A stretch of 64,000 nt of DNA from a virus. This document shows, piece by piece, positions 1 to 64,000 of this stretch. Positions within the stretch are counted from its first letter, which is position 1. The number at the start of each line of letters is the position of its first letter. The DNA is taken from positions 1 through 64,000 of the IMG/VR virus record IMGVR_UViG_3300045996_003284, one strand, 5' to 3'. The notes beneath the pieces are model-generated. The model saw only the letters and a list, made by a program, of their open reading frames with translations. It made no database searches and was not told where the DNA came from. The translations under genes were made by a program, and so were the position numbers.

Positions 1-930
1 CCGGTGTCCCTGTACCTGTCGATGCCCGCCTCGGACGAAGACGTTCTAATCGTGCTGCTGAGGCTGATGATGACCCAGTTCCTTAAGGTCAACATGCGCC
101 ATCTGGACACCGACAACCGAGGCCGTCCGAAGCGGCATGATTGCCTCATTGTGGCCGATGAATTTCCGGCACTGAAGAAGATGAAGATCTATGAATTGCT
201 GATGAAGCGATTTGCCCAGTACCGGATCAAGAGCTTCAAGACCGTCCAGTCGTTTAACGACATCATTGCTTCATACGGGCGGGACAACACGATCCTCGAT
301 AATTGCTTCATTACCGTCAGCTTCGCGTCGGCGGACGAGACGACACAGAAAAAATTATCCGGCATGCTCGGCAAGGATACCGAGTACCGAACGGCGGAAA
401 ATTTCCAGGGCAGCCGGTTCGGTTTCATGTTGAACAACAAATCGGTGATTACGCATGAGGTGCATCGCGAGATCGTTGACCAAGGCGGTGTGCGCGAGCT
501 GGACCCGGACCATGAATATGTGCTGGTCACCGGGTTCCCAAAGTTCAAAGCCGAAAAGGTCAAATATGACCAGGAGATCGTTTTCCAGCAACGCCTTCTG
601 CCGGCGGCGGAAGTGGGTGACGGTCTGGGACACTATCCCGACCTGCCCGGCAAGGTCGAGATCGAATGGCTTGGCATGCGCGCCACTTGCCCACCACGAC
701 GGGAGACGGCGGATCACAAAAAGACTTCTGATGATTCTCCTCCAGCCAAGGGTAGATCACGCAGGAAAGCGGCCAAGTCCACTGACGACATGATGCTGCC
801 TTTGAACTGGCCGGAGAATGGCGAACCAAGCGCGCCAACTGTGACAGTGCCCCAGGTCTTGGTAGCGGGGGCGGAGCCGAGGAAGCCGCGTCGAAAGAGA
901 ACGCTGGTGATTGAAGGAGATAGACCATGA
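1..930 (+). CDS. virD4: Type IV coupling protein TraG/VirD4, C-terminal part (5' truncated by window edge)
   Basis: Walker B LIVADEFPAL, VQSFNDI..YG..NTILDNC, LSGMLG..TE motifs of the TraG-D C-terminal domain; lies directly upstream of RHH-trbB. Confidence 0.9.
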   Translation, partial: PVSLYLSMPASDEDVLIVLLRLMMTQFLKVNMRHLDTDNRGRPKRHDCLIVADEFPALKKMKIYELLMKRFAQYRIKSFKTVQSFNDIIASYGRDNTILDNCFITVSFASADETTQKKLSGMLGKDTEYRTAENFQGSRFGFMLNNKSVITHEVHREIVDQGGVRELDPDHEYVLVTGFPKFKAEKVKYDQEIVFQQRLLPAAEVGDGLGHYPDLPGKVEIEWLGMRATCPPRRETADHKKTSDDSPPAKGRSRRKAAKSTDDMMLPLNWPENGEPSAPTVTVPQVLVAGAEPRKPRRKRTLVIEGDRP

Positions 931-1304
931 TACGACAGAAAGCCGGGATTCCGAAAGCCCGCTGCGAAGTTCGGCTCCCGTTAGATCTCGACAAGAAAGT
1001 GGAAAAGATCGCCCTATCGTCGGGTGTGACCAAGACCGCCGTCATGATCGCTGCTGCGGAACGGCTGGTTTACGGAGAAGAGACGGCAACAGGTGTTGAT
1101 GCCTTACACGAGCGCATGGCGGGTCTGGTAATCGCGGTGGAGGATCTTCAGTCCAACATGCTTGAGGTGCGCAGCTACTTGGATGCCTTGGCGCAAAAGC
1201 TCTGCACTGGACGAAATGATGCAGAAAGAGCCGCTGAGTTTGACCGGTTCCTTGCCGGTGTCGAGAAGGTAAAAGCCGAACTTATGATGGAGAGCACACA
1301 ATGA
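927..1304 (+). CDS. Ribbon-helix-helix (CopG-like) protein of the traG-trbB junction
   Basis: N-terminal beta strand plus two helices (EVRLPLDLDKKVEKIALSSGVTKTAVMIAA); ATGA overlaps with both neighbours. Confidence 0.7.
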   Translation: MIRQKAGIPKARCEVRLPLDLDKKVEKIALSSGVTKTAVMIAAAERLVYGEETATGVDALHERMAGLVIAVEDLQSNMLEVRSYLDALAQKLCTGRNDAERAAEFDRFLAGVEKVKAELMMESTQ

Positions 1305-2263
1305 AGAACTCAGAACTTTCGTTTAACCGCACCCTGGCTGCCTATCGGCGCGCCCTTGGACCGACCATACGGGAGGCCATGGACGATCCGAACGTCGTCG
1401 AAGTGATGCTGAACCCCGACGGACGGATCTGGGTTGACCAGCTTGTCGGCGGCCGGCGGTTCACGGGCGACATGATGACGCCGGAGGATGCGCTCCAGGT
1501 AATCGATCTGGTTGCGGATCATGTTGAGGAAATCGGCATTGGTTGGAACCGGCCGCTGCTGTCGGCCGACTTGCCGGAGACCGGGGAGCGGTTTCAGGCC
1601 GTCTTGCCGCCGGTTTCCGACGCGCCCTGCTTCACCATCCGAAAAAAGCCGCCCGTGATTTTCACGCTGGCAGATTATGTGCGCGACGGGATCATGACGC
1701 CTCGGCAGGCGGAGATCCTGGAGAATGCCATCGACCGGCGCGTCAACATCATGGTTGGTGGCGGAACGGGCAGCGGAAAGACGACCCTGTTGAACGCTTT
1801 GCTGGCCTTGCCGGGCTTCAAGCGGCATCGCGTCCTGATGGGGCAGGACCGGAACGAGTTGCAATGCAGCGCGGATGATCTGGTGTCGTTGCTGGCGCGC
1901 GAGATAGACCCGGTAATTACCATACACGACATTATCAAGGCGTCGATGCGACTCAGGCCAGACCGTATTGTGATCGGCGAAGTGCGCGAAGGAGCACCGG
2001 GTCTGGCGATGCTCAAAGCGTGGAACACGGGTCACCCCGGCGGCCTGGGGACCCTCCACGCCGACAGCGCGGCAGAAATCTTTGACCGTCTGGAAGAGCT
2101 GATCGGGGAAGTGACCGCCCGTCCGATGCACCGGTTAATCATGCGGGCCGTGAAGATGGCGGTGTTCATCGAGCGGCTGGAAGACGGCAGTCGACGGGTA
2201 ACCGAGATTGTACGGCCCGTCGGGTACTCGAATGGGATGTTTGAGATTGACCCTATCAAATAA
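1301..2263 (+). CDS. trbB: Conjugal transfer ATPase TrbB (VirB11)
   Basis: EVMLNPDGRIWVD, Walker A GGTGSGKTT, MRLRPDRIVIGEVR, WNTGHPGGLGTLHA. Confidence 0.95.
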   Translation: MKNSELSFNRTLAAYRRALGPTIREAMDDPNVVEVMLNPDGRIWVDQLVGGRRFTGDMMTPEDALQVIDLVADHVEEIGIGWNRPLLSADLPETGERFQAVLPPVSDAPCFTIRKKPPVIFTLADYVRDGIMTPRQAEILENAIDRRVNIMVGGGTGSGKTTLLNALLALPGFKRHRVLMGQDRNELQCSADDLVSLLAREIDPVITIHDIIKASMRLRPDRIVIGEVREGAPGLAMLKAWNTGHPGGLGTLHADSAAEIFDRLEELIGEVTARPMHRLIMRAVKMAVFIERLEDGSRRVTEIVRPVGYSNGMFEIDPIK

Positions 2264-2351
2264 CGACGAGCCTATGGATGTCGCGGATTAAATGTGATAT
2301 TAAATCTGACTGTGACGCTTAATCTCACAGATCAACACAACGGAGGCCATA

Positions 2352-2672
2352 ATGAAGTTTCGAAAGTGCGGCGGCGTTGCCAAAACTCTGTTCCTGGCCA
2401 CTGTCGCGGTATTGGCATCCGGTCCCGCCTTCGCGGCCGGGGGGGCCATGCCCTGGGATAATCCGCTTAGTCAGATTACGGCCTCGATTACGGGTCCCGT
2501 CGCCGGCTCGTTCATCGCGATTGCTATTATTGCAAGCGGGCTGACCATGGCCTTCGCGGCGGGTCAGGGCATGCGAACCTTCGCCGGCGTCGTGTTTGCC
2601 GGCAGCATTGTCGGCATCGGCTTGCTTTTCTTCATGGGAATGTTCGGCTTGACGGCCGGGGCGGTGTTCTGA
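2352..2672 (+). CDS. trbC: Major pilin TrbC (VirB2)
   Basis: Signal peptide, MPWDNPLSQITASITGPVA motif, two hydrophobic helices, C-terminal GAVF; GGAGG RBS. Confidence 0.93.
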   Translation: MKFRKCGGVAKTLFLATVAVLASGPAFAAGGAMPWDNPLSQITASITGPVAGSFIAIAIIASGLTMAFAAGQGMRTFAGVVFAGSIVGIGLLFFMGMFGLTAGAVF

Positions 2673-2794
2673 TGGAAATCGATCCGATGGAGAGGCGGCC
2701 GCCGGTCACAAGCATCAACCACAAACCCGTCATTCTGATGGTGACGGCAATTGCACTTCTGCTCCTGATCATCGTCATGCTGGCGGTGTCCTGA
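2672..2794 (+). CDS. 40-aa single-TM microprotein (MEIDPMERRPPVTSINHKPVILMVTAIALLLLIIVMLAVS), not in ORF track
   Basis: ATG overlaps trbC stop (TGATG); stop ends 1 nt before trbD ATG; fills the gap exactly; hydrophobic C-half. Confidence 0.65.
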   Translation: MEIDPMERRPPVTSINHKPVILMVTAIALLLLIIVMLAVS

Positions 2795-2795
2795 T

Positions 2796-3062
2796 ATGGC
2801 GGGTGACGTTCCAGGGTTCCAAATCCCGATGCACCGGAGTCTTCTGAAACCGGTGACCATCAAAGGGGTGGCGCGCGTGCCCGCCATCCTGATCGGGGTC
2901 GTCGGAGCGCTTCTGATCTTCAGCCTGCACAAGGTGACCGGCGGGGTGATCATCAGCGTGGGGCTCTGGGTCGTCGCCCGACACCTCACGGAAATGGATC
3001 CGCACATGTTCGACTTTATGGTCCGTCGGGCGCGGTCGCGCTTGCCGTTCCTCGGGGGCTAA
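2796..3062 (+). CDS. trbD: TrbD (VirB3)
   Basis: PGFQIPMHRSLLKPVTIKGVAR, two TM segments, ...EMDPHMFD; lies before trbE. Confidence 0.9.
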   Translation: MAGDVPGFQIPMHRSLLKPVTIKGVARVPAILIGVVGALLIFSLHKVTGGVIISVGLWVVARHLTEMDPHMFDFMVRRARSRLPFLGG

Positions 3063-3064
3063 GC

Positions 3065-5557
3065 ATGCTCAATCTGAAAGAATTCCGGGACGCGCCAAAA
3101 TCCCTAGCCGATTTTCTGCCTTATGCGGCGATGCCGTTCGATCAGTACCCGTTCGTGATGGCGCTGAAGGACGGCGGCTTGCTGGCAGCGATCCGGTATC
3201 AGGGACCGGACCTGGAAAGCACCTCAACGCAAGCGTTGGTGAACTACTATTCCAACCTTGGCACGATGCTCAAACACTTGGGAGACGGATGGGCCGTCCA
3301 CCTGATCGCTGACCGCTTCTACACGACCGATTACCCGGAGGCTGACTGGCCGTGCTGGGCGGCGTACCTGTTCGACCGGGAGCGTAGGGCACTCGTTCAG
3401 CAAGGCGACTGGCGGCAACTGGAGAGCGACTATATTTTGGCTCTGACCTATCTTCCCCCCGGTGACGCGACGGGGCGGTTGGAGCGTATGCTGATCGAGG
3501 GCGAGGACGGTGAGAAGATCGACGCCGGCCTTGAATATGTCGATTTCTTCGCCCGGCGTGTCGTTGAAACCGCAGACCTTATGAAAGCCTACATGCCGCA
3601 GGCCAAGGTTCTGACGCCGAACGAGTTGTTGACTGTCCTTCACCACCCCCTGTCGCTGGAACGGCAGCAAGTCGATCTTCCGGAAGTTCCTATGTTTTTG
3701 GATTGCCTTCTGGCCCACGAACCTGTGTGGCCGGGCATGCGGGTCGGCATCGGCTATACCGAGGATGCCAACGGCAACGCGCGTCCACAGGAGTATGTAA
3801 TCACCGTCGGCGTCCGAGGCTATCCCGCCAGCACCCACGCTGGCATGCTCGATGATCTGAACAGCCTTGGCTTCCCATACCGCTGGTCAACCCGCGCCAT
3901 CACGCTGGGCGCTGAGCAATCTCTGCGAGCCGTGCAGACTCGCGTCAACAGGTGGGGGTCACAACGGAAGGGTTTGATGGCGCTGGTCGCCGAGCACATC
4001 ACCAAGGAGCCGACCGAACGGCTCAATGAGGAAGCCGTGGCGCTCCATGCCGACAGCAAAGAAGCCCTCCGAGAGGTCGCTGAGGGTCTGGTCTGCATGG
4101 CGTACATCACACCGACGATCACGGTGTCCGATCCCGACCTTGAAACGGCCAAGGAGAAGGCAAAGAAGGTTGTTGGCCTGCTCAAAGCCAAGCATTTCGC
4201 CGCCTATGTCGAGACATTCAACGCCTTCGAAGCGTGGCTGGGAAGTCTCGCCGGAAGTTGCTACGCGAACGTTCGCCAACCTCTCGTCAACACGATGAAC
4301 TTGGTTCACTTGGCACCGCTGTCCGGGGTCTGGGCGGGTGAGTCGTGGAATCAACACCTGAAGGGACCGGCGTTGATGCGGGCTCTCACCGATGGAAATA
4401 CGCCGTTTCATTTCAACCTCCACCACGACGACGTCGGGCATGCTTTAATCGTCGGACCGACCGGCTCCGGTAAATCCGTATTGCTGGGGACCGTGTCGAT
4501 TCAGTTCCTACGCTATCCCGGCGCTCGGGTTTTCGCGTTCGACAAGGACAGGAGCATCCGGATCGCTACCCTGTGCGTCGGTGGCAAGTTCCACGATGTC
4601 GGGGCTCAGGATGACGGCGTTGGCCGTCAACCGCTGCGCTATATCGACCAGCCGGATGAGCTGACCTGGGCGACGGAATGGATCTACGACCTGATGGTCA
4701 AGGCCAACGTAGCCCTGACAACCGACCAGAAGAACCACATTGCCGAAAAGCTGGCCTCCCTGGCATCGAGCCCGCCGGAGGAGCGGACCTTGACCGTGTT
4801 GCGCGCCCGCCTGGGCGATAAGACTCTCAAGGATGCTCTGAAGCCGTTCACCCTGGGTGGCGTTTTTGGCCACCTGTTGGACGGTGACCACGACGACTTC
4901 AGCGTCACGCGGTGGCAGGCGTTCGAGATGGGCCGGCTTCTGGGGCAACCCAGCGCGTGCATTCCCGTGATGACCTACCTGTTTCATCGGATCGAACAAA
5001 CCCTGTCTGAGAACGATGATTCCCCCACTCTGCTGATCATCGATGAAGGCTGGCGGTTCCTGGACGACACCACCTTCGCGGGTCAGATCGCCGATTGGCT
5101 GCTGACCCTCAGAAAAAAGAACGTGAGCGTCATTTTCACGACGCAGACGATCAGCTCGATCTCGGAAAGCCGGATTGCGCCCATCATCCGCGACAATTGC
5201 CTGACGCGAATTTATCTCCCCAATGCCGGCGCCACAGACGAAGACACCGCGCCGTATTACCAGGGTCTGGGTCTGAACAATCAGCAAATCCGCCTGATTG
5301 CGAAGGCTCGTCGGAAACGGCAATACTATTATACGTCCGATGATGGCAATAGGATGTTCGAGTTGGGCCTTGTCGATCTCGGGCTTCTCTTGGTTGGGTC
5401 CAGCGACAAGACTGACCATGCACTGGCAGACAACATTCTTGAGCGGTACGGGGAAGAACGGTTCTTCGAGCAATTCCTACGGGCCAGGGGGTACCACTGG
5501 GCAGCGGATTTGGTGTCAGGCAAAATAACCGACACCGTGGCAGTCGCCGCAGAATAG
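3065..5557 (+). CDS. trbE: Conjugal transfer ATPase TrbE (VirB4)
   Basis: MLNLKEFR..P..LADFLPYA start, DVGHALIVGPTGSGKSVLL Walker A, LLIIDEGW Walker B, WLLTLRKKNVSVIFTTQ. Confidence 0.96.
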   Translation: MLNLKEFRDAPKSLADFLPYAAMPFDQYPFVMALKDGGLLAAIRYQGPDLESTSTQALVNYYSNLGTMLKHLGDGWAVHLIADRFYTTDYPEADWPCWAAYLFDRERRALVQQGDWRQLESDYILALTYLPPGDATGRLERMLIEGEDGEKIDAGLEYVDFFARRVVETADLMKAYMPQAKVLTPNELLTVLHHPLSLERQQVDLPEVPMFLDCLLAHEPVWPGMRVGIGYTEDANGNARPQEYVITVGVRGYPASTHAGMLDDLNSLGFPYRWSTRAITLGAEQSLRAVQTRVNRWGSQRKGLMALVAEHITKEPTERLNEEAVALHADSKEALREVAEGLVCMAYITPTITVSDPDLETAKEKAKKVVGLLKAKHFAAYVETFNAFEAWLGSLAGSCYANVRQPLVNTMNLVHLAPLSGVWAGESWNQHLKGPALMRALTDGNTPFHFNLHHDDVGHALIVGPTGSGKSVLLGTVSIQFLRYPGARVFAFDKDRSIRIATLCVGGKFHDVGAQDDGVGRQPLRYIDQPDELTWATEWIYDLMVKANVALTTDQKNHIAEKLASLASSPPEERTLTVLRARLGDKTLKDALKPFTLGGVFGHLLDGDHDDFSVTRWQAFEMGRLLGQPSACIPVMTYLFHRIEQTLSENDDSPTLLIIDEGWRFLDDTTFAGQIADWLLTLRKKNVSVIFTTQTISSISESRIAPIIRDNCLTRIYLPNAGATDEDTAPYYQGLGLNNQQIRLIAKARRKRQYYYTSDDGNRMFELGLVDLGLLLVGSSDKTDHALADNILERYGEERFFEQFLRARGYHWAADLVSGKITDTVAVAAE

Positions 5558-5565
5558 GAGCCCCA

Positions 5566-7479
5566 ATGACCCGCAAAACAATTCTCGCGGCTGCGTTCCT
5601 GATCCTGTCGTCATCCACGTCCTTCGCGGCCATCAACGCCGCCGATTACGGAGTCAGCGCGTCTAACGGTGACAACGCGGCCGCCTTACAGCGTGCTTTC
5701 GATGCGGCTGGGCCGGGCGAGGAAGTGATCATTCCGAATGGGAGAATCGCCTACGGTCGCCAACTCAGGATTGACAGCGCGCGGGTGCGGGGCTCCGGGG
5801 GCACCGTTCTGGCACCGTCCAACCCGGCCAATCAAAGGATCTTCATGACCGGCAACGGGCCATCGATTTCCAACATGCGAATCGATTATCATCCCATCCA
5901 CCGCAACGGCTCAGAAACCGGGCGAGCCGGAATTTGGGTACAGGAAGCTAGGAACTTCAACGTCAGCGGCATCGTTCAGGACGGCGCAGCCTACGGCGTT
6001 CCGGCAACGCGGGGGATGGGAGGGAGCGGCATCTTCGTGCACCGATCCCAGGGCGGCACCATCCGGAATAATACGATCAGCTACACAAAAGCGGATAGCA
6101 TTCACATTACGAACGGGACCTCTGATGTCGAGGTGACCGGAAATCGGATTGTGGGCAGTGGTGATGACGGAATTGCGACGGTGGACTACGGCGGCGGTGT
6201 CCGAAACATCCGGATCGACGGCAACACGGTCCTCGATAATCGCTGGGGGCGCGGCATCACTGCGGTAGGGTCTTCGGATGTCCGAATCACCAACAATTTT
6301 ATCGACGGCAACCGCACCGACGGTGCGGGCGTGTATATCGCATCCGAACGCGGCTGGGGCATCGGCGCCCCTCGGAACATCCTGGTTCAGGGCAACACCA
6401 TTCAGGATACCGGCGGTCGCGGCAAGGGCCATGGTCAGATCATGGTGGCGAACGGCGGCGGCGCGCCGTCGAACATCCGCATCCAGGATAACGAGGTTCG
6501 GAATTCCAAAACCCCACAGCATGCTGTCGTGCTAAGCGGGAGCATGAACAACGTCACTCTGGAAGGTAACACCATCGACGGCGAGATCGTCCGCCGCAAC
6601 GGGGGCAGCTTCACGGGCAGCGGAAACACCACCAACGACCCTAGGATGAACAACCCCGCACCGGTTCCTGAGGGAACACCGCCGCCCATGGGTGGCGGTG
6701 GCGGCGGTGACTGGGGTGGCGAGCCGGACGGTGAGGGAGAGGAAGCTGTTAACAACGTCATCTCCAACGCCGGAAATTTTACGGGGGCGTGCTCCGGGAC
6801 GACCGGCCTGTCCAGCGCCATCTCGGCGGGCGCGGGCATCGCGTCGATTGCCAGTGGGGGACGCGCCACCGCTGCGCTTCAGATCGCCCAGCAAGCCCAA
6901 CTTATTGCCCAGCGGATCTGTCAAACGGAGCAGTTGATGACCATGCTGGAGAACCTGAAGAAGACGCCGCTCAACACGGCCGGGGCGATCCAGTCCGCCA
7001 TGGCCCAGCTTCGGTCGATGCTGGGAACGACAGACGCAACGATCTACAACCAAGCTGCGGCGATGCGTGCCTATGGCGAATTGTACCCAAATGACATGTC
7101 GGACATGACGATCGAAGAGGTTCTTGGCAAGACGCAGGAATGGCGTGAAGTCGCCCATGAAGCGGTTCAGGAGTCTTGGCGGGTTCAGTCAGCGGCCGTT
7201 CAGGCACAGGAAGCCTCTTCGGCGCGCGTTGGTCAGCAACTCGCTGCCGTTCAGACAGCCCCCGGCATGCTGGCGGCACAGCAGGCGACGGCGCAACTGA
7301 TCGGAAGCCTGATCGGCGATACACAGGCCATGCAGACCGTAACGATGTCCCACTTCCGGGCCGTTGAGAACCAGATCGCAAAAAGTGAGGCCAAGACGCT
7401 GCAAGCCGAAGAACTGCACCGCCGGGCTATGGAAAATTTGGGTGCGAATAGTACAGTTGAGGTCATGAGCCCCTACTAA
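5566..7479 (+). CDS. trbJ: TrbJ (VirB5) fused to an N-terminal right-handed parallel beta-helix (pectin-lyase fold) domain
   Basis: Signal peptide; aa ~22-355 beta-helix (ADYGVS...DNAAALQRAFDAA, ADSIH, SGDD, GRGIT); Pro/Gly linker; C-terminal helical TrbJ-like region (MLENLKKTP, YGELYP, QTAPGMLAAQQATAQL); lies between trbE and trbL. Confidence 0.85.
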   Translation: MTRKTILAAAFLILSSSTSFAAINAADYGVSASNGDNAAALQRAFDAAGPGEEVIIPNGRIAYGRQLRIDSARVRGSGGTVLAPSNPANQRIFMTGNGPSISNMRIDYHPIHRNGSETGRAGIWVQEARNFNVSGIVQDGAAYGVPATRGMGGSGIFVHRSQGGTIRNNTISYTKADSIHITNGTSDVEVTGNRIVGSGDDGIATVDYGGGVRNIRIDGNTVLDNRWGRGITAVGSSDVRITNNFIDGNRTDGAGVYIASERGWGIGAPRNILVQGNTIQDTGGRGKGHGQIMVANGGGAPSNIRIQDNEVRNSKTPQHAVVLSGSMNNVTLEGNTIDGEIVRRNGGSFTGSGNTTNDPRMNNPAPVPEGTPPPMGGGGGGDWGGEPDGEGEEAVNNVISNAGNFTGACSGTTGLSSAISAGAGIASIASGGRATAALQIAQQAQLIAQRICQTEQLMTMLENLKKTPLNTAGAIQSAMAQLRSMLGTTDATIYNQAAAMRAYGELYPNDMSDMTIEEVLGKTQEWREVAHEAVQESWRVQSAAVQAQEASSARVGQQLAAVQTAPGMLAAQQATAQLIGSLIGDTQAMQTVTMSHFRAVENQIAKSEAKTLQAEELHRRAMENLGANSTVEVMSPY

Positions 7480-7496
7480 AACAAAGGAGAAGTCAA

Positions 7497-7679
7497 ATGA
7501 TGCACGCCGCGCTGACCCCGAAAGCCATTATCATCGTCCTGCTGTTCGGTGGCTTTGTTTTGATTGACCGCAGTTGCTCAATGGAAGATCCGACCGTGAA
7601 GGTGGGTCAGGAGCGGCACAAGGCGGCCATGAAGGACCTTGGCAAGAACACCTATCACCACGTCCAAAGCCCGTATTAA
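7497..7679 (+). CDS. trbK: TrbK-like entry exclusion protein
   Basis: 60 aa, N-terminal hydrophobic segment, AAGGAG RBS, lies between trbJ and trbL; C-terminus mirrors the TrbJ C-terminus (H..AM..LG.N....V.SPY). Confidence 0.7.
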   Translation: MMHAALTPKAIIIVLLFGGFVLIDRSCSMEDPTVKVGQERHKAAMKDLGKNTYHHVQSPY

Positions 7680-7692
7680 TCAGGAGCAGACT

Positions 7693-9645
7693 GTGGACAC
7701 CGGTATCATTGATACACTGCTCAACGCCTACATCGCGATTGGAGACGCGGCCATTATCGCGATCAGTCCGTCCGTGATGTATGTTTTTGTATCGCTTGGC
7801 GTGATTGGCCTCACGTGGGCGCATCTCAAGAACGCCATCTCTCAGCGGGAAAGCCCGGTCACGCTGCTTATCGTGCAGTTCATGTTGATCGGCTTCTTCG
7901 TCTGGCTGCTCCAGAACTGGACCGCTCTGACGAAGATCCTGATGGCGGGCATGGTCAAGATGGGTTTGCTGGCCGGTGGCAACCGGATGTCAGAAACCGA
8001 CTTCTTGCATCCATCAAAGATCGTCGCGGAAGGCATTCGTGTTGCCGCTCCGCTAATCGATGCCGTAGGCTTCTGGGGCTGGCTGACCGGTTCGAACATT
8101 ATTCTCGGCATCAGTATGGTTATTGTCGTCATGGCTTTCTGCGTGCTGTCGCTCCAGGTCTTGGTGGCTATCGTTGAATTCAAGCTAGGCGTTATCTGGT
8201 CTTTTTTCATGGTGGCACTTGGCATCTTTAATGGAACATCGTTCGCGGCCCAGAAAGCGCTTGGCTACGTTTTCGCGACCGGAATCAAGTTATTTGCCGT
8301 GGCAACGGTCGTGTCGATTGGCGGTACCCTGATCGCAACCCTGGGCGTGTTCGCTGACCCGGCCGCTCCGACCTACACTGAATCCATCGCGATTGCTTTC
8401 GGCTCGGTCGTGTTGGCGGCTTTGGCGTGGTTCATTCCAGCCAAGGTAGCCGGCGTGATCTCGGGGGGACCCTCACTGGGAGCTGGTGCGGCGGTCGGTA
8501 CGGCGGCGGCCTTGGCGGCAACGGCAGCAGTCGCCGGAATGGGCGGTGCAGCGGTGACAAGCGCGGCAACGAAAGCCAGTGCGGGAACCAATGCTCTACG
8601 AGCGGCGTCAACTGGCGGGAGCGCCACTCGTGGAGGACTGAGTCTGCCTGTATCTAGCGGCCCAGTCGGGCGCGCGGCCGGTGGAGGAGCTGGGCGTGGT
8701 GGCTCGTCTGCCGGTTCCAGCAATGTGATTAGCATGGGACGCGACAATCTGTCCTCGCAAATGAAGGCGAACCCTATGATGGCAGCCAATGCCCTGGAAA
8801 CCATGAACCGGATCGAGCAAGCCCACGCCAAGACTGTGGGGAAGGGTGGCGGAGGAGCCGCCGCCGAACATGCCCGCGCGCAAGCCTATCGCGGACTGGC
8901 CTGGGATATTGGCGATGCGATTCAGACCACCAATCCAGAACTGTCCAACAAGATCGACAGTGAACTAGGCCGGATCGAAGCGATGAAGTTCGAGATCGCC
9001 AAGGCAGGGGTATCTCCGCAAGAGAACAGCGCCATGTTGGCTGAGGAGTACCGAAACGTCACGACCAGGGCGCTGAACCTGGATGGTGGTGGCGGCTTCG
9101 ACACTCCAGCCCTGTCGACCGCGCTGTCTCCCGAGGGGCGGGCGCAGAATGCCGCCTTAGCATCGAGCCTGGGTGTCGGTGACGAGATCCGTTCCATGGC
9201 CGCGCAAGGCCGGAGTACACGCCAGATTGCCGAGGGGCTGGGTGACCGTCTGTCGCCCGTCAATGCTCAGGCGGACCGCCTTGGCGAGGGCAGCGACGCC
9301 AACCTACATCGCATGGCTGTCGTCCAGGCATACAAGGACCAAAATGGCATCCCGAACCCGAACGCGGAAGGCTTCAAGGCGTGGGCTGCGGCTGAAAAGA
9401 AGATCCGGGCGGTGGGTTCATCAGTGTCGGCTGAAACGCAGGCGGCAACGGGCTCATCGGCACTGGTAGCAACCCAATCAGGCGCTCAGTCCACACGATC
9501 CAGTACCCCGACATGGGCGCAGAATACGAGCTATACGGGTCCGACCACGCTCTTGAAGATCCCAGCCAATATCAATGCAATGGTTCCGCGCGACGCTGAA
9601 AAGAGTGCGGGCATGAACGCCGACAATGTTGGAGCGAAGGACTGA
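7693..9645 (+). CDS. trbL: TrbL (VirB6) with long C-terminal extension
   Basis: GTG after AGGAG; DTGIIDTLLNAY start, FLHPSKIVAEG, IVEFKL, PAKVAGVISGGPSLGAG; polytopic N-half. Confidence 0.92.
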   Translation: MDTGIIDTLLNAYIAIGDAAIIAISPSVMYVFVSLGVIGLTWAHLKNAISQRESPVTLLIVQFMLIGFFVWLLQNWTALTKILMAGMVKMGLLAGGNRMSETDFLHPSKIVAEGIRVAAPLIDAVGFWGWLTGSNIILGISMVIVVMAFCVLSLQVLVAIVEFKLGVIWSFFMVALGIFNGTSFAAQKALGYVFATGIKLFAVATVVSIGGTLIATLGVFADPAAPTYTESIAIAFGSVVLAALAWFIPAKVAGVISGGPSLGAGAAVGTAAALAATAAVAGMGGAAVTSAATKASAGTNALRAASTGGSATRGGLSLPVSSGPVGRAAGGGAGRGGSSAGSSNVISMGRDNLSSQMKANPMMAANALETMNRIEQAHAKTVGKGGGGAAAEHARAQAYRGLAWDIGDAIQTTNPELSNKIDSELGRIEAMKFEIAKAGVSPQENSAMLAEEYRNVTTRALNLDGGGGFDTPALSTALSPEGRAQNAALASSLGVGDEIRSMAAQGRSTRQIAEGLGDRLSPVNAQADRLGEGSDANLHRMAVVQAYKDQNGIPNPNAEGFKAWAAAEKKIRAVGSSVSAETQAATGSSALVATQSGAQSTRSSTPTWAQNTSYTGPTTLLKIPANINAMVPRDAEKSAGMNADNVGAKD

Positions 9646-9647
9646 AA

Positions 9648-10415
9648 ATGTGGAATCCATTCAAGGCCGCAGCGGATACGGCGGCAAAGACAACCGGGGC
9701 GCATGATTTCCGGTCAGCTAAGGTAGACGATTACGGCAGCGGGCAACCCATGCTGTCGCCGTTCCAGCGGGCGCGCCAAGAGTGGGATGACCGGATCGGA
9801 GCCCCGACCGTGCGGGCCAAGAACTGGCGCCTGATGGCCTTCGGCATGGCTGCAGTCAACGTTCTGCTTGCCGGCGGCCTGATCTACAAGACGATGTTGG
9901 CGCCGATGGACCTCTGGGCGGTCCCGACCGATTCCAAGGGCCTGATTACGGGGCAGGCACAGCGGTTTGCCGCTCAGCGGTATGTGCCGTCGCGTGATCA
10001 GGTAGCCGCCGACATCGCGCAATGGCTCGAATGGGTTCGGACGAAACCAGCAGATGGGGCGAAACTTCGATCCGACATTGAAAAGGCATATGTCTACCTG
10101 GACGATACGGCCAAGCGGAAATTGAACGAATATAACAAAAAATACGACCCGTTTGCGGCCTACAACAACCCGGAAAAGATGGCGCGCAAGACTGTCACCA
10201 TGACGTTTCCGAAGGTCCTCCCGATGGAAGGTTCGTCCTACCACGCAACCTGGACGGAGACTGTTTGGGAGTACGGCCAGTCTCGTCCGCCCTACACCAT
10301 GACGGCGACTTTCACGGCGACGGCGGAGGGGCAGACCAACGAGACCCTGATCAATCTCAACCCCGCCGGCACGAAAATCCATGATTTCGACTGGCGAAGC
10401 GATGCGATGCCCTGA
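9648..10415 (+). CDS. trbF: TrbF (VirB8)
   Basis: SPFQRARQEWDDRIGA..VRAKNWRLMAF; C-terminal NPAG.KIHDFDW. Confidence 0.93.
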   Translation: MWNPFKAAADTAAKTTGAHDFRSAKVDDYGSGQPMLSPFQRARQEWDDRIGAPTVRAKNWRLMAFGMAAVNVLLAGGLIYKTMLAPMDLWAVPTDSKGLITGQAQRFAAQRYVPSRDQVAADIAQWLEWVRTKPADGAKLRSDIEKAYVYLDDTAKRKLNEYNKKYDPFAAYNNPEKMARKTVTMTFPKVLPMEGSSYHATWTETVWEYGQSRPPYTMTATFTATAEGQTNETLINLNPAGTKIHDFDWRSDAMP

Positions 10416-10465
10416 CAAGTATCTCGTAATGTGATAGTTTATACTAGAAATAAGCCGAGGATAGT

Positions 10466-11461
10466 ATGAAAAGACTTGTCGCCATCATCACACCGGCCCT
10501 GCTGGCGGCCTGTGCCTCGACGCCACCGGAAGGGCCGACACCGACCAATCTCGTGTCGGTAGGCCCAGCGCCAGATGTCCAGATCATCGAGAAGAGCGTC
10601 CCGGTTCTTCTGGCGCCAGAGCCGGTGGTCAAGGAAAAGCCCAAGAAAGGCGTTGATCCGGTGACCGCAACGCGGGCTGCCAACAAACGCGCCATCGAAA
10701 TGCCTCGGCCCGAGCGGTTTATCGGCAGCACGCTGATCTATCCGATCGTGCCAGGTGCAACATACAACGTCCTGACCGCTGTCAACGACATTACCAGCAT
10801 CGAGATGCCACCGGGATGCCGGATGAACGCAAAATCGCCGATGATTGGTGATCCCTCCCACGCGGGTGACGATCAGCGACAAGCAAACACTGCTGAGGAC
10901 ATAGAACCCGCCAATTGGCTGATCGCGAAAACCTTCCACGGGACACCGCGTGATCCCGTTTCCAAGGTCGTCGTACGGCCCCACAAGCCGGATCTCCGGA
11001 CATCCCTCCAGGTTGACACCGACTGCGGGTCGTTTCGCTACAAGCTCATCTCGACCCAGGAGTCAGCCAACGTCACCGTCCGGTTTCGGCAGGAGCAGCC
11101 CAACCTTGGCCTGCCACTGCCTCCGACCGCCGAAGAGCTGGCCTCCAAGGCGAGGCCCGTCGCGTCCTGCGCTGACACGCCGGTTTCGGAGGTGCGGCGC
11201 AGCTATACGATCACGGGTGACCAACCATCTTGGCGTCCGGTGGACATGGATGTCTTCCACACTGCGGCGAAGACCTGCATCGGGATGCCGGACGGCTTGG
11301 GCAACCTGGAAACCCCGAGCATTTCCAGGCCCTCGCATGATGGTGATGAAGCCACCGTGTATTACCGCACGGTCGGTCGCTTCATCGAGGTTGATCAGAT
11401 CCTGCCAGCCGTGACTCTGAAGCTCGGCCAGGAAACCGTGACCCTGACCCTGAACCGCTGA
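10466..11461 (+). CDS. trbG: TrbG (VirB9), lipoprotein-type N-terminus
   Basis: ALLAAC lipobox, A.RAANKRA...P, PGATYNVLTA...ITSI, KVVVRP...LRTSL, WRP...FH; lies between trbF and trbI. Confidence 0.85.
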   Translation: MKRLVAIITPALLAACASTPPEGPTPTNLVSVGPAPDVQIIEKSVPVLLAPEPVVKEKPKKGVDPVTATRAANKRAIEMPRPERFIGSTLIYPIVPGATYNVLTAVNDITSIEMPPGCRMNAKSPMIGDPSHAGDDQRQANTAEDIEPANWLIAKTFHGTPRDPVSKVVVRPHKPDLRTSLQVDTDCGSFRYKLISTQESANVTVRFRQEQPNLGLPLPPTAEELASKARPVASCADTPVSEVRRSYTITGDQPSWRPVDMDVFHTAAKTCIGMPDGLGNLETPSISRPSHDGDEATVYYRTVGRFIEVDQILPAVTLKLGQETVTLTLNR

Positions 11462-11471
11462 GGAGACACCC

Positions 11472-12680
11472 ATGCAGCCTAAAACCCAGGCTCCCGGAAC
11501 CCTGCGACCGAAGACGCCAAAGCCGAGAGGAATCAGCCGCAAGGTCACCCTTGGCCTAACGGCTACAGCAGCGGCCGGCGTTCTGGCGGCCTTCGTTCTC
11601 GATCCAGGCTTCAACCTGCAGAATGCGCCGCCGGCCCAATCGCCGATGCTCAGCAATGTGCGTCCGGACCTGTCCGGCCTGCCGTCTGACTACCGCGAGA
11701 TGCAAACGGCCTCGATGGCCGTTCCGGCGGCACCCCCGGCGCCCAACCCAACGGATTTCCCGCTGATCAAGAGGGAGGAGCCGATCCGACAAAGTGGACC
11801 GGCCAAGCCAAAGCCGAGGAAGATCCGGGCCGGCATTGCCGTGGGTGGCGACGACGGTATCGACCAAGCCAATCAGGGAAGCGGCGGCGTTCAGACCGTG
11901 GCGGACACACAGCGATATCCTGACAGCGCGGCGTATGACGGCATGAACGGAATCGGCGGAGGCGGCACCATGGGGGGCGGAGGCGGTATGGCTGGCATGG
12001 GCGGAGGCGGTATGGCCGGCGGTGGCCGACAACCTCGAACGGCAGCCCAGGGCTTCCGGCAGGACAATGGCGGGGACGGGGAGATGTACCTGCCCCGCAG
12101 CATTCAGAACCCTCTCGGTGAGTACGAAATCTGGCCCGGAACCATCATCCCGGCTAAGTTGGCCAGCGCCACCAACAGCGAACTTGGCGGCAACGTCGTC
12201 GCCCGCGTGTCGGCCGACATTTATGACAACAAGGGGGGCCGCTGCAAGATGATCCCACGCGACTCGACCGTGTTCGGGAAGCTCTCTGATGAAGTCACCT
12301 ACGGTCAGCGCCGACAGCAGGCGGTGTGGAGCATGCTGATCCTGCCGAACGGCCAGAAACTGTCGCTGATGGGCATGGACGCGACGGATGGAGCAGGTCG
12401 GAGCGGTATCACGGCCAACGTCAACAATCACTACGGGCGTCTGGCGGTGGCCGCTATCGCGGCGACTGCACTCGACGTTCTCAGCGATCTGGCTCGCGAT
12501 GACAACAACGGCACACAGGTGAATATTGGCGGGGCGGCGGCCAACAACGTTACATCCATCGGCGACCGCATCATACAGCGCGAACTGAACGTGCCGCCAA
12601 ACCTGGAGCAGATCATCGGCCACCCGGTAAGCCTCATGGTGGATCGCACAATCGTTATGGGTTGCTACAATGATCAATAA
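11472..12680 (+). CDS. trbI: TrbI (VirB10)
   Basis: N-terminal TM, Pro-rich linker, PGTIIPAKL.S..NSEL.G.V.ARV...IYD, LILPNG, D..G.SG...VNNHY, RELNVPP. Confidence 0.93.
   Translation: MQPKTQAPGTLRPKTPKPRGISRKVTLGLTATAAAGVLAAFVLDPGFNLQNAPPAQSPMLSNVRPDLSGLPSDYREMQTASMAVPAAPPAPNPTDFPLIKREEPIRQSGPAKPKPRKIRAGIAVGGDDGIDQANQGSGGVQTVADTQRYPDSAAYDGMNGIGGGGTMGGGGGMAGMGGGGMAGGGRQPRTAAQGFRQDNGGDGEMYLPRSIQNPLGEYEIWPGTIIPAKLASATNSELGGNVVARVSADIYDNKGGRCKMIPRDSTVFGKLSDEVTYGQRRQQAVWSMLILPNGQKLSLMGMDATDGAGRSGITANVNNHYGRLAVAAIAATALDVLSDLARDDNNGTQVNIGGAAANNVTSIGDRIIQRELNVPPNLEQIIGHPVSLMVDRTIVMGCYNDQ
11941..12025 (+). repeat. Gly/Met low-complexity repeat within trbI
   Basis: GGGGTMGGGGGMAGMGGGGMAGGG; ggcggaggcgg units repeated. 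Confidence 0.8.
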
Positions 12681-12712
12681 CGCAATCGATAATGACTCGG
12701 CAATTGTCTTAA

Positions 12713-12757
12713 AATCCGATATAGTATGCTTTTATGACACTAATCGGATTGACACTA
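12713..12757. promoter_or_regulatory. Candidate operator/promoter upstream of tandem-RHH gene
   Basis: Inverted repeat AATCCGAT...ATCGGATT and direct repeat TGACACTA x2 in an AT-rich gap. Confidence 0.45.
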
Positions 12758-13092
12758 TGGCCGAGCGGGATGGGTTTACGAGCGTTTCCTTCACGTCGGT
12801 CCAAGAGCGCGGGTTTGATCAGTTTAAGAAAATTGCGCGTCAACGCGGTATCTTCCCAAGGGATCTCTTCAGCGCCGCCCTTCGTCAGCTCATCGAGGAC
12901 CGGAAGGCGGGATTGAAGATCGATTATCCCGCATCACGAAAGGGCGGTGTACGCCGCTCGATGTGGATTGAAACTGACCTGATCGCCGAAATGAAGGCGG
13001 CGGCCAGAGCCGACAAGGTCAGCAAGACGGTCTTCTTCCTGACCGCGATGAAACGGTACGTTGATCGGGAGGGAATCGATGTTGAGACCTAA
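12757..13092 (+). CDS. Putative tandem ribbon-helix-helix DNA-binding protein
   Basis: Two strand-helix-helix units (SVSFTSVQ..FDQFKKIARQRGI..; RRSMWIETDLIAEMKAAARADKVSKTVFF); start chosen at ATG 12757 rather than 12670. Confidence 0.6.
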   Translation: MAERDGFTSVSFTSVQERGFDQFKKIARQRGIFPRDLFSAALRQLIEDRKAGLKIDYPASRKGGVRRSMWIETDLIAEMKAAARADKVSKTVFFLTAMKRYVDREGIDVET

Positions 13093-13297
13093 CCTGGCCA
13101 TCCTGGCCAGCACCGCCGCTATCCTGTCTGCCTGCACCAGTCCACCACCGCCGCATTACCCGGTCGTCGGACAATACCCTTATGCTATTCCTCAGCACAA
13201 ACCGGACCCAATCCGTGAAACCAGCCAACAACTCTCTTTCATTGACCAGATCATGCGGCAAATCCAGAGTATTCAGGGAACGACCCAGCGGTTCTAA
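13079..13297 (+). CDS. Small lipoprotein (VirB7-like or exclusion factor, unresolved)
   Basis: GGGAGG RBS; MLRPNLAILASTAAILSAC lipobox; Pro-rich mature N-terminus. Confidence 0.6.
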   Translation: MLRPNLAILASTAAILSACTSPPPPHYPVVGQYPYAIPQHKPDPIRETSQQLSFIDQIMRQIQSIQGTTQRF

Positions 13298-13790
13298 ACG
13301 CTGGCTCCCCTTGACGCTGGGCGTCACGGCTTTTGCGATCGCCCTGGTCGCCCAGGCGCTTGGTCCCGTCGCGACGTGGAACCACACGCCCAGCCTCGCT
13401 ACAGGCCTCTACGTGCGTTCTGCGACGGCTCCGACTGTTGGTGCCATCGTCGCCTTCCCAGCGCCGCCTGCGGCCTTGGATTACGCTCAGCGGCGTGGCT
13501 GGGGAGGTGCCCCGGTGCTGTTCCTGAAGCCTCTGGCAGCCGGCCCAGGTGATCATGTCTGCGTGACTGACGACCACCTGGAGATCAACAGACGGAACAT
13601 CGCACCGGTCCATATGGTTAGCTCAGACGGAACGCCGTTGCCTCGATGGAACGGGTGCCGAGAAATGGCGGATGGCGAGTGGTTCGCGTATGCCCCGAGG
13701 ACTCCGAACAGCATGGACAGCCGATATTATGGGCCGGTGATGGAGACGGACATCGTCGGTGTGTTTCGGCCTGTGTGGACCGGAAGTTAG
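13182..13790 (+). CDS. traF: Conjugative transfer S26 peptidase TraF (pilin maturation); true start probably downstream
   Basis: WNHTPSLATGLY (Ser), FLKPLAAGPGDHVC (Lys), PNSMDSRYYGPV. Confidence 0.92.
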   Translation: MLFLSTNRTQSVKPANNSLSLTRSCGKSRVFRERPSGSKRWLPLTLGVTAFAIALVAQALGPVATWNHTPSLATGLYVRSATAPTVGAIVAFPAPPAALDYAQRRGWGGAPVLFLKPLAAGPGDHVCVTDDHLEINRRNIAPVHMVSSDGTPLPRWNGCREMADGEWFAYAPRTPNSMDSRYYGPVMETDIVGVFRPVWTGS

Positions 13791-13853
13791 AGCATCCCAT
13801 CCGGCGTCTTATTTGTTTGGCAATATCGCCCTAGAACTTAACGGAGTAGAACC

Positions 13854-14279
13854 ATGTTCAATTTCGACGAAATCGTTGGCAAGAAGAGTAAGAAGCAATT
13901 CGTTACCGTCCCTCTGACAGCAACGCTGACAGTCGCGGAACGCGAGATCTGGGATGAGATGATCAGGCAAAGCATCGAGATGGATAAGGCTAAAGACGCG
14001 GATAAAAACAATGATGCTGATGAAGACATTGATCAAGATGTGGATAGAATTGCTGATGAAGTTACGGATAAAGACACTGATGACCAGGACTATAATCGCG
14101 ACGATTATGCGAATTACATAATCAGTCAGTATCTTAGAATCATGGTCGATGAATGGCAAAAAGAAAGGCAAGCCAAACTCAAAAAGGCAGATCGTGACAA
14201 AAAAGGGGATACGGAACCCAGCAATGCTGCGGTAACCCCGATCACCACTGGGAGGCGTCGGCGGCGTCAGGCAGCCTGA
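13854..14279 (+). CDS. Hypothetical protein with Asp-rich centre and basic tail
   Basis: GGAG RBS, 141 aa, lower GC. Confidence 0.6.
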   Translation: MFNFDEIVGKKSKKQFVTVPLTATLTVAEREIWDEMIRQSIEMDKAKDADKNNDADEDIDQDVDRIADEVTDKDTDDQDYNRDDYANYIISQYLRIMVDEWQKERQAKLKKADRDKKGDTEPSNAAVTPITTGRRRRRQAA

Positions 14280-14285
14280 ATTAAC

Positions 14286-14323
14286 GTCGGTGTGTGTAGC
14301 CTAAAAGGCTCACACACACCGAC
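14286..14323. other. Strong hairpin (terminator or oriT-associated inverted repeat)
   Basis: GTCGGTGTGTGT-AGCCT-aaa-AGGCT-c-ACACACACCGAC. Confidence 0.6.
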
Positions 14324-14563
14324 TCAGCGGAATGATTGACTAAAAGTTGGTTTTCTTTGAGACCAAACTTTGGCATTGTAAACAATTCATCTCATTTGCC
14401 CTGTCCCGCCAAAAGACCAGCCCCTATGTCTACCTCACGGACATGACGAAAATATCGCCCTCACAAGAGTCATACTCCGCTTGATGTATGTTTGACGCGT
14501 GTTTCCATCGTTCTTTCCGCAACAAAAGTGCAGGACTCAGCGAAAAGGTACAGGTAAATTCCA

Positions 14564-15574
14564 ATGACATCATCTCAACAGCCTGTCAGCGTGTTAGGCA
14601 TGATGAGGAATCCCAGGACAATGTCCCCGAAGGAAAAAGAAATGCCGGCTTCTTCGAATTTTTCGTTCAAAAAAACATCAGACGGTGTTACGGATACTTC
14701 CCGAGGGACGACAAAAACCGGGTCGATTATGGATGACAGAGCATTTTCCACAGTTAAGACAGGTGGCGTTCAAAAGGTCTATAATGCCCCCGTCCAAGCC
14801 CGACGCGCGGTCGATCCGCATTTCGGGCAGACAGCCCCTCGCCCTCAATCCTCACTAGCCCCAGCGGAAATTCTGGAACTTGAGGACCGGATTGCCCGGC
14901 TTGCGACACTCTCCGGACGCCAGAACATCGCTCCGCCTGGTTTCCACCGAGTTACCCTGGATGATATCGTGGAAGCCGGCATCAAGAGTGTTTTTGATCC
15001 CGATCCCCCTCCTGAACTGTTCGACATCGCCAAGCGCTGCGTTGTGATTACGGTTCTTCGTAACCAGGGCATCTCTATACCGGACGTTTTCAAAAAGCCG
15101 AACAAGCACAATCCTCTCTGGTGGGAGGCACGCCAGAAAAGCCGCATCCGGCGCACCGAACCCGAAGCGTCGTCCATCGGTGCGATCGAGAGGATGCTTC
15201 GGGAAGCCTTACGGAACCGTGATGCAAAAGCGGAAGAGATCTTCGCCACAACACCGAGCGTTCCGGAGTCGGTGGTTCCGCCTCAATTCGAACCAACCGT
15301 CACGGATCCGACGCAACCGCCCGCTTCCGAACCCCCAGAACTTGCCGGCATTTTTGACCTTCCAGCCGAACCGCAGGCCGTCGCCGCCGAAGCGGTTTCG
15401 GAACCTCAGCGTCGGGATCCCCACAAGGTTATCGGCCGTGCCGAAGTCGATCGGGTAAGGCGGAATGTCATCGGAAAGCACTCAACGATGAAGGCTGAGT
15501 CCAAACGCCTCGGAGTCAGTCTGAGCGTCATTTCCTCGATTGTTGATGGGAAATACAAAGCGCGGGGGGACTAA
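14564..15574 (+). CDS. Hypothetical protein with probable C-terminal HTH
   Basis: 336-aa ORF; STMKAESKRLGVSLSVISSIVDGKY is HTH-like; start uncertain. Confidence 0.55.
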   Translation: MTSSQQPVSVLGMMRNPRTMSPKEKEMPASSNFSFKKTSDGVTDTSRGTTKTGSIMDDRAFSTVKTGGVQKVYNAPVQARRAVDPHFGQTAPRPQSSLAPAEILELEDRIARLATLSGRQNIAPPGFHRVTLDDIVEAGIKSVFDPDPPPELFDIAKRCVVITVLRNQGISIPDVFKKPNKHNPLWWEARQKSRIRRTEPEASSIGAIERMLREALRNRDAKAEEIFATTPSVPESVVPPQFEPTVTDPTQPPASEPPELAGIFDLPAEPQAVAAEAVSEPQRRDPHKVIGRAEVDRVRRNVIGKHSTMKAESKRLGVSLSVISSIVDGKYKARGD

Positions 15575-15576
15575 TT

Positions 15577-16107
15577 ATGCTGCGCATCGAGGGACCCGTC
15601 ACTGATGAACAATATGAGGAAATTCGGGAGGCCGCCGGGAAGGCTGGACTTAGCATGCGCCGCTATGTCACCAAGGCGACACTGAAGAACGTCCGCGAGA
15701 CGCCTATCCAGGACCAAATCGAGGTGGTTGTCTCATGCATCGCGCAGGTGGCGAGCAACATCCAGTCCCTGGCGGCGATGCACCAGAGCATGCTGGTACT
15801 CCACGCTGAAATGGCCATGGCGACCCGCAACATCCTGGAGACCCAGGCCCGCGTCGAGCGAACCTTGCAGGATGTTGATCAGGGATACCGCAAGCTGAGG
15901 CAGATGAGCGCCACCATCGAGACGGAATTGCGCGACCACCGCCAAGAAGCCTTGGTCGGTTTGCAGCGGCTGGAACGCCTTACCGACGACCAGGAGCGTC
16001 AGCGTGCTGGACCTCGGGTCTACACGCCCAACACGCTGGATGGAGAAAACAAGAGAGATGACAATGGCGTCGAAATATCGCCGACGTTCAGCGCGTCGCT
16101 CCAGTGA
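15577..16107 (+). CDS. mobC: MobC-like relaxosome accessory RHH protein
   Basis: VTDEQYEEIREAAGKAGLSMRRYV..ATL followed by IAQVASNIQSLA (cf. MobC L.RIG.NLNQIA) and a coiled coil. Confidence 0.65.
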   Translation: MLRIEGPVTDEQYEEIREAAGKAGLSMRRYVTKATLKNVRETPIQDQIEVVVSCIAQVASNIQSLAAMHQSMLVLHAEMAMATRNILETQARVERTLQDVDQGYRKLRQMSATIETELRDHRQEALVGLQRLERLTDDQERQRAGPRVYTPNTLDGENKRDDNGVEISPTFSASLQ

Positions 16108-16511
16108 TAGGGAAGCCCTCGCGTTTAACGCGGGGGAGGCATCACGATTTCGAAAAACCGGAAACTTGGATTTGGAGTCTATTCTTCCAGACTCAGCCAT
16201 TTTGCGGCATCGCGCCAGGGAAAGCGAATGGTGCCCTTTCCGGCGCTGATAATGATCCACTCACCCTCGACCGCCAGAACGATGCAGCGGACGCCGGATG
16301 GTCCAATGTATGTTTTGCCGACTTCCGGGATCAGCGCAGACAGGTTTTTTCCTCAGTCAGAAGAAACCTAGAGCGACTGGGGAAGGGCTTCGCACAACGC
16401 AGGTCGGTCCCCTACATAAGGATCGCCCCTTCCCAGTCGCTTGGTGCTCTTGGTTCTCCAACACCTCTGAGGGGTGTCAGATCGCTTTTGTGCCATGATC
16501 GGCCGTTTTGG

Positions 16512-17129
16512 TCAAGGCGGTTTCGACGTTTCTTCCGTACCGTCGTTTCCTACGCTAAGTTCCGCCTCGATCTCACGCAGCCGCGTCAGCAAACGGATGC
16601 GTTCCTGGCGCAGACGATCATGACGGCTCAAACCCGTGGAAACCATGCGCCGCCGGAACGCTTCGATTTCGTTACGCCGAACCTCGGGATGGATCAATCC
16701 CTCACGCTGGGCCTGCACGCGGACATCCGCCGGCAGGGTGGCGATCAGGTAGATGGTGGTATAGTTGGGTGGAAGATCCTGAACCGGCAAAGAGCCGCTA
16801 TCGATACTTTCGGCCACGGTGCGAAGCTTGCGGGCAACGGCTGGTCCCATCAGCAGATCATCACGAACCATGGCTTCATACTCGCCATGCGGTAGCGTGG
16901 CACGCGCCAGGGCCAGATAGCGACCAATGGTCAGGAAGGTGGTCTCGGCCTCTTTCCACAGCGCGCCAATCGTCTTGGCATAGGCCAGGCGACTTGGCAG
17001 CGGAGTAAGGTCTCCCGATCCGGTTTCCGGCGCGAGAACGACCGGCTTTGTGACGCGCTTGCGGGGTGGGCTGGCCGTACCGATGGGCATCGGCCAGGTC
17101 TTTCCGTTAATCGTCAGTCTGCGTTTCAT
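16512..17129 (-). CDS. DUF3102-like protein
   Basis: LTIGRYLALARATLPHGEYEAMV...ARKLRTVA...NYTTIYLIATLP. Confidence 0.65.
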   Translation of the reverse strand: MKRRLTINGKTWPMPIGTASPPRKRVTKPVVLAPETGSGDLTPLPSRLAYAKTIGALWKEAETTFLTIGRYLALARATLPHGEYEAMVRDDLLMGPAVARKLRTVAESIDSGSLPVQDLPPNYTTIYLIATLPADVRVQAQREGLIHPEVRRNEIEAFRRRMVSTGLSRHDRLRQERIRLLTRLREIEAELSVGNDGTEETSKPP

Positions 17130-17239
17130 AAGGTCCACCGACGCTATTGACGGGAAAGAACCCTATCTGTGTTATCGGTTGACGACTAGAGACAATGTCC
17201 CTGTTGCGCGATCCCGGCAAAGCGTTCTCCGGGGAACGG

Positions 17240-17467
17240 TCAAATTTCCAGATCATCCGGAAACGGTGACTGAAGCTCGCGCCGCGCGTCCCGGATACGT
17301 TCCGTCCAGACCTCCAGTTCGGCCAGCGTTGGACCACGATTTTGCGCGATCATCCGTTCCAGGTCGTTTCGGGTTTGCTCATAGGCAGCCAGCGCTGATG
17401 GGATCTGCTTGAGAGCCAGAGCCGTCAGTTCCATCAGGGCAAGCGCGGTGGCGGCGGGGATCATCAC
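17240..17467 (-). CDS. Small lysis-region protein
   Basis: Coupled to upstream lipoprotein; hydrophobic N-terminus, helical C-terminus. Confidence 0.55.
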   Translation of the reverse strand: MMIPAATALALMELTALALKQIPSALAAYEQTRNDLERMIAQNRGPTLAELEVWTERIRDARRELQSPFPDDLEI

Positions 17468-17967
17468 AACCGTCCTTCCTTTTTCATCTGCTCTGCAAGA
17501 TGGTTCTGCAGGCGGCGCTTGATCTGGTCCAACGCCTCAATGGCTTCCTCCAGCATGTCCGCGTCGCCGTCGGCAACGGCCAGGGTGCCGTACTCCTGTA
17601 TCTCCATGGCTTCGCGGTCAAGCTTTGCCATGGCAAGCACGGCAGCCCGGCAATCCGTCTGAAGGATACGAGGCTTGGCCAGACATTCCCGGCGGTAGGT
17701 TGCGGCGCTTTCAACGACCACCGTGTAGGCCGCCATAGCCGCGTACCATGCCTGTCCGGGCGTCTGGGGCCTTGGTGGCGTCGGAGTGGCGCAGCCCGTC
17801 AGAAGGACTGCCACAAGGGCAATGAAAAGAATTATACGCCGGTTGGCAAAACTTGTTCGGATACCTCGACGCAAACACCCTTTGGCAGCAGACCGCCAAG
17901 GTCCGCTGCCTAATGTATAGAGTTGAGCGGCAAGACTCTTGACCATAAGCTTCCATGTGACGTTCAT
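17464..17967 (-). CDS. Lipoprotein, possible spanin-like lysis accessory (possible TTG start at 17874)
   Basis: IILFIALVAVLLTGC lipobox; downstream of endolysin. Confidence 0.6.
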   Translation of the reverse strand: MNVTWKLMVKSLAAQLYTLGSGPWRSAAKGCLRRGIRTSFANRRIILFIALVAVLLTGCATPTPPRPQTPGQAWYAAMAAYTVVVESAATYRRECLAKPRILQTDCRAAVLAMAKLDREAMEIQEYGTLAVADGDADMLEEAIEALDQIKRRLQNHLAEQMKKEGRL

Positions 17968-18110
17968 CGAGACTTCTCTTGATCCTGATTTTCTAAGAAC
18001 TCATCCACGATACGCCTCAGATACTCAGCGAGTGAGATGCCGCGCTTCTTCGCTTGTTCGACCAATTTTTCCGCCTGTGGATCGCTGAGACTGACATTAA
18101 ACCGTTTCAT
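17964..18110 (-). CDS. CopG/RHH transcriptional regulator
   Basis: MKRFNVSLSDPQAEKLVEQAKKRGISLAEYLRRIVDEFL. Confidence 0.85.
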   Translation of the reverse strand: MKRFNVSLSDPQAEKLVEQAKKRGISLAEYLRRIVDEFLENQDQEKSR

Positions 18111-18149
18111 GCTGATACCCCTGATCGACCTTGAACAAAGGCGATCGTC

Positions 18150-18240
18150 CCGCACGGTTATGGGTATGTCAAGTGCCATTTATTCCCTAATGTGGCACAT
18201 TAATGTGTTGCCATTTCCTCTGGGTGAGGTAAATTGGCAA
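18150..18240. promoter_or_regulatory. Divergent promoter region with palindromic operator
   Basis: Minus strand TTGACA-N17-GACGAT; plus strand TTGCCA-N16-TAAATT; perfect palindrome CACATTAATGTG at 18196-18207. Confidence 0.5.
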
Positions 18241-18277
18241 TCAGCAACTCGCTAAAACCCGCTATCCAGAGGATGTC

Positions 18278-18595
18278 ATGAGCACCATTACCAAAGCCGA
18301 GCAGGTCCGCAGGCAGTACGTCACCGTTGTTCATCTCGCTCGATCGTTGGCTACGGTCTATGAGCAGTCGGCTTTTATGGCGCACAATGAGACAGACGAT
18401 GGCCTACTCCAAATCATGGGAAATTTGAGCGCCGAGGCCATGGAAATTCTGGGAGACATTCTTAACGGGATGGAAGCTGGCTTTGATTCCGTCTCGGAAG
18501 ATGATGCCAATTTGGGCAATGCATTCAACGTGAATGATGTGTTCGACATGGCTCACATCATGTTTCCGGTTAAAAGCGCCAGGAGCTTGAGATAA
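18278..18595 (+). CDS. Hypothetical protein (moron)
   Basis: GAGG RBS, 105 aa, opposite strand to the phage late genes. Confidence 0.6.
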   Translation: MSTITKAEQVRRQYVTVVHLARSLATVYEQSAFMAHNETDDGLLQIMGNLSAEAMEILGDILNGMEAGFDSVSEDDANLGNAFNVNDVFDMAHIMFPVKSARSLR

Positions 18596-18627
18596 CGCCC
18601 GGTTCCAAGCAGGCAACAGGAGATGAA

Positions 18628-18825
18628 ATGAGCGTCTTTAAGATCATTCGCGATGCCGTAACCTATTCCGAATTGATCGGTGAATCCGTCGGTCCTAACG
18701 TTGGGTTATGGATCATCGAAGATGAGAACGGGGAGATTATCGAAGGCCCGTTTGACACCAAGCGGGATGCTGAAGAGTATCTAAAAAGCAGAGAGAACTC
18801 GCGCCAGTTCTATGCCGAAAAATAA
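18628..18825 (+). CDS. Hypothetical small acidic protein (moron)
   Basis: AGGAG RBS; WIIEDENGEIIEGPFDTKRDAEEYL. Confidence 0.65.
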   Translation: MSVFKIIRDAVTYSELIGESVGPNVGLWIIEDENGEIIEGPFDTKRDAEEYLKSRENSRQFYAEK

Positions 18826-18859
18826 ACCGCCCGGTTCACCCCTGCCAGGATCAGACCGA

Positions 18860-19630
18860 TCAGGCACACGTTCCCGGTGGCGGCAAAGTGGCGCGGTTGC
18901 GGGTAAAATAGGCGAACAGATAAGCGCAGGCGGTCGAGATCATCCCGGCAAGGCCGATGGCAACCTCTGCTTCCATGGGGGTATCCGGCATCGCTTTGTT
19001 CCATAAGGCCTGGAGGACGAAGGCCAGCGGGATGCCAACAAAGACACCGCCGACGGGAATGGCGTTGACCTTGCGAGTTGGCAACGCAGTCGGCTGGTCT
19101 ACCAGCGGCGGGACCGGTTTCTCTCCCGGTGGCGCGGTGGGAACCGGAACCGGCGACGGAACGCCGGGGGCGGCGGGCAGCGGAGCCACGACCCGCGTTC
19201 CGGTGTAAGCGGCGGCCACCGCTGTCGCGATCGTCTCTTCGGTATAGGGTACGCTCCCGATTTCCTCCGGCATCATCGCGACCACCAGGGCGCTCAGGAT
19301 AGCCGGATCTTCCAGGTCAAGTTCAGCATCCGCCGCGACGTTGAGACGCTGCGCCACTCGGCTGATGTAGCTTCCGGTGTCATTATCATCCTCCGGCGGC
19401 GCCCAGCGGCGGACAATGCCCTGGACCGTTCGGAGCTTGTGCTTGCGGTAATAGGTCAGCAGGTTACGGGCGGCAGCACGGATGCCGTGATGGGCATCCT
19501 CGAACGCGACGTAGTCGCTGTCCGGCTGATGGGCCGCCTTGCCATGCCAGGCAATTTCGGAATGCCGGAGGTTTAACGGGTTGTTTACTCTTAACCCACG
19601 TGGCAGACCAGTCTGATAAACGGAAGCCAT
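18860..19630 (-). CDS. Endolysin (lysozyme-like, 'structural protein P5' type) with C-terminal two-TM holin-like domain
   Basis: RGLRVNNPLNLR, FEDAHHGIRA, IVRRWAPP...NDTGSYI; Pro-rich linker; PTRKV plus two hydrophobic helices. Confidence 0.8.
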   Translation of the reverse strand: MASVYQTGLPRGLRVNNPLNLRHSEIAWHGKAAHQPDSDYVAFEDAHHGIRAAARNLLTYYRKHKLRTVQGIVRRWAPPEDDNDTGSYISRVAQRLNVAADAELDLEDPAILSALVVAMMPEEIGSVPYTEETIATAVAAAYTGTRVVAPLPAAPGVPSPVPVPTAPPGEKPVPPLVDQPTALPTRKVNAIPVGGVFVGIPLAFVLQALWNKAMPDTPMEAEVAIGLAGMISTACAYLFAYFTRNRATLPPPGTCA

Positions 19631-19695
19631 GGAAAAACTCGCGCGCAGGAACCGCGCCGAATACGGGCGGGCGGTTACGGTTTAGGTGAAGCCGC

Positions 19696-20184
19696 CTAGC
19701 GTGCCTGGTTGAGCCGGTGCTGCGGCAGGGAAAACGACACGTCAGGGGGTGCCACGATGATTGGGAAAAACTTCTGCAAGGGGTTGCAGTAGTACTCGAT
19801 GCGAACGCGGTACGAGGCCGTATGGTCAAGCCAGTCGGGAATCTCGAAGGTAACGCGCCACGTCAGGGGATCGCCGTCGTCCGGTATGATCGGCCCTTGA
19901 TACTCAATCTCGCGCGATGACAGTGGAATCACCACGCCGTTGACGATCCAGTGGTAAGCTCTTCCGGAACAACTGCGGGTTTGCACACCGCGCCACTCGA
20001 TATGCCCGATGTTGGGAGAGACCTGATCCCATCCGATGAATTTTCCCGTCACACCCATCATCGGCGGACGGCGGTCGATCAGCCAGTATCCCAGCAGGCC
20101 AACCACGATGACGATGGTGAGCGCAAAGAAATGACCGACATAGAGAAATCGGCGTTCCGGGCTTCGGACAACATCGTTGACCAT
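19696..20184 (-). CDS. Membrane-anchored lysis-cassette protein
   Basis: N-terminal TM, periplasmic beta domain with two Cys (RSCSG, YYCNPLQ). Confidence 0.6.
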   Translation of the reverse strand: MVNDVVRSPERRFLYVGHFFALTIVIVVGLLGYWLIDRRPPMMGVTGKFIGWDQVSPNIGHIEWRGVQTRSCSGRAYHWIVNGVVIPLSSREIEYQGPIIPDDGDPLTWRVTFEIPDWLDHTASYRVRIEYYCNPLQKFFPIIVAPPDVSFSLPQHRLNQAR

Positions 20185-20191
20185 GGAAACC

Positions 20192-20458
20192 TCAAGGGGG
20201 GGATGGGGGGCTTTTGAGGACGAGGGTGATCAGGGCACCAACGACGGAGGTGGCGATCAGACAGAGGACGGCGAGGATGAAGTTCTCGACACGAGAAAAG
20301 CGTTTGTCGTTTGCCTCACGGATATCCTTGAGATCGCGGTCTACCTGTTCGTGAATGTCCTTGACTTCCTTGTCGACGCGCCTTTCAAGCTGAGCCACCC
20401 GATAGCGCAGAACTCCGATGTCATTGGACGGGGGCCTTTCCTCGGGATCATTATCCAT
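20192..20458 (-). CDS. Holin-like protein (coiled coil plus C-terminal TM)
   Basis: RVAQLERRVDK coiled coil then FILAVLCLIATSVVGALITLVL; first gene of lysis cassette. Confidence 0.6.
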   Translation of the reverse strand: MDNDPEERPPSNDIGVLRYRVAQLERRVDKEVKDIHEQVDRDLKDIREANDKRFSRVENFILAVLCLIATSVVGALITLVLKSPPSPP

Positions 20459-20552
20459 TTTTGCTCGCGAGCTCCGGTAAAAGGCGCGAGAAGGCATCGT
20501 CCAACACCAGGATTGACATGCGCTCTCGTGGATTGTCTAGGAGGGGGAGGGC

Positions 20553-21629
20553 TTAGGGAGGTGCGTTGCTGGAGAGCCAGACGCGCGGCGCGCTGTTGGT
20601 GTTGATCGCGGCCAGATTATGGTGGTTCAGCATGTTTCCAGAAATGTTCAGGTCGCTGGACGTGGCATCCGCTTCAATAGAGTGCTTGTGGCGCAAAGTG
20701 TTCCAGGACATGACCTGATTGCCCGTGATATTCCAGTTGGCCGACGCGATCAGCCGCAGGGCAGAATAGGTTCCGGTCGCGGCCTGACTGTTTGTATGGA
20801 TAAAATTGCCGTTGAACACGCACCAGTTTGACAAATTGGCGTAAATCCCTTCCTCCCGGCTTTCCTCGAACCGGTTGCCGATGATTCTGAGCATATCGGA
20901 GTTTTCAAGCCTCAGAGCGTACCGGTTATTCCAATGTTCGTTCCCGACATACTGCCCCGCGTGTGAATTGTGTAAGTAACATCCGGCCGTGGAATAGGGA
21001 CCGGTGCCGCCGCCGAAAGCATTGTTGACGATGACAGGGTCGTGTGCCCAAAACATGTACAATTGTTCCAGACCATTTTCAAGAAATAGGCACCGCGTGA
21101 CGCGATTGCCGGACTGAGGGATTGCCTCAGTGCCGCTGAATGCCAAGCCGTGCCCCCCAGCGTTGATCGCGAAAAAGCACCGATCGACATTGTTGGACCC
21201 ATTTATACCCCAAAAGATGACGCCACTGCCGGTGCCGCTGCCGTGCTGGAAGGCCAATTCCTCGATTGAGCAAAAGGTGGCATCGTAGAGTTCGAGGACC
21301 GCGCCGTTGCCGAAACGCCGGATGGTGGTGTTGGTACCGCCCTCGCCGATGAGCCGGATATTCGTGGCGTTGGGAATGGACAAAACAGAGGTTGTACGGT
21401 AGAGGCCCGCCGGGAAGAAAACTGTCTTCCAAGCGTTTTGGCTGAGTGCCGCCTGGATAGCCGCGGTATCATCTGCCACACCGTCCCCCACAGCCCCGTA
21501 CTGCCGCACGGAAACGGCGGACCGGCCTTCTACCGTATCAATAAGATTGTAGATATCCTCTCCGGATATCCCGCCAACCGCGTTGAGCGGCATATCCGCC
21601 TTAAGACTGGACACAAGCTTGGCAACCAT
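20553..21629 (-). CDS. Tailspike-like beta-helix protein (pectate lyase 3-type N-motif)
   Basis: VSVRQYGAVGDGVADDTAAIQAAL..TVFFPAGLY, many I.GN repeats. Confidence 0.85.
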   Translation of the reverse strand: MVAKLVSSLKADMPLNAVGGISGEDIYNLIDTVEGRSAVSVRQYGAVGDGVADDTAAIQAALSQNAWKTVFFPAGLYRTTSVLSIPNATNIRLIGEGGTNTTIRRFGNGAVLELYDATFCSIEELAFQHGSGTGSGVIFWGINGSNNVDRCFFAINAGGHGLAFSGTEAIPQSGNRVTRCLFLENGLEQLYMFWAHDPVIVNNAFGGGTGPYSTAGCYLHNSHAGQYVGNEHWNNRYALRLENSDMLRIIGNRFEESREEGIYANLSNWCVFNGNFIHTNSQAATGTYSALRLIASANWNITGNQVMSWNTLRHKHSIEADATSSDLNISGNMLNHHNLAAINTNSAPRVWLSSNAPP

Positions 21630-21638
21630 AGCGACTCC

Positions 21639-22325
21639 TCAGCCCGACAGAACCGAACCGTAGAAATGATTGGTGAACTGGTTGGTGAAAAGGTTCGCGG
21701 GGGCGTTCGGATCGATGATCGTGACAATCCCGAGAGCGTTTCCGAGCGTGCATCCAGACGCCTGGATCAACTCAACCGCCAAATCCTCGCGCATCTCGGA
21801 CCGGGTGTCGCCGACCGTTGATAGGACGGCGGACTGTGTGCCGACCCCGGCTGCGAAGGTCAGAGTCTGCTGGAAGGCTGTGTAGTCCTCTGCGGGCGCG
21901 GCACTCAGCGCCACCGTCCGGATGGTGACGGAGCATGGTCCGCCGTTCGATTTCGTCACCGGAATCGCCAGTGTCTGACCCTCAATAACACTCAGCGCCT
22001 GCGGAATGCTGACAACTGGCAGCACCCCGCCACCCGATGTCGGCATATAGCCAAGATTGCTGGACACCTGGATAGCGTCGGCCTCGTCGAGCGGAGCACG
22101 CCAAGCCCGGATTTCCTGGATCAACAGGCTGGCCGGCTCAAGACCGGACGGAACGGTGGCACCGAAGCGCAGCACGGATACCGTGCCCGTGGTCAGGTCA
22201 TCCCCGGCCGCGGCTGATTGCTCGCTGACTTTCCCCCCGCCGGCGTACAGAGCCACCTTCACCCCGGCCTCCACCGTCAAGACGGCGGTCGTGATGATTC
22301 CGACCGGATCGTTCTGGAACGCCAC
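21639..22325 (-). CDS. C-terminal fragment of fibre protein (half LamG-like domain plus Calx-beta)
   Basis: LRFGA...LLIQEIRAW; SVIEGQTLAIPVTKS...SA.PAEDY..FQQTLTFAAG Calx-beta; completes the second repeat of the upstream gene. Confidence 0.65.
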   Translation of the reverse strand: MAFQNDPVGIITTAVLTVEAGVKVALYAGGGKVSEQSAAAGDDLTTGTVSVLRFGATVPSGLEPASLLIQEIRAWRAPLDEADAIQVSSNLGYMPTSGGGVLPVVSIPQALSVIEGQTLAIPVTKSNGGPCSVTIRTVALSAAPAEDYTAFQQTLTFAAGVGTQSAVLSTVGDTRSEMREDLAVELIQASGCTLGNALGIVTIIDPNAPANLFTNQFTNHFYGSVLSG

Positions 22326-22487
22326 TGGTCAGGAACCCGCGCGGCGAATATCGATCGACGACAGCAGCGTCGGTGCCTGGGCAAAGGACAGTTGGCTGCC
22401 GGTATAACTCAGTGATTGCATACTGCCTCCGAAAATGCGGACTTCAAGGCAAGCCGGCGCCGGTAAGGATGAAGGACCCGAGCGATG

Positions 22488-25193
22488 TCAGGCTGGATCA
22501 TCGGCGGTCAGGACATCACCGTGTGAGAACACGCCGTTGACACCGCCTTCCGTATCCTTCGCCATCCAGATTCTCTGGACCGTTGGGGTGTCACGCAGCC
22601 GGATGAAGCGGATGCCAAGTGTGTAGTTGGCCTGTTGGTACCAGATCCCTGACGCCATCAGGATGTCGGCGGCACGGTGCGTCCGAGCAACGGCGCCGGT
22701 CACGAGGATGGGCGACGACATGTTGGCGGCCGGCTCAACCTGAAGATGGCAGAGATCGAAACCGTTGCTGGGATCGCCGGCCAGCGTTGTGAGCTGCGTG
22801 GAGTCGGTGACTGTCACCGTGACCTGGGGGGCAACGTTGGCGGTGATACTCTGCGTGCGGGTAAGAGCGACGCGGTACCAGCCGACCATGATGGGATCGT
22901 TCTCCACCGTCGCAGTGACCCCAGAATCGACGGCCAGAACGGTGCCAGCCCCAACCAGATCGACATGTGTGGCACGGACAATGTTGTCGATGCCCCGGAA
23001 GGTCAATCGCAACCAGCGGCGGTTGACGGGGCGGAGAATCACCGAAACGGTTACGGTTCCGGTCGGAATATCGCAGTTGGCCGAGGTCAGGGTCACCGAG
23101 ATGCGGTGTTCGGCAGTCGTTGCGGTCTCTCGGAAGCGGAGATAGCGAGTTCCGGTTGGCGATGAAGTGTTGGGATCGATGATCGGGAACTCGCCGGTAA
23201 ACTCACGGCTAAAGTCTTGGCTAAAGCCCTGAGCATCGGCGACATCATATTCGAAGTTGTACTCTTCTGTAAACTCGTGCACCGGCTCCGGAGAGACGTA
23301 TTCGGGACTGTACTCATCGCTGAACTCACGGACAGCGGTTTCCGCCACAGCGGAGGACAGTGCGAGGACGCCCGCGGAAGGAATCCAGCCCGGATCGAAG
23401 CTGTCGAACAACCTCTGCTCGGCTGCCGATGCTTCCATCAGGAGACCGGACACGCCGGGAGCCGTGTAGTGCCGACGGAAGCCGTTGGCCGGGATCGCCG
23501 TCCACATTCCAAACTCATTGCGCGACCAGGCGGTTGAGGATCGTGAAAGGCTGAGCCCGTCCGGCAGCGCGGTGGTCAGGACCAGGCGGGTCGAGGTGTC
23601 TAAGCTGGCGCTTTCGGTACTGAGCAACAGCACGTTACAGACACCGTTTCCGATGGTGACGCCCGCGCCAGCCTGGATCTCGATCCGGAAGGTCCGGTCG
23701 GAGATGACGCTGCGCGTGAGCAGGCCGACCGTGATGACGGCCGAACTCTGTCCAACCGCGAAGGTGACCGTTCCCTGAGATCCCACATAATCACGGGAAG
23801 CCAGGGCGGTGCCGTCAAGGGTGCGGTAGGTGACCGTGCCTCCGGTCGGCTTTCCAATCAGGACGACCAGCAGGCTGACGGTTGTCGCGGCGGGCAAAAC
23901 GGTCAGGTCAGGTTGAACGGTAGCCTCTGGAACGATTGCCGCGACACCCGTCTGTGACAAATCCACGGAGTAGGACTGGACCGCCGACAAAGCCAGTGCG
24001 GTGTTCCAAAATTTGAGGCGGCGCAACAGCATCGGCATGGCTCGGCTGCCGTCGCTGCGCGCGCCGATGCGGAACGTGGTGAAAGATGAGGCAGCCGTTC
24101 CGGTGCCGTCGCTGCCCAGGATGAAACCGTCCTGTGATAGCAGAAATCCGTTGGTAGCGTTGGTGAAGACGACCGTGCGCGCCGTGGTGGGCGGCGGTGC
24201 CGGACCGGACAGGTTGGTCGACACGGTGCCGCCGGTCGAGACGCTGTAGATGATGCTCGAGGCATCGTTGTCGATCTGGATGGAATCCGCGCCGGACAGA
24301 TGCAGCACAGTAGCGGAACCGGAGGCATACGGAATGTACTCGACTCCGAATGTCTTGTCGCCGGACGTGACCCAGTCCACTGAAGTGGTCAGGATATCAG
24401 CCGGGCGGATGACAGTGGATGTTCCGGTGTTGAGGATCGGCGAGGTAACCTCACTGCCAACTTCAGCGCCCGCGTAGGCCAACCAGAAGCCGCTGGTACC
24501 ATCGCCGCTGAAGGCCCGGTTGCCACCAGGATCGTAGACGTTCATTTGGAGCGCCGGAGCCGTGGTTCCGGTGCCGTAATCGTTGACCGCCGTTAGAGTG
24601 TAGAATCCATCGGTGTCACGCGTGATTGACGCGCCGGCCAGCCCGTTGCTGCTGATAACGGCGCCGTTGCCTTGAAGAAGAAAGCGGGCACTCGCGATGG
24701 CCCCGCTTTTGGCGGTCAGGAACAGGCCGATGCTGCTGTAGGTCCCAGTCGGCTTAAGAACGGCGGTGACCGCGATGGTAACTGCGTCCGGCAAGACTGC
24801 CGCGTGGCTGGCGTTGCCGAAGATGCAGTCCCATCCGTGAAACGCGTTGGTTGTGTTCGGGGTAATTCGGAGCGCGCCAGAACCAAACGGAGTCTGTACC
24901 GTGGAATCCTGCACCAAGGTGGCTTGAACCGACGTGAAGGTCGGCTGGCGGGTCCGAAAGATCAGTTGGGTGCGCGCCGGTTCGACGATCGTGTAAGGAC
25001 CGTTGAGCGTGATCGGATGGTACCAGGTCCGCGGCTGGTTGGCGGCGACGGCAACCCAGCGTCCGCTGTTGTTGCGGCCCAGAGCCACAGCATCCCGTTG
25101 CAGGGTGATGCCAGTCGGGACCGCGCCGCCGAACTCGAAAGTCCGGGATGCCGCCGGCAGGATCTCGTTCGTATCTTCTTGGAAGAACCACAT
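22488..25193 (-). CDS. Phage fibre protein with two spike-fibre/LamG-like repeats and Calx-beta; 3' end interrupted
   Basis: Duplicated unit (L.L.R...A..RN..G.W.A..AN..R ... Q/A.VE....SPIL.TG....R.ADIL); TVTYRTLDGTALASRDY Calx-beta. Confidence 0.75.
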   Translation of the reverse strand: MWFFQEDTNEILPAASRTFEFGGAVPTGITLQRDAVALGRNNSGRWVAVAANQPRTWYHPITLNGPYTIVEPARTQLIFRTRQPTFTSVQATLVQDSTVQTPFGSGALRITPNTTNAFHGWDCIFGNASHAAVLPDAVTIAVTAVLKPTGTYSSIGLFLTAKSGAIASARFLLQGNGAVISSNGLAGASITRDTDGFYTLTAVNDYGTGTTAPALQMNVYDPGGNRAFSGDGTSGFWLAYAGAEVGSEVTSPILNTGTSTVIRPADILTTSVDWVTSGDKTFGVEYIPYASGSATVLHLSGADSIQIDNDASSIIYSVSTGGTVSTNLSGPAPPPTTARTVVFTNATNGFLLSQDGFILGSDGTGTAASSFTTFRIGARSDGSRAMPMLLRRLKFWNTALALSAVQSYSVDLSQTGVAAIVPEATVQPDLTVLPAATTVSLLVVLIGKPTGGTVTYRTLDGTALASRDYVGSQGTVTFAVGQSSAVITVGLLTRSVISDRTFRIEIQAGAGVTIGNGVCNVLLLSTESASLDTSTRLVLTTALPDGLSLSRSSTAWSRNEFGMWTAIPANGFRRHYTAPGVSGLLMEASAAEQRLFDSFDPGWIPSAGVLALSSAVAETAVREFSDEYSPEYVSPEPVHEFTEEYNFEYDVADAQGFSQDFSREFTGEFPIIDPNTSSPTGTRYLRFRETATTAEHRISVTLTSANCDIPTGTVTVSVILRPVNRRWLRLTFRGIDNIVRATHVDLVGAGTVLAVDSGVTATVENDPIMVGWYRVALTRTQSITANVAPQVTVTVTDSTQLTTLAGDPSNGFDLCHLQVEPAANMSSPILVTGAVARTHRAADILMASGIWYQQANYTLGIRFIRLRDTPTVQRIWMAKDTEGGVNGVFSHGDVLTADDPA

Positions 25194-25195
25194 TG

Positions 25196-26662
25196 CTAGG
25201 CGCTGGTGTGAGCGATGGAAAAACTGAAGTCAGCGGCATCCGCGGTGATCGGCGTCAGCCGCAGTGTCAGCCGAGAACCAACCTGAACCTGAACAGGGCT
25301 GGATGGTGCCACCTCAGCGACACCGAGAGATGTCGCGATGCCAGAGATTGGCGTCCCGCCAACCGGTGTGGCTCCGAGAAACAATTCGAAATTGACCGAT
25401 CCGGAGATGCAAGTTGCCGCCATTGAACTGATGCTAATGGCGTGGTTGGCGCGCAGAATCAGCGTGTAGGATTTGACCTTGGGCCTTTCGATCATACCGC
25501 TAAGAGTGCCGGCAACACCGATAATGCGGCGTCCGGACAACGTGAGGTCACCGCCCAGACGCGGAGTTGGATCCGCCTGGAGGGTGGCGATACCCGGAGC
25601 CGGCGGGGTATAAGGGCGCCACAGGTTGTCACTTTCCAAGCGCAGGCTCTGACCGACGGTGGCGCTGGCCAGGCTGGTGTCTGGGCTGTCAACCAGTTTC
25701 TGAGCGCGGCGTCCGATGGTGTACTGACCGGACGCCTCGCCGGTCACCGTGAACTGGTTGGGATCGAACAGCAGCGAGCGTAGCCTCAGCGAAACGCCCG
25801 ACTTGTCGGAGAAGATGCGGACGACGGTGGCACCAGTCGCGCCGAGGTTTTCAGCCGTGTTGGCCTCGCCGCCGCCGGGTGTGCTAGTGCCGCTGATGAC
25901 GATGTCGTTGCCATCGCGCACCACCGAGACGCCGTTAAAACCGCGCAACCCGTAGGTGTTGAGTACGGTACCGGTCTTGGGTGCAGCAATTGAGACGGCC
26001 TGCCCGGCAGCCAGGCTACCGAGGGTGTTGACCTCGCCCGGCGCCGGACTGCTGATCGTGATATCGCTGGCGTTCTCGGTCACCGTAATACCACCGGTGG
26101 ACCGGAGTCGACGGAAGCTGTGGACGGTGCCGGTGTTGCCGGCGTAGACAGCGGCGGCTCCCGTCTCCGAGGTCAGGTTGACGATCGAGATGGCGAACTC
26201 GCCGGGAGCGGTGAATCCGTAAGTACCATCGGGTAGCTTGGCCAGAAGTTGTCCAGGCGTCGCGGTGGTGCTCGCAAGGTCCGTGATGTCACGCATCCGG
26301 ATCGTGCGATCCCCGCCGTCCACCGATCCCAGGGCTCCGGTCAGGTCAGCGTCGATCTCGTAGATCGTGCGGCGGAAGACTGAGACCGCGTCGATGTCAC
26401 CGGGTGCTGGGACAGCGTAGCCTCTCGGCGTGAAGTCGCGGGTGACCCAATAGTTGGCGTTCGACCGACTGAGGCCTTGGTAGGTGCCCGTTAGGATGAT
26501 TTCGGTATCGGAAATGACAACGGCAACTGTGTATGTCAGGCCGTCGCCGTCCGCCATAAACCAATCGCCGGACTCGATGTTGATCAGCCAAGCGGTGCCA
26601 GTTCCAAGGACCGTAGGAGATCCGTTAGATACCGTGACTGTGCCGGTGCGGTACTGCGGCAT
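25196..26662 (-). CDS. Tail fibre protein
   Basis: MPQYRTGTVTVSNGSPTVLGTGTAW fibre N-terminus; GEVNT/GEANTAENLG...LRSL shaft repeats. Confidence 0.8.
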   Translation of the reverse strand: MPQYRTGTVTVSNGSPTVLGTGTAWLINIESGDWFMADGDGLTYTVAVVISDTEIILTGTYQGLSRSNANYWVTRDFTPRGYAVPAPGDIDAVSVFRRTIYEIDADLTGALGSVDGGDRTIRMRDITDLASTTATPGQLLAKLPDGTYGFTAPGEFAISIVNLTSETGAAAVYAGNTGTVHSFRRLRSTGGITVTENASDITISSPAPGEVNTLGSLAAGQAVSIAAPKTGTVLNTYGLRGFNGVSVVRDGNDIVISGTSTPGGGEANTAENLGATGATVVRIFSDKSGVSLRLRSLLFDPNQFTVTGEASGQYTIGRRAQKLVDSPDTSLASATVGQSLRLESDNLWRPYTPPAPGIATLQADPTPRLGGDLTLSGRRIIGVAGTLSGMIERPKVKSYTLILRANHAISISSMAATCISGSVNFELFLGATPVGGTPISGIATSLGVAEVAPSSPVQVQVGSRLTLRLTPITADAADFSFSIAHTSA

Positions 26663-26700
26663 CGGGAACTCCGGAAATGTGGGAAGTCCGCGCGAACGGA

Positions 26701-27165
26701 TTAAAGGCGACCGGGATGCCCGGAAAGGATTGGCTTGGGACGCTCTGGCGGTTTCTCACCGATAGCGTCCAGAGTCTCAGCCGTTGCGGTGACGATGGCC
26801 TGGATGGTGGCGCGGTCGCGGCTGGCGCGGACCTCCGCTTTGGCCGACAGAGCGATCTGCTCGATGGCGGCGGCGGCGCCCTTCCAGACCGAGTCCATCC
26901 ACAGCCACAGTTCGGCTAAGTCAATGGGCGTATCAGCGGTCAGGCCGGTTTCGGCAGCGAGATAGGGAAAGCCAGACAGGTCCACCGGGTTGCCACTCTG
27001 GACCTGATCCAAGTAGCGGATGGCCTCCGCGCGCTTGTCACTGTAGATCTGGTGCTTCTGGGGTGCGGCAAAGCGAGCCCGGACGTGTGCTGCCGCAGCA
27101 TCGATCGCGTCTTCCGCCTCGCGCCGGTCGAGCGCCACGTTCTTGGCAGCGGTGATCCGAATCAT
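26701..27165 (-). CDS. Tail fibre assembly/chaperone-like protein
   Basis: IDAAAAHVRARF...IYSDKRAEA..Y...FPYLAAE...W...AAAIEQ.ALSAK; ATGA coupling. Confidence 0.65.
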   Translation of the reverse strand: MIRITAAKNVALDRREAEDAIDAAAAHVRARFAAPQKHQIYSDKRAEAIRYLDQVQSGNPVDLSGFPYLAAETGLTADTPIDLAELWLWMDSVWKGAAAAIEQIALSAKAEVRASRDRATIQAIVTATAETLDAIGEKPPERPKPILSGHPGRL

Positions 27166-27617
27166 GTCGCGGTAATCTCCACCTTCCATGGCAGGAACGG
27201 GAACCGCCGGACCTCGATCGTGTAGACGCCAGGTGTCGCGGCGGCGAATTCGAAGCCGCCGCCGAAGACCTGGGTCGTGGTCGTCTCAACGGTGGGATCG
27301 GGATCGTCGATGATGATCTCGCACGGGTTCGGTAGGCCCGTCAGAGTGGCGAAGTCTTCGCCATCGGCCGTGATGGCCGTCTTGTCAACGGCAACCTGCA
27401 GAACGGCCTTGTCGACCACGATTTCGACGCCGTTGAAAACCTGGACGTACTGAGTATTCGGATCGCTCGCGACTTCCAACAGATCGTGGTTGTCACTGCC
27501 CCACGGTGCCAGCGCCGCGCTGATCTGGGCGTCCCGGAATTCCGCGATCAGCAGGATACCGCCGCTTGAGACGATTTCGCCGGTGTCGGTGCGGTAGATG
27601 GTGACCGGAGATGTCAT
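27162..27617 (-). CDS. Tail-associated protein
   Basis: TIYRTDTGEIV start; ITADGEDFATLTGLP, PGVYTIEV..FPF; ATGA overlap with the J stop. Confidence 0.65.
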   Translation of the reverse strand: MTSPVTIYRTDTGEIVSSGGILLIAEFRDAQISAALAPWGSDNHDLLEVASDPNTQYVQVFNGVEIVVDKAVLQVAVDKTAITADGEDFATLTGLPNPCEIIIDDPDPTVETTTTQVFGGGFEFAAATPGVYTIEVRRFPFLPWKVEITAT

Positions 27618-30600
27618 CTCTTGTACTCTACCGCAACAATCTGGCACCGGGGCTTGGCAGCTCCCATCCAGAAGGGGTCCGTGAAACGGACCCAGCCGGC
27701 ATTCCCAGCGTTGGACTGGACGTCCCATCTCAGCGTCGTTCCCGGCGCAACCTGGAAGATATGAGACAGGGTGGCGGAATCGTTGATGCCTTCCATTTGG
27801 GCGGCGACGCCGTTCAGAAGCATCCTTACGACCGCTGGGCCAACCAAAAGCAGATGCGTGGTGACGTGGATGGTGCCTCCGCCCACCGAGGACCAGCCCA
27901 TGATGTCGGTGTTCTGGAAACTCATGTTGTAAGTGGCGCCGGCCACCAAGTTTTCCATGCCAGCGACGGCGACGCCGAGGCCATTGGCTGTCAGGATATC
28001 CTTTCCGACGAGGTCTCGGACATAAAGGCCATCCAGAACCCGGTTCGGTGTTGGACCGTTCTGGCCGATCGACACACGTGTAACACCCGCCGAATCAACG
28101 AATCGAAGCGCTCGATGATTAGACCGACTTTCAATGTCGATAAACCCGAGGCCGGGCGTCTGGTCGCCGATGCGGATGTACTGAGCGTTGACGATGCCGC
28201 CGCGAAGACGATCAACGTTAAGTTCTTCGACATGGCCGGTGTTGATCTGGGCTAAGCCGATGTGGGCGCTGTTGATCAGGCCGCTGTCGATCTGAGCCGT
28301 GGCGGTGATCAGGCGCTGGGTTGAGAGTTCGGTTGCCGTGATGGACTGAGCCTGGATACGGTCGGCGTTTATAGTCCGCGCCCGGATGCCGTTGCCGTCG
28401 ATGATCGTGCGGGCATAGGAGACGAAGAGGCGCTCCGCGCCGGTATACGTGCCAAGGACGATTACGGACGGATTGGCGTTGATGGCCTGATCGGTCGTGC
28501 CGCTGATGTTTCCCGTTCCGACAGTCCAATAGATAAAGAGGACGCCGGTGGTCCACTGCAGCGAGCCGCTGGTGATGGCGTAGGTCGTGACGCCATTGCT
28601 GTCGGTTGCGGGCATGATGGCCGTACCGGCCGTCCAGGTTACCTGGGATGTTTCGCGCACCGGCGTGAAAGCAACGTTGACGAATTCAACGCCGACCCCG
28701 ACGGTGAGCTTGTCAGCCGTGATGGTCCGGGCGGCGATCGAACCGCCGTGAATCTTGGTCTGGTCCGGCCCGTACAAGATGTTGGCCAGGGTTGTTCCGC
28801 TGCTCAACGTGATTTTGCCGGGCAAGATCGTTGTCGTGCCGCGGTTGATGGCGGAGGCGGGGTCGCCACTGGCCAGAACGGTCGCGCCGAGAGTCTGGCC
28901 AGTTCCGGACACGATGACCTCGCCGGACAGGACGCTGCCGGCGATGATCTTGTTGGCGTTGAGGCTGGCGATCTTGGCGTCGTCGATTGTGCCGTTCGCG
29001 ATCGCCGCGTTGACGATGCTCAGTTCCTGATAATCCGCCTCCTCAATTTTCTTTGTCCGCGCCCCGATACCGCCGGTCAGGCTGGCTGGGAAGAAGCTGG
29101 ATTTGTTACGCGAGCGATCAACCGCCCGGATCCAGTAATAGAACTGAGCACCACCGGGCAGGTTCTCACGGGTGAACGTCGTGCCCGGCGCGTTGGCGAT
29201 GTAGGTTGCCTGGGTGCGGTCGTTGACGGTCGCTTCCCAGATCTCCATGTGGGAAAAATCCGGGTCCGGATGCGCCGGCCATTGCACCCAGATCGTCTTA
29301 AAGGCCGAACTGGGCGTCAGGCTGGTGGGGACGCTCGGGGCTTCGTCGTCTCCACCGATGACGATGCTGACTTCCGGACTGGATATCGAGTCGTTGAAGT
29401 TGTAATCCGAGGCGCTGAGGCGGACACGATAGAGGGTTCCGGCCTGAACCATCCACTCATAGCGCGGTACGTTGGTCGAGAAGAACAGGAAATTCCCAGT
29501 TTCCTCCGCGATTTCGACCCCATAACTGCGAAAGTCGTCGTCAGCGTTGGCGGCCCAGGTCGCGATCAGCCAGAATGTCTTGGTGCCGTCCGGCCCCATC
29601 CGGACCTCGTCCGTGAGCGCAAGGCCGGTGGGGACCGCCGGGGGCACCGTGTCGGCATCCTCCACACCGACCGTGACCACTTTGAGTTCGGCCGAGACGT
29701 TGAGACCCGTCTTGCCGAAACTGTCGTAACCGGCGACGCGCAAGTAGCGGGTAACCTGGATCGGCGCTTGGAGGAAGATAAAGTTGTTGGGGCCGTCGTA
29801 GACAACGGCTTCTGGGAGGGTTGCGAAGCCGGAGGTGTTGCCCATCCAGACGATGCAGCCTTCGTAGTCGAGATCGGCAGGTTTGTCGAAGCTGAGGAAG
29901 ATGGAGCCGTAGCCGCCCTCGGCCATCAGGCCGGTGACCTGAGCAGGGGCGGGGTTGGCAACGTCGATGGCGGCCGGCTTTGAGTAATTACCCCACTTGT
30001 CGCGCATCAGGACTTCGAACTTGAAGGCCCGATACGGCCCACCAGGCGACTGGCTGTTGCGCTCGAAGCTGAAGATGTAGCGCGGCTCGGTGACGTGGTC
30101 GACGAAGACCATGGTTCCGTTGAGGGTATAGACTCGGACCTCATAGTCCCGGAAGATAGGATCGAGATAGCCAGCGCCGGCAGCCGGTTCTGTGCCCATT
30201 GGGTAGGCACCGCGCACGGCGGTGCCGCGCCAGACGAAAACCGGGTCGCGCCCCAGGAACTCGTGGTTATTGCCTTGTCCTTCGATCTCCAGGCCAGTTG
30301 GGGTCAGCAGCGTGATCGGGCTGGTGTCAAGAACGTTCGCTTCCAGGATAGCGGGGCGGCTGAACACGCCGGCGAAATTGACGGCGTGAATATGGATCAG
30401 GAACTGGCCAGCGCTGTCACCATAAATGGTCTGCGTAAGGCCGGTCACTTCGTTAAATTCGGTGAAGTTGCCGCTGTTGCGCCGGTAACGAACGACGTAG
30501 CCGCGAATAAAAGCGTCCGGACTGGCATCCCAGGAGATCTGGAGGGCATCGGTCCAACCGGTCGGAGTTGAAATGTACTGACGTTCGACGCGCGGGTTGA

Positions 30601-32503
30601 GAGGCGGCTGAACCACGCCAGGGTCCGGCATCTTGCTCCACGGCCGGGTGGCAACGTTGATGCCACGTTCGACACGGGCGTAGATAGCGGGGTCGTGAGG
30701 CACGGCGGCGACGGAGTATTCCAGGTCGCCCTCATCGTTGACGCCAATGATGCGAAACTGACGCAGGGCGAGGTCACTGGCTTCGACCGCCCACATCGAT
30801 TCCGGCACCGGCACCGAGGGAAATGGCGGCAGCACGGTCACGCGGCTGACCCGTCCGGGCGTGTTGGTAACCGTACGCTTCTCAACCGTACCGTTGGGCA
30901 GCGTGACGTGGAGGGTGTAGGTCTTGCCGCCCTCGATCAGAATGCTGTCATCTAGGGTCACCGTTGTGGAATCAGCGTTAATCACCCGGCCGCCCATGCG
31001 GACCCCAGCGGTATGCTTGTCGGCGACCGCGACGATATCGCCGGGCGCGGCCTCGATGTGGTCCAGGGAGGTCCGGTAGGACAGAGTGTCACCAAGCTTC
31101 TCGGTTTCGATCAACCACTTGCCAAGGCGCTTACTCTGTCCCCTCGACCGACAGGCGAAAGCGGTGATCTCGGACGCCTGCCAGCCGTAGCGCTCAATCA
31201 GGTCGGCGTCCTGATAGACCTCGACATCCTGATCACCTTCGTCGTTGATGAAAGAGACAATGGCGACGGAGTGAATGGCGCGAGCGGCTGGGCCAGAGAA
31301 TTCCAGACCGCCGGTCGTGTTGGCGGGGCTGACGATGACGTGGGGGTCGCGCGGCGCGTCCTGGACGACCTGGACCGCGCCGTTGGCCCAATACGCCATC
31401 GCGCGGAAGGTGGAGGCCAGGGCGTTGAGCGCCGCGTAGGCTTCCTGGGCGGTGTTGATGTTGAAGTGGGCGGTGAAGCGCGGCTCCAGGATGTCTGAGC
31501 CGTCTGCGTTCTTCAGACCGGAGGGGACCAACTCGTCACAGTAGCGCGCGGCAGAATAGAGGCTCCAGCGGTCGACCATGCTGTCGGGCAGGTTGGCTCC
31601 GGCGGCGTGGGTCAGAAGTTGCAGGAACAGCCAGGCGGGGTTGTCGGTGTAGGCGATTTTGTAGGTGCCGTCCCAGATGCCGACGTAGTCTCGGCCCTCG
31701 GGGGAGTAGTTAGTCGGCACTCGGCAGAACCAACCGCGCCACTTGGCGGTGACGGTCGGCATCGAGCCACCAAACAGTTCGGCGTCGAACTCCAGCGCCA
31801 GCAGGGCGGTGCGCGGGTAGCTCAGTTTGCGGTCGATGATGTCGGTGATCGATGACCAGGAGAAGCTGTTCTGGAGACCAGCGCGGTTGCTGTCCGGGGT
31901 CATACGGACGACTTGGATGTCCCAGGGACCATCGCCCGGCAAATCGACCGACCAGGCCGCTTCATAGGTGCTTGTGGTTTTTCCCTCTATTGCGTATGGA
32001 TAATCGAATTCCCAGCCGGAGCGGCCCTGACGGCGGACCCGGATCAGGAAATCGATCCGGGTGCCGGTCATGTCGCCATTCGTCGCGTTCTGATCGAACA
32101 AGCTGTTGACAACGATGGTGATGCGCGCCCGGTTGGCGTTGGTGTTGACGATCGAGCGGGTGGCCGGTGTGTGGGTGGTAACCTCGACGGGCAAGCCGAT
32201 GTCGCCGGCGTGGATGGCCTCGACCGCGGGAAAACCCGGTATCCAGGACTGGTCCGGATCGCCACGCCGGTAGTCCCACTTGACGCCCTTGAAATTGGAG
32301 CTGCCGTCCGCGTTGATGAGCGGCGTCCCGTTCAGGTACAGATTCTTGCCACCCTCGGCGTAATCTCCGACAATCCCGACCGTCAGACCCTCGCCGATGG
32401 CGTAGAGCACCCGGCCGGTGGCCTTGCTCTGGAGCGTGTTGGGGCTTTCGATCGGGGTCCGGGTCGCCGGTGTTTTCGATTTCTTGGAAGAGAACAAACC
32501 CAT
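27614..32503 (-). CDS. Central tail tip / host specificity protein J (lambda gpJ-like)
   Basis: P.ESPNTLQS, IGEG, YPRTAL.ALEFDAELF, RVPTNY...R.Y.GIWDGTYK.AYTDNPAW, YCDELVP, EPRF; FN3 repeats. Confidence 0.95.
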   Translation of the reverse strand: MGLFSSKKSKTPATRTPIESPNTLQSKATGRVLYAIGEGLTVGIVGDYAEGGKNLYLNGTPLINADGSSNFKGVKWDYRRGDPDQSWIPGFPAVEAIHAGDIGLPVEVTTHTPATRSIVNTNANRARITIVVNSLFDQNATNGDMTGTRIDFLIRVRRQGRSGWEFDYPYAIEGKTTSTYEAAWSVDLPGDGPWDIQVVRMTPDSNRAGLQNSFSWSSITDIIDRKLSYPRTALLALEFDAELFGGSMPTVTAKWRGWFCRVPTNYSPEGRDYVGIWDGTYKIAYTDNPAWLFLQLLTHAAGANLPDSMVDRWSLYSAARYCDELVPSGLKNADGSDILEPRFTAHFNINTAQEAYAALNALASTFRAMAYWANGAVQVVQDAPRDPHVIVSPANTTGGLEFSGPAARAIHSVAIVSFINDEGDQDVEVYQDADLIERYGWQASEITAFACRSRGQSKRLGKWLIETEKLGDTLSYRTSLDHIEAAPGDIVAVADKHTAGVRMGGRVINADSTTVTLDDSILIEGGKTYTLHVTLPNGTVEKRTVTNTPGRVSRVTVLPPFPSVPVPESMWAVEASDLALRQFRIIGVNDEGDLEYSVAAVPHDPAIYARVERGINVATRPWSKMPDPGVVQPPLNPRVERQYISTPTGWTDALQISWDASPDAFIRGYVVRYRRNSGNFTEFNEVTGLTQTIYGDSAGQFLIHIHAVNFAGVFSRPAILEANVLDTSPITLLTPTGLEIEGQGNNHEFLGRDPVFVWRGTAVRGAYPMGTEPAAGAGYLDPIFRDYEVRVYTLNGTMVFVDHVTEPRYIFSFERNSQSPGGPYRAFKFEVLMRDKWGNYSKPAAIDVANPAPAQVTGLMAEGGYGSIFLSFDKPADLDYEGCIVWMGNTSGFATLPEAVVYDGPNNFIFLQAPIQVTRYLRVAGYDSFGKTGLNVSAELKVVTVGVEDADTVPPAVPTGLALTDEVRMGPDGTKTFWLIATWAANADDDFRSYGVEIAEETGNFLFFSTNVPRYEWMVQAGTLYRVRLSASDYNFNDSISSPEVSIVIGGDDEAPSVPTSLTPSSAFKTIWVQWPAHPDPDFSHMEIWEATVNDRTQATYIANAPGTTFTRENLPGGAQFYYWIRAVDRSRNKSSFFPASLTGGIGARTKKIEEADYQELSIVNAAIANGTIDDAKIASLNANKIIAGSVLSGEVIVSGTGQTLGATVLASGDPASAINRGTTTILPGKITLSSGTTLANILYGPDQTKIHGGSIAARTITADKLTVGVGVEFVNVAFTPVRETSQVTWTAGTAIMPATDSNGVTTYAITSGSLQWTTGVLFIYWTVGTGNISGTTDQAINANPSVIVLGTYTGAERLFVSYARTIIDGNGIRARTINADRIQAQSITATELSTQRLITATAQIDSGLINSAHIGLAQINTGHVEELNVDRLRGGIVNAQYIRIGDQTPGLGFIDIESRSNHRALRFVDSAGVTRVSIGQNGPTPNRVLDGLYVRDLVGKDILTANGLGVAVAGMENLVAGATYNMSFQNTDIMGWSSVGGGTIHVTTHLLLVGPAVVRMLLNGVAAQMEGINDSATLSHIFQVAPGTTLRWDVQSNAGNAGWVRFTDPFWMGAAKPRCQIVAVEYKR

Positions 32504-32505
32504 GA

Positions 32506-33093
32506 TTAAGGCATTCTCTCAACGCTGACGCCAGCGGAGATGACGATGCCGCCAACGATCATCTCGCCGCCGATGATTGGGATGGGGTATCCCTGTTCGG
32601 TCACATTAACGGCACCGCCCAGCAGGAAGGACGGTCGGTCAGCAGGGCGCTCACTGGCCTGGGGCGTCTTAGGCACCGGGGTGAGCAACTGGGCGATACC
32701 CGAAAAAGCGAGCGAAGCGCCTATCAGACCGAGGCTGGTCCACAACTGGGAGCCGACCGCCAAACCGGCCATGGGAGCGGCAACCGCCACCGCAACCATG
32801 GCAATGCCAGCGATGATTTTGCCAACCCCCCCGTTCTTAGCGCCGCGGATGGCCGGGATGATGTGGATCGACTGCCCTTTCGGCAAGTGGAACGGCAGCA
32901 TCTGTTCGTCCAGCCGCTCGCCCTTTCGGCGGGAACCGGCGATGACGCGATAGTGACCCTGGATGATATCGCCGTAGAATTGGGGAAAATTGGCGCACAG
33001 CGCACGCACGGCCTCATGGACGGAAGCGACGTCGAGACGGAACTTGGGGCCGTAGGTGTCACGCAAACGTCCGTGCAACACGATATCTCGCAT
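32506..33093 (-). CDS. Tail assembly protein I (lambda gpI-like)
   Basis: MRDIVLHGRL...G..FRLDVAS..EAVRALCANFP, IHIIPAIRGAK, SF..GAVN.TEQGYPIPIIGGE. Confidence 0.93.
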   Translation of the reverse strand: MRDIVLHGRLRDTYGPKFRLDVASVHEAVRALCANFPQFYGDIIQGHYRVIAGSRRKGERLDEQMLPFHLPKGQSIHIIPAIRGAKNGGVGKIIAGIAMVAVAVAAPMAGLAVGSQLWTSLGLIGASLAFSGIAQLLTPVPKTPQASERPADRPSFLLGGAVNVTEQGYPIPIIGGEMIVGGIVISAGVSVERMP

Positions 33094-33106
33094 GATCACA
33101 TCTCTG

Positions 33107-33946
33107 TCAAAAGATCGATTTGTCTTCACGGGGAGGGGGCGGTTTGCCGTCCCCAAACGCGGTGTGGCGCAGGGCGCGGGTGAAAAAGTTGCCGCGTTGC
33201 CAGACTCCGGCCGAGATGCGTTCCGACAGGCGTCCCGGCCGGTGGTGAAGGATGCGCCCACCGTCCAGAACCAGCGCTGCATGATTAACAACGTGCGCTT
33301 CCTCGTCGGCGCGGGCCAGCAGGACGTCACCGGGGGCGTGGTCGTTGAGGTCATCCAACGGGCGGAAGCCGGCGGCAGCGAAGCCTTCCTCGTAGAGATT
33401 TTCACCACGTTTCCACCAGTCCCAGTCACGGGGGTATTCGGGCAGGCGGATGGCGTACCATTGCCAGTAGGCGGCGCGGATCAACTCATAGCAGTCCGTT
33501 ACCTGCGGGATAAACCGGCGCTGGATCAGCGGCTCGTTGAGGCGGAATTCACCCCAGAAGATCGGTTCCTCCGCGATGCGCTCGATGCACGGGATCAGAC
33601 CCCAGGGGCATCCCCATTGCAATCTGGCTTCCTGATCGGCTTTGGACGGACCGATGAAGGCGGGATCAACCTCTCCCCTGGCGTAACAATGGCTGTGGAT
33701 GACACAGGCGACATCGTCGGCGTGGTCAGTGAGATCTTCATCCGAAATCTCGAAAAAATTGGCGGCGTCCGGGTGGGTGTTGACCAGCGGCACGTATTCA
33801 CCTTCCCCGGTGATGATGCCGACCGACTCCCGTGGATACTCGGTTTCGGCATGCGCCATGGCGGCAACGGAAGCCGCCGGGAAGAGATTTGTCATGATGG
33901 TGTCCGGAGTGATTGATGGGTGCGGCATCTTGCACGCCGCCAACAT
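33107..33946 (-). CDS. Tail tip protein K (JAB/MPN plus NlpC/P60); start probably near 33897
   Basis: YPRESVG, IHSH, PSKAD; DCYELIR, NHAAL...ILHH. Confidence 0.92.
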   Translation of the reverse strand: MLAACKMPHPSITPDTIMTNLFPAASVAAMAHAETEYPRESVGIITGEGEYVPLVNTHPDAANFFEISDEDLTDHADDVACVIHSHCYARGEVDPAFIGPSKADQEARLQWGCPWGLIPCIERIAEEPIFWGEFRLNEPLIQRRFIPQVTDCYELIRAAYWQWYAIRLPEYPRDWDWWKRGENLYEEGFAAAGFRPLDDLNDHAPGDVLLARADEEAHVVNHAALVLDGGRILHHRPGRLSERISAGVWQRGNFFTRALRHTAFGDGKPPPPREDKSIF

Positions 33947-33993
33947 ATACTTTTAAAAACCAGATTTTACCGTTATTTTACAAAAGATCACTG

Positions 33994-34689
33994 TTAGGCT
34001 CTGTTAATTCCAGGGAATCCCCCAAACGGAAGTGGAGCCTGTCCGAACCTTAACTCACAGCCGGATAGGTGATGACTGCACTTGTCCTTGGATGGATCGG
34101 ATGTTGGGCGATCCTCTTCATCGAACATGTTGACGCCCGCATAGGGGCAGGTGGCCTTACTGTTATCAAAACGCTGGCCGTTCCAGTAGCGGTACCGCCA
34201 CATGCAGATGTGCGTCGCGGCCCGCGCCGGGATCTTCTCACCATGCTTGTCGAGCGGCGTCGATAACTCCCATTCGATGATGCCAGTGTAGGTGTTGTGT
34301 CGAACTTTGCGCTGGACCAAGAACATCTGAGGCGCGAGCTTGACCTCGGGATTGGCCTCGGGTTGATCGTCCAAGTATTTGGTCAAGGTCTGCCAGCGAA
34401 TCAGTCGAGCCAGTCTCAAATCGTTCATGGCGATCACCGCGGCAACCACGATGTCAGTGGCGGGCAAGCTGAGCTTGGGCGTTGGCAGTTCACCACGGCC
34501 CGTCTTCTCAAAGCCCTCGACCGAGACCGGGACCGGCTCGTACTGGAGACCGCGCCAGCGGATCTTGGCGCCGCCCAGCGTACCCGGCGTGAACCGCAGC
34601 ACGCCGCCACCGATCGGCGTCATGTCCAGGTCGTACAGGTCAATGAGCGTGCCGGGTTTGAGTTGCTGGAAGGAAGCAGGAGGTGTCAT
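33994..34689 (-). CDS. Minor tail protein L (lambda gpL-like)
   Basis: IDLYDLD, P..VEGFE..G.G.LPTPKL, CMWRYR, CPY, DKCSHHLSGCELRF (Fe-S cysteines). Confidence 0.93.
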   Translation of the reverse strand: MTPPASFQQLKPGTLIDLYDLDMTPIGGGVLRFTPGTLGGAKIRWRGLQYEPVPVSVEGFEKTGRGELPTPKLSLPATDIVVAAVIAMNDLRLARLIRWQTLTKYLDDQPEANPEVKLAPQMFLVQRKVRHNTYTGIIEWELSTPLDKHGEKIPARAATHICMWRYRYWNGQRFDNSKATCPYAGVNMFDEEDRPTSDPSKDKCSHHLSGCELRFGQAPLPFGGFPGINRA

Positions 34690-35042
34690 GCAATGTCCGC
34701 CACTTCTTCAAAAACCGCCGTCATGCGGTCATGGAACCGGGAGCCGTTGACCGGCTCGCGCGTCCACTCCCGACAGACAAAGCGACGGGGTGCGGTTTGC
34801 CGGGGCGGCGTCCACCAGAACCACTCGACCCCGCCATGGGCGTCGAAGAAGTTCTCGATGTTGTTGGCGATAACGATGGAGCAGACATCAAACGGAATGT
34901 CCCAAGTCTGAAGGTTGGAGTTGGGACCACGCCGTGAGCGCAGTTCGTAGTTCATCTCGTCAAAGCGGACCGAGCGCACACTGGGCTGCTTGCGCATCCG
35001 GGCGCCGTAGGAAATTTCCGAGACGATGAAGGTTGCCGCCAT
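34686..35042 (-). CDS. Minor tail protein M (lambda gpM-like)
   Basis: VRSVRF..YE.R...GPN, IENFFDAHGGVEWFWWTPP, MTAVFEEV. Confidence 0.9.
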   Translation of the reverse strand: MAATFIVSEISYGARMRKQPSVRSVRFDEMNYELRSRRGPNSNLQTWDIPFDVCSIVIANNIENFFDAHGGVEWFWWTPPRQTAPRRFVCREWTREPVNGSRFHDRMTAVFEEVADIA

Positions 35043-35045
35043 TTG

Positions 35046-38000
35046 CTAACCCATACCATTAGGGTTAAGCTGACCGCCAGGACGTATCGATCGGCGAATT
35101 TCTTCCTGCACCATTCCTTGTAGCTGTCGGGTAATGGCTTTGCCGAACCGCTCGCCGTCTTCCTGGGAAGCGCCCTGCGGCATGTTCACATTCACGTTCG
35201 GGGAGACCGTGATGCTGGTGTTGCCGCCGGCCGGCCCCAACGCTTTCATTTGACCGGGTGTAAAAACCCCTTCATTTTCCTTCAAAATCGCAGGTGTTTC
35301 TCCGGGGGCTAGACTTGGCAGTTTCCCACTGTGGAACCGTGGGGCACCCTGAAAGACCTCGGGCGCGACAGACTTTGTGGCAAGACGGTCTTGACCGATG
35401 ATGCCGCCAGTATGCGCCATGGGGAAGCCGCCCCCCATGGCGCCCATCGCCCCCATCGCTCCCATTGTTCCCATCGCACCCATGGCCCCCGCGCCTGCCA
35501 TGCCCCCGAACATGCCGTTCATGGCCATGGCGATCGGAATGGTAATGGCTTGCCGGATGGCCATGCGCGCCAAGTCAGCGGCGATGCTGCGAGCCATATC
35601 GGCGAAGGCTTCCTTGACGCTCTTGGTCCCGGTGATGATGTCGACCAGCGCATCTTCCATGTTCATCAGACCGCCGTAGCTAATCTCGCGCATCTGCTGG
35701 TCGAAGGTCAGACCGCTGTCGGCAAGCTGGCGCAGGGAGTCATTCTGTTTTGCCAGTCGGTCAGAGACAACGGCCAAGTCGCCGGCGAGCTTGATTTGCT
35801 TCTGGCTGTACTCATCGGTCGCGTCACCGTTGGCCTGGAGCAGTTCGGCTTCCTTCTCCAGTTCAGCCGATCGGCGTACGTAGGCTTCGCCGAGAAGGCT
35901 CATGGCAGCGCTCTGCCTGCCCACGGCATCGATCTGGCCTTCCGTGGACCGGATGGATTCGTTGGAAGCGTCGATGTATTCCCGGATTGCAACCTCACCA
36001 GAACCGCGGACAGCCTCCTCAAAGCGAGGCGTGTTCTTGGAGATGCCTTGATCGCGAAGTTCCTGTTCCTGCTGAAGTTCCGCAATCCGGCGAATGCGTT
36101 CCTGGCCAACTAACTTGAGAGCATTGGCCTCGTCTTCGTAGTCCTTGATGGTATCGCGGGTTTCGCGAATTCTCTGGTTGACCATGCCTGCCTGTTCGGC
36201 GTTCTGACGTGCCAACATCAGTTCTTCTAGGCTTCGGATGGCCTCCTTGTCCGTCGAGACCCCGAGCCGTATTGCCTCATCACGGGCCTGTTGCGCAATG
36301 GCTTCGCGGTTGGCCGCCTCAGCGCTCCCCAACTGGACCCGCGCCATCGCCTCGATCTGGGCAATCTCGTTCCTCAGGTCCATCTTGGCGCCTTCGAATG
36401 CCGCCGCTGTCTTGGCGTCGTAGAGGGTGCCGATGAGTTCTTCGAGTTTGTCCTTTTGTTGTTTTGTCAGTTTTTCACTCAGAGCGTGGACCTGATTCAT
36501 GATGGACTGAGCGCGGGTCTGCTGCTCAACCGCTTCCGTACCCTTGCCGTAGGCGACGGCCAGTTCTCGTTCGGCGGCGATGCTTTCCTGGAGTTCACGC
36601 AGTTTTTCACCAAAACGATCTACTTTTTCCGCCTTTGCCCGCGGCGTTTTACTTGCTTGAAATTCCTTTTCGGCAATCTTGCCGCTCTTTTCAATATAAG
36701 CTTTTTGTTCCGGCGTTAACTCTTCGCGAGTAATACTGCCCAAGCCAACGCCGGTTGGGCCGCGTGTTTGAAGCTCAAGGAAGGCTTTTTCTTCAGCAGC
36801 CCGCCGCGCTCCTTCAGCCGTTCGGGATTTTTCGCCAGCGATGATCTTATCCATCACCCTAAGTTGATGGTCAAGGTTCATGTTCTGCTGTTTTTGGGCT
36901 TCGCTCGCCTCAACAGCCGCTGTTTTCCCAGCCTCGAATACAGGCGCCCAACGATCAGCGTTCTTTTTAAACGGAGACTTGTCGCCAATGTCGAGCCCAA
37001 GCTGATCCGCCTCCTGAATCTGAGCAACCCCAGCGACGCGGTCCAAGCCTGCTCGGTTGAGCAAAACATCCGTGGTCGCCCGAGCAACGGCAGCATTCTG
37101 CTGCAATTCTGCGGAACGCTTGGCTGCGTCGGCGGCCCGAGCCGCTTCCCAATTGGCCTCCGACAGCGTGAAGATGGCTTGTGCTGCCCGGCTGCTAATA
37201 TTGACACCGGCTTCGACAATCCGATTGCGCGCTTCTTGTGCGACTTTCTCCTTATCCGCCGCATCACCTCCCTTGCCATGGGCCTCGGCTAGTTTGTGGA
37301 GATCCAGGATCGAGGTATTGAGTTCCTGGATGATGGGACCGGCTTTGACCCGATCCTTGGCCTCGGAAAGTTGGCCCATCAGGCTCATGATTTCCTTAAG
37401 ACCTTCGGCGGAGACCTTGTCTCCCCAGTCCATCTTGACCTGAGCCAGCATCTCCATCTGCGATTTGAGTTCCGCGGCGGCGGCGGCATTCATCTCGAAT
37501 GCTTGGAACAGTTTGTCCTGCTCTGCGATCTGGCGCTGAATCTGCTCTGTTGCCTTCGCCAGAATTTCCGCTTGGGCTGTCTCGCGAACCCCCGATGCCG
37601 TGGCACTTGTCCCCGCTCCGGCAAATCCGCCCGTAAACCCGGTCTGATTGGTCATCAGGGCGCGCTGGGCAGCCTGTGCACGCTGCCGAGCCATCTGCCG
37701 TTCACGCTGCTCGCGCGCAATATCAGCGTCACGATTCGGATCTGCCGGCATCATGCCGCCAAACTCAGCGCCGAGTCCGGTGGTGGACATGGCCTCCTGA
37801 ATGCGCTGAGCGTCTCGCATTTTCTTGATATTGTCGTCAAGCCGCTTCTGTTCCTCACGCGCCAAGTCTCGGATGGCGGTGATCTTGGCCCGAATGTCGT
37901 TAACCTCATCCTTATCGTTGGCTGACGCTTTAAGTTGAGAACGCAGATCCTTCAGTTCCTTAAGCGCGGCGTTGTGCTCAAGTTGCGCCTTGGCATTTTC

Positions 38001-40082
38001 CGTAACTCTCCGAGTCATGGCGTAGATGGCTGCCGCTCCTGCCAAAACGGCGGTCGCGATCCCCAACAGGGGAGTTGCCATGAGAAACTTTGACAGCAGG
38101 AGGAACTGCACACCGAGTTCCATAACGGCAGCCGAAAGACTGGTGATCCACGAAATCAACTTGATGCCAATCAGAGTGAGCGCCACACCCTTAACAAGCT
38201 CGATGTTGTCAGCCAGCACCTTGAAGGTGGAGATCAGACCCTCGATGGCACTTTTGAGCAGACCTCCCAAATCGGAGGCCATCTTTTTTCCGACATCGCT
38301 GTTCATGAACTTGGCTAAGGCATCGGCTCCTTCGGCGAGAGCCTTGAGAAATCCACCGCTGGCAATGGTGTTCTTGATCTCGTTAAGCGCATTGTTGAAC
38401 CGGGCAAACGACGCGCTAGCACTCTGAACCGTTCCCTCGACCGGAAACTTGCCCTTAAGCGCTTCGCCGAAGACATCAAAGAACGATCGGGCACTCACCG
38501 CGCCGTTTTCCATCGCCCGGCCAAGGTCCTCGGCCGTCATGCCCAACGCACGAGCCGTGATGTTGAAGGCGCCAGGAAGTTGCTCGGCCAACTGACCGCG
38601 CAGTTCTTCCGCCATGATCTGCCCTTTTGAAGCAAATTGCTCCAAAGCTTTGAAGGCGAGGGATATTTGCTGCGGACCACGACCCAGCAGTGACATGGCC
38701 TGCGCTGTCGCAAAGAAAGCATCCTTGGCTTTCTCAACGTCCACATTGCCACCTTGGATAGCGGCAACGAAACTGACGTATTCCTTCCCGGTCTGCAGCA
38801 GATCAATGCCGAGACGGTTTGTTTCCGTCCGCAGACGTTCCATCTCAATGGTTGCCTGACCAGAGGAACCGGTCGCGCTTTGCAAACCTTTCTGCAAACT
38901 GTCAAAGGCCATGCCGGTCCGGGCGATGTCGCGCCCAATGACGATCATGGCCCCGCCGGCCAGAACGCCGTTCATGCTCATGGCAGCGGACTGAACTCTA
39001 CCGAGAGCGCTGATCAGGTGCTCTGCCTGTTTAACCGCGCCTGACGTGTCAAACTTGGCGTTAATCGTTTTTGTTACCCGCTTGGCGGCGTTCGAAAGAT
39101 ACGCCTCAGCATCGTAGCTGAGCGCCTTCTTCTTCTCCATCCGCTCGGTGGCCTGACGGCGGGTTTCCGGCATCGGGCCGACGAACGCAGGAGAGGATGG
39201 CGAAAATGCCCTAGCCTGACGTTCCCGATCGGCCCGTCGCATTTCAGCGGCTGCTTGTGCCGCTTCGCGCGCAAGACGTTGGTTGTGGCGACGCTGTTCC
39301 TGTTCGCTCTGTTGCCAGACGGACAGGCGTTCGGCGGCCTGCTCCTTGAAGACGCCGGTGGTTTTTTCCTCCGCCGCCCTCAGCGCCGCAATATCCGCCT
39401 GGTACTGACGGGGAGATATGGGGCCAACAAAGGCAGGAGAGGATTCCGGGATCTTGCGCGACTCAGAAAGTCGCTCTGCTTCAGCGGTTCGTGCCTGTGA
39501 TCGCGTTCTCGGGCCGATAAAATCTTCGGCCGACAGTTTGGATGCCCGAACCGCGGCTTTGCCCAGCTCATCGAGTTGACGCGTTAACTCGGCAACCCGA
39601 ACTTGGATCTTCGCGACCGCTGCAGTTCCGCCGTCTGCTAGGCCGGACAGATCCTTAGCCCCCAAACGGTCCAATTCAGTGGAGACGGAACGAACCTGAC
39701 GATTGATTTCGGACGCATCAATCCGCGGCATGGCGATCCGGCCAATTGCTGCGTTCAGGCTGGCAACTTCACTCCGGAGTTGATTGAACTGCGGCGTAGA
39801 CGCAACAGTTGCTCGCTTGGCCGCTTCGCGCTGGGTGATCGCCGTCTTCTCGCGTTCAGCACGCTCGTGTCCTGCGACTTCCGACTGGGGACTGCCGGAT
39901 GCCCCCGATGCCGCACGCCTTGGTGTTGAGATGCTCTGTTTGCTCAGCGCCTGCATTGCCTGGAGGGTTTCCTGCGCCTTGAGACGCACACTCTCCAGCG
40001 CATCCTTGACCAGATCCGCCCCAGTTTTCGCCCTCGATCCGTCAATCAGGATCTCAAGATGGGCTGAGTTCTCAATAGCCAT
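35046..40082 (-). CDS. Tape measure protein
   Basis: 1678 aa helical; QFASKGQIMAEELRGQLAEQLPGA tape-measure domain; C-terminal HTGGIIG...PRFHSG...ETPAILKENEGVFTP. Confidence 0.95.
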   Translation of the reverse strand: MAIENSAHLEILIDGSRAKTGADLVKDALESVRLKAQETLQAMQALSKQSISTPRRAASGASGSPQSEVAGHERAEREKTAITQREAAKRATVASTPQFNQLRSEVASLNAAIGRIAMPRIDASEINRQVRSVSTELDRLGAKDLSGLADGGTAAVAKIQVRVAELTRQLDELGKAAVRASKLSAEDFIGPRTRSQARTAEAERLSESRKIPESSPAFVGPISPRQYQADIAALRAAEEKTTGVFKEQAAERLSVWQQSEQEQRRHNQRLAREAAQAAAEMRRADRERQARAFSPSSPAFVGPMPETRRQATERMEKKKALSYDAEAYLSNAAKRVTKTINAKFDTSGAVKQAEHLISALGRVQSAAMSMNGVLAGGAMIVIGRDIARTGMAFDSLQKGLQSATGSSGQATIEMERLRTETNRLGIDLLQTGKEYVSFVAAIQGGNVDVEKAKDAFFATAQAMSLLGRGPQQISLAFKALEQFASKGQIMAEELRGQLAEQLPGAFNITARALGMTAEDLGRAMENGAVSARSFFDVFGEALKGKFPVEGTVQSASASFARFNNALNEIKNTIASGGFLKALAEGADALAKFMNSDVGKKMASDLGGLLKSAIEGLISTFKVLADNIELVKGVALTLIGIKLISWITSLSAAVMELGVQFLLLSKFLMATPLLGIATAVLAGAAAIYAMTRRVTENAKAQLEHNAALKELKDLRSQLKASANDKDEVNDIRAKITAIRDLAREEQKRLDDNIKKMRDAQRIQEAMSTTGLGAEFGGMMPADPNRDADIAREQRERQMARQRAQAAQRALMTNQTGFTGGFAGAGTSATASGVRETAQAEILAKATEQIQRQIAEQDKLFQAFEMNAAAAAELKSQMEMLAQVKMDWGDKVSAEGLKEIMSLMGQLSEAKDRVKAGPIIQELNTSILDLHKLAEAHGKGGDAADKEKVAQEARNRIVEAGVNISSRAAQAIFTLSEANWEAARAADAAKRSAELQQNAAVARATTDVLLNRAGLDRVAGVAQIQEADQLGLDIGDKSPFKKNADRWAPVFEAGKTAAVEASEAQKQQNMNLDHQLRVMDKIIAGEKSRTAEGARRAAEEKAFLELQTRGPTGVGLGSITREELTPEQKAYIEKSGKIAEKEFQASKTPRAKAEKVDRFGEKLRELQESIAAERELAVAYGKGTEAVEQQTRAQSIMNQVHALSEKLTKQQKDKLEELIGTLYDAKTAAAFEGAKMDLRNEIAQIEAMARVQLGSAEAANREAIAQQARDEAIRLGVSTDKEAIRSLEELMLARQNAEQAGMVNQRIRETRDTIKDYEDEANALKLVGQERIRRIAELQQEQELRDQGISKNTPRFEEAVRGSGEVAIREYIDASNESIRSTEGQIDAVGRQSAAMSLLGEAYVRRSAELEKEAELLQANGDATDEYSQKQIKLAGDLAVVSDRLAKQNDSLRQLADSGLTFDQQMREISYGGLMNMEDALVDIITGTKSVKEAFADMARSIAADLARMAIRQAITIPIAMAMNGMFGGMAGAGAMGAMGTMGAMGAMGAMGGGFPMAHTGGIIGQDRLATKSVAPEVFQGAPRFHSGKLPSLAPGETPAILKENEGVFTPGQMKALGPAGGNTSITVSPNVNVNMPQGASQEDGERFGKAITRQLQGMVQEEIRRSIRPGGQLNPNGMG
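35432..35505 (-). repeat. 9-nt (Met-Gly-Ala) tandem repeat in tape measure gene
   Basis: GAMGAMGTMGAMGAMGAMGG. Confidence 0.8.
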
Positions 40083-40508
40083 CTGGCGGGGCTTCCTGTT
40101 CGGCGGAAGAAAGGGAAGGGTCTTGAGACGAGACAGCGGCAGCCGCCGCTTCTTTGGCCTGATCCTTGGTCGCCGCTGGCAGTTGCAGCAGCGCGTTCAT
40201 CAGATCACGGCCAACTGATTTGGGGTCCGGCCTGGCGTCATCCGATTTGCCGGCCGGTCTCAACTTAGCCATTAACTCGGACAGTTTTGGAAAGTGCTTG
40301 ACGTCGACCCGATGGAGGAAAGCGGTATGCCAAGACACCCACAAGTCTCGCTCACGCTCGGCTATCGACCGGTCGTTGGCCGCTTCGACGCAGAGTTTCA
40401 GTTCGTTGGGCGTAAGATCCCAGAAGTCGTTCGGCTTGATGCCGATCCGGAAGGCGGTCTTCAGAGCCAGCGCTATGCCGCGGTCGCCTTCTTCTTCCGA
40501 GGGTTTCC
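40072..40508 (-). CDS. Tail assembly chaperone C-terminal extension (gpGT-like), reached by -1 frameshift
   Basis: -1 frame is open from GGAAAC and reads IGIKPNDFWDLTPNEL; no good start of its own; ends overlapping the TMP start. Confidence 0.75.
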
Positions 40509-40844
40509 AGTTTCCTCGGACTCGGCCTCCTCCTTCTCCTTACGCTCCGGCGGTGTCTTCGCACCCCACCAGGAGAAGTTGATCAAATCGGTCACCGCAT
40601 CAATCGCCCTCTCCAGCGGCGGTGATAGGTCCATGATTACGTCCGGCGTCATCTCCGGGTGCTTCTCCGCCATGGCGACGGCCATGATCACCGCCAGATG
40701 CTCGGGATCGGTGAGATTGTAACCCTCAGGATAGGAGCGACGGACCTGAGCGATGCCATGCCAACTCAGGCGCATTTGATAAGATTTGCCGTCAATCTCG
40801 ATAAAGACGGTGCCGCGCGGCGGGTTGTCGGGAAGGGATGCCAT
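40473..40844 (-). CDS. Tail assembly chaperone (gpG-like)
   Basis: NPPRGTVFIEIDGKSYQMRLSW; ends ..GNP.. at the slippery site; lies between tail tube and TMP. Confidence 0.8.
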   Translation of the reverse strand: MASLPDNPPRGTVFIEIDGKSYQMRLSWHGIAQVRRSYPEGYNLTDPEHLAVIMAVAMAEKHPEMTPDVIMDLSPPLERAIDAVTDLINFSWWGAKTPPERKEKEEAESEETGNPRKKKATAA

Positions 40845-40848
40845 GGAC

Positions 40849-41208
40849 CTATACGTTATTTTTCGCAGTTAACTGCCACGCGGGCAGGATGAAATGGCGA
40901 TAGTGCTCGGCATCGCCATACTCGGCGGGGTCCGGTTCCGTCAGTACGGAGATCATCTCACCGTTAACGCCCGTAACCGTTCCAGCCCGACCCTGAATCG
41001 TGACGATCTGACCGACCTCGTACACCGGCAGCGGTTCATCCGGTTCCAGGTCAGCATCGCCAACGACAAGTTCGGTGCGGAAACCATGCGGAGTCAGTTC
41101 GCGCATCAGCACGTGGTAGAGCGGACCGTTGGGGCCGCCGACAACGTCCGTGATGATGCCGCGCCCGGACCAGAAGATATTGACCGGATCGCCTTTGGCA
41201 AAGGGCAT
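40849..41208 (-). CDS. Hypothetical protein, two SH3/KOW-like repeats
   Basis: FAKGDPV.....GIITDV and YEVGQIV.....GTVTGV; GAGG RBS. Confidence 0.55.
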   Translation of the reverse strand: MPFAKGDPVNIFWSGRGIITDVVGGPNGPLYHVLMRELTPHGFRTELVVGDADLEPDEPLPVYEVGQIVTIQGRAGTVTGVNGEMISVLTEPDPAEYGDAEHYRHFILPAWQLTAKNNV

Positions 41209-41235
41209 GGTACCTCAGTGGAGATGGGGCAAAGG

Positions 41236-41263
41236 AAAAGGGCGGCTCATCCGGACCGCCCTT
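41236..41263 (-). terminator. Intrinsic terminator after tail tube gene
   Basis: AAGGGCGG-loop-CCGCCCTTTT. Confidence 0.7.
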
Positions 41264-41311
41264 GGTGGGGAATGAGCCTGTGGACGCAAATTGCGAACAT
41301 CGAAGCTTATG

Positions 41312-41731
41312 CTATGACGGGTTGAAGTCCCAGACGACAGCCCCCGAAATCTCCAACGTTATTGTTGCCGTTGTCAGGGCATCGACACCACCGGCAACAC
41401 TGAAGCCCATGACAAAGGCGTCAAAGATTGCTGTAGCATTGTTTTCGTCGGAAAATGTGATCTTGAACTTCTTTTTCGTGCTCGCCGCGCGATCCGCAAG
41501 CAGAGCCTGCTGTCCGGCATCTCCTGGCTCGAAATTGCATTCAAGGCTCAACTGTCCCTCGTCTTGCAAACCTAAGACTTTTTCTTTGCCCGTGCTCTGA
41601 AGGGTTGTTGCGTCAATGACCGCAGACTGACCCCCAGGGCCGGTAAAGGACCGGATCTCGGCGAGGGTGACATACGCTCCTGGGGTGGCGCTTTCTCTGG
41701 CAATAGTCGTGCCTTGGGCGTTAAATGCCAT
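41312..41731 (-). CDS. Major tail tube protein
   Basis: AQGTTI, LAEIRSFTGPGGQSAVIDATTL, KEKVLGLQDEGQLS, TATITLEISG. Confidence 0.92.
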   Translation of the reverse strand: MAFNAQGTTIARESATPGAYVTLAEIRSFTGPGGQSAVIDATTLQSTGKEKVLGLQDEGQLSLECNFEPGDAGQQALLADRAASTKKKFKITFSDENNATAIFDAFVMGFSVAGGVDALTTATITLEISGAVVWDFNPS

Positions 41732-41767
41732 AGCGGTAACTCCTTAGTATGGCGGCTGGAGGCGGGC

Positions 41768-41794
41768 AACAAAAAACCCCGCCGAAGCGGGGTT
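41768..41794 (-). terminator. Intrinsic terminator
   Basis: AACCCCGC-TTCG-GCGGGGTTTTTT. Confidence 0.85.
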
Positions 41795-41904
41795 CCTGTT
41801 TGGTGATGGAGTCTGTTTAAGGCTGCAAATGTCGCCACCTCGCGCCATTCTTTATCCGAGTAATGGCCGTTCGTGCGATGCGTACGGACGACAAAAGCGT
41901 CTTC

Positions 41905-42132
41905 TCAGAGTGTCTCGCCCGGCTTCGGCGGCAGCACCACCTCACCGGCCACCGGTACGGTCAGCCACGTCAGTCCGTTGGAGATGGCAAGGCTGACAAC
42001 AGTGCCGTCATCAGCCTTGAGAACCACCAAGTGGTTCGCCTTGCCGGCAGCCAGGGGCAGGTCGGCGACCGTGTAGGACGGCAGCGCGCGGGGGGTGGGT
42101 GGCTTGGGCGGCTTGGGCTTGGGCATCGGCAT
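41905..42132 (-). CDS. Small virion decoration-like protein
   Basis: RALPSYTVADLP.A....SNGLTW motif; AGGAG RBS. Confidence 0.6.
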   Translation of the reverse strand: MPMPKPKPPKPPTPRALPSYTVADLPLAAGKANHLVVLKADDGTVVSLAISNGLTWLTVPVAGEVVLPPKPGETL

Positions 42133-42162
42133 AGCGGTCTCCTGGACGAACGCTCATGAGAA

Positions 42163-42387
42163 CTACGAGGCAGCGACAGCGACGCCTAGCAGGATGCGCA
42201 GCCAGCTTGTTCCGTTGGAGTAAGCAAGACAGGGCTGACCGGCGGCGCCGTTGCTGACATAGATCATGCGACCGGTGTTTTCAGAGGCCGGCGGGGCGTT
42301 CGCAACCGTAAAGGTGGAGAGGGGGAGCGCGCGGTTGACGGCGCGGTTGCCGACTTGTCCGGGTTGGGCGTCATTGGGCAGTGCCAT
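42163..42387 (-). CDS. Small virion decoration-like protein (paralog of 41905-42132)
   Basis: RALPLSTFTVANAPPA...GRMIYVSNGA.G...LAYSNGTSW; GAGGAG RBS. Confidence 0.65.
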   Translation of the reverse strand: MALPNDAQPGQVGNRAVNRALPLSTFTVANAPPASENTGRMIYVSNGAAGQPCLAYSNGTSWLRILLGVAVAAS

Positions 42388-42414
42388 GGGAAACTCCTCA
42401 TGTAGACAGGCATG

Positions 42415-42439
42415 AAAAAGCCGCCCATGATGAGGCGGC
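42415..42439 (-). terminator. Intrinsic terminator after acb2
   Basis: GCCGCC-loop-GGCGGCTTTTT. Confidence 0.7.
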
Positions 42440-42461
42440 GTAGGGAACCGGGGGAGGTCGG

Positions 42462-42680
42462 CTATTCTTCGGGACGAGCCACAGCGCGGACTAAGGCCAT
42501 AAAGCCTTTCTGAATATCCGTTTTCGCGATAGTGACCCAACGCTGGTCAGCATCCTCGCTGTCGCGGATTTGGTGGAGGAGTTGAAGCACCGCCCGTTCC
42601 GTGGCCTTGATCGCGTTGATGGAGGCGATCTCCCGCTCACTCAGGCGACGGTATCCGGCGATCAGCGACGTGTCGGGCAT
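42462..42680 (-). CDS. acb2: Anti-CBASS cyclic-oligonucleotide sponge, Acb2 family
   Basis: IAGYRRLS.REI..IN.IK ... RW..IAKTDIQKGFMALVRAVARP matches the Acb2 signature. Confidence 0.85.
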   Translation of the reverse strand: MPDTSLIAGYRRLSEREIASINAIKATERAVLQLLHQIRDSEDADQRWVTIAKTDIQKGFMALVRAVARPEE

Positions 42681-42986
42681 CTACAAGCCCCGCGGCAACA
42701 GCGAACGTGGCTGGATCCATTCGGGGGTGTCGTCAAAAATTCCGAGTTTTGGGACATCAGGAACCAAGGCGCGCAGGCGCTTGATTTCCTCTTCCAGGTT
42801 CTGCATAGCCTTCACCATGAGCGCCATTTCAGCGTGGCAGTCTTTGATCTCCTTCTTCATCGCCTGGATTTCGGCAGGCGGGATGAGCAGGAAGGACTGC
42901 GGCTTGAAGGAGGACGCCAGCGGCTTATCGGCGGTGATCAGACGGGAGGTGATTTCGCACGGGGTGGGTCTGCCGGTACTGCTCAT
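42681..42986 (-). CDS. Hypothetical coiled-coil protein
   Basis: GAGG RBS; stop abuts the acb2 ATG. Confidence 0.5.
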   Translation of the reverse strand: MSSTGRPTPCEITSRLITADKPLASSFKPQSFLLIPPAEIQAMKKEIKDCHAEMALMVKAMQNLEEEIKRLRALVPDVPKLGIFDDTPEWIQPRSLLPRGL

Positions 42987-43020
42987 GATACCCTCGCACA
43001 GGTGTCTGGCCGCCCTAGGA

Positions 43021-43425
43021 TTAACCCGGAACGGCTTCGTCGTAGCGGAAACTGATGGAAACATTGATCTGGAAGTCGCCGTCGGCCACATTGCCAACCT
43101 CTTCGACGTCGGTGGTCAGACAGTCCAGACCGCTGAAGCTCTTGCCTTCGAAGATGCGCCGGGCGGACTGCGCCAGGGTACGGCCTTGCTTCAACCCCTC
43201 GCCAAGCGGGATGTAGATCTGCAAAAAGGCGTAGCCGGCGCGGGTGTAGGTCTTGGTTAATCCGGTCCAGGAACGCAGCCGCGAAGCGCCATGGCGAACG
43301 GTGAAACGCACCCAGACGGTCGGCGGTGAGGGTGGAACGGTGTTGTCCCAAACAACTGGCGTGGCGTTGGCCCAGTTGAGCTTGAAGGTGCTCTCCAACA
43401 GGGTGGCGGCCTCGTCGGGGGTCAT
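43021..43425 (-). CDS. Tail terminator-like protein
   Basis: VVWDN...P...WVRFTV, AGYAFLQIYIP.GEG, ARRIFEG, FQINVSISFRY. Confidence 0.8.
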   Translation of the reverse strand: MTPDEAATLLESTFKLNWANATPVVWDNTVPPSPPTVWVRFTVRHGASRLRSWTGLTKTYTRAGYAFLQIYIPLGEGLKQGRTLAQSARRIFEGKSFSGLDCLTTDVEEVGNVADGDFQINVSISFRYDEAVPG

Positions 43426-43838
43426 TCTTTCTTGAGGTCCATGTTGATGGCCTGAACTGTCAGTTTAAGCATACCGCTGGGAGCTTGGGCACTCCGCGTG
43501 CCGGATTCCAATTCTTCAATGTAGGGCACGTTGTTCCGAATGTAGATGCTGTCACCGAACCGGTACTGGTTGCGCACCAAGGCCATGGCGCGTTGGGTGG
43601 CAGTGAACGCTGATCCAGCGGTAGAGCCTCGGTGTCCCTCAGAGAACGGCACCTCGCCGAGAAAGGGTGCGTTGAGGGTCGGCACCCAATTGGTTTGCGC
43701 CCGGCTGGTGTCGATCGGCGTAAGCCGGACAACTTCCGTGATCGCGACCTGAGCCACCGAGCGGACAGTTTCAGCATGAGCTTCCTTGACAGTATTGACA
43801 AAACTGTCAAGCTTGAGGCCAAAGCTTCGCAGGGACAT
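43422..43838 (-). CDS. HK97 gp10-like tail completion/neck protein
   Basis: TPIDTSRAQTNW, IYIRNNVPYIEELESG.RSAQAPSGM. Confidence 0.85.
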   Translation of the reverse strand: MSLRSFGLKLDSFVNTVKEAHAETVRSVAQVAITEVVRLTPIDTSRAQTNWVPTLNAPFLGEVPFSEGHRGSTAGSAFTATQRAMALVRNQYRFGDSIYIRNNVPYIEELESGTRSAQAPSGMLKLTVQAINMDLKKE

Positions 43839-43978
43839 GGCGTCTCGCAGACATGGAAAAGGCACCAAAGGTCATCGGGCGCCGATTTTACAAACAGTTC
43901 CGCTGGGTTTGTCAAATAACATGCCTAAAATGACTTGTCACGACCTTGTACGGTATCAGCGGTCAAAATTGACCGAGC

Positions 43979-44332
43979 CTATTTTCGCAAGGTCAGATGC
44001 CAGTAAATACGCCGGTCGCCGCCAACTCTCACGACGGTCCAGGTGTCGGAGCCGTCGATGATCGTGTCGCCCTGCCGGGGTTCGAAGGACAGATCGCGGG
44101 CGCGAAGAATGCACATCTGGTCACCGGCCCGGATATCGGTACCGTTGATCAGGTTGACAGCGTATTCGACCAGGGCTGCTTTCAAGGTGGTTTCCGTCAC
44201 GGTGACGTTTTGGGGGGCCTCCGGATTGTAAGCGGCGCGCTCCATGCGGCGGTAGGTAACCGGACGGATCAGGTCACCGAGTAATATCCAGGCTTTGTCC
44301 AGACCGTTTTTAACAACCGTGAGCAAACTCAT
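43979..44332 (-). CDS. Head closure (stopper) protein
   Basis: INGTDIRAGD, P..GDTI.DG..TWTVV.V, YWHLTLRK. Confidence 0.8.
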   Translation of the reverse strand: MSLLTVVKNGLDKAWILLGDLIRPVTYRRMERAAYNPEAPQNVTVTETTLKAALVEYAVNLINGTDIRAGDQMCILRARDLSFEPRQGDTIIDGSDTWTVVRVGGDRRIYWHLTLRK

Positions 44333-44883
44333 CGGACAAGTCTCCCGGAGCCGTAGCCGTAGCGCGGCATGCCAAGACCGCGCAGTTTCATATAGACGGA
44401 GCGCGGCATCAGCAGCGGTGCCGTGGTGACCGATGAGGACGACCCGGACGACGACGAGGACCCGGCCATGGTAACGGCGATGGGACCAATCTCAACCTTG
44501 GACACATCACCGTCCGATGCTGAAACGACTTCGGTAACGCCGCTATCCCGCTGGCGGCGCAGGAACAGAGCCAGTTCTGCCGTCGCTTGGCGAGCGGCCA
44601 TGGGGATTTCGTTGCTCCGGATCATGCTTCGTCCGGAGCGGTCCGGCATGCCATAGCGTGGCAACTGGAGCGCCTGGGTGTAGCGCAGAACGACACCGTT
44701 GAATTCCCAGAAGTCATCGATGATCGACGTCGCCTGGATCAGGGCGGCCTGCTTATCTTCCAGGTCGAGGGAATCCCAGTCATCACGATCCATGCTGGAC
44801 GCAAAGTAGGAATCGGCCCAGGTGACCGAGACATAAGAGTTCGCCTCGGATAGACCCGAGCCGTCTTCCACGATAAAAGCCAC
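44329..44883 (-). CDS. Head-tail adaptor (often annotated DnaT-like ssDNA-binding)
   Basis: IVEDGSGLSEANSYVSV..AD.YF, K.AALIQAT..ID, QAL..PR, IP.....ATAELA. Confidence 0.85.
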   Translation of the reverse strand: MAFIVEDGSGLSEANSYVSVTWADSYFASSMDRDDWDSLDLEDKQAALIQATSIIDDFWEFNGVVLRYTQALQLPRYGMPDRSGRSMIRSNEIPMAARQATAELALFLRRQRDSGVTEVVSASDGDVSKVEIGPIAVTMAGSSSSSGSSSSVTTAPLLMPRSVYMKLRGLGMPRYGYGSGRLVR

Positions 44884-44942
44884 GGTCCACCTGCCGGAAT
44901 GAGGTTGCGGAGAGAGTTGGGTGCGGAACCCGGTTGGCGCGA

Positions 44943-47900
44943 TCAGGTCGGGAAGGCGGTGATGCGCTTTCCATACACCCGGACGCGTCGGTAGTGACCG
45001 GAGGCGACGGCACTGTCGGCGGCGGACCGAGCGGCGAGATTGATCCGGTTCAGGCCGGTTGGTACGGTGACGGAGGTGTCTGTGCCGATGATCGCGCCGT
45101 TGACCGACGCCATTGCGTCGTTGACCTTCCAGGCCGCGGTCAGGCGGACGTCGGTATTCTGGGGGATTGAACTGCCGGAGATGGACATTTGGGAAGCGCC
45201 GGCCGTTACGATGCTGGTCTGGAACGCCCCGCTTGCGGTCCGGGAAATCTCGACGCGGTCCGAGGTGGCGGCGCTGGCATCACCGTCATCGATCGATACG
45301 ATGGTCGCGGCGGATGAATCAACTGGCTGGATCAGGGCAATGTCGGCGATGACGGTTCCCTCGGCATCGGCGAAAGCAAGGTCCGGAACCTCGGTGCTGG
45401 TGATGTACAACGTGTCGGCGGCACGGGTGACCGGCTCCGTCGTTGTCAGGACCAGGGATGTCGCATGATCCTTGGCCTCAACCTGGGCGCCGGCCAGCAA
45501 CACCGTCGCTCCAACAGTCCCCCAAAAACCCTGGTCACTGACGTCACCGGCAATTCGCAGATAAGAGTCGGTGATGCCGGTGGTGGCGACGGTGAAGACA
45601 CACTTGTAGATGCCCCCGCCCATGGAGGTCATCGATGTGGCAACCGACACGATGTTGGTGCCGCCCGCAATCATCGTTCCCGTGGTTCCGGTCGCCAAAT
45701 TGAACCAGGCGTAGCGGTCGCCCATATTGAGATAGACCCAATCGTCCAGCGTGCCTTTCTTTAAGTAGACGCTTGCTGTCAGGAAGGAATTCACCGGGAA
45801 GGTTTCCAGTTCCTGGGTAACCGTCCCTTGTTCCGATGTCTTGGTCAGAACCGACAGGGTATTGGCCCCATCCAGACCGATCCCGCCGCCGGACGATGCC
45901 GTGGTGTTGTTCTTGACCCAGGCGGCGCTGGTCAAATCGCTGCTGTTCGCCAGCAGGTTGGTGGTAGCGTCCTCCAGCAGCAGTCCAAGCGGCTCTTGTG
46001 TCGCGGGATTGAAGTTGAACCTTGGCTGATTCCCGTTTGCCTCAACGAGCCGTCCACGGTTGTTGAAGTAGGTGGCACCGGAGGGTCGGCTGAACGTTTC
46101 CACCCCGTACAGGGCGACGTGCGTCTGATAGTTCAGGTCAAGGAACGGCGCGTCGGCCCAAGAGGACCAGAAGCGCGGCAGTGTTTCGGTGGTAGCGGCG
46201 GACTCGGTATACCCATAGGTTCCCATCCGGGACCATTCCAGGTCGACGATGCCCTTGGCAAAGGCCGGGGACGTTCCCTGGAGAACGAAACTATCCGCCC
46301 CGAAGTCCGCAAATAGCGGGTCGGCGATCTGCGAGTCGGCGTCATAGCCGCTGAGCAGAGGAAGATTGAAGTAGATGTTGTTGTTGATGACGTTGTCGGC
46401 GCCAAGCCCGTCCACGTTCCACAGGGTTCCGGTGCGCGCGGTGGTTGAGTAGTAGATGTTCTTCTGGAAGCTGTTGCGTTCCGGGTTGACGTTGCCGGTC
46501 AGGTCCCCGTTGTCGTGCAGGGTCGAAACGTACAGATCCTGCGGCTGAATGATGTGAAAGTTGTTCTCGATCACGTTATCGTCGCCACCGTGGATAAAGA
46601 CCTGTCCCCAGGTGGCGCCGCGCAGGAAATTCTTGGTGACCGTGACATCGGAAGAGAGATCGTCGAGATAGATGCAGGATGCCCGGTACGGGTCCAGCAA
46701 GGTGCCCGAGGCATTGATGCCGAAGCCGCCGGCGTCCGAGATGTAGTTGCCGGAGACGGTGGCGTTCAGGTCAACGTCGTCGGGATTGAGGAATTCAATA
46801 GCACCGGTGTCATAAGCCCGGCGGTTGGTGCGAGTGATAAAGTTGTTGGAACAGGTGAAGGCTGTATGGCCCGTGCCCGCCCCCTTGAAACTGAAGGCGT
46901 ACTGACCGGCGCCATAAACGTCGTTGTAGACCACCTTCGTGTTGCTGGTGTCCTGGCAGTATAGCGCCGAGCCGGAGCCGAATTCACCCACGTCGCGGAA
47001 GGTGTTGGCGTAGATTGTCGTTCCGGACACGTTCGTGCCAATATAGAGCGCGTCTCCCGCCGTGCCTTCGAAAGTATTGCCGGCAATAAGCGTGTTGTTC
47101 CCCGACGAAATGTGGATACCAGTGCCGAGGTTGAGGAAACGACACCCACCAAATCGCACACCCACGGCGCCGGATAGGTAGACAGCCGCGCCATCCCAGC
47201 GCACGTCGGCGAACGTGAGGTTGGAGAAGGTGACGTTGTCGGCTCCGGCGTCCATCTGGAACAGGGACTGGACGCGCGGCACCATGACTCCAAGGGACTG
47301 GAAGTTGTAGGATTCCGGCTTAACAACCAGTTTGCCATCGGACGCCCGCCAACCGAATTCGCGGGTGTTCCGGATCAGGCTCGCGTGGTTGAGCAACCGG
47401 TAGACCGATCCGGTCTTGACCGTTTCGGCTCCGGTGTCGGCCGCTGTTAGGGTGATGGTCTTGCTGGTATAGTCGATCGCCGAAACCGGCTTGAGGGTGG
47501 TTACATTGATGACGTTGGTGTCGATCGGGGACATGCCGGGGAGTTGCGCCATCAGACCCGCCTGGACCAGTCCGGCGGGAACGTCGGTGTCGCGGAAGCG
47601 GAACTGGGTCGTGCTGGGCGTAGCCACCGCGTCCGCCAGCAGAAATCCGGTGTGGTAGGGATCGGCCGGATCGAGAACGCCGGTCTGAGCCACCCGCTGG
47701 CGCTTGTTGCCGATGGCGAGATCGAGTGAGGTTATGGTCGTGCTGACCGAGTAGAGACCGCTGCCTTCCGAAGCGAATCCAGTCAGCCGCTCACCGCCGC
47801 TGATGACAGCCGTCTCACCGGGATAACCGGCGATGGTGAGATCGGCGGATGATGCGGCCATGTCGATGTGCGTGGTGAAGCGGTGGGTACCACCGCGCAC

Positions 47901-48110
47901 GTAGATCGTCTTGCGGCTGGGGTCAGCCGAAGCCATCTCAACGGCTTTGGATACCGTCAGGAAGGGTGCCCCCTGGGTGCCTGCGGCGCCGTCGCTGCCG
48001 TTGGTCGCAACGTACCAAGCGGTGACGTCGAGTGGGGTTTCCGGCTCAACCGGTGGCTCCACGGAGGTCCGACGGCGCGACCCCGTCGCGGTATGCATCA
48101 TCATGCTCAT
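44943..48110 (-). CDS. Right-handed beta-helix glycan-active protein fused to head-spike-fibre/LamG-like domain
   Basis: YVATNGSD...GT..APFLT, TIYVRGG, YPGETAVISGG, DTGAI, IYLDD.SS; C-terminal FSRPSGATYF..PRF..GLLLE..TNLL..TRAAD. Confidence 0.8.
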   Translation of the reverse strand: MSMMMHTATGSRRRTSVEPPVEPETPLDVTAWYVATNGSDGAAGTQGAPFLTVSKAVEMASADPSRKTIYVRGGTHRFTTHIDMAASSADLTIAGYPGETAVISGGERLTGFASEGSGLYSVSTTITSLDLAIGNKRQRVAQTGVLDPADPYHTGFLLADAVATPSTTQFRFRDTDVPAGLVQAGLMAQLPGMSPIDTNVINVTTLKPVSAIDYTSKTITLTAADTGAETVKTGSVYRLLNHASLIRNTREFGWRASDGKLVVKPESYNFQSLGVMVPRVQSLFQMDAGADNVTFSNLTFADVRWDGAAVYLSGAVGVRFGGCRFLNLGTGIHISSGNNTLIAGNTFEGTAGDALYIGTNVSGTTIYANTFRDVGEFGSGSALYCQDTSNTKVVYNDVYGAGQYAFSFKGAGTGHTAFTCSNNFITRTNRRAYDTGAIEFLNPDDVDLNATVSGNYISDAGGFGINASGTLLDPYRASCIYLDDLSSDVTVTKNFLRGATWGQVFIHGGDDNVIENNFHIIQPQDLYVSTLHDNGDLTGNVNPERNSFQKNIYYSTTARTGTLWNVDGLGADNVINNNIYFNLPLLSGYDADSQIADPLFADFGADSFVLQGTSPAFAKGIVDLEWSRMGTYGYTESAATTETLPRFWSSWADAPFLDLNYQTHVALYGVETFSRPSGATYFNNRGRLVEANGNQPRFNFNPATQEPLGLLLEDATTNLLANSSDLTSAAWVKNNTTASSGGGIGLDGANTLSVLTKTSEQGTVTQELETFPVNSFLTASVYLKKGTLDDWVYLNMGDRYAWFNLATGTTGTMIAGGTNIVSVATSMTSMGGGIYKCVFTVATTGITDSYLRIAGDVSDQGFWGTVGATVLLAGAQVEAKDHATSLVLTTTEPVTRAADTLYITSTEVPDLAFADAEGTVIADIALIQPVDSSAATIVSIDDGDASAATSDRVEISRTASGAFQTSIVTAGASQMSISGSSIPQNTDVRLTAAWKVNDAMASVNGAIIGTDTSVTVPTGLNRINLAARSAADSAVASGHYRRVRVYGKRITAFPT

Positions 48111-48529
48111 GCTGCGGTGTCACCGCCGAGCACGACCTGAGCGGCGGTGCCGCTGGCATTGGAAGCGACGAAAACATAAGCCTGGGCATATTGTCCGGCC
48201 GTCTTGCTGTGCCCACCGCGCGACAGCAGGGCACCGCTGGCGGCGACCGCGACCGTAACCTGTCCAGCCCCCATCTGGACGATTCCGCATTCCCATCCGT
48301 CCGGGAGGGAATTGGGAAGTGTCAGGGTGACGGCACCGGACGAGTTAAAGACGATCCGGCGCCGGTTGTCAGCGGCGGTGGCGGTGTAACTGGCGGTCTT
48401 GGTCAGGTTGGCCTGGATGGTCCGGTCTTCCAGGGTGTCGATCAGGTCGTGCAGGTCCTGCGCCGTGATCGCTCCGGACACGCCAATCGGCATGTTGGTC
48501 TTGAGGGTGGCGATCGTCTGGATGGTCAT
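48107..48529 (-). CDS. Fibre-associated structural protein
   Basis: GGAG RBS; LKTNMP..GAITAQDL.DLIDT N-domain; TASYT...D......FNS..AVTLTLP...G....IVQMGAGQVT...QYA...LGGD. Confidence 0.7.
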   Translation of the reverse strand: MTIQTIATLKTNMPIGVSGAITAQDLHDLIDTLEDRTIQANLTKTASYTATAADNRRRIVFNSSGAVTLTLPNSLPDGWECGIVQMGAGQVTVAVAASGALLSRGGHSKTAGQYAQAYVFVASNASGTAAQVVLGGDTAA

Positions 48530-48546
48530 GCGAAAGCTCCAGGCAT

Positions 48547-48570
48547 AAAAAACCTCCCAAAAGGCGGTCT
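48547..48570 (-). terminator. Probable intrinsic terminator
   Basis: ACCGCC-loop-GGAGGTTTTTTATG. Confidence 0.55.
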
Positions 48571-48609
48571 CAGGTGGCGAGAACCGAACAAGCGGAAGGA
48601 TGGACGCTC

Positions 48610-48798
48610 TTAGTCGACTCGGATATTGCCGAGATGCGTGATGCCCAAGACGCTGAACAGGAGCCACAGGACGACAAGAACGACCACGGCGATGTTCAGA
48701 ATTCGTTTGATCTTGGCGTCCATCGGCACGTAGGCATTGATGAGCCAGAGGACGACCCCCACCACGACAAGCGTGACAATGAGGCTGATAAGGTCCAT
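48610..48798 (-). CDS. Thivi_2564-like small two-TM membrane protein
   Basis: LISLIVTLVVVGVVLWLINAYVPMDAKIKRILNIAVVVLVVLWLL. Confidence 0.75.
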   Translation of the reverse strand: MDLISLIVTLVVVGVVLWLINAYVPMDAKIKRILNIAVVVLVVLWLLFSVLGITHLGNIRVD

Positions 48799-48844
48799 CG
48801 GGTTTCTCCATCACATAGGGGGCAGAAGGGGAAAGCACGTATTC

Positions 48845-49198
48845 TCAGGCCGGCGGGCGAATCAAGGCTTTCTTGACTGTGAAGGTGCCGGTATAGGCGG
48901 TTGCGACATCACCGGTCGCGTCGGTGATTTCAAGTTCATGATAGAAATTGCCCGACAGGTTGAGAGTATCCTCGGGGTCTAGCACGACCGTGACCGCGCC
49001 CCCGATCGCATCCGTGATTTCAAGACCCGCCTCTTCCGTCTTGGTCAAGAGCGGGGTACTCGAAAAACCAACAGTCTTGGCACGAGAGGCTTGCCACCGC
49101 GCTGTCGCGCCGGTGATATCAAAAACATCCCCGGTTGTTGCGTCGGTGATCGTGAAATTCAGCCTTTTCGTATCGCCCTGGTACATCTCGAAACTCAT
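48845..49198 (-). CDS. BppU-like adaptor/fibre attachment protein
   Basis: YQGDT..LNFTITD...FDITGAT, ITDA.GG.VTV.L.PEDT..L.G.FYHELEITD. Confidence 0.7.
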   Translation of the reverse strand: MSFEMYQGDTKRLNFTITDATTGDVFDITGATARWQASRAKTVGFSSTPLLTKTEEAGLEITDAIGGAVTVVLDPEDTLNLSGNFYHELEITDATGDVATAYTGTFTVKKALIRPPA

Positions 49199-51615
49199 GC
49201 AACCTCCACGCGAGCCGTCAGGCTGGTTGTTGGGGTGACCTCGCCTGTTAGGTCGACCTGGTATCGGACTGATCCAATCAGCGAGACCTGCTGCACAATG
49301 TCGGTCGCGCCATACACGATGTAGTTGCCCACGGCTGCCGTTGTGAGCATCGGCAGCATGATGACAACCGTAGCCTCACCGTCCGGAATCGTCCGGACCC
49401 CGGAGGCATCATGGTCGACAAGCCTGAGATGCGCAGCCGAAACCCCGGAGCGGATAGGGAGACTGCGGGATCCTTCTGCGTTGTGATTGGCCGCGCGCAA
49501 AAGGATTGCACTGGTGCCAAACAAATTAGGGGGGAGAGAAAGACCTGTCCCCATCCCAATAAGAGGCGCCATCGTAACGGCGACGGTCGCATCGATCGGC
49601 GGAACGCTCCGCGTGGCGGTGGCCACCGACTGGGCTTTCGGGAGTGCTGCGGCCGATTGCCCAAGCCGATCCGGGACCGTCCGTGATCCCGACGCCGCGG
49701 TTTGGCAAAGCGGGAGACGGGCCGACGCAGTACCGTTGATTCCGGGCGCGAAAACCTGCCCAGCGGAAGCGGTCGTCAGATGCGGGATTGCCGCAGCGCC
49801 GCTTCCTGTCCGTTGAGGAATCGTTCGGTCACCGGTCGCCGTTTCGACCATCTTTGGCAAGACACCGGCGACGACGCCCAACCGGTCGGGAATTTCCCGA
49901 ACACCCGTGGCTGACGCTTGTAGGGCGGCCAAACGCCCCTCAACGAGTCCATCCAGCCCGCCGATTCCACGCGCGCCGGTGGCGCTGTGACTGAGCGTGG
50001 GGGTCTGGGATTGGATCGTGCCGACAATATCCGGAAGCGTACGCGACCCGGCTGCAACGGTGCCAAGAGCTGACAGCCGCGCAGTCGACAAACCGCTGAT
50101 GCTGGGCAGAAATACCTGTCCCGCAGCAAGACTTGCCGGGAGCGAAAGCTCGGCTGCACCGGTTCCCATCCGATCCGGGATGGTCCGAGTGCCAGTTGCC
50201 GTCGTTGTCCCGATTTTTAGAGTGCTTGCAGCGGTACCCAGACGGTCTGGGATTGTCCGGCTGGCGGTTGCAACGGTTGTTAAATTGGAAAGACTCGCTG
50301 CTGACAGACCTGTCCGGTCCGGAATTGTGCGCGCGCCCGCAGCAACACTTGCCAAAAATGAAAGCTCGGCCGAACCGGTTCCCGTCCGTTCCGGAATCGT
50401 CCGGGCACCGGTTGCCACCGTCGTCCCAATTTGCAGAATGCTTGCGGCAGTCCCAAGGCGATCTGGGATTGTCCGGCTGGCGGCTGCTGCGGTGGCAAGC
50501 TTCGCAAGACTCGCCGCTGACAGACCTGTCCGGTCCGGAATCGTACGCGTGCCCTCAGCAACCGACGTTGTTTGGGCAAGGGACGCTGCCGACGAACCCG
50601 TTCGCTCGGGGAGGGTTCGAGTTCCGGCCGCAACCGACGTTGTTTGAGAGAGGGCTGTCGCCGATGAACCCGTTCGCTCTGGAAGGATCCGGGTGCCAGC
50701 CGCCGTCGACCGGATCGTCCCAAGAGTAGCACTGGAACTTCCGGTATAGCTTGGCGCTTCATATGCCCCAACAGCGGCGGTCGTGGCTTTGGGTAGGGTT
50801 CCGGCCGATGTGCCGGTAATCTCTGTGGTGGACGTATGAAGAGAATAAAGTTTGCGTTGCAGCGGTCTCAGAAATTGATACGGGGCTTTGTTGAGAGAGA
50901 TCTGCTCTTCGGCTGTAAGCGCACGGTTCCAGATCGCTGCGTAGTAACACGTTCCGTTTGTCCCATCCCCGTAAGCCACCACATTGCGATTCATCAAGAT
51001 GACGGTTTTGTCCGCACCAAAGAGAATCGGAGCGCTGTCAAACGTGTTCGATGTCGTTGATTTTGAGACACCGTTCAGACGGAGAGTCGCCGACGTATCC
51101 GACCGGGTTGCGATAAGATGCTGGGAACTCGCCGTGGGAAATGAGCCATTTTCAAAAATCGCGGCTCTCGGATTGTTCGCCACGCCATAAGCATATTGCA
51201 GAGAAATTCGGGTGGTCGAACTATCCCGAGTCAGTGAGATAGGCTGATAGGGGATCGCATGTTCGGTACTGTAATAGGGAAGATGAACAAGACGGCCGTT
51301 GCTCGCTGACGACCGGATATCGACGAGGGTAGAAACCGTAAACGCGGTCGTAATGGTACCAACGGTTTGAGCGCTGTAACCATAAGCGACGCCGACCGAA
51401 ATCGTGGAAATGGAGTTGAATCCAACTCCACTGGGGCCGGCGGCTATCTGAGCGGCGTTGATATAAGTTGGCAGGGAACGATTGACGAGTTCTGGGGCTC
51501 CTCTCTGTCCGGGGAGGGCATAGAACACCAACCCGCGCGTCAGCGGATGAGACCAGTCGATCTCGACCGGGCCGGTTGGCTGCTGAAGCCAGCGGGTTGG
51601 AAAGATCAGGGCCAT
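49195..51615 (-). CDS. LamG-like head domain plus long Ala/Thr/Gly repeat fibre
   Basis: P.RW.QQPTGPVEIDWSHPL.RGL, IWNRALTAEEQ..L...PYQ; many ~24-aa RT(I/L)P(D/E)R.G repeats. Confidence 0.75.
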   Translation of the reverse strand: MALIFPTRWLQQPTGPVEIDWSHPLTRGLVFYALPGQRGAPELVNRSLPTYINAAQIAAGPSGVGFNSISTISVGVAYGYSAQTVGTITTAFTVSTLVDIRSSASNGRLVHLPYYSTEHAIPYQPISLTRDSSTTRISLQYAYGVANNPRAAIFENGSFPTASSQHLIATRSDTSATLRLNGVSKSTTSNTFDSAPILFGADKTVILMNRNVVAYGDGTNGTCYYAAIWNRALTAEEQISLNKAPYQFLRPLQRKLYSLHTSTTEITGTSAGTLPKATTAAVGAYEAPSYTGSSSATLGTIRSTAAGTRILPERTGSSATALSQTTSVAAGTRTLPERTGSSAASLAQTTSVAEGTRTIPDRTGLSAASLAKLATAAAASRTIPDRLGTAASILQIGTTVATGARTIPERTGTGSAELSFLASVAAGARTIPDRTGLSAASLSNLTTVATASRTIPDRLGTAASTLKIGTTTATGTRTIPDRMGTGAAELSLPASLAAGQVFLPSISGLSTARLSALGTVAAGSRTLPDIVGTIQSQTPTLSHSATGARGIGGLDGLVEGRLAALQASATGVREIPDRLGVVAGVLPKMVETATGDRTIPQRTGSGAAAIPHLTTASAGQVFAPGINGTASARLPLCQTAASGSRTVPDRLGQSAAALPKAQSVATATRSVPPIDATVAVTMAPLIGMGTGLSLPPNLFGTSAILLRAANHNAEGSRSLPIRSGVSAAHLRLVDHDASGVRTIPDGEATVVIMLPMLTTAAVGNYIVYGATDIVQQVSLIGSVRYQVDLTGEVTPTTSLTARVEVA
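49330..50720 (-). repeat. ~72-nt (24-aa) tandem repeat with a 3-unit higher-order duplication
   Basis: RTIPDRTGLSAASL / RTIPDRLGTAAS / RTIP(E/D)R.GTG.AELS block occurs twice. Confidence 0.8.
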
Positions 51616-51622
51616 CGGTGTG

Positions 51623-52057
51623 TCAGACCGTCTGGGCGGTCAAGCCCTGCCATCCAACCGTCGTCGCGGTTGCTGCGTCGAGCGCTGCTCCCGTCATATT
51701 GCGGATTCGCAGTTGCCAGTAGTTCGGCATGGAGCCGTTAAACCCCGCGGCCAGACTGACAACGCGTTTGCGCGTTTGCACGCCCGCCGCCGCGAGAGAA
51801 ATCGTGCCCACCCATTTATCGTTGACATCATCATCAAAATCGGTGTTATCGACACTGCCCTTCAGCCAGATCTCGACATAGCCCGTCGCCGTCGCGCCAG
51901 ACAGCGTCGTCACCTGGATTTCCGCCAGAACATCAAGGTAGTTGGTTGTCGCGTTGCTCACGGTCGGCGATGTTGCGGAGGAGGAATTGGCCAGCGACGT
52001 CAGGCCCGTAATTGTCAGGGTTTGGACCGAGCCATACAGGGTTTTGATTTCAGCCAT
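51623..52057 (-). CDS. Structural protein (paralog of 55151-55579)
   Basis: TLTITGLTSLANSSSATS..V.N...YLDVL...KWVGTI...AQTV. Confidence 0.7.
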   Translation of the reverse strand: MAEIKTLYGSVQTLTITGLTSLANSSSATSPTVSNATTNYLDVLAEIQVTTLSGATATGYVEIWLKGSVDNTDFDDDVNDKWVGTISLAAAGVQTRKRVVSLAAGFNGSMPNYWQLRIRNMTGAALDAATATTVGWQGLTAQTV

Positions 52058-52144
52058 TGCTTACGTTCCAGCCTCTTCGCGCGCAGGACAGCGGACCTGA
52101 CGTCACCCTGACATCAGGGTCGTCGATGGACAGATCAGAACCGA

Positions 52145-52558
52145 CTAGGCCGTCGGCATGGTAATGGTGACCGAGGAGATCGAGACGACACCGCCGGTGA
52201 CAATGTTGGTTGCGGACAGGTTGAGCTGTTGGCCACTGGTTCCGACCGTTCCTTGATAAACAACAGTGGTCCCGTCCGACTGCAGTGCCCGAAAGAACGT
52301 TGCCGTTCCATCCGCGTCGGCACCACTGTCCTGGGTGATGGCGTTGGCTGTGATGATCCGGTCGGCACCACTGGCCGATGCCGACCCAAACGCCGTCGCA
52401 CCGAAGCGCAGTTCGGCCAGCAGGGTGTTGCCGCTCAGGGCAGCGTTGGCCGTCGCGGGCTCGGTTCCCGAATAGATTCGGATGTAGCCGGTGTTGAGGG
52501 ACGTGGCGATGGTGCTGAGCATCGCATCAGCGGTGGCGTTCGTGATCTTCATGGCCAT
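52145..52558 (-). CDS. Structural protein (paralog of 52639-53061)
   Basis: GYIRIYSGTEPATANAALSGNTLLAEL, D..ADA.GTATFFR. Confidence 0.75.
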   Translation of the reverse strand: MAMKITNATADAMLSTIATSLNTGYIRIYSGTEPATANAALSGNTLLAELRFGATAFGSASASGADRIITANAITQDSGADADGTATFFRALQSDGTTVVYQGTVGTSGQQLNLSATNIVTGGVVSISSVTITMPTA

Positions 52559-52575
52559 GGCGGATCTCCAGACAT

Positions 52576-52600
52576 AAAAAAAGCCACCGGAAAGGGCGGC
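52576..52600 (-). terminator. Intrinsic terminator
   Basis: GCCGCC-loop-GGTGGCTTTTTTTATG. Confidence 0.7.
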
Positions 52601-52638
52601 TGACGGAAGAGAGCGGAGCAGGGAAGGCAGTCGACCGC

Positions 52639-53061
52639 TTAGACCGGCATCGCGACGGTCAAAGACTGGATGTCGACCGGACCGCCGAGATAGACTTGAT
52701 AGGGGTTAACGCCCGGTCCGGTCATGACCAGTTCGGCGCTGTCACCGGCCGCGCCCTGCAGGATGATGGTGGTCCCGTCTGACTTCAGCGCCCGGAAGAA
52801 GGTGGCGATACCCTCAGCATTGGCGCTGGTGTCGGAGGCAATCAGGTTGGCGGTGATCACCCGGTTGGAACCGCTCGTCGAAGGTGTGCCGAAGGCGGTG
52901 GCGCTGAAGGTCAATTCCGCCAACAGGGTATTGCCCGATAGGGCGGTCGTGGCGGTTTCCGGCTCGCTCCCGGAGTAGATCCGCAGGATGCCGCTGTTCA
53001 GCGCAGTGCTCAGTCCGGACAGCAGGGTATCAGCCCCGGACGGGGACAGTTTGGTGGCCAT
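52639..53061 (-). CDS. Structural protein
   Basis: GILRIYSGSEPETATTALSGNTLLAEL, DTSANAEGIATFFR. Confidence 0.75.
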   Translation of the reverse strand: MATKLSPSGADTLLSGLSTALNSGILRIYSGSEPETATTALSGNTLLAELTFSATAFGTPSTSGSNRVITANLIASDTSANAEGIATFFRALKSDGTTIILQGAAGDSAELVMTGPGVNPYQVYLGGPVDIQSLTVAMPV

Positions 53062-53074
53062 TGTGACTCCAATG

Positions 53075-53096
53075 AAAAAGCCGCCCGAAAGGCGGC
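53075..53096 (-). terminator. Intrinsic terminator
   Basis: GCCGCC-TTTCG-GGCGGCTTTTT. Confidence 0.75.
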
Positions 53097-53137
53097 CTGG
53101 CGAATCGGATAGTGCAGGCCGGAAGGCCCAATACGGG

Positions 53138-53431
53138 TTAAACGGCGGCGCAGATCAGACGACGGTAGCGCCCCTTCATGTCGGGATTGCCGGCCTTCGG
53201 GTCGGTCACAGCGATGACCCGGTAGGTCGCGCCGTCGAAGTCGATCCGCGTGCCGGCTTTGACCGTGACGTCGCCCCGGACATAGATTTCATGGGTTGCC
53301 CGGTAGCGGGCGGCATCGTCGGCGCTGAGCGGGCCTAGGGCGGCGCTCACCGCCCGATCGCCGATCATGATGGTTCGGCGTCCGCTGTCTGCGGTGCCGG
53401 CGCGGTCCAGCCGGGGCACATGAAAAACCAT
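53138..53431 (-). CDS. Second head-closure-like protein (SPP1 gp16-like)
   Basis: THEIYVR....VKAGTRI.FDGATYRVIAV.DP...RYRRLIC; AAGGAG RBS. Confidence 0.6.
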   Translation of the reverse strand: MVFHVPRLDRAGTADSGRRTIMIGDRAVSAALGPLSADDAARYRATHEIYVRGDVTVKAGTRIDFDGATYRVIAVTDPKAGNPDMKGRYRRLICAAV

Positions 53432-53443
53432 CCGCGCTCTCCT

Positions 53444-55144
53444 TTAGCTTGTTGGGTAGCCGAGTTTCCTGACCGTCACGCCGATCTCGCGCTCGAAGAC
53501 CTGTCCGCGGTTGGTCGTGATGGTGCAGATCACGGTGTGCAGTTCGCCCGGTGGGTTCCAGTTGCTCTTGTCTTGGTCATCAGGATCGATGTAGAGCCAG
53601 ACCGTGACATTGCGGTCATCGTTGGTGCGGGCATAGAAGCGCAGACCGACCAGGGTTGCCAGGGCAGACGGCAGCAGTTTGATCGAACTGATGCTGGCGC
53701 CGACACCCGTCAGTTCCATGTCGCAGTTGATGGTGTAGGCTTTCAGTTCGCGCGGCCCCAGCGGCGCGGCCCAGTTGACGGTCTGTGCACCAGTACCGAA
53801 ATCGACCGTTCGCCAACTTGGCGCCAGGATGTGGGGCAGGCTGGGAATGTTCAGCGGATCGGCTGGAACGCCGATGGCACGCACCGTCAGGTCGGGCAAC
53901 CGGATGGCTGCGGCCCCCGGCATCAACTGTGGTTTTGGCGTGGAGACGACGGCGACAGTTGCCGAGGGAAGAGCGATCTGCACGTCGCTGCTGCGAAGGG
54001 GCGGGAACGGTTGGGCTTCGGTCGCAAAAATTGGGGACGGCAGAAGAATCGAAACCGCAAGGTTCTGTAGGGGGAGACCGGTATCCGCGGTTACGCTGAT
54101 GGTGGGGCTTCCCAGCGTAGCCTGGATGTCCCCGTTGTTGCCAATGGGGCGGGCAATTGCTTGAACGGCAACGCGGGGTTGGACGACAAGACTGACGTCT
54201 GCCGTAACCGTCGGCGCGATGTCAAATTCTGTACTAAACTCGTAGCTGAATTCCATGCCGAATTCAGACTCATCCGGTTGGGCCGAATTTGCCTGAACGG
54301 TTGGAACGGGAAGAGCAAGGCCGATGGTGCCTATAGGGTGGGGGGGAACACTCAGAAGCGGCAGATAGTAGGTTGACGGGGGGAGCGGCGTTTCGAGAAA
54401 ATCATAGGGAGCGTCAGTGATCAGGCGTTGTTCTGCGTCCGATAACGCCCGATTCCAGATGTAGCAGTACAGGATGCCGCCGCCGGTGCCGCTGCCGGTG
54501 ATGGTGTCCGACCGGTTCATATAGACGACCGACGTCGCGGTACCGTATCCGACCACACTCGACGCGGTGAAGTAGTTGGTTCCGATGATGTCGAGCTGGA
54601 CGTTGTTGCGGCGCAGGGTGGCGGTGGCTCCCTTGCGGGTGGCGACGTAGGACGAGGTGGTGCCAGAGAACACCGCCGACTCAAACGAGCAGTTTTCCGG
54701 GCTCCCCGTGGCTGTGCCGATCTCCAGCATGGCGAGGGTCTGGTTCGTGACCCGCCGCAAGGCCATGACAACCGCCGGCGCGGTGAAAGATGAGTTGTTC
54801 TTCGGCACCGAGATGATGCGGGACGAATCGCCGAGCGTTTCCGCGACGAATTCGCAGGCGATTGTAAACTCGTTGCCGATGGTCCGGAAGGTGTCTGTGT
54901 TATAGGGCGTCCACCAACCGTTTCCAGTCGTTGACGGTGACCAGAATCCGACGCCGTTGGTAAAGGTCTTCATCTCGGACGTGCCGAGCGGATGCGAGCG
55001 CAGTCCGCCGATCAGGTCCGGATTGCCGTGCGCACCGCCCACCGTGCCGAACACCAGACCGCGCGCCAGCGGGTGGTTCTGATTCAGGATGGTCGGACCG
55101 GACGGCTGACGGCGCCAGCGTCCAGGAATGAGCAGGAACGCCAT
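53444..55144 (-). CDS. LamG-like domain protein with C-terminal adaptor domain
   Basis: PGRWRRQPSGP....HPLARGL, IWNRALSDAEQ..PY; C-domain homologous to 56083-56556. Confidence 0.75.
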   Translation of the reverse strand: MAFLLIPGRWRRQPSGPTILNQNHPLARGLVFGTVGGAHGNPDLIGGLRSHPLGTSEMKTFTNGVGFWSPSTTGNGWWTPYNTDTFRTIGNEFTIACEFVAETLGDSSRIISVPKNNSSFTAPAVVMALRRVTNQTLAMLEIGTATGSPENCSFESAVFSGTTSSYVATRKGATATLRRNNVQLDIIGTNYFTASSVVGYGTATSVVYMNRSDTITGSGTGGGILYCYIWNRALSDAEQRLITDAPYDFLETPLPPSTYYLPLLSVPPHPIGTIGLALPVPTVQANSAQPDESEFGMEFSYEFSTEFDIAPTVTADVSLVVQPRVAVQAIARPIGNNGDIQATLGSPTISVTADTGLPLQNLAVSILLPSPIFATEAQPFPPLRSSDVQIALPSATVAVVSTPKPQLMPGAAAIRLPDLTVRAIGVPADPLNIPSLPHILAPSWRTVDFGTGAQTVNWAAPLGPRELKAYTINCDMELTGVGASISSIKLLPSALATLVGLRFYARTNDDRNVTVWLYIDPDDQDKSNWNPPGELHTVICTITTNRGQVFEREIGVTVRKLGYPTS

Positions 55145-55150
55145 TGCCGC

Positions 55151-55579
55151 CTAGACCGTCTGCGCCGAAACGCCCCGGTAACTGGCAGAGCAGCCCGTCC
55201 CGTTGAAGGCCGCCCCGGTGCTGTTGCGAAAGCGAATCCGCCAGAACGGCGGCAGGGTGCCGCCGAAACTGGAAGCAATCGACATGACCCGGTTGACGAC
55301 CTGGGTGCCGGCGGAGACCAGGGGCATGGTACCGATCCACTTGTCGTTGCCGACAGTGTCGAAATAGACACCGTCGGCCGACCCCGCAGCGTAGACCTCG
55401 ATGACCCCAGTGGCCAGCGCCCCAGAGCCTGTCGTGATCTGGGCGAAGATCAGCACGTCGAGGTAGGCAGTGTTGGTAACGTTCGCAGAGGTGGCGGAGG
55501 AACCGTTGGCAAGTCCGAGAAGGCCGGAAACCGTGAGGGTGGTGGCGGTGGCGGCATAGACTGGCTGAATGTTAGCCAT
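55151..55579 (-). CDS. Structural protein
   Basis: TTLTVSGLLGLANGSSATS.NV.N..YLDVL...KWIGTM...AQTV. Confidence 0.7.
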   Translation of the reverse strand: MANIQPVYAATATTLTVSGLLGLANGSSATSANVTNTAYLDVLIFAQITTGSGALATGVIEVYAAGSADGVYFDTVGNDKWIGTMPLVSAGTQVVNRVMSIASSFGGTLPPFWRIRFRNSTGAAFNGTGCSASYRGVSAQTV

Positions 55580-56051
55580 TGTCAGGGGCCACGTTCAGAG
55601 CGCGGGCCGCGGCGACATCGAGATGATGGACCCGCGTTAGACCGATTTCCTCGGCCCGGCTGATCTGGGTATCCCCCAGCGCGACCATGTCATCACGCTG
55701 TTGTTCGGTCATGGCGCCGGCGACAACCATGGTCGAGAGCAAATTGAACACGGCGGTGGCGATCTCCGGATCGTTCATTCGGATGGTGTCGAACGAATTG
55801 GGCGCCAGGGTTTGCAGAATGGTGATGGCCGATCCCCGGAGGATCGGGTCCTCCGAGGCGGTGACGGCCTGGATGCGCGGCCACAGGCCCTTGAGCAACA
55901 CGTGGCTGCGAACTTCCGAGGCCGACACTGCCCTCTTGCCGGGGCGGGTTGGGGCGTTGAGGGTATCAGCCACGGCGCTGTCGGCCATCTCGGCATAGCC
56001 GAGGTTAAGCGGATCGGAGTCTATCTCCGCCGCGAGGGTTTCCAGATCCAC
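55572..56051 (-). CDS. Hypothetical phage structural protein
   Basis: GTG after AAAGGA; LAAEIDSDPLNLGY..M.D..VA..LN ... ISRAEEIGL. Confidence 0.65.
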   Translation of the reverse strand: MDLETLAAEIDSDPLNLGYAEMADSAVADTLNAPTRPGKRAVSASEVRSHVLLKGLWPRIQAVTASEDPILRGSAITILQTLAPNSFDTIRMNDPEIATAVFNLLSTMVVAGAMTEQQRDDMVALGDTQISRAEEIGLTRVHHLDVAAARALNVAPDNG

Positions 56052-56082
56052 GGGAACGGTTCCTTTCGATGCTCGGGATGTA

Positions 56083-56556
56083 TCAGAGGGATTGGCCCAG
56101 TCGGCGGATGGGCAAGCCGATGGTGCGCTCGAAGATTTGGCCGTCCATGGCGTTGACCGTGCAGAGCAGGGTGTGGATTTCGCCAGGGGGCTCCCATCCC
56201 GGATGGTTGCGTTCATCTTCGTCGATCTGGAACCAGACCGTGATGTTGGTCATGTCGTTGGTGATGCCGTAGATCCGCAAACCGGCAGCGACGGCGAGCG
56301 GCAACAGGACGAGGCTGACCGAGGCGATCCGGTTGGAGATCCCGTCCATTTCGACGGAGCAGTCAATGGTGTAGTTCTTCAATTCGTTGGGGTCGAGCGG
56401 GTTGGTCCAGGTCACTGTGCCGGTGCCGTTGCCGAAGTTGACGGTCCGCCAACTTGGCGCCAAGGCATGGCTGATGGCTCCTATATCACCATCGAGCAGC
56501 AGTTTGCCGTTTCCCACCAGCAACAGGTAACTGCCGTTTGCAAGAACTAAGGCCAC
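56083..56556 (-). CDS. Fibre adaptor-like protein
   Basis: LDPNELKNYTIDCS, C.V....GQIFERTI.L.IR; GTG start. Confidence 0.65.
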   Translation of the reverse strand: MALVLANGSYLLLVGNGKLLLDGDIGAISHALAPSWRTVNFGNGTGTVTWTNPLDPNELKNYTIDCSVEMDGISNRIASVSLVLLPLAVAAGLRIYGITNDMTNITVWFQIDEDERNHPGWEPPGEIHTLLCTVNAMDGQIFERTIGLPIRRLGQSL

Positions 56557-56641
56557 GGCGAATCCCCCGTGTCGAACAAAAAGTGTAAACGGCAACCGTT
56601 AGAAGATCGGTGAACGCTCCTCAGTCTGATTTAGGGTGCGA

Positions 56642-59218
56642 TCAAGAACTAGTCGGCGGGTCGGAGGAAACCGGCCCCGTCTCGACGAGGTCAATACCGG
56701 GCACGTAGGTCAACCCAACCTTTGCCGCTGGCACGAAATCACCATCGGGGGGCGAACCCTCGCAGACAAAGCCTTCCCAGTCGCGCGCGGGGTCATTCAA
56801 CAAAGGCCAGCCGGCGGTGGGCTGGTCGCTGTTGAAAGGGTCGGGCGCGCGGACAGCGGCGAACACAGGGCCGAAATCCGGGTTGGTGCCGGCGCGACTG
56901 TTGGGCCAGACTCCATGGGCTTCGATCTTCTGCGTTGAACTGACGCTACCCCACACGTTATCGAGATCAATGGGATACCCATTGGCCTCAAAATCAGCGG
57001 CCTTGTTCAGGAAGTGATAGAAAGCGAACGCGCTGCCGGGGTCAGTTCGAACAACATTGATGTTGCGCAGCAGAAGCCCTGTCATGCCACCGTTGATTTC
57101 GGCCGGAACGTAGAAGCCCCGCGTGCCGATACCAACGCTACCGGTCAAATTGTGAATCCGCACTGACCCGGCACGTCCCGTGCCGGCGGTGCCGGTTGAG
57201 AAGATGGTTCCCCGGATACCTTTGTCCGATCCCGTCACGTTGACCAAGCGGCAGTTCTGCAGGGTGATATCAGTTTTGGCCGAACCCGCGTGGACGAGAA
57301 CGGCATGACCCTGGGAAATCGACGCGTTGTCAACCAGAACCCCTTCGAGATAGACCGCGCCGCAGTCTCGAAAATAGAGACTGGCATCGCCGGAAGACGC
57401 CACCGCCGACGGTTTGAAAGCGCCGCCGATCACCGTAACCGACGCGGCTCCATCGAAGAATAGACCCGCGTCCGTATCGACACTGGCCTTTGGGATGACG
57501 CGAATGTGTTTGCCAACGACATCGTCACCGGCAAAGGTTCGACGCGAGTCCTTGTCGAGATGGACTGTCCAGTCGAATGCTGTTCGCGCAGGCCAGGGGA
57601 GCGAAACCGGGTTATCGGGAACTTTAACGGTTGAGTCAACAATCGTAACAACACAGGTCTCGTTCGAAAGCGTGCAGTTGGTGGGGGATGACAGAACCAA
57701 ACGGACGGTTTCGTTTTTTTCGACCAAAGAGTCAGCCGTGGTCTGAAGGGTGACGGTTTGAGTTTCCTGATCTTTCGCGAACTTCAGCACCGTGGGCGGG
57801 ATCGCGGTAAAATCCCCTGGGGTAGCGGTGCCGGGGGACGTCGCGACCGTAACCGAGCAGGCGCCAGTTCCCGATTTGGTCACTGTTATGGTTGTCGAAT
57901 CGCCTTCGGTTACTGTGACGCTATCCGGCAGATAGACCAGGGGGTCTGCTTCAGACTGAACGCCATCCGCCGTCCATGTGGTGTTGCACCCAACGCGCTG
58001 GGCGGCAATGGTGCGGTTTGCCGCCCCACCCAAGGCTTTGTTGCCAGGATAATCCGAAACGGGTAAATTCCCACTGTTGGCATCAGGACCACTGGTTGGC
58101 GCAACTAAGCCAACGGGGGGCTTTGACCAAGAAACCGCCCCTGCGGCGCAATGGTAGAACTTGTTTCTCTTGGCTGTTACACCGCGAACAGCGGACCCAC
58201 CAAGCGTTTCAAGACCCCACCGTTTGGATTCAAAAACCTGATTGTCGATAACTTGAATGCTCTTCGAAAGTTGATTTGCGTGGGTGCCAGTATTGCCAAC
58301 AATAAGAATTGCCGCATGCCTTGTGGTTTTATCATGTTCTTCTTTCAACACCTGAGTCAACTGGCCGCTACCGCCGGCCCGATAAACCGTATTGTTCTTA
58401 ACAAGAGTATCCTGATTGCCGGCTGACCACCAATTGGGCTCAGACGCGACCAAAATACCGGCGCGTTCGTTTCCGCCACCCTCGACGAAGTTGCCAAGAA
58501 CGGTGAGGCCCTTCGTTCCAATCCCAGTAATACCGCGCCCACCCCGGTTGCCACCAACATAGTTGTACCGGCTGACGCAGTCCTGGATAAAGTTGTAACC
58601 GTAGCCAACAAAGGCAGTGCAATCGTCCCCGCTTTGCCAAATATAGTTATACTCGACAATAGTATTGCGCGACGGGTAGGTTGAGCGGGATGTCGTGGTA
58701 TGAATCGAATCGGCGACCGTGTACATGATCGTATTTCGGGCAATATACCCATTGGTAGAGCCCTGAACAAAGATGCCACCGATGTTCTTTAAGCTATTCT
58801 TCTTGTTGTCGCCCTCAATCCAGATGTGCGTGATCCGAAAATTGCGTGTTCCGTAGCGAACGCGCACGCCCGACTTTTCTGGAGGGGCTCCACCATCGAT
58901 TTGCCGGGTCTGGGGCCAACTGTGCACGCGCATTTTCGTGAGTTCCGGACCAACGCCTTTCAATTCGATCGAGCGAGCGCGGCGGTCCGTCGCGTACAGC
59001 ATCGTCACCGGGCCATCCCCCGGCTTGCCATTGACTCCGGAAACCTTGATGCTGTCGATCGTGAGAACGGAGCTATGGTTATAGGTCCCGGCCGGAATCA
59101 GGACGCTATGCCCACCCGCCTTGGCCGCGTTGAAGCAGGCTTGCAGGGCCTTCTGGTCGTCAGCCTTTCCGTCCCCCTTCGCATTCCAGGGAGCGTTTTT
59201 GGGATTCAGGACAGCCAT
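56642..59218 (-). CDS. Beta-helix glycoside hydrolase/lyase-like protein plus Calx-beta and second beta-helix
   Basis: AKGDGKADDQKALQACFNAA..VLIPAGTY, ADSIH, SGDD, GRGIT; VTVTEGD...TSPGTAT.GDF..LKFAKDQ..D..VE.NET Calx-beta; AGGAG RBS. Confidence 0.85.
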   Translation of the reverse strand: MAVLNPKNAPWNAKGDGKADDQKALQACFNAAKAGGHSVLIPAGTYNHSSVLTIDSIKVSGVNGKPGDGPVTMLYATDRRARSIELKGVGPELTKMRVHSWPQTRQIDGGAPPEKSGVRVRYGTRNFRITHIWIEGDNKKNSLKNIGGIFVQGSTNGYIARNTIMYTVADSIHTTTSRSTYPSRNTIVEYNYIWQSGDDCTAFVGYGYNFIQDCVSRYNYVGGNRGGRGITGIGTKGLTVLGNFVEGGGNERAGILVASEPNWWSAGNQDTLVKNNTVYRAGGSGQLTQVLKEEHDKTTRHAAILIVGNTGTHANQLSKSIQVIDNQVFESKRWGLETLGGSAVRGVTAKRNKFYHCAAGAVSWSKPPVGLVAPTSGPDANSGNLPVSDYPGNKALGGAANRTIAAQRVGCNTTWTADGVQSEADPLVYLPDSVTVTEGDSTTITVTKSGTGACSVTVATSPGTATPGDFTAIPPTVLKFAKDQETQTVTLQTTADSLVEKNETVRLVLSSPTNCTLSNETCVVTIVDSTVKVPDNPVSLPWPARTAFDWTVHLDKDSRRTFAGDDVVGKHIRVIPKASVDTDAGLFFDGAASVTVIGGAFKPSAVASSGDASLYFRDCGAVYLEGVLVDNASISQGHAVLVHAGSAKTDITLQNCRLVNVTGSDKGIRGTIFSTGTAGTGRAGSVRIHNLTGSVGIGTRGFYVPAEINGGMTGLLLRNINVVRTDPGSAFAFYHFLNKAADFEANGYPIDLDNVWGSVSSTQKIEAHGVWPNSRAGTNPDFGPVFAAVRAPDPFNSDQPTAGWPLLNDPARDWEGFVCEGSPPDGDFVPAAKVGLTYVPGIDLVETGPVSSDPPTSS

Positions 59219-59255
59219 CTGCAAACTCCTATGAGTTGGCTTAAAGCGTGATCTC

Positions 59256-59289
59256 AAAAAAAAGACCGCCCAGGCAACTGAGCGGTCTT
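59256..59289 (-). terminator. Intrinsic terminator after RTX gene
   Basis: AAGACCGCTCAG-loop-CTGGGCGGTCTTTTTTTT. Confidence 0.85.
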
Positions 59290-59316
59290 CAACGGCGATG
59301 CTTTGTCGCTAGAAAG

Positions 59317-60330
59317 TTAAACAACCCACCAGTCGCCCAGTCCAACCGCATTGACGTCCAGGATATGGAGCACATGACCATCGTTGTCGGTGCTGGTATA
59401 GGTCGTGATGCCGTCATGCTCGACGGCTGTCGTCGTCATCTGTCCTTCGCCGCCCCGGAACGACAGAGTGTCGATACCGTCCCCTGGGCCGTCGGTGATG
59501 GAATCGAAGTCCGTGATGACGTCGTGACCCATCGGCAATTCGTTTGGATGATTCGGGTCGAACGCGAGGAAGTCGAAGACGAAGTCGTTGCCCCCACCCG
59601 AGTCACCGCCACCGGTGAAGGTCTCACTGCCCTTCCCGGCGATAAACATATCATCCGGCGAGCTGCCGATCACGGTGTTATCGCTGTCGCCGCCGTGATA
59701 GATGAGAGAAACCGGTTCGCTGCTGCCCTCAGTCGTGATCACGTTGGTGCCGGTGAAGACGAGCCTGACCTCGGACTCCCCCGTATCAAAATTCTGGGTG
59801 GTGAGATGCCCCTTGCTTTCCCCGGTGATCCAGACCTCAGGGTTTCTGCCAATGTCAAAGGCCAGGGTGTCCCGGCCGGCATTGCCGTCGAACCGGCTGG
59901 TACCATAGTACACCTCGTCATGGATTCCGCCGATGAAGAAGGTGTCATCCCCAGTACCGCCGCGCGCGGTGTCCTTACCACCGTTGCCGAATAGGGAATC
60001 GTTTCCGGCTCCGCCGTTGAGAAAATCGTCGCCGCCGCTCCCGAGCAGGAAATCCTGGCCGGCATCGCCGTACAGCTTCAAGGGGCCGCCACTGTAAAGA
60101 CCCCAGAGCGTGTCGTCGCCGCGTCCGCCCCAGGCACTGTCACGCCCGCCCTCGGCGAGGTCGATGAAATCGTCACCGTCCTGCCCGTAGATCTTGTTGT
60201 TGCCGTCACTACCCTCAATGTGGTCGTCGCCGGCACCGCCATAGGCGTTTGACTTCCCCGACAAGTAGATATTATCGTCGGATTTGGTGCCGTGTACGGT
60301 AGCGTTTTTCTTGCCGTGGATGGTCGCCAT
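59317..60330 (-). CDS. RTX/hemolysin-type Ca2+-binding repeat protein
   Basis: Multiple GGxGxDxL nonapeptides (GGAGDDHIE, GGRGDDTLW, GGAGNDSLF, GGTGDDTFF); GHDVITDF; no signal peptide. Confidence 0.88.
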   Translation of the reverse strand: MATIHGKKNATVHGTKSDDNIYLSGKSNAYGGAGDDHIEGSDGNNKIYGQDGDDFIDLAEGGRDSAWGGRGDDTLWGLYSGGPLKLYGDAGQDFLLGSGGDDFLNGGAGNDSLFGNGGKDTARGGTGDDTFFIGGIHDEVYYGTSRFDGNAGRDTLAFDIGRNPEVWITGESKGHLTTQNFDTGESEVRLVFTGTNVITTEGSSEPVSLIYHGGDSDNTVIGSSPDDMFIAGKGSETFTGGGDSGGGNDFVFDFLAFDPNHPNELPMGHDVITDFDSITDGPGDGIDTLSFRGGEGQMTTTAVEHDGITTYTSTDNDGHVLHILDVNAVGLGDWWVV

Positions 60331-60459
60331 GGAGTCCCCCAAAAATCTTTATTGATTGGTGACAAGGGCGTTCATCTTACCGGATTGCGTCTAAAAAAGA
60401 ATTATACTGAACGGTGTTTATACGAAAGATAACATGACTTGTGTTGTTTCTGCACAGGT

Positions 60460-63453
60460 TTAACGCGGCACGATGGTCTTGCCGCGGACGTCATAGCCGC
60501 TGCCGGGGAAAGCATCCTTGCGGGACAGAAGATTGTTGCGGGCAAGTCGAATGCGGGCATCGTCGGGCGCCACGAACCATTGGTGAAAGTCTAGGGCTGA
60601 AATCACATGGACAAAGTAGCTGTTGGCGTCGGGCTGAAATTGGCTCGCCGACCGGAACGTGTGGCCTGGAACCCCAAACAGGGAGTTCACGATGCAATTG
60701 CCATTGATATTGACACCCCCCGTGTTGAAGGTCACGGGAGGCCCGCCGGGTGAAAGCGCAAGTTTTATTGTGTTAGAGGATGCCTGAACCGAATAGTAAA
60801 GGTTGCCGATCGTTAACCCGGCCGGAATTTTAGTCCGGTCTATGAACCTAAGATAGTTGTTTGGATCCGTAATGCCCGTCGGTGTGATCACCCAACCATT
60901 TTGTGCCGCGGTCGTATCCCACCCAGGACTCGTGAGGGCGATGGTTTGATTGTCTGTCCTGTAGGTACAGGCTAGGTTGATATTACTCCATTGTCCCGGC
61001 GTCCAAGGACGGCGGTCTTGCAAAGTGGCGCCCCCACCTTCGCTGCTGATCAGAACATCGATCACGGTTGCTTTGTAAGGGTCGCATTTTAGACTATAGT
61101 ACTTCGGGTCGGTATCATTGTGAAACCCCCCGGCCAGGACCATCGGAACATAACTCCACCACTCCGCCTGCTGCTTGATGTCCGGGTCCTCACAGAGGCC
61201 GTAAGCAACCGAAAGCGCATCAACACCAAAATTATGCATCCAGGTTGCGTAACCGCCATGAGCCGTTCCGTTCTCTTTTAGGTGGGTGTCCAGATAGCGC
61301 CGGCCGTCGAGGACGTTGTTGCCATTCTGGCCGCCGGCGATGCGCCAGAATCCGGACTGGTAAGGTTGGATTCGATCGATCTCAACCCAATGCTCTTTAT
61401 ACGCTTTAACCAGTTTGTAGTTTGCGTCCGCTGGGTTTCCCATCGCGAAAGCATGCAGGATGCAACGCGCGTTGTGCGAGACGGCGCGGACCTGACCCAA
61501 CGCATTCATGCCACCGCACGGCGTGCTCAGCCAGTCAATGGTCATGCAGCGGCCGTGATTGGGTTCTGTGAAGACCCCCGGCAGGGTTGCCTCCATGTAC
61601 AGGGCGTCCAGGAAGTGCTGGTCGCCCTCGCTCAGGTAGGTCCAGAGATTGATCTGCGGGAAGTGCGCGGCGTCCAGATTGGTGATGCCGGTTTCCTGCA
61701 CGACCCCGTTGATGACCCCCGGATTCATCTCAATGCCATTGGCTTTTTGCACGATGGCTGGAGGATCAGCGGTGGTCCAGATGCTCGGTCCGAACAGCGC
61801 GGAATCCGGATTGCGGGTGGGCGGCAGGTAGCAAAGGATCTTGCGGGTCGTCCGGTTGTAGCCCTGACCGTGCATAGCGCCCATACCCCAGGCCGTTACC
61901 CGCATGGCCTGCTCGTGGTTGGCGAGTTGGGCCGCGGTGGCGCGGGCATGAGCGGCGATGCACCGGGCGTGCGGCTTGCTGGTGCCCCACGTGATCATCT
62001 CAGCATCGCCGACATCGGACTGGTTGTGGCGCAAGAGACCGCGCCGCATCGGGGCGTAGCCGGGAGGCGTGGTGATCAGCGTGCTGAATGCCGGATTGTT
62101 GACATCCAAAGGCGCGAACATCCGGCTTTCGATGCCATACGGAACGTTGTGGCGGTACACCAGTTTCGGCGGGTTATGAACTTGGTTGGCTTGAAGATCG
62201 AACCAGTCCATTTTTCCTTCAGAACCGACCGAGGCGATGAAGCACCCCTTGGATGACCTGACGTTCGTCCAGGCTCCGTTTCCATTGGTGACGCCGCGCA
62301 GGGTTGTGGCGTTGACTCGGACATCGGCGCTGAACTGGATGCCCTGCTGATCGGCCTCGACGTTGGTCTGCCACCCATAGATCGTCTTGAACAGAAACTG
62401 AATGCGCTTGGGGTTGTCGGGGGTGCCGCCCCAGGCGCGCAGGTAGAGCCAGCAGCCGAAATGGGGGTCCTTAGTCGTGGTGGTGCCCAGCGTGGCCATA
62501 TCGGAGATGCGCCACTCGGTGCAGACGGGACCGGACATGACCGGTTCGAACCATGCGCTGTTCGAGGCGGCGACCATGTTGGCCAGTTTGAAGGTCTTCA
62601 GTCCTTTCTCGGCGGTCAGCACATTCGTATGGGTCCGACCCTTCCACGACGTGAAAGCGAACTCAATGGCGACTTTGGAGGCGAGCGGGGTCGGAGAGGT
62701 ATGGATGCCGGTGTCCTGGGCCGTCCAGGTGCCGGCTTGGCGCTGCCAGATGATATCCTTACCGGTTCCCGCCGCGATCACGGGCATCAGCCACCGGGCC
62801 TGTGCGTGCTTCAGCGAGCCATCGGGCCAATAAGTCCGGTTGCTGAGCTGGCAGGGTATCCGATTGCCATCAACGGCCGCGTGGACGATGGTGCCGGTCG
62901 GCACGTGTCCTTTCTTGAAGACGACGCCAGCGTGCATTTCCTGACTGGCCAGACTGGGCACCGTGTCGTAGTTCTCAACGCGCGCGGTATAAAGGTTCTC
63001 GATCGTGGGGCTGCTGACGGCGGTAACGCGCAGCGTGATGGTGAAGACCTGATCGAAGTTGCCGACCTGCAAAGTCACGGTGTGGGTGGCCGTACCCCCC
63101 AGCGCGGTCAAGCCGACGACCAGCCGGTACCCGGTCGGCCATGAACCCTGGAGCGCCACCCTTCCACCCGCATCCGAGGTCAGGACCACGTCGTAGCCGG
63201 TGAATTCCGGTACCGGCGGCCCCCATTCGTCCGTGAAGTCGTCGGTGAATTCGGTTCCGGGAACCGGAGCCGCGATGGGGAACCCGACAAAGACTAGATC
63301 GGCAAGCTTGGTTCCGGCTGTCAAGTTGCCGAGCACATCAATCGCTAGGGGTTCGACCCGGCGTTCGGGCACAACGATGACGCCCGGACGGCGCAGCAGA
63401 CCGCCGCCGGGGCCGAGAACCAGGCCACCGTCGGGAGAGCGCAGGAGACCCAT
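60460..63453 (-). CDS. Large fibre-associated protein with putative polysaccharide-lyase-like (PcRGLX/YetA-like) module
   Basis: Cadherin/Ig-like N-domain; GVVFKKGHVP....IPCQ....WPDGSLK motif; DAAHFP...YL.EGD.HFLD. Confidence 0.55.
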   Translation of the reverse strand: MGLLRSPDGGLVLGPGGGLLRRPGVIVVPERRVEPLAIDVLGNLTAGTKLADLVFVGFPIAAPVPGTEFTDDFTDEWGPPVPEFTGYDVVLTSDAGGRVALQGSWPTGYRLVVGLTALGGTATHTVTLQVGNFDQVFTITLRVTAVSSPTIENLYTARVENYDTVPSLASQEMHAGVVFKKGHVPTGTIVHAAVDGNRIPCQLSNRTYWPDGSLKHAQARWLMPVIAAGTGKDIIWQRQAGTWTAQDTGIHTSPTPLASKVAIEFAFTSWKGRTHTNVLTAEKGLKTFKLANMVAASNSAWFEPVMSGPVCTEWRISDMATLGTTTTKDPHFGCWLYLRAWGGTPDNPKRIQFLFKTIYGWQTNVEADQQGIQFSADVRVNATTLRGVTNGNGAWTNVRSSKGCFIASVGSEGKMDWFDLQANQVHNPPKLVYRHNVPYGIESRMFAPLDVNNPAFSTLITTPPGYAPMRRGLLRHNQSDVGDAEMITWGTSKPHARCIAAHARATAAQLANHEQAMRVTAWGMGAMHGQGYNRTTRKILCYLPPTRNPDSALFGPSIWTTADPPAIVQKANGIEMNPGVINGVVQETGITNLDAAHFPQINLWTYLSEGDQHFLDALYMEATLPGVFTEPNHGRCMTIDWLSTPCGGMNALGQVRAVSHNARCILHAFAMGNPADANYKLVKAYKEHWVEIDRIQPYQSGFWRIAGGQNGNNVLDGRRYLDTHLKENGTAHGGYATWMHNFGVDALSVAYGLCEDPDIKQQAEWWSYVPMVLAGGFHNDTDPKYYSLKCDPYKATVIDVLISSEGGGATLQDRRPWTPGQWSNINLACTYRTDNQTIALTSPGWDTTAAQNGWVITPTGITDPNNYLRFIDRTKIPAGLTIGNLYYSVQASSNTIKLALSPGGPPVTFNTGGVNINGNCIVNSLFGVPGHTFRSASQFQPDANSYFVHVISALDFHQWFVAPDDARIRLARNNLLSRKDAFPGSGYDVRGKTIVPR

Positions 63454-63457
63454 GGTG

Positions 63458-64000
63458 TCAGACCTCGCTACCGATCAGGGTGACTTGGAGTCCCTTGGCG
63501 CTCGCTCCGGCAACATCGACGTCGAAAGTCACGATACCTCCCTTGGTCAGCGTCCCGGTCACGAAGGCGGTGCTGGACGCAACGGCGCCGGCGGCGGCGA
63601 TCGTGACCGGAGCGCTCAGGACGGTTGACCCGTTGAGGTTGACATCGACAGTCGTGACCGTGGTACCGGAAGCCGGCAGGTACATCTCGACGGCGGCCAG
63701 TTTGAGGGCGATTGGCATGCGCAGGGCGCGCACCCCGACGCCGACCGTGACAGTGGTCGTCTCAGCGAACAGCGGCACGACGATGGCGCGGGTGTTCTTG
63801 ACCAGGACCGCGTCGCCCGAGGCGTTAAATCCCACCACCTGCCCCTCGGTGCCGGTGATCTCGTTGGTGCTGGCGTAGGTGTCAATGGCGTCACGGGTGC
63901 GAACCGGACTCATGTAGGTCGTGGAACTGACCCCGGCTTGGGCTTCCGCCTGGGTGGCAAAGGTGCCGCCGCCACCGCCACCGCCCCCCTGAGCTGACAT
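63458..64000 (-). CDS. Fibre-type structural protein (may be 5' truncated)
   Basis: ATQAEAQAG....YMSP.RT..AI fibre repeat; C-terminal beta-sandwich. Confidence 0.65.
   Translation of the reverse strand: MSAQGGGGGGGGTFATQAEAQAGVSSTTYMSPVRTRDAIDTYASTNEITGTEGQVVGFNASGDAVLVKNTRAIVVPLFAETTTVTVGVGVRALRMPIALKLAAVEMYLPASGTTVTTVDVNLNGSTVLSAPVTIAAAGAVASSTAFVTGTLTKGGIVTFDVDVAGASAKGLQVTLIGSEV

Follow-up and report, generated by a model that had tools for sequence, protein, structure and literature searches.

In an incomplete soil virus contig of ~74 kb (IMGVR_UViG_3300045996_003284, hereafter G000), a large long-tailed phage is joined at its lysis end to an intact set of genes for Trb type IV secretion. 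The window analyzed consists of bases 1-64000 of this linear 74,247-bp contig, which has no terminal repeats. The join was found in four lineages (six contigs), which are all of those in which the sequence immediately beyond the lysis cassette could be traced. Because every relative followable past its lysis genes has conjugation genes there, the phage-conjugation link looks stable. The recurrence of the join in four lineages of one phage clade is what is new here; according to a 2025 review, no hybrid of a phage and a type IV secretion system (T4SS) is known. We regard it as about an even call that G000 represents a phage lineage in which an exchangeable conjugation module follows the lysis genes. 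Gene content, the intactness of the genes, their conserved linkage and the common composition of the two halves were observed directly, and the two halves may represent one heritable unit in which either transfer route works.

Conjugation genes and their plasmid relatives

The region from 1 to 16107 (+ strand) encodes a P-type (MPF-T) Trb system whose genes were identified with Pfam and NCBIfam and have uninterrupted reading frames. It starts with the C-terminal 309 amino acids of a TraG/VirD4 coupling protein (1-930; PF02534, E = 1.5e-21, TraG-D_C), followed in the traG-trbB interval by a conserved small gene for a 125-aa protein without Pfam match (927-1304), and then by the TrbB/VirB11 ATPase (1301-2263; TIGR02782, 325 bits, with an equivalog cut-off of 304.55 bits), the TrbC pilin (2352-2672; PF04956), TrbD/VirB3 (2796-3062; PF05101), the TrbE/VirB4 ATPase (3065-5557; NF010447, 899.8 bits, E = 1e-270) and a 637-aa fusion of a beta-helix to a TrbJ/VirB5-like domain (5566-7479; PF13229, E = 5e-28). 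The TrbJ models match this fusion at residues 435-624, weakly in NCBIfam (E = 1.4e-12). Downstream are TrbL/VirB6 (7639-9645; PF04610 and NCBIfam) and the channel core, consisting of TrbF/VirB8 (9648-10415), TrbG/VirB9 (10466-11461) and TrbI/VirB10 (11472-12680), which is matched by PF04335, PF03524 and PF03743 as well as by NCBIfam. The region ends with a conserved gene for a 140-aa protein (from 12670), the S26 peptidase TraF for pilin maturation (13182-13790; PF10502, TIGR02771), lineage-specific genes for a 141-aa acidic protein and a 336-aa protein without Pfam or PHROG match (13854-15574) and, as the last gene of the transfer operon, one for a NikA-like RHH and coiled-coil protein (15577-16107; PF21983, E = 5e-6).

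The ATPases TrbB and TrbE, the pilin and TraF, VirB3, VirB5/TrbJ, VirB6/TrbL and VirB8/9/10 of an MPF-T system are all present, and so is the type IV coupling protein of a self-transmissible element. The sequence-only reading of this DNA had described virD4, trbB-I, traF and mobC-like genes as intact, which agrees with the uninterrupted + strand frames, but traG is truncated by the start of the contig and the "mobC-like" gene is NikA-like by Pfam. Its product is a candidate relaxosome accessory factor. The RHH domain matches its counterparts in two related phage contigs (G006 and L120; hhalign E = 3.9e-5), and three lineages have an RHH and coiled-coil gene in this last position of the operon; tblastn did not find this gene in the T4SS regions of the Skermanella plasmids pSR-1 and pTT6-3.

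The nearest relatives of the G000 T4SS are found in Skermanella megaplasmids with no phage alongside. The region at 326-341 kb of pSR-1 (Skermanella rosea, 613 kb, NZ_CP086112.1) is fully syntenic with VirD4-TraF of G000 at 51-82% identity, and its order is that of G000: a relaxase-like gene, VirD4, a small gene, TrbB-C-D-E, a long TrbJ-slot protein, TrbL-F-G-I, a small gene and TraF. The position of traF after trbI, which had been pointed out in the sequence-only reading, is not unusual, being shared with the nearest plasmid relative. Identity to pSR-1 is 64% for the coupling protein, 51% for the 125-aa protein, 82% for TrbB, 72% for TrbE (which is 28% identical to VirB4 of G006), 68-81% for the TrbL-TrbF-TrbG-TrbI block (70-81% for TrbF/G/I), 69% for the 140-aa protein and 55% for TraF. 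Homology stops at TraF, where pSR-1 continues with metabolic genes and no phage. The plasmid also lacks the two genes and the RHH gene found at 13.8-16.1 kb in G000, and the N-terminal head of its TrbJ-slot protein is unrelated to the G000 beta-helix. In pTT6-3, which matches the T4SS of G006 at 34-47% and has RepA-ParA-DUF3102 and repABC nearby, the TrbJ-slot protein has a beta-helix head like that of G000.

Neither a relaxase nor an oriT is visible on G000; the relaxase site expected from pSR-1 and G006, which is upstream of traG, falls before base 1. In both of these relatives a VirD2-type relaxase gene lies directly upstream of the coupling-protein gene. The two proteins have the motif HxDTxxPHAHxLxRGR in common (E = 3e-29), and PF11843 and PF03432 are found in homologues of the G006 protein. 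This relaxase type and the traG-trb order are typical of Tn4371-family ICEs. The order traG-small gene-trbBCDEJLFGI of G000 is that of Tn4371-family and alphaproteobacterial ICEs, from which G000 differs in that TraF follows trbI, the module abuts a phage, no tyrosine integrase or ParA was found, and no ICE-type RepA turned up in the scanned part.

Searches of IMG/VR with TrbE, and with a TrbE/VirB4 alignment for which the patterns were poorly chosen, recovered nothing beyond G006 itself, and megablast of both G000 halves against PLSDB and INPHARED matched nothing. We also considered the beta-helix of the TrbJ fusion as a copy of a phage spike (56642-59257), and hence as internal proof of one element. 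The two are 33% identical (E = 4e-25), and this idea was dropped because other metagenomic beta-helix proteins, mostly of similar length, are closer (56-65%); two of these are annotated as conjugation proteins. A close relative of the fusion is found on a 46-kb contig.

The junction and the phage genes

About 2.7 kb of small genes, including a DUF3102-like gene, two RHH-type genes and ORFans, separates the end of the T4SS at 16107 from the end of the lysis cassette at 18860. The convergence proposed earlier at ~16.1-16.5 kb is thus correct in that the T4SS faces the phage late region, but the two gene sets do not meet there. An intergenic gap contains a 17-bp inverted repeat with a 36-nt loop (16372-16441), which is a candidate terminator or oriT-like hairpin. 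The following genes are on the - strand: a DUF3102-like gene for a 208-aa protein (16512-17138), 41% identical to the product of the DUF3102 gene after ParA on pTT6-3; a gene for a 167-aa lipoprotein (17464-17967), spanin-like or exclusion-like judging from its translation; and a 48-aa RHH gene (17964-18110), recognized from its translation, that overlaps the start of the lipoprotein gene. The lipoprotein gene is kept beside the endolysin gene in G006, L118, L119 and L120, and the junction gap of G006 is <300 bp.

In line with the earlier claim, no tyrosine integrase or tRNA gene separates the halves, and the window gave no sign of a separate element: it contains no tRNA, no Rfam family and no PF00589 integrase. 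PF00589 is also absent from all of G000 (74 kb), G006 (90 kb) and a third relative, G007 (143 kb). The repeats found at the joint are only short ones at chance level.

The phage half (- strand) is the late region of a lambda-like siphovirus with lysis genes, fibres, gpJ-K-L-M, tape measure, tube and appendages, assigned with Pfam unless stated otherwise. The endolysin (18860-19630; phrog_873, E = 3e-47) is 58% identical to that of G006. Next to it in the lysis cassette are two small genes with a possible membrane or holin role (19696-20184 and 20192-20497), whose homologues occupy the same position in G006, L119 and L120 and whose sole family match is weak and below the cut-off (PF11166/DUF2951, E = 0.006). 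Distal fibre/spike genes with beta-helix, Calx-beta and LamG domains (20553-27189) are syntenic in G006 and G007. The tail tip (27614-35042) comprises gpJ (27614-32503; PF24801 and PF13550), a gpI-like protein, gpK (NlpC/P60 and JAB), gpL and gpM, and has the lambda-type order gpM-gpL-gpK-gpI-gpJ after the tape measure (PF05939 and PF05100 in addition to the gpK and gpJ domains). A 1678-aa tape measure and chaperone-region genes are found within 35046-43425, together with the tail tube (41312-41731) and the tail terminator (43021-43425). Neck genes and a large appendage locus, whose products include beta-helix, LamG, Calx-beta and RTX proteins as well as others of ~1000 aa, occupy 44329-64000, with head completion at 53138-53431, and are syntenic in G001-G008.

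Past the window, this region continues up to an SPP1-type capsid gene identified by profile match (contig 71432-72424). In the rest of the contig, whose inspection the sequence-only reading had proposed, this capsid gene is present, and relaxase, rep/par, terminase and circularity were not seen. G000 has capsid, head completion, tail, fibre and lysis genes, and its relaxase, terminase and portal lie beyond the contig ends; portal and terminase are present in the relatives G001 and G007. An alignment of the endolysin searched against GTDB species genomes gave only a spurious 28-residue match in a Saccharibacteria MAG.

Recurrence of the join and common composition

Contigs were compared by ORF-level BLAST, as raw tblastx gave noise in this high-GC DNA; GC across the join-carrying clade is 58-74%. 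The layout of G000 is repeated in G006 (IMGVR_UViG_3300046706_000011, 90.5 kb, GC 71%), where a relaxase-like gene, VirD4, VirB11, VirB4, VirB6, VirB8, VirB9 and VirB10 converge on the lipoprotein and endolysin genes, after which come fibres, gpJ (51%), tape measure, tube (64%) and a capsid gene. Two short metagenome contigs, L118 and L119, are close kin of G006 and keep the join. On the 9.6-kb contig L120 (endolysin 54-62%), VirB9- and VirB10-like genes are at the join, and on the 24-kb contig G010, from the lineage structurally closest to G000 (gpJ 60%), a coupling-protein gene converges on the lysis cassette (PF02534, E = 1.4e-78). G009 and G007 do not test the join because their records end too early, ~1.7 kb past the endolysin in G009 and just before the corresponding position in G007. 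The G007 record, which is classed as a provirus, ends exactly where its close relative G010 carries the conjugation gene.

None of the contigs examined is circular or complete. CheckV completeness is 63% for G000 and 88% for G006, and the genome sizes implied by CheckV across relatives (68 to 157 kb) were left unused as a size estimate. The 22 kb beyond the T4SS of G006 encode a DnaB helicase, ORFans, SNase, pentapeptide proteins and an IS607-like insertion, with no housekeeping, Rep or Par family among the ORFs scanned by Pfam. When the DnaB and the leftmost gene of G006 were used as bait to connect the terminase end with the region beyond the T4SS, they retrieved unrelated phages at ≤47%, or nothing, and no circle resulted.

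Conjugation proteins are 25-31% identical between lineages vs. 35-76% for phage proteins, so the two halves have different histories. The conjugation modules and their flanking genes differ from lineage to lineage, which makes a single conserved attB unlikely, and recurrence of the join in four diverged lineages argues against chance adjacency or misassembly. The juxtaposition in G000 is compositionally seamless. Tetranucleotide correlations of its T4SS with its own phage halves (r = 0.93 and 0.90) are close to that of the phage halves with each other (0.94), whereas that with the orthologous T4SS of pSR-1 is 0.80; GC content is 58.7% for the G000 T4SS, 60-61% for the phage halves and 67% for the pSR-1 T4SS. 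In G006 the T4SS and phage composition behaves as in G000.

Alternative readings, related elements and significance

In the reading given about even chances, the window would be one end of a large mobile element of soil Azospirillaceae-like alphaproteobacteria, in which a temperate lambda/SPP1-mosaic siphovirus bears a plasmid-type conjugation module directly downstream of its lysis cassette. The module would consist of a relaxase predicted just off the contig, TraG, the Trb MPF-T system, TraF and the RHH accessory protein, with its transcription running toward the phage late operon. The post-lysis locus would be a cargo slot in which different clade members hold different modules, and recombination with resident plasmids has probably led to their exchange. 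The quiescent element would spread by conjugation through the pilus, starting at an oriT close to the relaxase gene or the RHH gene, and induction would lead to packaging of the same DNA into virions. Several points count against this reading: a 100-165 kb hybrid would have to fit the capsid, no contig is closed, rep/par were not found, the relaxase, terminase and portal are off G000, divergence is discordant, and the Skermanella T4SS is phage-free. The single replicon with dual transmission proposed earlier is thus only partly supported, by the adjacency, the seamless composition and the recurrence in four lineages. It is a more tentative, rather doubtful extension that the whole clade of large temperate soil alphaproteobacterial siphoviruses is bimodal, moving as virions and by conjugation with its own relaxase and T4SS in a swappable post-lysis cassette, perhaps with the TrbJ head tuned to those host surface glycans to which the virion spikes are tuned.

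The strongest alternative, which we consider a serious possibility though short of even chances, is that an ordinary temperate siphovirus is integrated in or beside a conjugative plasmid, megaplasmid or ICE, so that the Trb genes are those of the host element and the phage is at most a passive passenger during conjugation of that element. It stands because of the missing closed contig and rep/par, the off-contig relaxase, the phage-free orthologous T4SS, the provirus G007 and the 209-kb contigs. Prophages usually end at the lysis cassette, where a boundary is thus expected. The synteny of pSR-1 up to its metabolic genes, the replication genes near the matching T4SS of pTT6-3 and the discordant divergence of T4SS and phage proteins are likewise consistent with it. 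Homologues of gpJ occur on 114-209-kb contigs, with about 60% identity on those of 207-209 kb, and a larger conjugative replicon may enclose the phage. Site-specific integration would, however, need the same target each time, whereas four different modules with different flanks are found at the same phage end. Three contigs of 74-143 kb yielded no tyrosine integrase, no tRNA and no att-like repeat, the ORFs scanned beyond the G006 T4SS include no Rep, Par or housekeeping family, and the T4SS composition fits the phage and not the orthologous plasmid.

Precedents exist for such pairing. Phage-ICE tandems formed by accretion have been described in seven phyla (Huang et al., Sci Adv 2026, PMC13651849); as here, a prophage lies beside a conjugative element on one DNA molecule, and co-transfer is possible in principle. 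Those tandems, which their authors call not hybrid, result from site-specific accretion and come with integrases and att sites, whereas in the G000 clade neither tyrosine integrase nor att sites were found at the joint or elsewhere on 74-143 kb, the far contig ends being outside view, and the join is conserved while the module changes. Phage-plasmids such as P1, N15, SSU5 and a 115-119-kb alphaproteobacterial group (Shinella NZ_CP132310.1, pLM21S1) likewise combine a large temperate tailed phage with plasmid-type genes. In gpJ, gpK and gpL, G000 shows 33-38% identity to phage-plasmids of Shinella, Sinorhizobium and Methylobacterium. Since the tail-tip module alone is in common, kinship with the 117-kb Shinella-type elements was rejected. 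Unlike phage-plasmids, G000 shows a full T4SS, and neither a plasmid replication initiator nor ParA or ParB was detected in the incomplete contigs G000 and G006 (PF02195, PF13614; Rep families by Pfam). E. coli p1002-1, which has been called a conjugative phage-plasmid (bioRxiv 10.1101/2025.03.14.643293), also unites a phage-plasmid and a conjugative plasmid in one replicon, but it is a single replicon, whereas the join described here is conserved across a diverged clade in which the modules are swapped.

That the T4SS belongs to the phage genome without moving the phage, and instead serves pili or adhesion, delivery of protein or other DNA, plasmid mobilisation or surface modification, appears improbable. 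The lack of a visible relaxase or oriT on G000 and the variable head of the TrbJ-slot protein, which points to surface or target recognition and, where it is a beta-helix, might be a tip that cuts or binds glycans, agree with such a role; the coupling protein of G000, the relaxase next to the coupling-protein gene in G006 and pSR-1, and the ordinary P-type conjugation set assigned by NCBIfam argue against it. Logan contigs mapped to G000 are only 150-370 bp long at 2-5x depth, leave several bins uncovered and do not span 16-19 kb, and identical pieces of both halves occur at similar low depth in each of three soil metagenomes from three studies. Although G000 is a metagenome contig with this unbridged interval, a fusion of two unrelated soil replicons by the assembler is very unlikely, given that the join is repeated in independent assemblies from other samples at 40-60% protein divergence, composition is common to both halves, and the halves co-occur in three studies.

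If the phage lineage stably keeps a complete mating apparatus, it could spread over long distances as particles and also, without lysis, through cell contact with a potentially broader host range. The principal line along which mobile elements are classified would then become less sharp. Virus and plasmid classifiers, which cut or mislabel such contigs, would be affected, as would host-range inference from viromes and models of soil gene flow. Even if the phage is a nested prophage, one phage clade has been paired repeatedly with four different conjugation modules, a regularity that calls for an explanation.

Organization of the conjugation and phage halves

On the + strand, the Trb gene series identified with Pfam ran uninterrupted from base 1 to 16107, and the phage genes occupied the − strand from 18860 onward, which confirmed the sequence-only reading that the Trb genes converge on a phage late operon. 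The first gene, cut by the contig start, encodes a TraG/VirD4 coupling protein of which the last 309 aa remain. It is followed by a small conserved gene, by TrbB, the TrbC pilin, TrbD/VirB3 and TrbE/VirB4 in that order, by a TrbJ-slot protein of 637 aa (5566–7479; Pfam and NCBIfam), by TrbL (7639–9645), TrbF, TrbG and TrbI, and by a 140-aa gene, the TraF S26 pilin peptidase and two genes without assigned family (141 and 336 aa). The gene previously called mobC-like is present as the last of the series, ending at 16107, but Pfam identified its product as a NikA-like RHH protein. By NCBIfam the genes belong to the P-type Trb family, with TrbB and TrbL above their equivalog cut-offs, TrbE at 899.8 bits and TrbF 0.5 bit short of its cut-off. 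The TrbL models and the counterpart on pSR-1, a megaplasmid of Skermanella rosea (NZ_CP086112.1), matched only the first ~280–420 of the 668 aa of TrbL, so the C-terminal ~250 aa are a variable extension.

The phage half begins at 18860 with an endolysin (phrog_873, E 3e-47). Two small − strand genes beside it, whose position is kept in the related phage contig G006 and the metagenome contigs L119 and L120, are putative lysis-cassette genes (holin or other). Also on the − strand are several fibre proteins (beta-helix, Calx-beta, LamG), a lambda-type tip module gpJ-gpI-gpK-gpL-gpM (27614 onward), and the tape measure (1678 aa), tail tube, tail terminator and head completion proteins. Between the neck and capsid genes, a ~25-kb appendage locus (44943–64000 and on to 70 kb of the contig) encodes very large proteins, among them a pair of paralogue-like proteins of ~1000 aa, a further protein with a SASA esterase domain, and others of the RTX, LamG and beta-helix types. 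This locus is kept at 44–52% in the related contigs G001–G008 and is thus a feature of the clade rather than cargo specific to this contig. The gpJ, gpK and gpL proteins of circular 115–119-kb RepC-type phage-plasmids (Shinella, Sinorhizobium pLM21S1, Methylobacterium and Rhizobium) were 33–38% identical to those encoded at 27614–34689, but beyond these proteins nothing was in common.

The record is one linear virus contig of 74,247 bp with 0 N (CheckV completeness 63%) and even GC across the window (57–63%), where an Rfam search found 0 families. A check of the rest of the contig, suggested in the sequence-only reading, located an SPP1 gp13-type major capsid gene (71432–72424, outside the window), whereas relaxase, rep/par and a terminal repeat at its ends were looked for and not found, and the portal and terminase genes lie beyond the contig; both were found in the relatives G001 and G007. 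In these two, the large terminase gene is broken by Hint/intein domains (L084:5955–10043 of G001, 1362 aa; 71825–74935 of G007) and adjoins an RRXRR-HNH endonuclease gene.

The joint (16107–18860) contains a 17-bp inverted repeat (hairpin 16372–16441, a candidate oriT, as is the region upstream of traG), a DUF3102-like gene with 41% identity to the one after ParA on the Skermanella plasmid pTT6-3, a 48-aa RHH gene overlapping the start of a 167-aa lipoprotein gene (17464–18110), and two small + strand ORFs (18278–18826). The proposed junction at ~16.1–16.5 kb therefore holds for the end of the T4SS but not for the lysis cassette, which is reached only after these small genes. The proposal that no integrase, IS or housekeeping gene separates the halves was borne out within the joint (PF00589 for integrase), and a search of the whole window found 0 tRNAs. 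The lipoprotein gene directly follows the endolysin gene in G006, L118 and L119; in our contig the 48-aa RHH gene and the two + strand ORFs are interposed.

Conservation of the join among related contigs

An IMG/VR search with the endolysin recovered G006 (IMGVR_UViG_3300046706_000011; 90.5 kb, GC 71%, CheckV 88%), which is syntenic with our contig across both halves. Its + strand encodes VirB11 (31%), VirB4 (28%), VirB6 (27%) and VirB10 (25%), and these conjugation genes converge, at a very tight joint, on a lipoprotein homologue and an endolysin (58%), beyond which are fibres, gpJ (51%), tape measure, tube (64%), appendage genes and, at the contig end, the start of the capsid gene. Upstream of its T4SS are a 691-aa protein and then VirD4. 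Given that homologues of this protein carry PF11843 and PF03432, it is assigned as a VirD2-type relaxase. The pSR-1 gene directly upstream of VirD4 is homologous to it (35%, E 3e-29) and shares its HxDTxxPHAHxLxRGR motif, which suggests that the relaxase of our contig probably lies just beyond base 1. G006 also carries an IS607-like insertion of low GC (L110:6964–9950; 55%) with a serine resolvase and a TnpB/OrfB_IS605 gene, located between the DnaB helicase region and an ORFan block.

Scanning metagenomes with the endolysin alignment added three contigs. Two of them, L118 and L119, are closely related to G006 and share its convergent joint. In the third, L120 (endolysin 54–62%, GC 74%), a homologue of the RHH gene in G006 joins VirB9-like and VirB10-like genes in converging on the lysis cassette. 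A scan with the fibre gene at 25196–26662 recovered G007–G010, the structurally closest lineage (capsid 73%, gpJ 60%, tube 78%, endolysin 42%). No VirB4 was found in G007 (143 kb, record class ‘provirus’, 91%), which ends 3.2 kb past the endolysin; G010 extends further and has a strong coupling-protein gene converging on the cassette (PF02534, E 1.4e-78). Conjugation genes were thus present past the lysis cassette in all four lineages whose DNA reaches far enough (4/4). Further gpJ homologues are encoded on public contigs of 114–136 kb and of 207–209 kb. Just after the endolysin, G007 has genes for a tailspike-like beta-helix protein of 427 aa and for a 171-aa protein (140843–142638), both absent there from G010, a difference that marks the post-lysis locus as a variable cargo site.

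Origin and probable exchange of the modules

From VirD4 to TraF, the T4SS is fully syntenic with the pSR-1 cluster (51–82% identity), which is followed by metabolic genes and no phage; TrbE is 72% identical to that of pSR-1 and at most 43% to those of all other plasmids. The G006 T4SS is 34–47% identical to the pTT6-3 cluster of Skermanella sp. TT6, which is followed by RepA-ParA-DUF3102. The host is probably Skermanella or a different member of the Azospirillaceae. Between our contig and G006, conjugation proteins are 25–31% identical and phage proteins 35–76%, and the L120 and G010 modules differ again, so at least four conjugation modules occupy one locus of this phage clade. The conjugation-side flanking genes vary by lineage except for an RHH and coiled-coil gene at the operon end in three lineages (hhalign E 3.9e-5), which was not detected in the T4SS region of pSR-1 or pTT6-3.

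The TrbJ-slot protein combines a right-handed beta-helix (aa ~36–340) with a TrbJ domain (aa 435–624; match weak but clear) that is 55% identical to its pSR-1 counterpart, where an unrelated head of ~450 aa precedes the conserved tail; the pTT6-3 slot holds a 647-aa ‘right-handed beta-helix’ protein. A relative of the fusion is encoded on a public contig of 46 kb. The helix resembles the phage protein at 56642–59257 (33%, E 4e-25). This likeness was dropped as internal proof of unity, since a database search found more than 10 metagenome clusters closer to the head (56–65%), mostly of TrbJ-fusion length, two annotated as conjugation proteins and one fused to TrbL. The head is an exchangeable unit belonging to a common family, not a copy of the phage spike.

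Weighing the alternative readings

We give an even chance to an integral phage–conjugation hybrid. In its favor, the join is kept over deep divergence while module and flanks change, a pattern that site-specific prophage insertion does not easily fit. Integrase, tRNA and att were not found on up to 143 kb (G007, annotated with Pfam/PHROG beyond 47 kb), the joint of G006 is very tight, and no housekeeping, Rep or Par family occurred among the ORFs scanned within the 22 kb beyond the G006 T4SS. It is possible, with somewhat less confidence, that the phage is instead nested in, or in tandem with, a conjugative element. Against the hybrid, no closed contig exists among ours and its relatives, rep/par genes were found in neither our contig nor G006, both incomplete, and the modules have separate histories and thrive on megaplasmids. 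In addition, G007 is called a provirus, similar gpJ genes occur on 207–209-kb contigs, and phage–ICE tandems formed by accretion are widespread (PMC13651849).

Tetranucleotide usage of the T4SS correlates with that of its own phage halves (r 0.93 and 0.90) nearly as the latter do with each other (r 0.94), and only at r 0.80 with the orthologous pSR-1 T4SS; GC is 58.7% in the T4SS, 60–61% in the phage halves and 67% in the pSR-1 T4SS, and G006 has a similar pattern. Identical short pieces of both halves, none spanning the joint, occur at similar depth (2–5x) in three soil metagenomes from three studies. These observations fit ‘same element’ and ‘same host’ alike. The functions of both halves are predicted from sequence throughout, and that the phage-borne T4SS serves some other role seems unlikely. 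The shared composition and the co-occurrence in three studies exclude a very recent arrival and leave an assembly chimera with a negligible chance.

One E. coli fusion plasmid was termed a conjugative phage-plasmid in a 2025 preprint (bioRxiv 10.1101/2025.03.14.643293), and phage–ICE tandems were described in 2026 (PMC13651849). What is new here is a siphovirus clade in which the join is conserved while the conjugation modules can be exchanged, together with the link to Skermanella plasmids.

Follow-up and report, generated by a model that had tools for sequence, protein, structure and literature searches.

Conjugative machines of the P type (Trb systems of Ti plasmids and IncP) encode, between trbE and trbK/trbL, the protein TrbJ, a relative of A. 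tumefaciens VirB5, pKM101 TraC, and R388 TrwJ in the VirB5 family that is usually about 220–260 aa long. Capsules lower the efficiency of conjugation, in the donor as well as in the recipient (PMC10918111). In the R388 structure, VirB5 is a pentamer seated on VirB6 with its N-terminal part projecting outward, and the pilus carries the pentamer out on its tip. Devices for recipient specificity in conjugation include the PilV shufflon adhesins of R64 and the TraN-OMP pairing of F-like systems; to our knowledge, recipient choice by P-type pili is largely open, and we know of no conjugation system that carries its own tool against capsules or exopolysaccharides.

The window (the whole 64,000-nt stretch of DNA that was analysed, from a 74-kb record) contains a P-type trb operon in which the trbJ slot is occupied by a single gene, P0001, of 637 codons plus stop (5566–7479, + strand). 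Its product ends in a TrbJ body, and the native signal peptide of TrbJ is replaced by a signal peptide, a 334-aa beta-helix (the head), and a linker. The preliminary description of this DNA knew of no described system of this kind, and our literature searches agree: no paper was found that describes a TrbJ/VirB5 protein fused to such a head or an enzyme-bearing VirB5, while one such fusion has gone unnoticed in a Skermanella plasmid that is publicly available.

The fusion gene and its operon

The trb operon is intact, and profile matches give the order traG′-orf-trbB-C-D-E-[fusion]-small ORF-trbL-F-G-I-orf-traF; the genes placed below are on the + strand. The contig begins within the gene for the TraG/VirD4 coupling protein, the C-terminal part of which lies at 4–930 (PF02534, E = 5e-21; PF12696); there follow trbB (1301–2263), the pilin gene trbC (2352–2672), trbD (2796–3062), trbE (3065–5557), the fusion, a 60-aa ORF in the trbK slot (7497–7679; one hydrophobic segment and an SPY end, as in the TrbJ body), trbL (7639–9645), trbF (9648–10415), trbG (10466–11461), trbI (11472–12680), and the gene for a TraF-like S26 signal peptidase (13182–13790; PF10502, E = 1.3e-19), the last one syntenic with plasmid pSR-1 of Skermanella rosea. 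The 74-kb record has no TrbJ homologue besides P0001. Its frame is open through all 637 codons without a break, and a Shine-Dalgarno sequence, AGGAG (5556–5560, + strand), overlaps the trbE stop codon 6 nt before the ATG of the fusion; ORF, ribosome-binding site, and operon order thus agree with the earlier account of one 637-aa gene in the trbJ slot.

The four-part plan read from the sequence (signal peptide, beta-helix, linker, TrbJ) is matched by profiles and by an AlphaFold model of the head. The predicted Sec-type signal peptide (aa 1–21; 5566–5628, + strand), called from sequence pattern and hydrophobicity (Kyte-Doolittle maximum 2.19 in a 12-residue window), aligns with the signal peptides of homologues and would be cleaved between SFA and AINA, that is, after MTRKTILAAAFLILSSSTSFA. 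Head and body are joined by a flexible Gly/Pro/acidic linker (aa 356–405; 6631–6780, + strand) that has 12 Gly and 8 Pro in 50 residues, contains PAPVPEGTPPPMGGGGGGDWGGEPDGEGEE, and is modelled as disordered (AlphaFold; pLDDT < 50). Similarity among heads stops at this linker (alignment A1), which is likely to be the recombination joint of head and body.

The body (aa 406–637; 6781–7476, + strand) is a complete mature TrbJ/VirB5-family domain, predicted to be all-helical, with Cys 409 and Cys 452 invariant and with no signal peptide of its own. It matches NCBIfam TrbJ NF010448 (E = 1.4e-12, profile positions 46–232 of 246) and TIGR02780 (E = 9.4e-8), is recovered in a genome-level TrbJ profile search (E = 6.7e-15), and is 60–63% identical to unfused TrbJ proteins (256–261 aa, with their own signal peptides). 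The recognisable TrbJ domain reported earlier is therefore upheld, and the concern that the C-terminal domain might be unlike VirB5/TrbJ is answered at the level of sequence profiles, with scores that lie under the curated NCBI naming cut-offs (47 bits against 225 for NF010448; 32 against 100.55 for TIGR02780). The closest unfused relatives likewise score under the curated cut-off (57–63 bits), which therefore points to a diverged TrbJ lineage and not to an effect of the fusion. VirB5 proteins such as TraC (1R8I) and TrwJ have an elongated helical-bundle fold; two models of the body here predict long helices (49 and 57–58 residues) at a pLDDT of only 45–60 (45 when modelled alone), too low to validate the body structurally.

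A GH87-like beta-helix head

The head (aa 22–355; 5629–6630, + strand) is a right-handed parallel beta-helix of GH87-like, glycosidase type, 334 residues long. It matches Pfam Beta_helix (PF13229, E = 5.5e-28), and the structural check proposed for this segment supports the beta-helix, with pLDDT mostly > 90 over aa 22–355 and with fold matches to both GH87 enzymes and tailspikes. The head is closest by sequence profile to GH87 alpha-1,3-glucanases: over aa 20–341, a profile of the head family matches the GH87 structures 7c7d (Agl-ST; E = 2.8e-13) and 5zru (Agl-KA; E = 1.8e-5). Structure comparison superposes the head on 7c7d with Z 32.3 and an rmsd of 2.0 Å over 321 residues and on 5zru with Z 30.7 (rmsd 2.0–2.4 Å across 321–327 residues for the two GH87 structures). 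Tailspikes, GH28, AlgE epimerases, the PfbA adhesin, and GH87 all reach Z 30–35 alike, and BFVD tailspikes give many matches (E = 1e-7 to 1e-9), at the level of fold only. "Tailspike-like" in the preliminary description is thus apt for the fold (Z 30–34) but not for the sequence, in which profiles favour GH87 over phage proteins; the nearest phage match by sequence, from Arthrobacter phage Peas, is 29% identical.

D177 (motif ADSIH; codon 6094–6096, + strand) aligns with the first catalytic Asp of GH87, and D200 and D201 (motif SGDD; codons 6163–6168, + strand) with the catalytic Asp pair, as LADG...GDDG in 5zru and 7c7d. The spacing from D177 to D200/D201 (23/24) equals that of Asp1067/1090/1091 in Agl-KA, residue numbers being assigned by spacing and not from coordinates; these Agl-KA residues were shown to be important for catalysis. 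All three are invariant in both alignments (A1 and A2) and across 15 homologues with a mean column identity of 45%. The third acidic motif singled out earlier, ASE (E261), is likewise present and invariant in the 15 family members, and the guess at a catalytic groove finds its counterpart in the GH87 triad, in alignment and in spacing. As judged by sequence, the catalytic centre of the head is intact.

Known substrates of GH87 enzymes are alpha-1,3-glucans of fungi and streptococci. This specificity is not transferable to the head, because identity to the GH87 structures is only 21–23% and the GH87 N-terminal domain is absent; the beta-helix starts at aa 22, right behind the signal peptide, and its match on 7c7d begins at chain residue 205. 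Pfam CatAgl_D2 (PF22816) has no match in P0001 at E ≤ 0.01 and is found in more distant relatives (P0029 and P0044). A role of the head as a peptidoglycan hydrolase (VirB1-like) was considered and rejected, as no such signature was found.

Relatives of the fusion and exchange of heads

Further proteins that combine TrbJ with a beta-helix were found, among them P0002 (56% identical to P0001 at 100% coverage), the pSR-1 protein, and two loci from Azospirillaceae. P0002, P0003, P0004, and P0008 are independent, collinear, full-length homologues from other samples, and fused relatives also occur in the finished isolate genomes of S. rosea (pSR-1) and G124. The worry that the gene might be a chimera is not borne out by these proteins; because independent collinear fusions exist at 46–58% identity, P0001 is, on comparative grounds, a real gene and not an assembly chimera. 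The Azospirillaceae survey checked eight long open frames at TrbJ matches, two of which are real head fusions (G124:C6 and G127:C2). The G046 protein, of 359 aa, is extended at its N-terminus by about 140 residues; G121:C31 and G116:C25 were rejected as long TrbJ proteins since the long frame overlaps trbE in another reading frame, and the query found no TrbJ ORF in G089, G099, and G108:C43.

Sequence identities of heads and bodies are discordant. P0001 and P0005 share 62% identity in the head with no detectable similarity in the body, P0001 and P0184 share 27% in the head and 53% in the body, and P0003 and P0185 share 50% in the body with no detectable similarity in the head. The same head family is carried on at least four TrbJ body lineages, themselves barely related, on the N-terminus of one full TrbL/VirB6 protein (P0009), and on secreted standalone enzymes, the close ones with Pro-rich tails. 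These alignments show the head to be a mobile cassette, with heads and bodies of discordant histories. In a 13.8-kb block syntenic with pSR-1 (TrbB 82%, TrbE 72%, TrbF 74%, and TrbL 62% identical; a 59-aa ORF in the trbK slot of pSR-1, as the 60-aa ORF here), the head is the only non-orthologous segment. The pSR-1 gene, JL101_RS30095 (WP_203102814.1), is annotated "hypothetical protein"; because such genes are annotated "hypothetical" or "beta-helix repeat protein," T4SS typing can miss trbJ.

A head-pattern scan of genome and metagenome contigs gave 159 loci, all standalone heads, next to which tblastn (E 1e-5) detected neither Trb genes nor a TrbJ domain, the closest metagenome contigs being too short to give context. 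The 106 neighbour ORFs of 14 standalone homologues, counted without a background control, include six of the group-1 glycosyltransferase family and six beta-helix proteins, four of the latter with the GH87-type CatAgl_D2. Viral contigs scanned with P0001 yielded no relative. Four soil DNA runs contain small parts of the fusion gene, and none is listed in RNA runs; an apparent joint at 6333/6691 in the runs was dismissed as noise (21-nt sides at low likeness).

Next to the trb module lies a module of siphovirus structural genes, and a paralogous head is encoded there. The 871-aa protein that bears it (56642–59257, − strand) has an N-terminal beta-helix of the TrbJ-head family, 33% identical to the head of P0001 and retaining both ADSIH and SGDD; a Calx-beta domain comes after it. 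Direct descent of the TrbJ head from this paralogue was rejected, because the pair shares only 33% identity, against 56–63% for free and fused heads elsewhere. The 74-kb record yielded neither an integrase nor a tRNA.

A proposed glycan-directed head at the pilus tip

The reading we prefer, which we consider to have about an even chance of being right, is that the head is a swappable glycanase or glycan-binding module, tethered to the pilus tip, that eases the pilus through the polysaccharide of donor and recipient. After Sec export, the mature TrbJ body would bear an N-terminal beta-helix on a flexible linker of about 50 residues; the body would assemble as a VirB5 pentamer on TrbL/VirB6 and be carried outward on the tip as the pilus grows; up to five heads would be displayed there because the N-terminal part of VirB5 points outward. 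The heads would bind, and probably cleave, a surface polysaccharide, whether EPS, capsule, or O-antigen, both in the donor's own coat and on the recipient; this would help the pilus to get to the recipient surface and would tie transfer efficiency to the type of recipient glycan, as with the depolymerase tail spikes of phages. Digestion or binding of recipient capsule or EPS by the pilus tip, as suggested in the preliminary description, is plausible and is favoured by the outward placement of the VirB5 N-terminus, by head swapping, and by the EPS-type neighbourhoods of standalone homologues.

Alternatively, the head may stay in the donor envelope on the stalk of the secretion machine (TrbJ or TrbL) and clear periplasmic or nascent envelope polysaccharide locally for the assembly of machine or pilus, an analogue in function of the VirB1/TrbN lytic transglycosylase that is absent from the Ti-type trb operon here. 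A periplasmic role is possible because P0009 carries the head on TrbL/VirB6, which stays in the inner membrane and is the direct neighbour of VirB5 in the stalk; this stalk fusion fits a periplasmic site better and complicates the tip model, in which, moreover, the outer-membrane core complex would have to let through five folded heads of 35 kDa each ahead of the pilus. No lytic transglycosylase (VirB1/TrbN) was recognised among the annotated trb-module genes, and genes for OpgC (periplasmic glucan) lie near two of the standalone homologues. We nevertheless regard this alternative as unlikely: the head has the fold and triad of polysaccharide glycosidases and no peptidoglycan-hydrolase signature, P0009 may belong to a degenerate element, and swapping of heads in orthologous operons is expected for a variable external target, not for a conserved envelope component.

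Whether a head at the tip cleaves its ligand is a separate matter. The same beta-helix fold is found in adhesins that lack catalysis, and one of these, PfbA, is one of the best structural matches (Z 33.9). A lectin-like helix could bind a glycan or protein of the recipient surface without cutting it; VirB5-family proteins act as tip adhesins, and the Trw system of Bartonella achieves host-specific binding through variable VirB5 copies. This purely adhesive role appears rather improbable to us, as the three GH87-matching Asp residues are invariant in 15 diverged homologues that include standalone secreted enzymes, which argues for retained catalysis.

Little probability attaches to a fusion that merely couples expression and Sec export, the linker then being cut to release a free glycosidase and an ordinary TrbJ. 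The long disordered linker would be an easy protease target, close relatives of the head are free secreted enzymes with Pro-rich tails, and VirB1 is itself processed to a secreted fragment, VirB1*; alignment of homologues revealed no conserved cleavage motif in the linker, however, and the architecture is kept over several body lineages and head types, which suggests that the tether itself matters. An artefact (assembly chimera, frameshift-fused gene pair, or decaying pseudogene) is hardly credible, for although the sequence is a metagenome assembly and no single read or contig in the public sequencing runs examined spans the whole head-body junction, collinear homologues come from other samples and from isolates, the body lacks its own signal peptide, both halves are conserved within an intact operon, and a 237-nt soil contig is an exact match to 6714–6950, from the linker into the body.

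A head with an intact catalytic centre, exchanged between bodies, suggests that mating pili may handle cell-surface sugars much as phage tail spikes do. If the tip model is correct, VirB5/TrbJ with a swappable glycosidase head offers a concrete mechanism for the polysaccharide barrier and for recipient choice, the phage logic of the "depolymerase receptor-binding protein" extends to plasmids and ICEs, and the VirB5 N-terminus accepts a large folded cargo, a point of relevance to models of how pili are built. A wider proposal, which we hold only tentatively, is that conjugative elements of soil Alphaproteobacteria equip the protein at the pilus tip with depolymerase heads that are catalytically active and can be exchanged, that their glycan-defined conjugation "host range" evolves by cassette swapping as in phage receptor-binding proteins, and that one head family is common to the mating pilus and the virion of a single DNA.

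Among known systems, P0001 shares with TrbJ/VirB5 of P-type machines the slot and a body of mature TrbJ length, predicted to be all-helical, with its Cys pair, the sole such gene in the operon, and differs in its length of 637 aa. With GH87 Agl-KA and Agl-ST it shares the beta-helix catalytic domain and three Asp at matching spacing. With the tailspikes and tail fibres of phages (Sf6, HK620, Dettilon, CBA120, and phi29 gp12) the head has the same fold (Z 30–34), modular exchange between lineages, and, as proposed, the place of a surface-glycan-directed enzyme on the tip of an attachment organelle; unlike them, it shows no detectable sequence relationship beyond fold, has a Sec signal peptide at its N-terminus and no virion-anchor domain, trimerisation, or chaperone module, and would have a helical pentamer as its mount, not a trimeric fibre. 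The pSR-1 protein JL101_RS30095 occupies the same slot of an orthologous trb operon and follows the same plan (signal peptide, beta-helix head, connector, and a TrbJ body 53% identical), but its head comes from a different beta-helix family (27% identity over 245 aa), it has an extra helical connector module, and no phage module adjoins it. R64 PilV and F-like TraN have in common with the head that a variable, exchangeable module on the donor side meets the recipient surface; in contrast, they are binding proteins that have no enzyme fold, belong to other parts of the machine, and vary by site-specific inversion or as allelic types.

The fusion gene and its operon

The gene at 5566-7479 (+) is one uninterrupted reading frame of 637 codons, with an AGGAG ribosome-binding site 6 nt before its start, immediately behind the trbE stop. 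The operon around it is complete and of the Ti/P mating-pair-formation type: traG' (4-930, +; truncated by the contig start), a 125-aa ORF, trbB, trbC (pilin), trbD and trbE precede the gene. Behind it come a trbK-slot ORF of 60 aa, trbL, trbF, trbG, trbI, an ORF of 140 aa and the gene for a TraF-like S26 peptidase. Open frame and flanking trb genes confirm the single 637-aa gene that the preliminary description had placed in the trbJ slot. Its product (P0001) starts with a predicted Sec-type signal peptide (aa 1-21; SFA|AINA); the head, a beta-helix, spans aa 22-355, the Gly/Pro/acidic linker occupies aa 356-405, and the rest, aa 406-637, forms the helical body. C-terminally this body reads ...VMSPY and the 60-aa ORF (7497-7679, +) ...VQSPY, a motif common to both and to unfused TrbJ relatives (...RSPY or ...SPF).

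The body matches the NCBIfam TrbJ profiles NF010448 (E 1.4e-12; profile positions 46-232 of 246) and TIGR02780 (E 9.4e-8), and aa ~406-637 are 60-63% identical to unfused proteins of 256-261 aa that bear their own signal peptides, several of them named TrbJ by JGI; Cys 409 and Cys 452 are invariant. Profile scores fall under the NCBI curated cut-offs for the P0001 body and the unfused relatives alike, so a diverged TrbJ lineage, not the fusion, is the cause. Judged by its sequence, the TrbJ domain recognized beforehand is a complete TrbJ; its low-confidence predicted structure (long helices, pLDDT 45-60) would be consistent with a VirB5 fold. Since no second TrbJ is detectable anywhere on the 74-kb record and the body lacks its own signal peptide, the fusion protein would be the TrbJ of this system, if the system works.

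An assembly chimera was named beforehand as one finding that would overturn the fusion; independent collinear fusions were found instead, and the chimera is rejected. P0002, from another sample, is collinear over its full length (56% identity, 100% coverage), as are P0003, P0004 and P0008 from other samples. Fused relatives also occur in two species-representative genomes, G124 and G127, the latter including the complete circular Skermanella rosea plasmid pSR-1 (G127:C2). Public soil sequencing runs yielded short pieces only, among them an exact 237-nt contig spanning the linker into the body. Of 130 genomes from the family to which Rhodocista and Skermanella belong, 40 have TrbJ (54 matches, at least two of them head fusions); with the further architectures described below, the head-TrbJ arrangement is thus rare but recurrent. 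A full-text literature search returned 0 papers joining TrbJ with a beta-helix, searches on VirB5 with a depolymerase or extra domains returned nothing relevant, and such proteins go unmentioned in a T4SS review of late 2025, in agreement with the earlier statement that no described system of this kind was known. We class the product as a VirB5-family tip protein carrying a putative enzyme head.

Head exchange among relatives

Head and body identities are discordant. P0001 and the homologue P0005 share 62% identity in the head and none detectable in the body; the corresponding values are 63% and 23-26% for P0004, and 27% and 53% for P0184, the trbJ-slot protein of pSR-1. Between P0003 and P0185 (the fusion of G124) the heads have no detectable similarity and the bodies are 50% identical. 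This discordance marks the heads as exchangeable cassettes. P0184 (JL101_RS30095, 641 aa; NZ_CP086112.1, L175 332873-334798) consists of head, connector and TrbJ body and is publicly annotated "hypothetical protein", so that the pSR-1 operon looks trbJ-less in the public record. That operon is orthologous to the window operon (TrbB 82%, TrbE 72%, TrbL 62%, TrbF 74%), and synteny extends from position 1 to ~13.8 kb, the head being the sole non-orthologous segment. A helical connector module (N(L/V)(Y/L)DTD(D/E)QFW...RRLNDLVSGG...) lies between head and body in P0004-P0010 and P0184; a second shuffled module in that position is a small GF..NGW...I..I..G.MT.QEA domain (P0034, P0069 and P0090), which is also found alone on a 368-aa TrbJ (P0034).

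The head of P0185 (593 aa; L165:2458-4239, G124 contig 6) is a type-B beta-helix with 53-55% identity to the P0090 head; the P0185 gene and trbL are separated by additional genes occupying ~4 kb. The closest standalone heads, P0011-P0015, are 56-59% identical to the P0001 head and reach 75% identity with other fused heads; their Pro-rich tails of 85-100 residues end in one of two recurring C-termini (...RFDLRNL(R/P)F or ...TRPPNC), which may be anchoring or sorting signals.

The adjoining siphovirus module

The window covers the opening 64 kb of a 74,247-bp record that IMG/VR classes as viral; L162 denotes the remainder (record 64001-74247). The intact traG-traF conjugation module of the record, followed by a NikA-like gene (15577-16107), directly adjoins a lambda-like siphovirus structural module on the minus strand from about 16.5 kb on: tail fibres from ~20.5 kb, gpJ (27614-32503; phrog_31, E 2.7e-233), the tape-measure protein (35046-40082), neck genes (43.4-44.9 kb) and, past the window end, the scaffold protein and the major head protein (L162:7432-8424). 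The stretch from the capsid gene to the head-tail adaptor holds ~26 kb of co-oriented large genes (44943-64000 and L162:1-5848), unusual for a lambda-like layout; several of them encode large beta-helix proteins. Among the products are a 1055-aa protein that combines a beta-helix with a tail-protein C-terminus, two virion proteins of phrog_3758, an RTX-repeat protein, an 871-aa GH87-like and Calx-beta protein, a 997-aa PcRGLX-like protein and proteins of 816 and 702 aa. The 871-aa protein (56642-59257) has an N-terminal head of the TrbJ-head family (33% identity, E 4e-25) that retains ADSIH and SGDD; as direct donor of the TrbJ head it is rejected, because other free or fused heads are 56-63% identical to that of P0001. 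The record could be one replicon, a conjugative phage-plasmid; alternatively, a prophage may lie next to a conjugative element, or the two parts may be mis-joined. The record carries no integrase and no tRNA, and the phage part is not in pSR-1.

Nature and placement of the head

The head matches Pfam Beta_helix (E 5.5e-28), and its AlphaFold model (aa 22-355) has pLDDT mostly >90. Structural matches are near-equal (Z 30-35) for AlgE epimerases, GH28, the PfbA adhesin, phi29 gp12, the VPS lyase RbmB, tailspikes and GH87. The fold by itself does not pick out tailspikes; sequence does discriminate. Of the "tailspike-like beta-helix" proposed earlier, the right-handed beta-helix stands, but the closest sequences are GH87: P0001 as a single query matches the alpha-1,3-glucanase 7c7d (Agl-ST) at E 2e-4; with the family profile the E values are 2.8e-13 for 7c7d and 1.8e-5 for Agl-KA (5zru), spanning aa 20-341. 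The tightest superposition is also on 7c7d (2.0 A across 321 residues).

The VirB5 pentamer of the R388 T4SS structure is seated on a VirB6 pentamer with its N-terminal part outward, and rides out on the growing pilus tip (PMC9259494; reviewed in PMC12857230); by analogy, a head attached N-terminally through a flexible tether of 50 residues would be exposed at the distal tip. A polysaccharide target is suggested by the conserved catalytic triad, by cassette exchange resembling that of receptor-binding proteins and by the gene surroundings of standalone homologues; among 106 ORFs neighbouring 14 of these homologues, 6 match a group-1 glycosyltransferase family and several more are GH87-like paralogues (no background control). 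Capsules impede conjugation on both donor and recipient sides (PMC10918111). We favour, at about even chances, a tip-mounted head that binds, and probably cleaves, glycan, which would aid the pilus across the polysaccharide layers of both partners and couple transfer to glycan type. Action in the periplasm, at the T4SS stalk, is considerably less probable; it is suggested by the principal complication, P0009 (832 aa, JGI metagenome), in which a signal peptide, the same head and a ~100-residue Pro-rich linker precede a full TrbL/VirB6 (TIGR02783, E 1.2e-48), tethering the module to an inner-membrane protein. A non-catalytic adhesin is a little less probable again, and a cleaved, released enzyme is improbable.

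The head itself is a beta-helix of the glycosidase type. LADG...GDDG of GH87 aligns with ADSIH (D177) and SGDD (D200, D201), and the spacing of 23/24 residues is that of Asp1067, Asp1090 and Asp1091 of Agl-KA, which are important for catalysis (PMC6814745). The three residues are invariant in 15 homologues (mean column identity 45%), free secreted enzymes among them, which favours the catalytic groove proposed for these motifs. The head thus shares with GH87 the beta-helix and the three Asp with their spacing, but it has no counterpart of the GH87 N-terminal domain and falls short of a match to Pfam CatAgl_D2, and is for these reasons termed GH87-like, not a GH87 member.

Follow-up and report, generated by a model that had tools for sequence, protein, structure and literature searches.

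The window analysed here is a stretch of 64,000 nucleotides from a 74-kb viral contig (IMG/VR record IMGVR_UViG_3300045996_003284). Two of its genes encode proteins with related beta-helix domains, one in a set of conjugation genes and the other among phage structural genes. The first gene (5566..7479, + strand) specifies P0001, a protein of 637 amino acids in which a signal peptide leads into a GH87-like beta-helix, followed by a Gly/Pro linker and then by a TrbJ domain, as read from the translation, Pfam, NCBIfam and an AF2 model. The gene occupies the trbJ slot, with trbE (3065-5557) before it and trbL (7639-9645) after it according to Pfam matches of the neighbours. The translated sequence begins with a hydrophobic leader that ends in SFA/A. 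A position between trbE and trbL together with a signal peptide is characteristic of TrbJ/VirB5 proteins, and P0001 displays both.

The beta-helix domain of P0001 comprises residues 22-370 (5629..6675, + strand) and is delimited by the AF2 model (pLDDT mostly >90), Foldseek and a family profile; Pfam reports a Beta_helix match with E 5.5e-28. The TrbJ/VirB5-like helical domain follows at residues 435-637 (6868..7479, + strand), where the AF2 model has long helices, NCBIfam gives a TrbJ match (E 1.4e-12, residues 438-624) and a likeness to a protein of pSR-1 is found. Scores lie under the curated cutoffs, 47.2 bits against 225 for NF010448 and 31.8 bits against 100.55 for TIGR02780, but the match spans positions 46-232 of a 246-position model, which points to a divergent TrbJ domain within a larger protein. 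Neither PLSDB nor the searched set of GTDB species genomes yielded a TrbJ fusion with a P0001-type head. The best helix match in scans of genome contigs, at 37% identity, is from an Azospirillaceae MAG and is not a helix-TrbJ fusion, and a literature search returned no paper joining TrbJ with a beta-helix. Of the two proteins, the helix-headed TrbJ is of greater interest.

The second gene (56642..59218, - strand, with an ATG start at 59218) encodes P0045, an 858-amino-acid protein that displays a first beta-helix, a Calx-beta domain, a second beta-helix and a disordered C-terminus, based on the translation, Pfam and AF2. It has no signal peptide, and its Pfam matches are Pect-lyase_RHGA_epim and Calx-beta. 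Beta-helix 1, residues 1-400 (58019..59218, - strand), is the homologue of the TrbJ helix and is defined by BLASTP, Foldseek and an AF2 model with pLDDT mostly >85. The Calx-beta domain, at about residues 425-530 (57629..57946, - strand), matches PF03160 with E 6.6e-08 and CALX-CBD1 (3ead) in Foldseek with a TMt of 0.84. Beta-helix 2, at about residues 550-760 (56939..57571, - strand), is delimited by AF2 secondary structure and pLDDT and is followed by ∼95 disordered residues in the same model; its structural neighbours in the Atlas are right-handed beta-helix proteins (TM 0.59-0.69).

The P0045 gene lies between the major capsid gene (contig positions 71432-72424) and that of the head-tail adaptor Ad1 (44329-44883) and is co-oriented with both flanking genes, the major head protein matching phrog_247 (E 4e-101) and Ad1 matching phrog_477. 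It is encoded within the structural operon, as virion depolymerases are. P0045 has no match in PHROG, nor any by tblastn in 50,697 GenBank phage records; in plasmids, tblastn matches are confined to the Calx-beta and C-terminal parts. Six fragments of kin phages, whose capsid protein is 70-74% identical, have the appendage locus in common. Within the available sequence of these six fragments no helix of the P0001/P0045 family was detected, in a search that recovered the helix from the phage's own record as a positive control.

An earlier note on this DNA listed seven collinear motif pairs shared by the two proteins. Six-frame translation bears this out: all 14 motifs are present, those on the TrbJ side at 5683-6357 (+ strand) inside the open reading frame 5566-7479 and those on the phage side at 59149-58430 (- strand) inside the open reading frame 56642-59218. 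BLASTP aligns P0001 and P0045 over 316 residues with 33% identity, 12% gaps and E 4e-25, indicating a similarity far beyond chance; with MAFFT the two helix domains are 36% identical. It was also correct that the other two helix genes of the window lack the motifs, as P0001 and P0045 were the only pair to match along the helix when the large proteins of the contig were compared all against all by BLASTP. A profile of the pair matches the 74-kb record at these two places alone, apart from a weak additional match of 53 residues (E 1.5e-4) to the N-terminal cap in a 358-amino-acid protein at 20553-21629. At the DNA level blastn found nothing significant (best E 0.17). Judged by their amino acid sequences, the helices of P0001 and P0045 are true homologues that belong to one beta-helix family.

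Both helices carry a predicted catalytic triad. In P0001 it consists of Asp177 (6094-6096) and Asp200-Asp201 (6163-6168), together at 6094..6168 on the + strand, identified from alignment A2 and an alignment with GH87; the three residues are invariant in A2. In P0045 the triad is Asp170 (58709-58711) and Asp198-Asp199 (58622-58627), at 58622..58711 on the - strand; these residues are invariant in alignment A3 and share columns with Asp177/200/201 of P0001 in the MAFFT alignment. The P0001 triad aligns with the motifs LADG and GDDG of the GH87 enzyme Agl-KA (5zru), and its 23-residue spacing equals that of Asp1067/1090/1091, which are required for catalysis in Agl-KA (PMC6814745). Profile A2, built from P0001 and 31 relatives, matches 7c7d with E 5.4e-20 (profile positions 12-363 on chain residues 207-565) and 5zru with E 1.3e-14; the alignments run the full length of the domain and bring the Asp triads into register. 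This match is a property of the 32-sequence family profile, since the two-sequence profile A1 finds only GH110 in the PDB (E 3.9e-5). Foldseek gives GH87 7c7d as the best match of the P0001 helix model (E 5.4e-10) and has GH87 as a top match of the P0045 model too, with 5zru, 6k0v and 7c7d among the structures matched.

Whole-domain similarity and the Asp...Asp-Asp triad place both helices in a broad GH87-like family. Pfam CatAgl_D2 (PF22816) matches the family members P0053, P0054 and P0088, and it has no match in P0001 or P0045 at E<=0.01, so both are filed as GH87-like and not as GH87 proper. That neither protein passes Pfam's GH87 model, and that the beta-helix adhesin PfbA (3zpp, 4mr0) appears among the Foldseek matches, would suit a reading in which one or both domains are non-catalytic modules for glycan binding or adhesion. 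The sequence match to PfbA, however, is mainly to the N-terminal cap (profile residues 9-60), and the triad, aligned with the residues needed for GH87 catalysis, does not vary within either clade or among distant members of the family; a non-catalytic role is rather unlikely. The GH87-like assignment and the conserved Asp triad provide direct targets for mutagenesis and assay in both proteins.

The family to which the two helices belong is large: 1709 clusters are found at E <=1e-3, 903 at <=1e-10 and 128 at <=1e-30. The motifs listed in the earlier note coincide with the consensus drawn from 159 further members of the family (GIFV..S.NG.I.NNT..T.ADSIH, SGDDGIAVVSYG, N.WGRGI..VG and AGIYIASE), and 74 of the 108 positions identical in P0001 and P0045 carry the family's commonest residue. 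On these alignments the shared motifs represent the consensus of the whole family and its predicted catalytic core, not a private signature of the pair. The helix module is found fused to TrbJ, TrbL, RTX repeats, Calx-beta domains and a phage baseplate hub, and the GH87-like helix family is a promiscuous module. Viral contigs gave no match when scanned with P0046, P0001 and TrbE, and a metagenome scan with alignment A4, which fell on generic N-terminal cap motifs, yielded only distant helices with <=29% identity over the domain.

Each of the two helices has close relatives elsewhere. Seventeen other proteins (P0003-P0019) have 49-66% identity to the TrbJ helix, and at least eight of them share the helix-TrbJ layout. 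Eight align with P0001 end to end, through signal peptide, helix, linker and helical C-terminal domain, one of these being shortened at the C-terminus. For the phage helix, six other proteins that combine a helix with Calx-beta (P0046-P0051) reach 46-65% identity, and a seventh 36%. Each domain is closer to these outside proteins than to the other, an outcome that the earlier note had named in advance as contrary to its proposal. Identity of ∼33% with far closer relatives elsewhere represents ordinary family resemblance and not swapped parts.

The co-resident pair has no excess similarity. At 32.3% identity it ranks 34th among 144 cross-clade pairs (mean 30.9%, range 26.5-36.0); among the 17 other members of the TrbJ clade, 13 give the phage helix a higher score than P0001 does, and in identity to the TrbJ helix the phage helix is surpassed by 96 of 159 unrelated representatives of the family. 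Sister placement, excess identity and residual DNA similarity, the marks of a recent paralogue formed within the element, are not seen in this pair. The earlier note had regarded the pair as the best internal evidence of co-evolution in one element. On such a view T4SS and phage would have copied or swapped the helix module within this element, or have co-evolved in it, and the two domains would be special relatives of each other. Both genes do lie on one 74-kb contig, core motifs are kept in both, and the T4SS and phage blocks are alike in composition (GC 0.587 vs 0.607; tetranucleotide r 0.95-0.97). Like composition is expected, however, in any two elements of one host lineage, and against such an exchange stand the rank of the pair, the closer outside proteins, the lack of DNA similarity and the placement of each protein inside a clade with 100/100 support whose members, from other contigs, are 46-66% identical to it. 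A constraint that unites the TrbJ clade with only the seven core rows of the phage clade is rejected as well (AU p 0.0005 and 0.019), although this test is too strict because the phage clade is thereby also split off from its true outer relatives, and the fairer test with the extended phage clade is not significant. Exchange inside the element is extremely improbable. The notion of the same module on pilus and virion holds in the broad sense that both proteins are of one family and have a predicted catalytic Asp triad, and it fails as evidence of exchange or co-evolution. The helix homology is unusable as internal evidence that the conjugation and phage modules form one co-evolving element.

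Sister placement of the two domains had been sought from a phylogeny of homologues. In the best careful tree (IQ-TREE), made from a sample that was picked with a profile of the two domains and is not neutral, the TrbJ and phage clades each have 100/100 support and are not sisters; 34 other lineages, RTX-linked proteins and a phage baseplate hub included, fall with the TrbJ clade and apart from the phage clade on a branch supported at 99/91. A FastTree of 185 rows places the two clades at opposite ends. These topologies also bear on a transfer of greater age, in which a trbJ gene would have acquired the helix from a phage appendage gene, or the reverse, so that the clades are deep sisters. A constraint uniting the TrbJ clade with the extended phage clade costs 19.9 lnL in the careful tree, with an AU p of 0.13. 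With quick trees of 61 rows the same grouping gives AU p 0.0525 (LG+G4) and 0.51 (site-mixture), and with 185 rows 0.85 (LG+G4), a comparison that says little as its free search was poorer than the constrained one. The family is present in other phage tail proteins, such as the baseplate hub P0029 (36% identity to the TrbJ helix), which is also consistent with an old transfer. On the other hand, the long stems of both clades may attract each other, and RTX-linked family members (36-40% identity, 150-185 bits) are nearer to the TrbJ helix than is any member of the phage clade (88-142 bits). Taken with the 99/91 branch, this leaves an ancient transfer with a low probability.

The reading with by far the best prospects, and a probable one, is that a GH87-like glycanase module was recruited twice independently, once for mating contact and once for phage adsorption. 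The helices of P0001 and P0045 are separate members of a very large right-handed beta-helix glycoside hydrolase family distantly related to GH87. One member may have become the N-terminal 'head' of TrbJ, a VirB5-type pilus-tip protein, in an Azospirillaceae-type Trb conjugation lineage. The other may have been taken into the phage's variable appendage locus, which lies between capsid and neck genes, to serve as the catalytic domain at the N-terminus of a three-domain protein. Each putative enzyme would cut a polysaccharide of the target-cell surface or matrix, presumably through an inverting mechanism that uses three aspartates; the TrbJ fusion, once secreted and placed at the pilus tip, would clear a path for mating contact, and P0045 would do so for adsorption. 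An identity of 33% gives little reason to suppose that both would cut the same polysaccharide. It is quite doubtful that both helices go back to one old transfer, with a phage and a conjugation system of the same host lineage as partners, and still cut the same host exopolysaccharide. If true, phage adsorption and mating-pair formation would share one receptor-clearing chemistry.

Among known enzymes, the GH87 alpha-1,3-glucanases (Agl-KA 5zru, Agl-ST 7c7d and Agl-FH1 6k0m) have a right-handed beta-helix catalytic domain, as do P0001 and P0045 by prediction, with 15-21% identity in structural alignments. The two proteins lack the N-terminal galactose-binding-like domain of GH87, and their helices, unlike those of GH87, are fused to TrbJ or to Calx-beta and a second helix; there is no reason to assume that alpha-1,3-glucan is the substrate. 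The mannuronan C-5 epimerase A-modules (AlgE4 2pyg, AlgE6 5lw3) and the RbmB lyase (9ozl) display the same fold and resemble the two helices in the N-terminal cap, with Foldseek E-values from 2e-8 to 3e-7. Their sequence match is limited to this cap, and the aligned catalytic residues of the P0001/P0045 family are those of GH87 and not those of the epimerases or lyase.

Phage tailspikes and depolymerases (Dettilon gp208 6f7d, CBA120 TSP1-3 and the Sf6 tailspike) resemble P0045 in having a glycan-processing beta-helix fold encoded in a structural operon, and Foldseek matches to their beta-helices range from E 1e-9 to 1e-5. P0045 differs from tailspikes in that its helix cap starts at residue 1, with no virion-anchor domain ahead of it, so any particle anchor would have to be C-terminal. 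Its gene also differs in location, which is between capsid and neck genes and not behind tail genes.

P0001 resembles the TrbJ/VirB5 minor pilins of P-type conjugation in its trbE-trbL slot, signal peptide and helical C-terminal domain, and differs from them by ∼400 additional N-terminal residues that form the helix and linker. A close parallel is WP_203102814.1 of Skermanella rosea pSR-1, a 641-amino-acid protein annotated as hypothetical. It is encoded in a trbJ slot, is about as long as P0001 and is built in the same order, from a signal peptide through a repeat-rich head and a linker to a TrbJ domain, which is 55% identical to that of P0001. The heads differ: that of the pSR-1 protein is a very diverged helix-like domain without a Pfam match, and it has QDG where the family has DDG, so that the triad is not kept. 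The presence of another head on a TrbJ domain that is 55% identical points to an independent history of the TrbJ head.

The trbJ-slot gene (5566-7479, plus strand) encodes a 637-amino-acid protein, P0001, which displays a signal peptide, a beta-helix at residues 22-370, a Gly/Pro linker and a C-terminal domain of long helices. The beta-helix is modeled with confidence (pLDDT mostly >90 over residues 22-370); the C-terminal domain scores below the cutoffs of the NCBIfam TrbJ models that match it. The second protein, P0045, is an 858-amino-acid product of the phage appendage locus (56642-59218, minus strand, ATG start). It consists of a beta-helix (1-400), a Calx-beta domain (∼425-530), a second beta-helix (∼550-760) and ∼95 disordered residues, and no signal peptide was found in it. 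The fourteen motifs by which an earlier note related P0001 to P0045 are all present, and the homology is confirmed at 33% identity over 316 aligned residues (E 4e-25). The motifs were said to be missing from the other two helix genes; accordingly, no second pair among the large proteins of the contig matches along the helix. A profile of both helices finds, in the whole record, only these two places and a weak cap match in a 358-amino-acid helix protein. At the DNA level, the two coding sequences show no significant similarity by blastn. The likeness of P0001 and P0045 is genuine homology, but of the ordinary kind expected within one family.

Closer relatives of each domain are found elsewhere. 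The TrbJ helix (that of P0001) is 49-65% identical to those of 17 proteins, P0003-P0019, with which it forms the TrbJ clade; the full layout of signal peptide, helix, linker and TrbJ domain is present in eight of them, one C-terminally truncated. The phage helix (the first of P0045) is 46-64% identical to six helix and Calx-beta proteins, P0046-P0051, with which it belongs to the phage clade, three of which are encoded on one 50.6-kb contig. Against the phage helix, 13 of the 17 proteins that make up the TrbJ clade besides P0001 have a higher bit score than P0001 does, and the TrbJ helix scores 150-185 bits against RTX-linked proteins versus 88-142 bits against phage-clade members. Identity across the clades averages 30.9% (range 26.5-36.0), with the co-resident pair, at 32.3%, ranking 34th of 144. 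Among 159 outside representatives, 96 exceed the phage helix in identity to the TrbJ helix, and 25 exceed the TrbJ helix in identity to the phage helix. The two domains are no special relatives of each other. The earlier note had taken the likeness as evidence of exchange or co-evolution of the conjugation and phage modules within one element, and had held that closer outside relatives would speak against this; as each domain is nearer to outside proteins than to the other, that inference fails.

RTX-repeat fusions are common among the outside relatives of the TrbJ helix. A same-family helix is also found in P0029, a phage baseplate-hub protein (954 amino acids, 38,659-bp contig; Pfam Phage_phiJL001_Gp84_N and Phage_BR0599); at 36% identity, it stands slightly nearer to the TrbJ helix than P0045 does.

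Both clades are fully supported in a FastTree phylogeny of 185 domains and an IQ-TREE phylogeny of 61 domains, and are sisters in neither. In a careful site-mixture tree, the TrbJ clade and 34 other lineages are split from an extended phage clade with branch support 99/91. A first AU constraint, joining the TrbJ clade to only the seven core phage rows, was rejected (p 0.0005 and 0.019), but it is too strict, as it also disrupts the real outer relationships of the phage clade. The fairer constraint, which joins the TrbJ clade to an extended phage clade of 13 rows, lowers the likelihood of the careful tree by 19.9 lnL (AU p 0.13); quick trees give p 0.0525 (LG+G4) and 0.51 (site-mixture) with 61 rows, and 0.85 (LG+G4) with 185 rows. 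A deep sister relation of the two clades is not favoured by these trees, but the fairer constraint does not reject it; if true, it would be older than the radiation of both clades and uninformative on this particular element.

The virus record is a single sequence of 74,247 bp (60% GC; the window is its first 64 kb), ∼63% complete by CheckV; a search for a terminal overlap found none. A P-type mating-pair-formation operon occupies the plus strand from position 1 to ∼13.8 kb, with TraG (C-terminal part), TrbB, TrbE, the 637-amino-acid trbJ-slot gene, TrbL, TrbF/VirB8, TrbG, TrbI and a TraF-type S26 peptidase. A siphovirus late operon with structural genes and endolysin runs on the minus strand from ∼17.4 kb to the contig end. 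Its scaffold and major head protein lie at contig 72.6-71.4 kb, followed by ∼26 kb of large carbohydrate-type proteins up to the head-tail adaptor Ad1 (44329-44883), and past Ad1 by neck, tail terminator, major tail protein, tape measure, tail L, J-like protein, fibres and endolysin. The left contig end truncates traG, open at base 1 (1-930); the right end (72576-74247) extends ∼800 bases past the scaffold gene and reaches no portal or terminase. Relaxase, replication, portal and terminase genes fall outside the record. The two blocks are alike in composition, which is expected for any two elements sharing a host lineage, and the question of one replicon carrying both needs evidence other than helix homology or composition.

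Six phage fragments from IMG/VR, whose capsid protein shares 70-74% identity with the one of this record, have the same post-capsid appendage locus, with small adaptor-like proteins, a SASA esterase protein and a 996-amino-acid protein in common; one (L089) additionally carries a 1055-amino-acid helix/head-spike-fibre protein. The capsid-neck appendage locus is thus a conserved group trait of variable content. Neither the family helix nor TrbE was found in the available sequence of the six fragments, in a search whose positive control on the own record succeeded; as these records are only 24-60% complete, the absence is weak evidence. It fits P0045 as variable cargo of the locus.

Other likenesses are seen within the phage operon. 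A 341-amino-acid protein adjoining P0045 (59317-60342, minus strand) has RTX calcium-binding nonapeptide repeats (Pfam HemolysinCabind, E 7.9e-18). The Calx-beta domain of P0045 (57629-57946) is 39% identical over 116 residues to a 228-amino-acid protein (21639-22325), itself 28% identical over 163 residues to the Calx-beta region of a 901-amino-acid tail-locus protein (22488-25193). Proteins of 243, 163 and 227 amino acids (48107-48838; contig 68593-69084 and 69165-69848) have a C-terminal segment in common (46-61% identity), which the N-terminus of the 358-amino-acid tail helix protein (20553-21629) weakly resembles (26-44%). An 806-amino-acid LamG protein (49195-51615) and a 566-amino-acid protein (53444-55144) are 33% identical over their first ∼260 residues, and the last 130 residues of the latter are 50% identical to a 170-amino-acid open reading frame (56083-56595).

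On the T4SS side, the trbJ slot of plasmid pSR-1 of Skermanella rosea (Azospirillaceae) holds a 641-amino-acid gene annotated 'hypothetical' (L168:3636-5561, i.e. NZ_CP086112.1 332873-334798). Like P0001, its product has a signal peptide; its TrbJ domain shares 55% identity with that of P0001, and its linker is that of P0003-P0009. Its head, however, differs from that of P0001: helix-like but very diverged, it matches no Pfam model and lacks the Asp-Asp pair. Headed TrbJ proteins therefore occur on a plasmid of a cultured Azospirillaceae, with another head, and the headed form of TrbJ appears to characterize this T4SS lineage, its heads being seemingly exchangeable. P0007 (832 amino acids, 46,456-bp JGI contig), which at 65% identity comes nearest to the TrbJ helix, has no TrbJ domain; its helix is joined to a TrbL/VirB6 domain (Pfam TrbL, residues 497-705), either by true fusion or because gene calling merged two genes.

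The family is large. In a library clustered at 50% identity, the two-helix profile matches 1709 clusters at E≤1e-3, of which 903 reach ≤1e-10 and 128 reach ≤1e-30. The consensus of 159 members outside both clades reproduces the motifs of the earlier note. The two domains have 108 identical positions, and 74 of these hold the residue most common in the family. Asp177 and Asp200-Asp201 of P0001, which correspond to Asp170 and Asp198-Asp199 of P0045, do not vary even among distant members. Fold, family membership and Asp triad are established for both domains, which would be inverting glycoside hydrolases that cut a target-cell polysaccharide, either of the surface or of the matrix. The signal peptide would export the TrbJ fusion, putatively located, as VirB5-type proteins are, at the pilus tip; P0045 may be a virion appendage or a phage accessory enzyme. 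The same substrate is not to be assumed for both, because they are 33% identical, P0045 has several loop insertions and 14 positions are fixed differently between the two clades.

Among known enzymes, GH87 structures are among the best Foldseek matches of both models; alginate epimerases, RbmB, GH28, GH110 and phage tailspikes are matched as well. The Pfam GH87 model matches other family members and neither P0001 nor P0045, and for this reason the two are named GH87-like, not GH87. A 32-sequence profile aligns with GH87 alpha-1,3-glucanases (7c7d, E 5.4e-20; 5zru, E 1.3e-14) over the whole catalytic domain. 'ADS' falls opposite 'ADG' and 'GDD' opposite 'GDD', with the same 23-residue spacing as from Asp1067 to Asp1090/1091 of Agl-KA, residues that matter for catalysis (PMC6814745).
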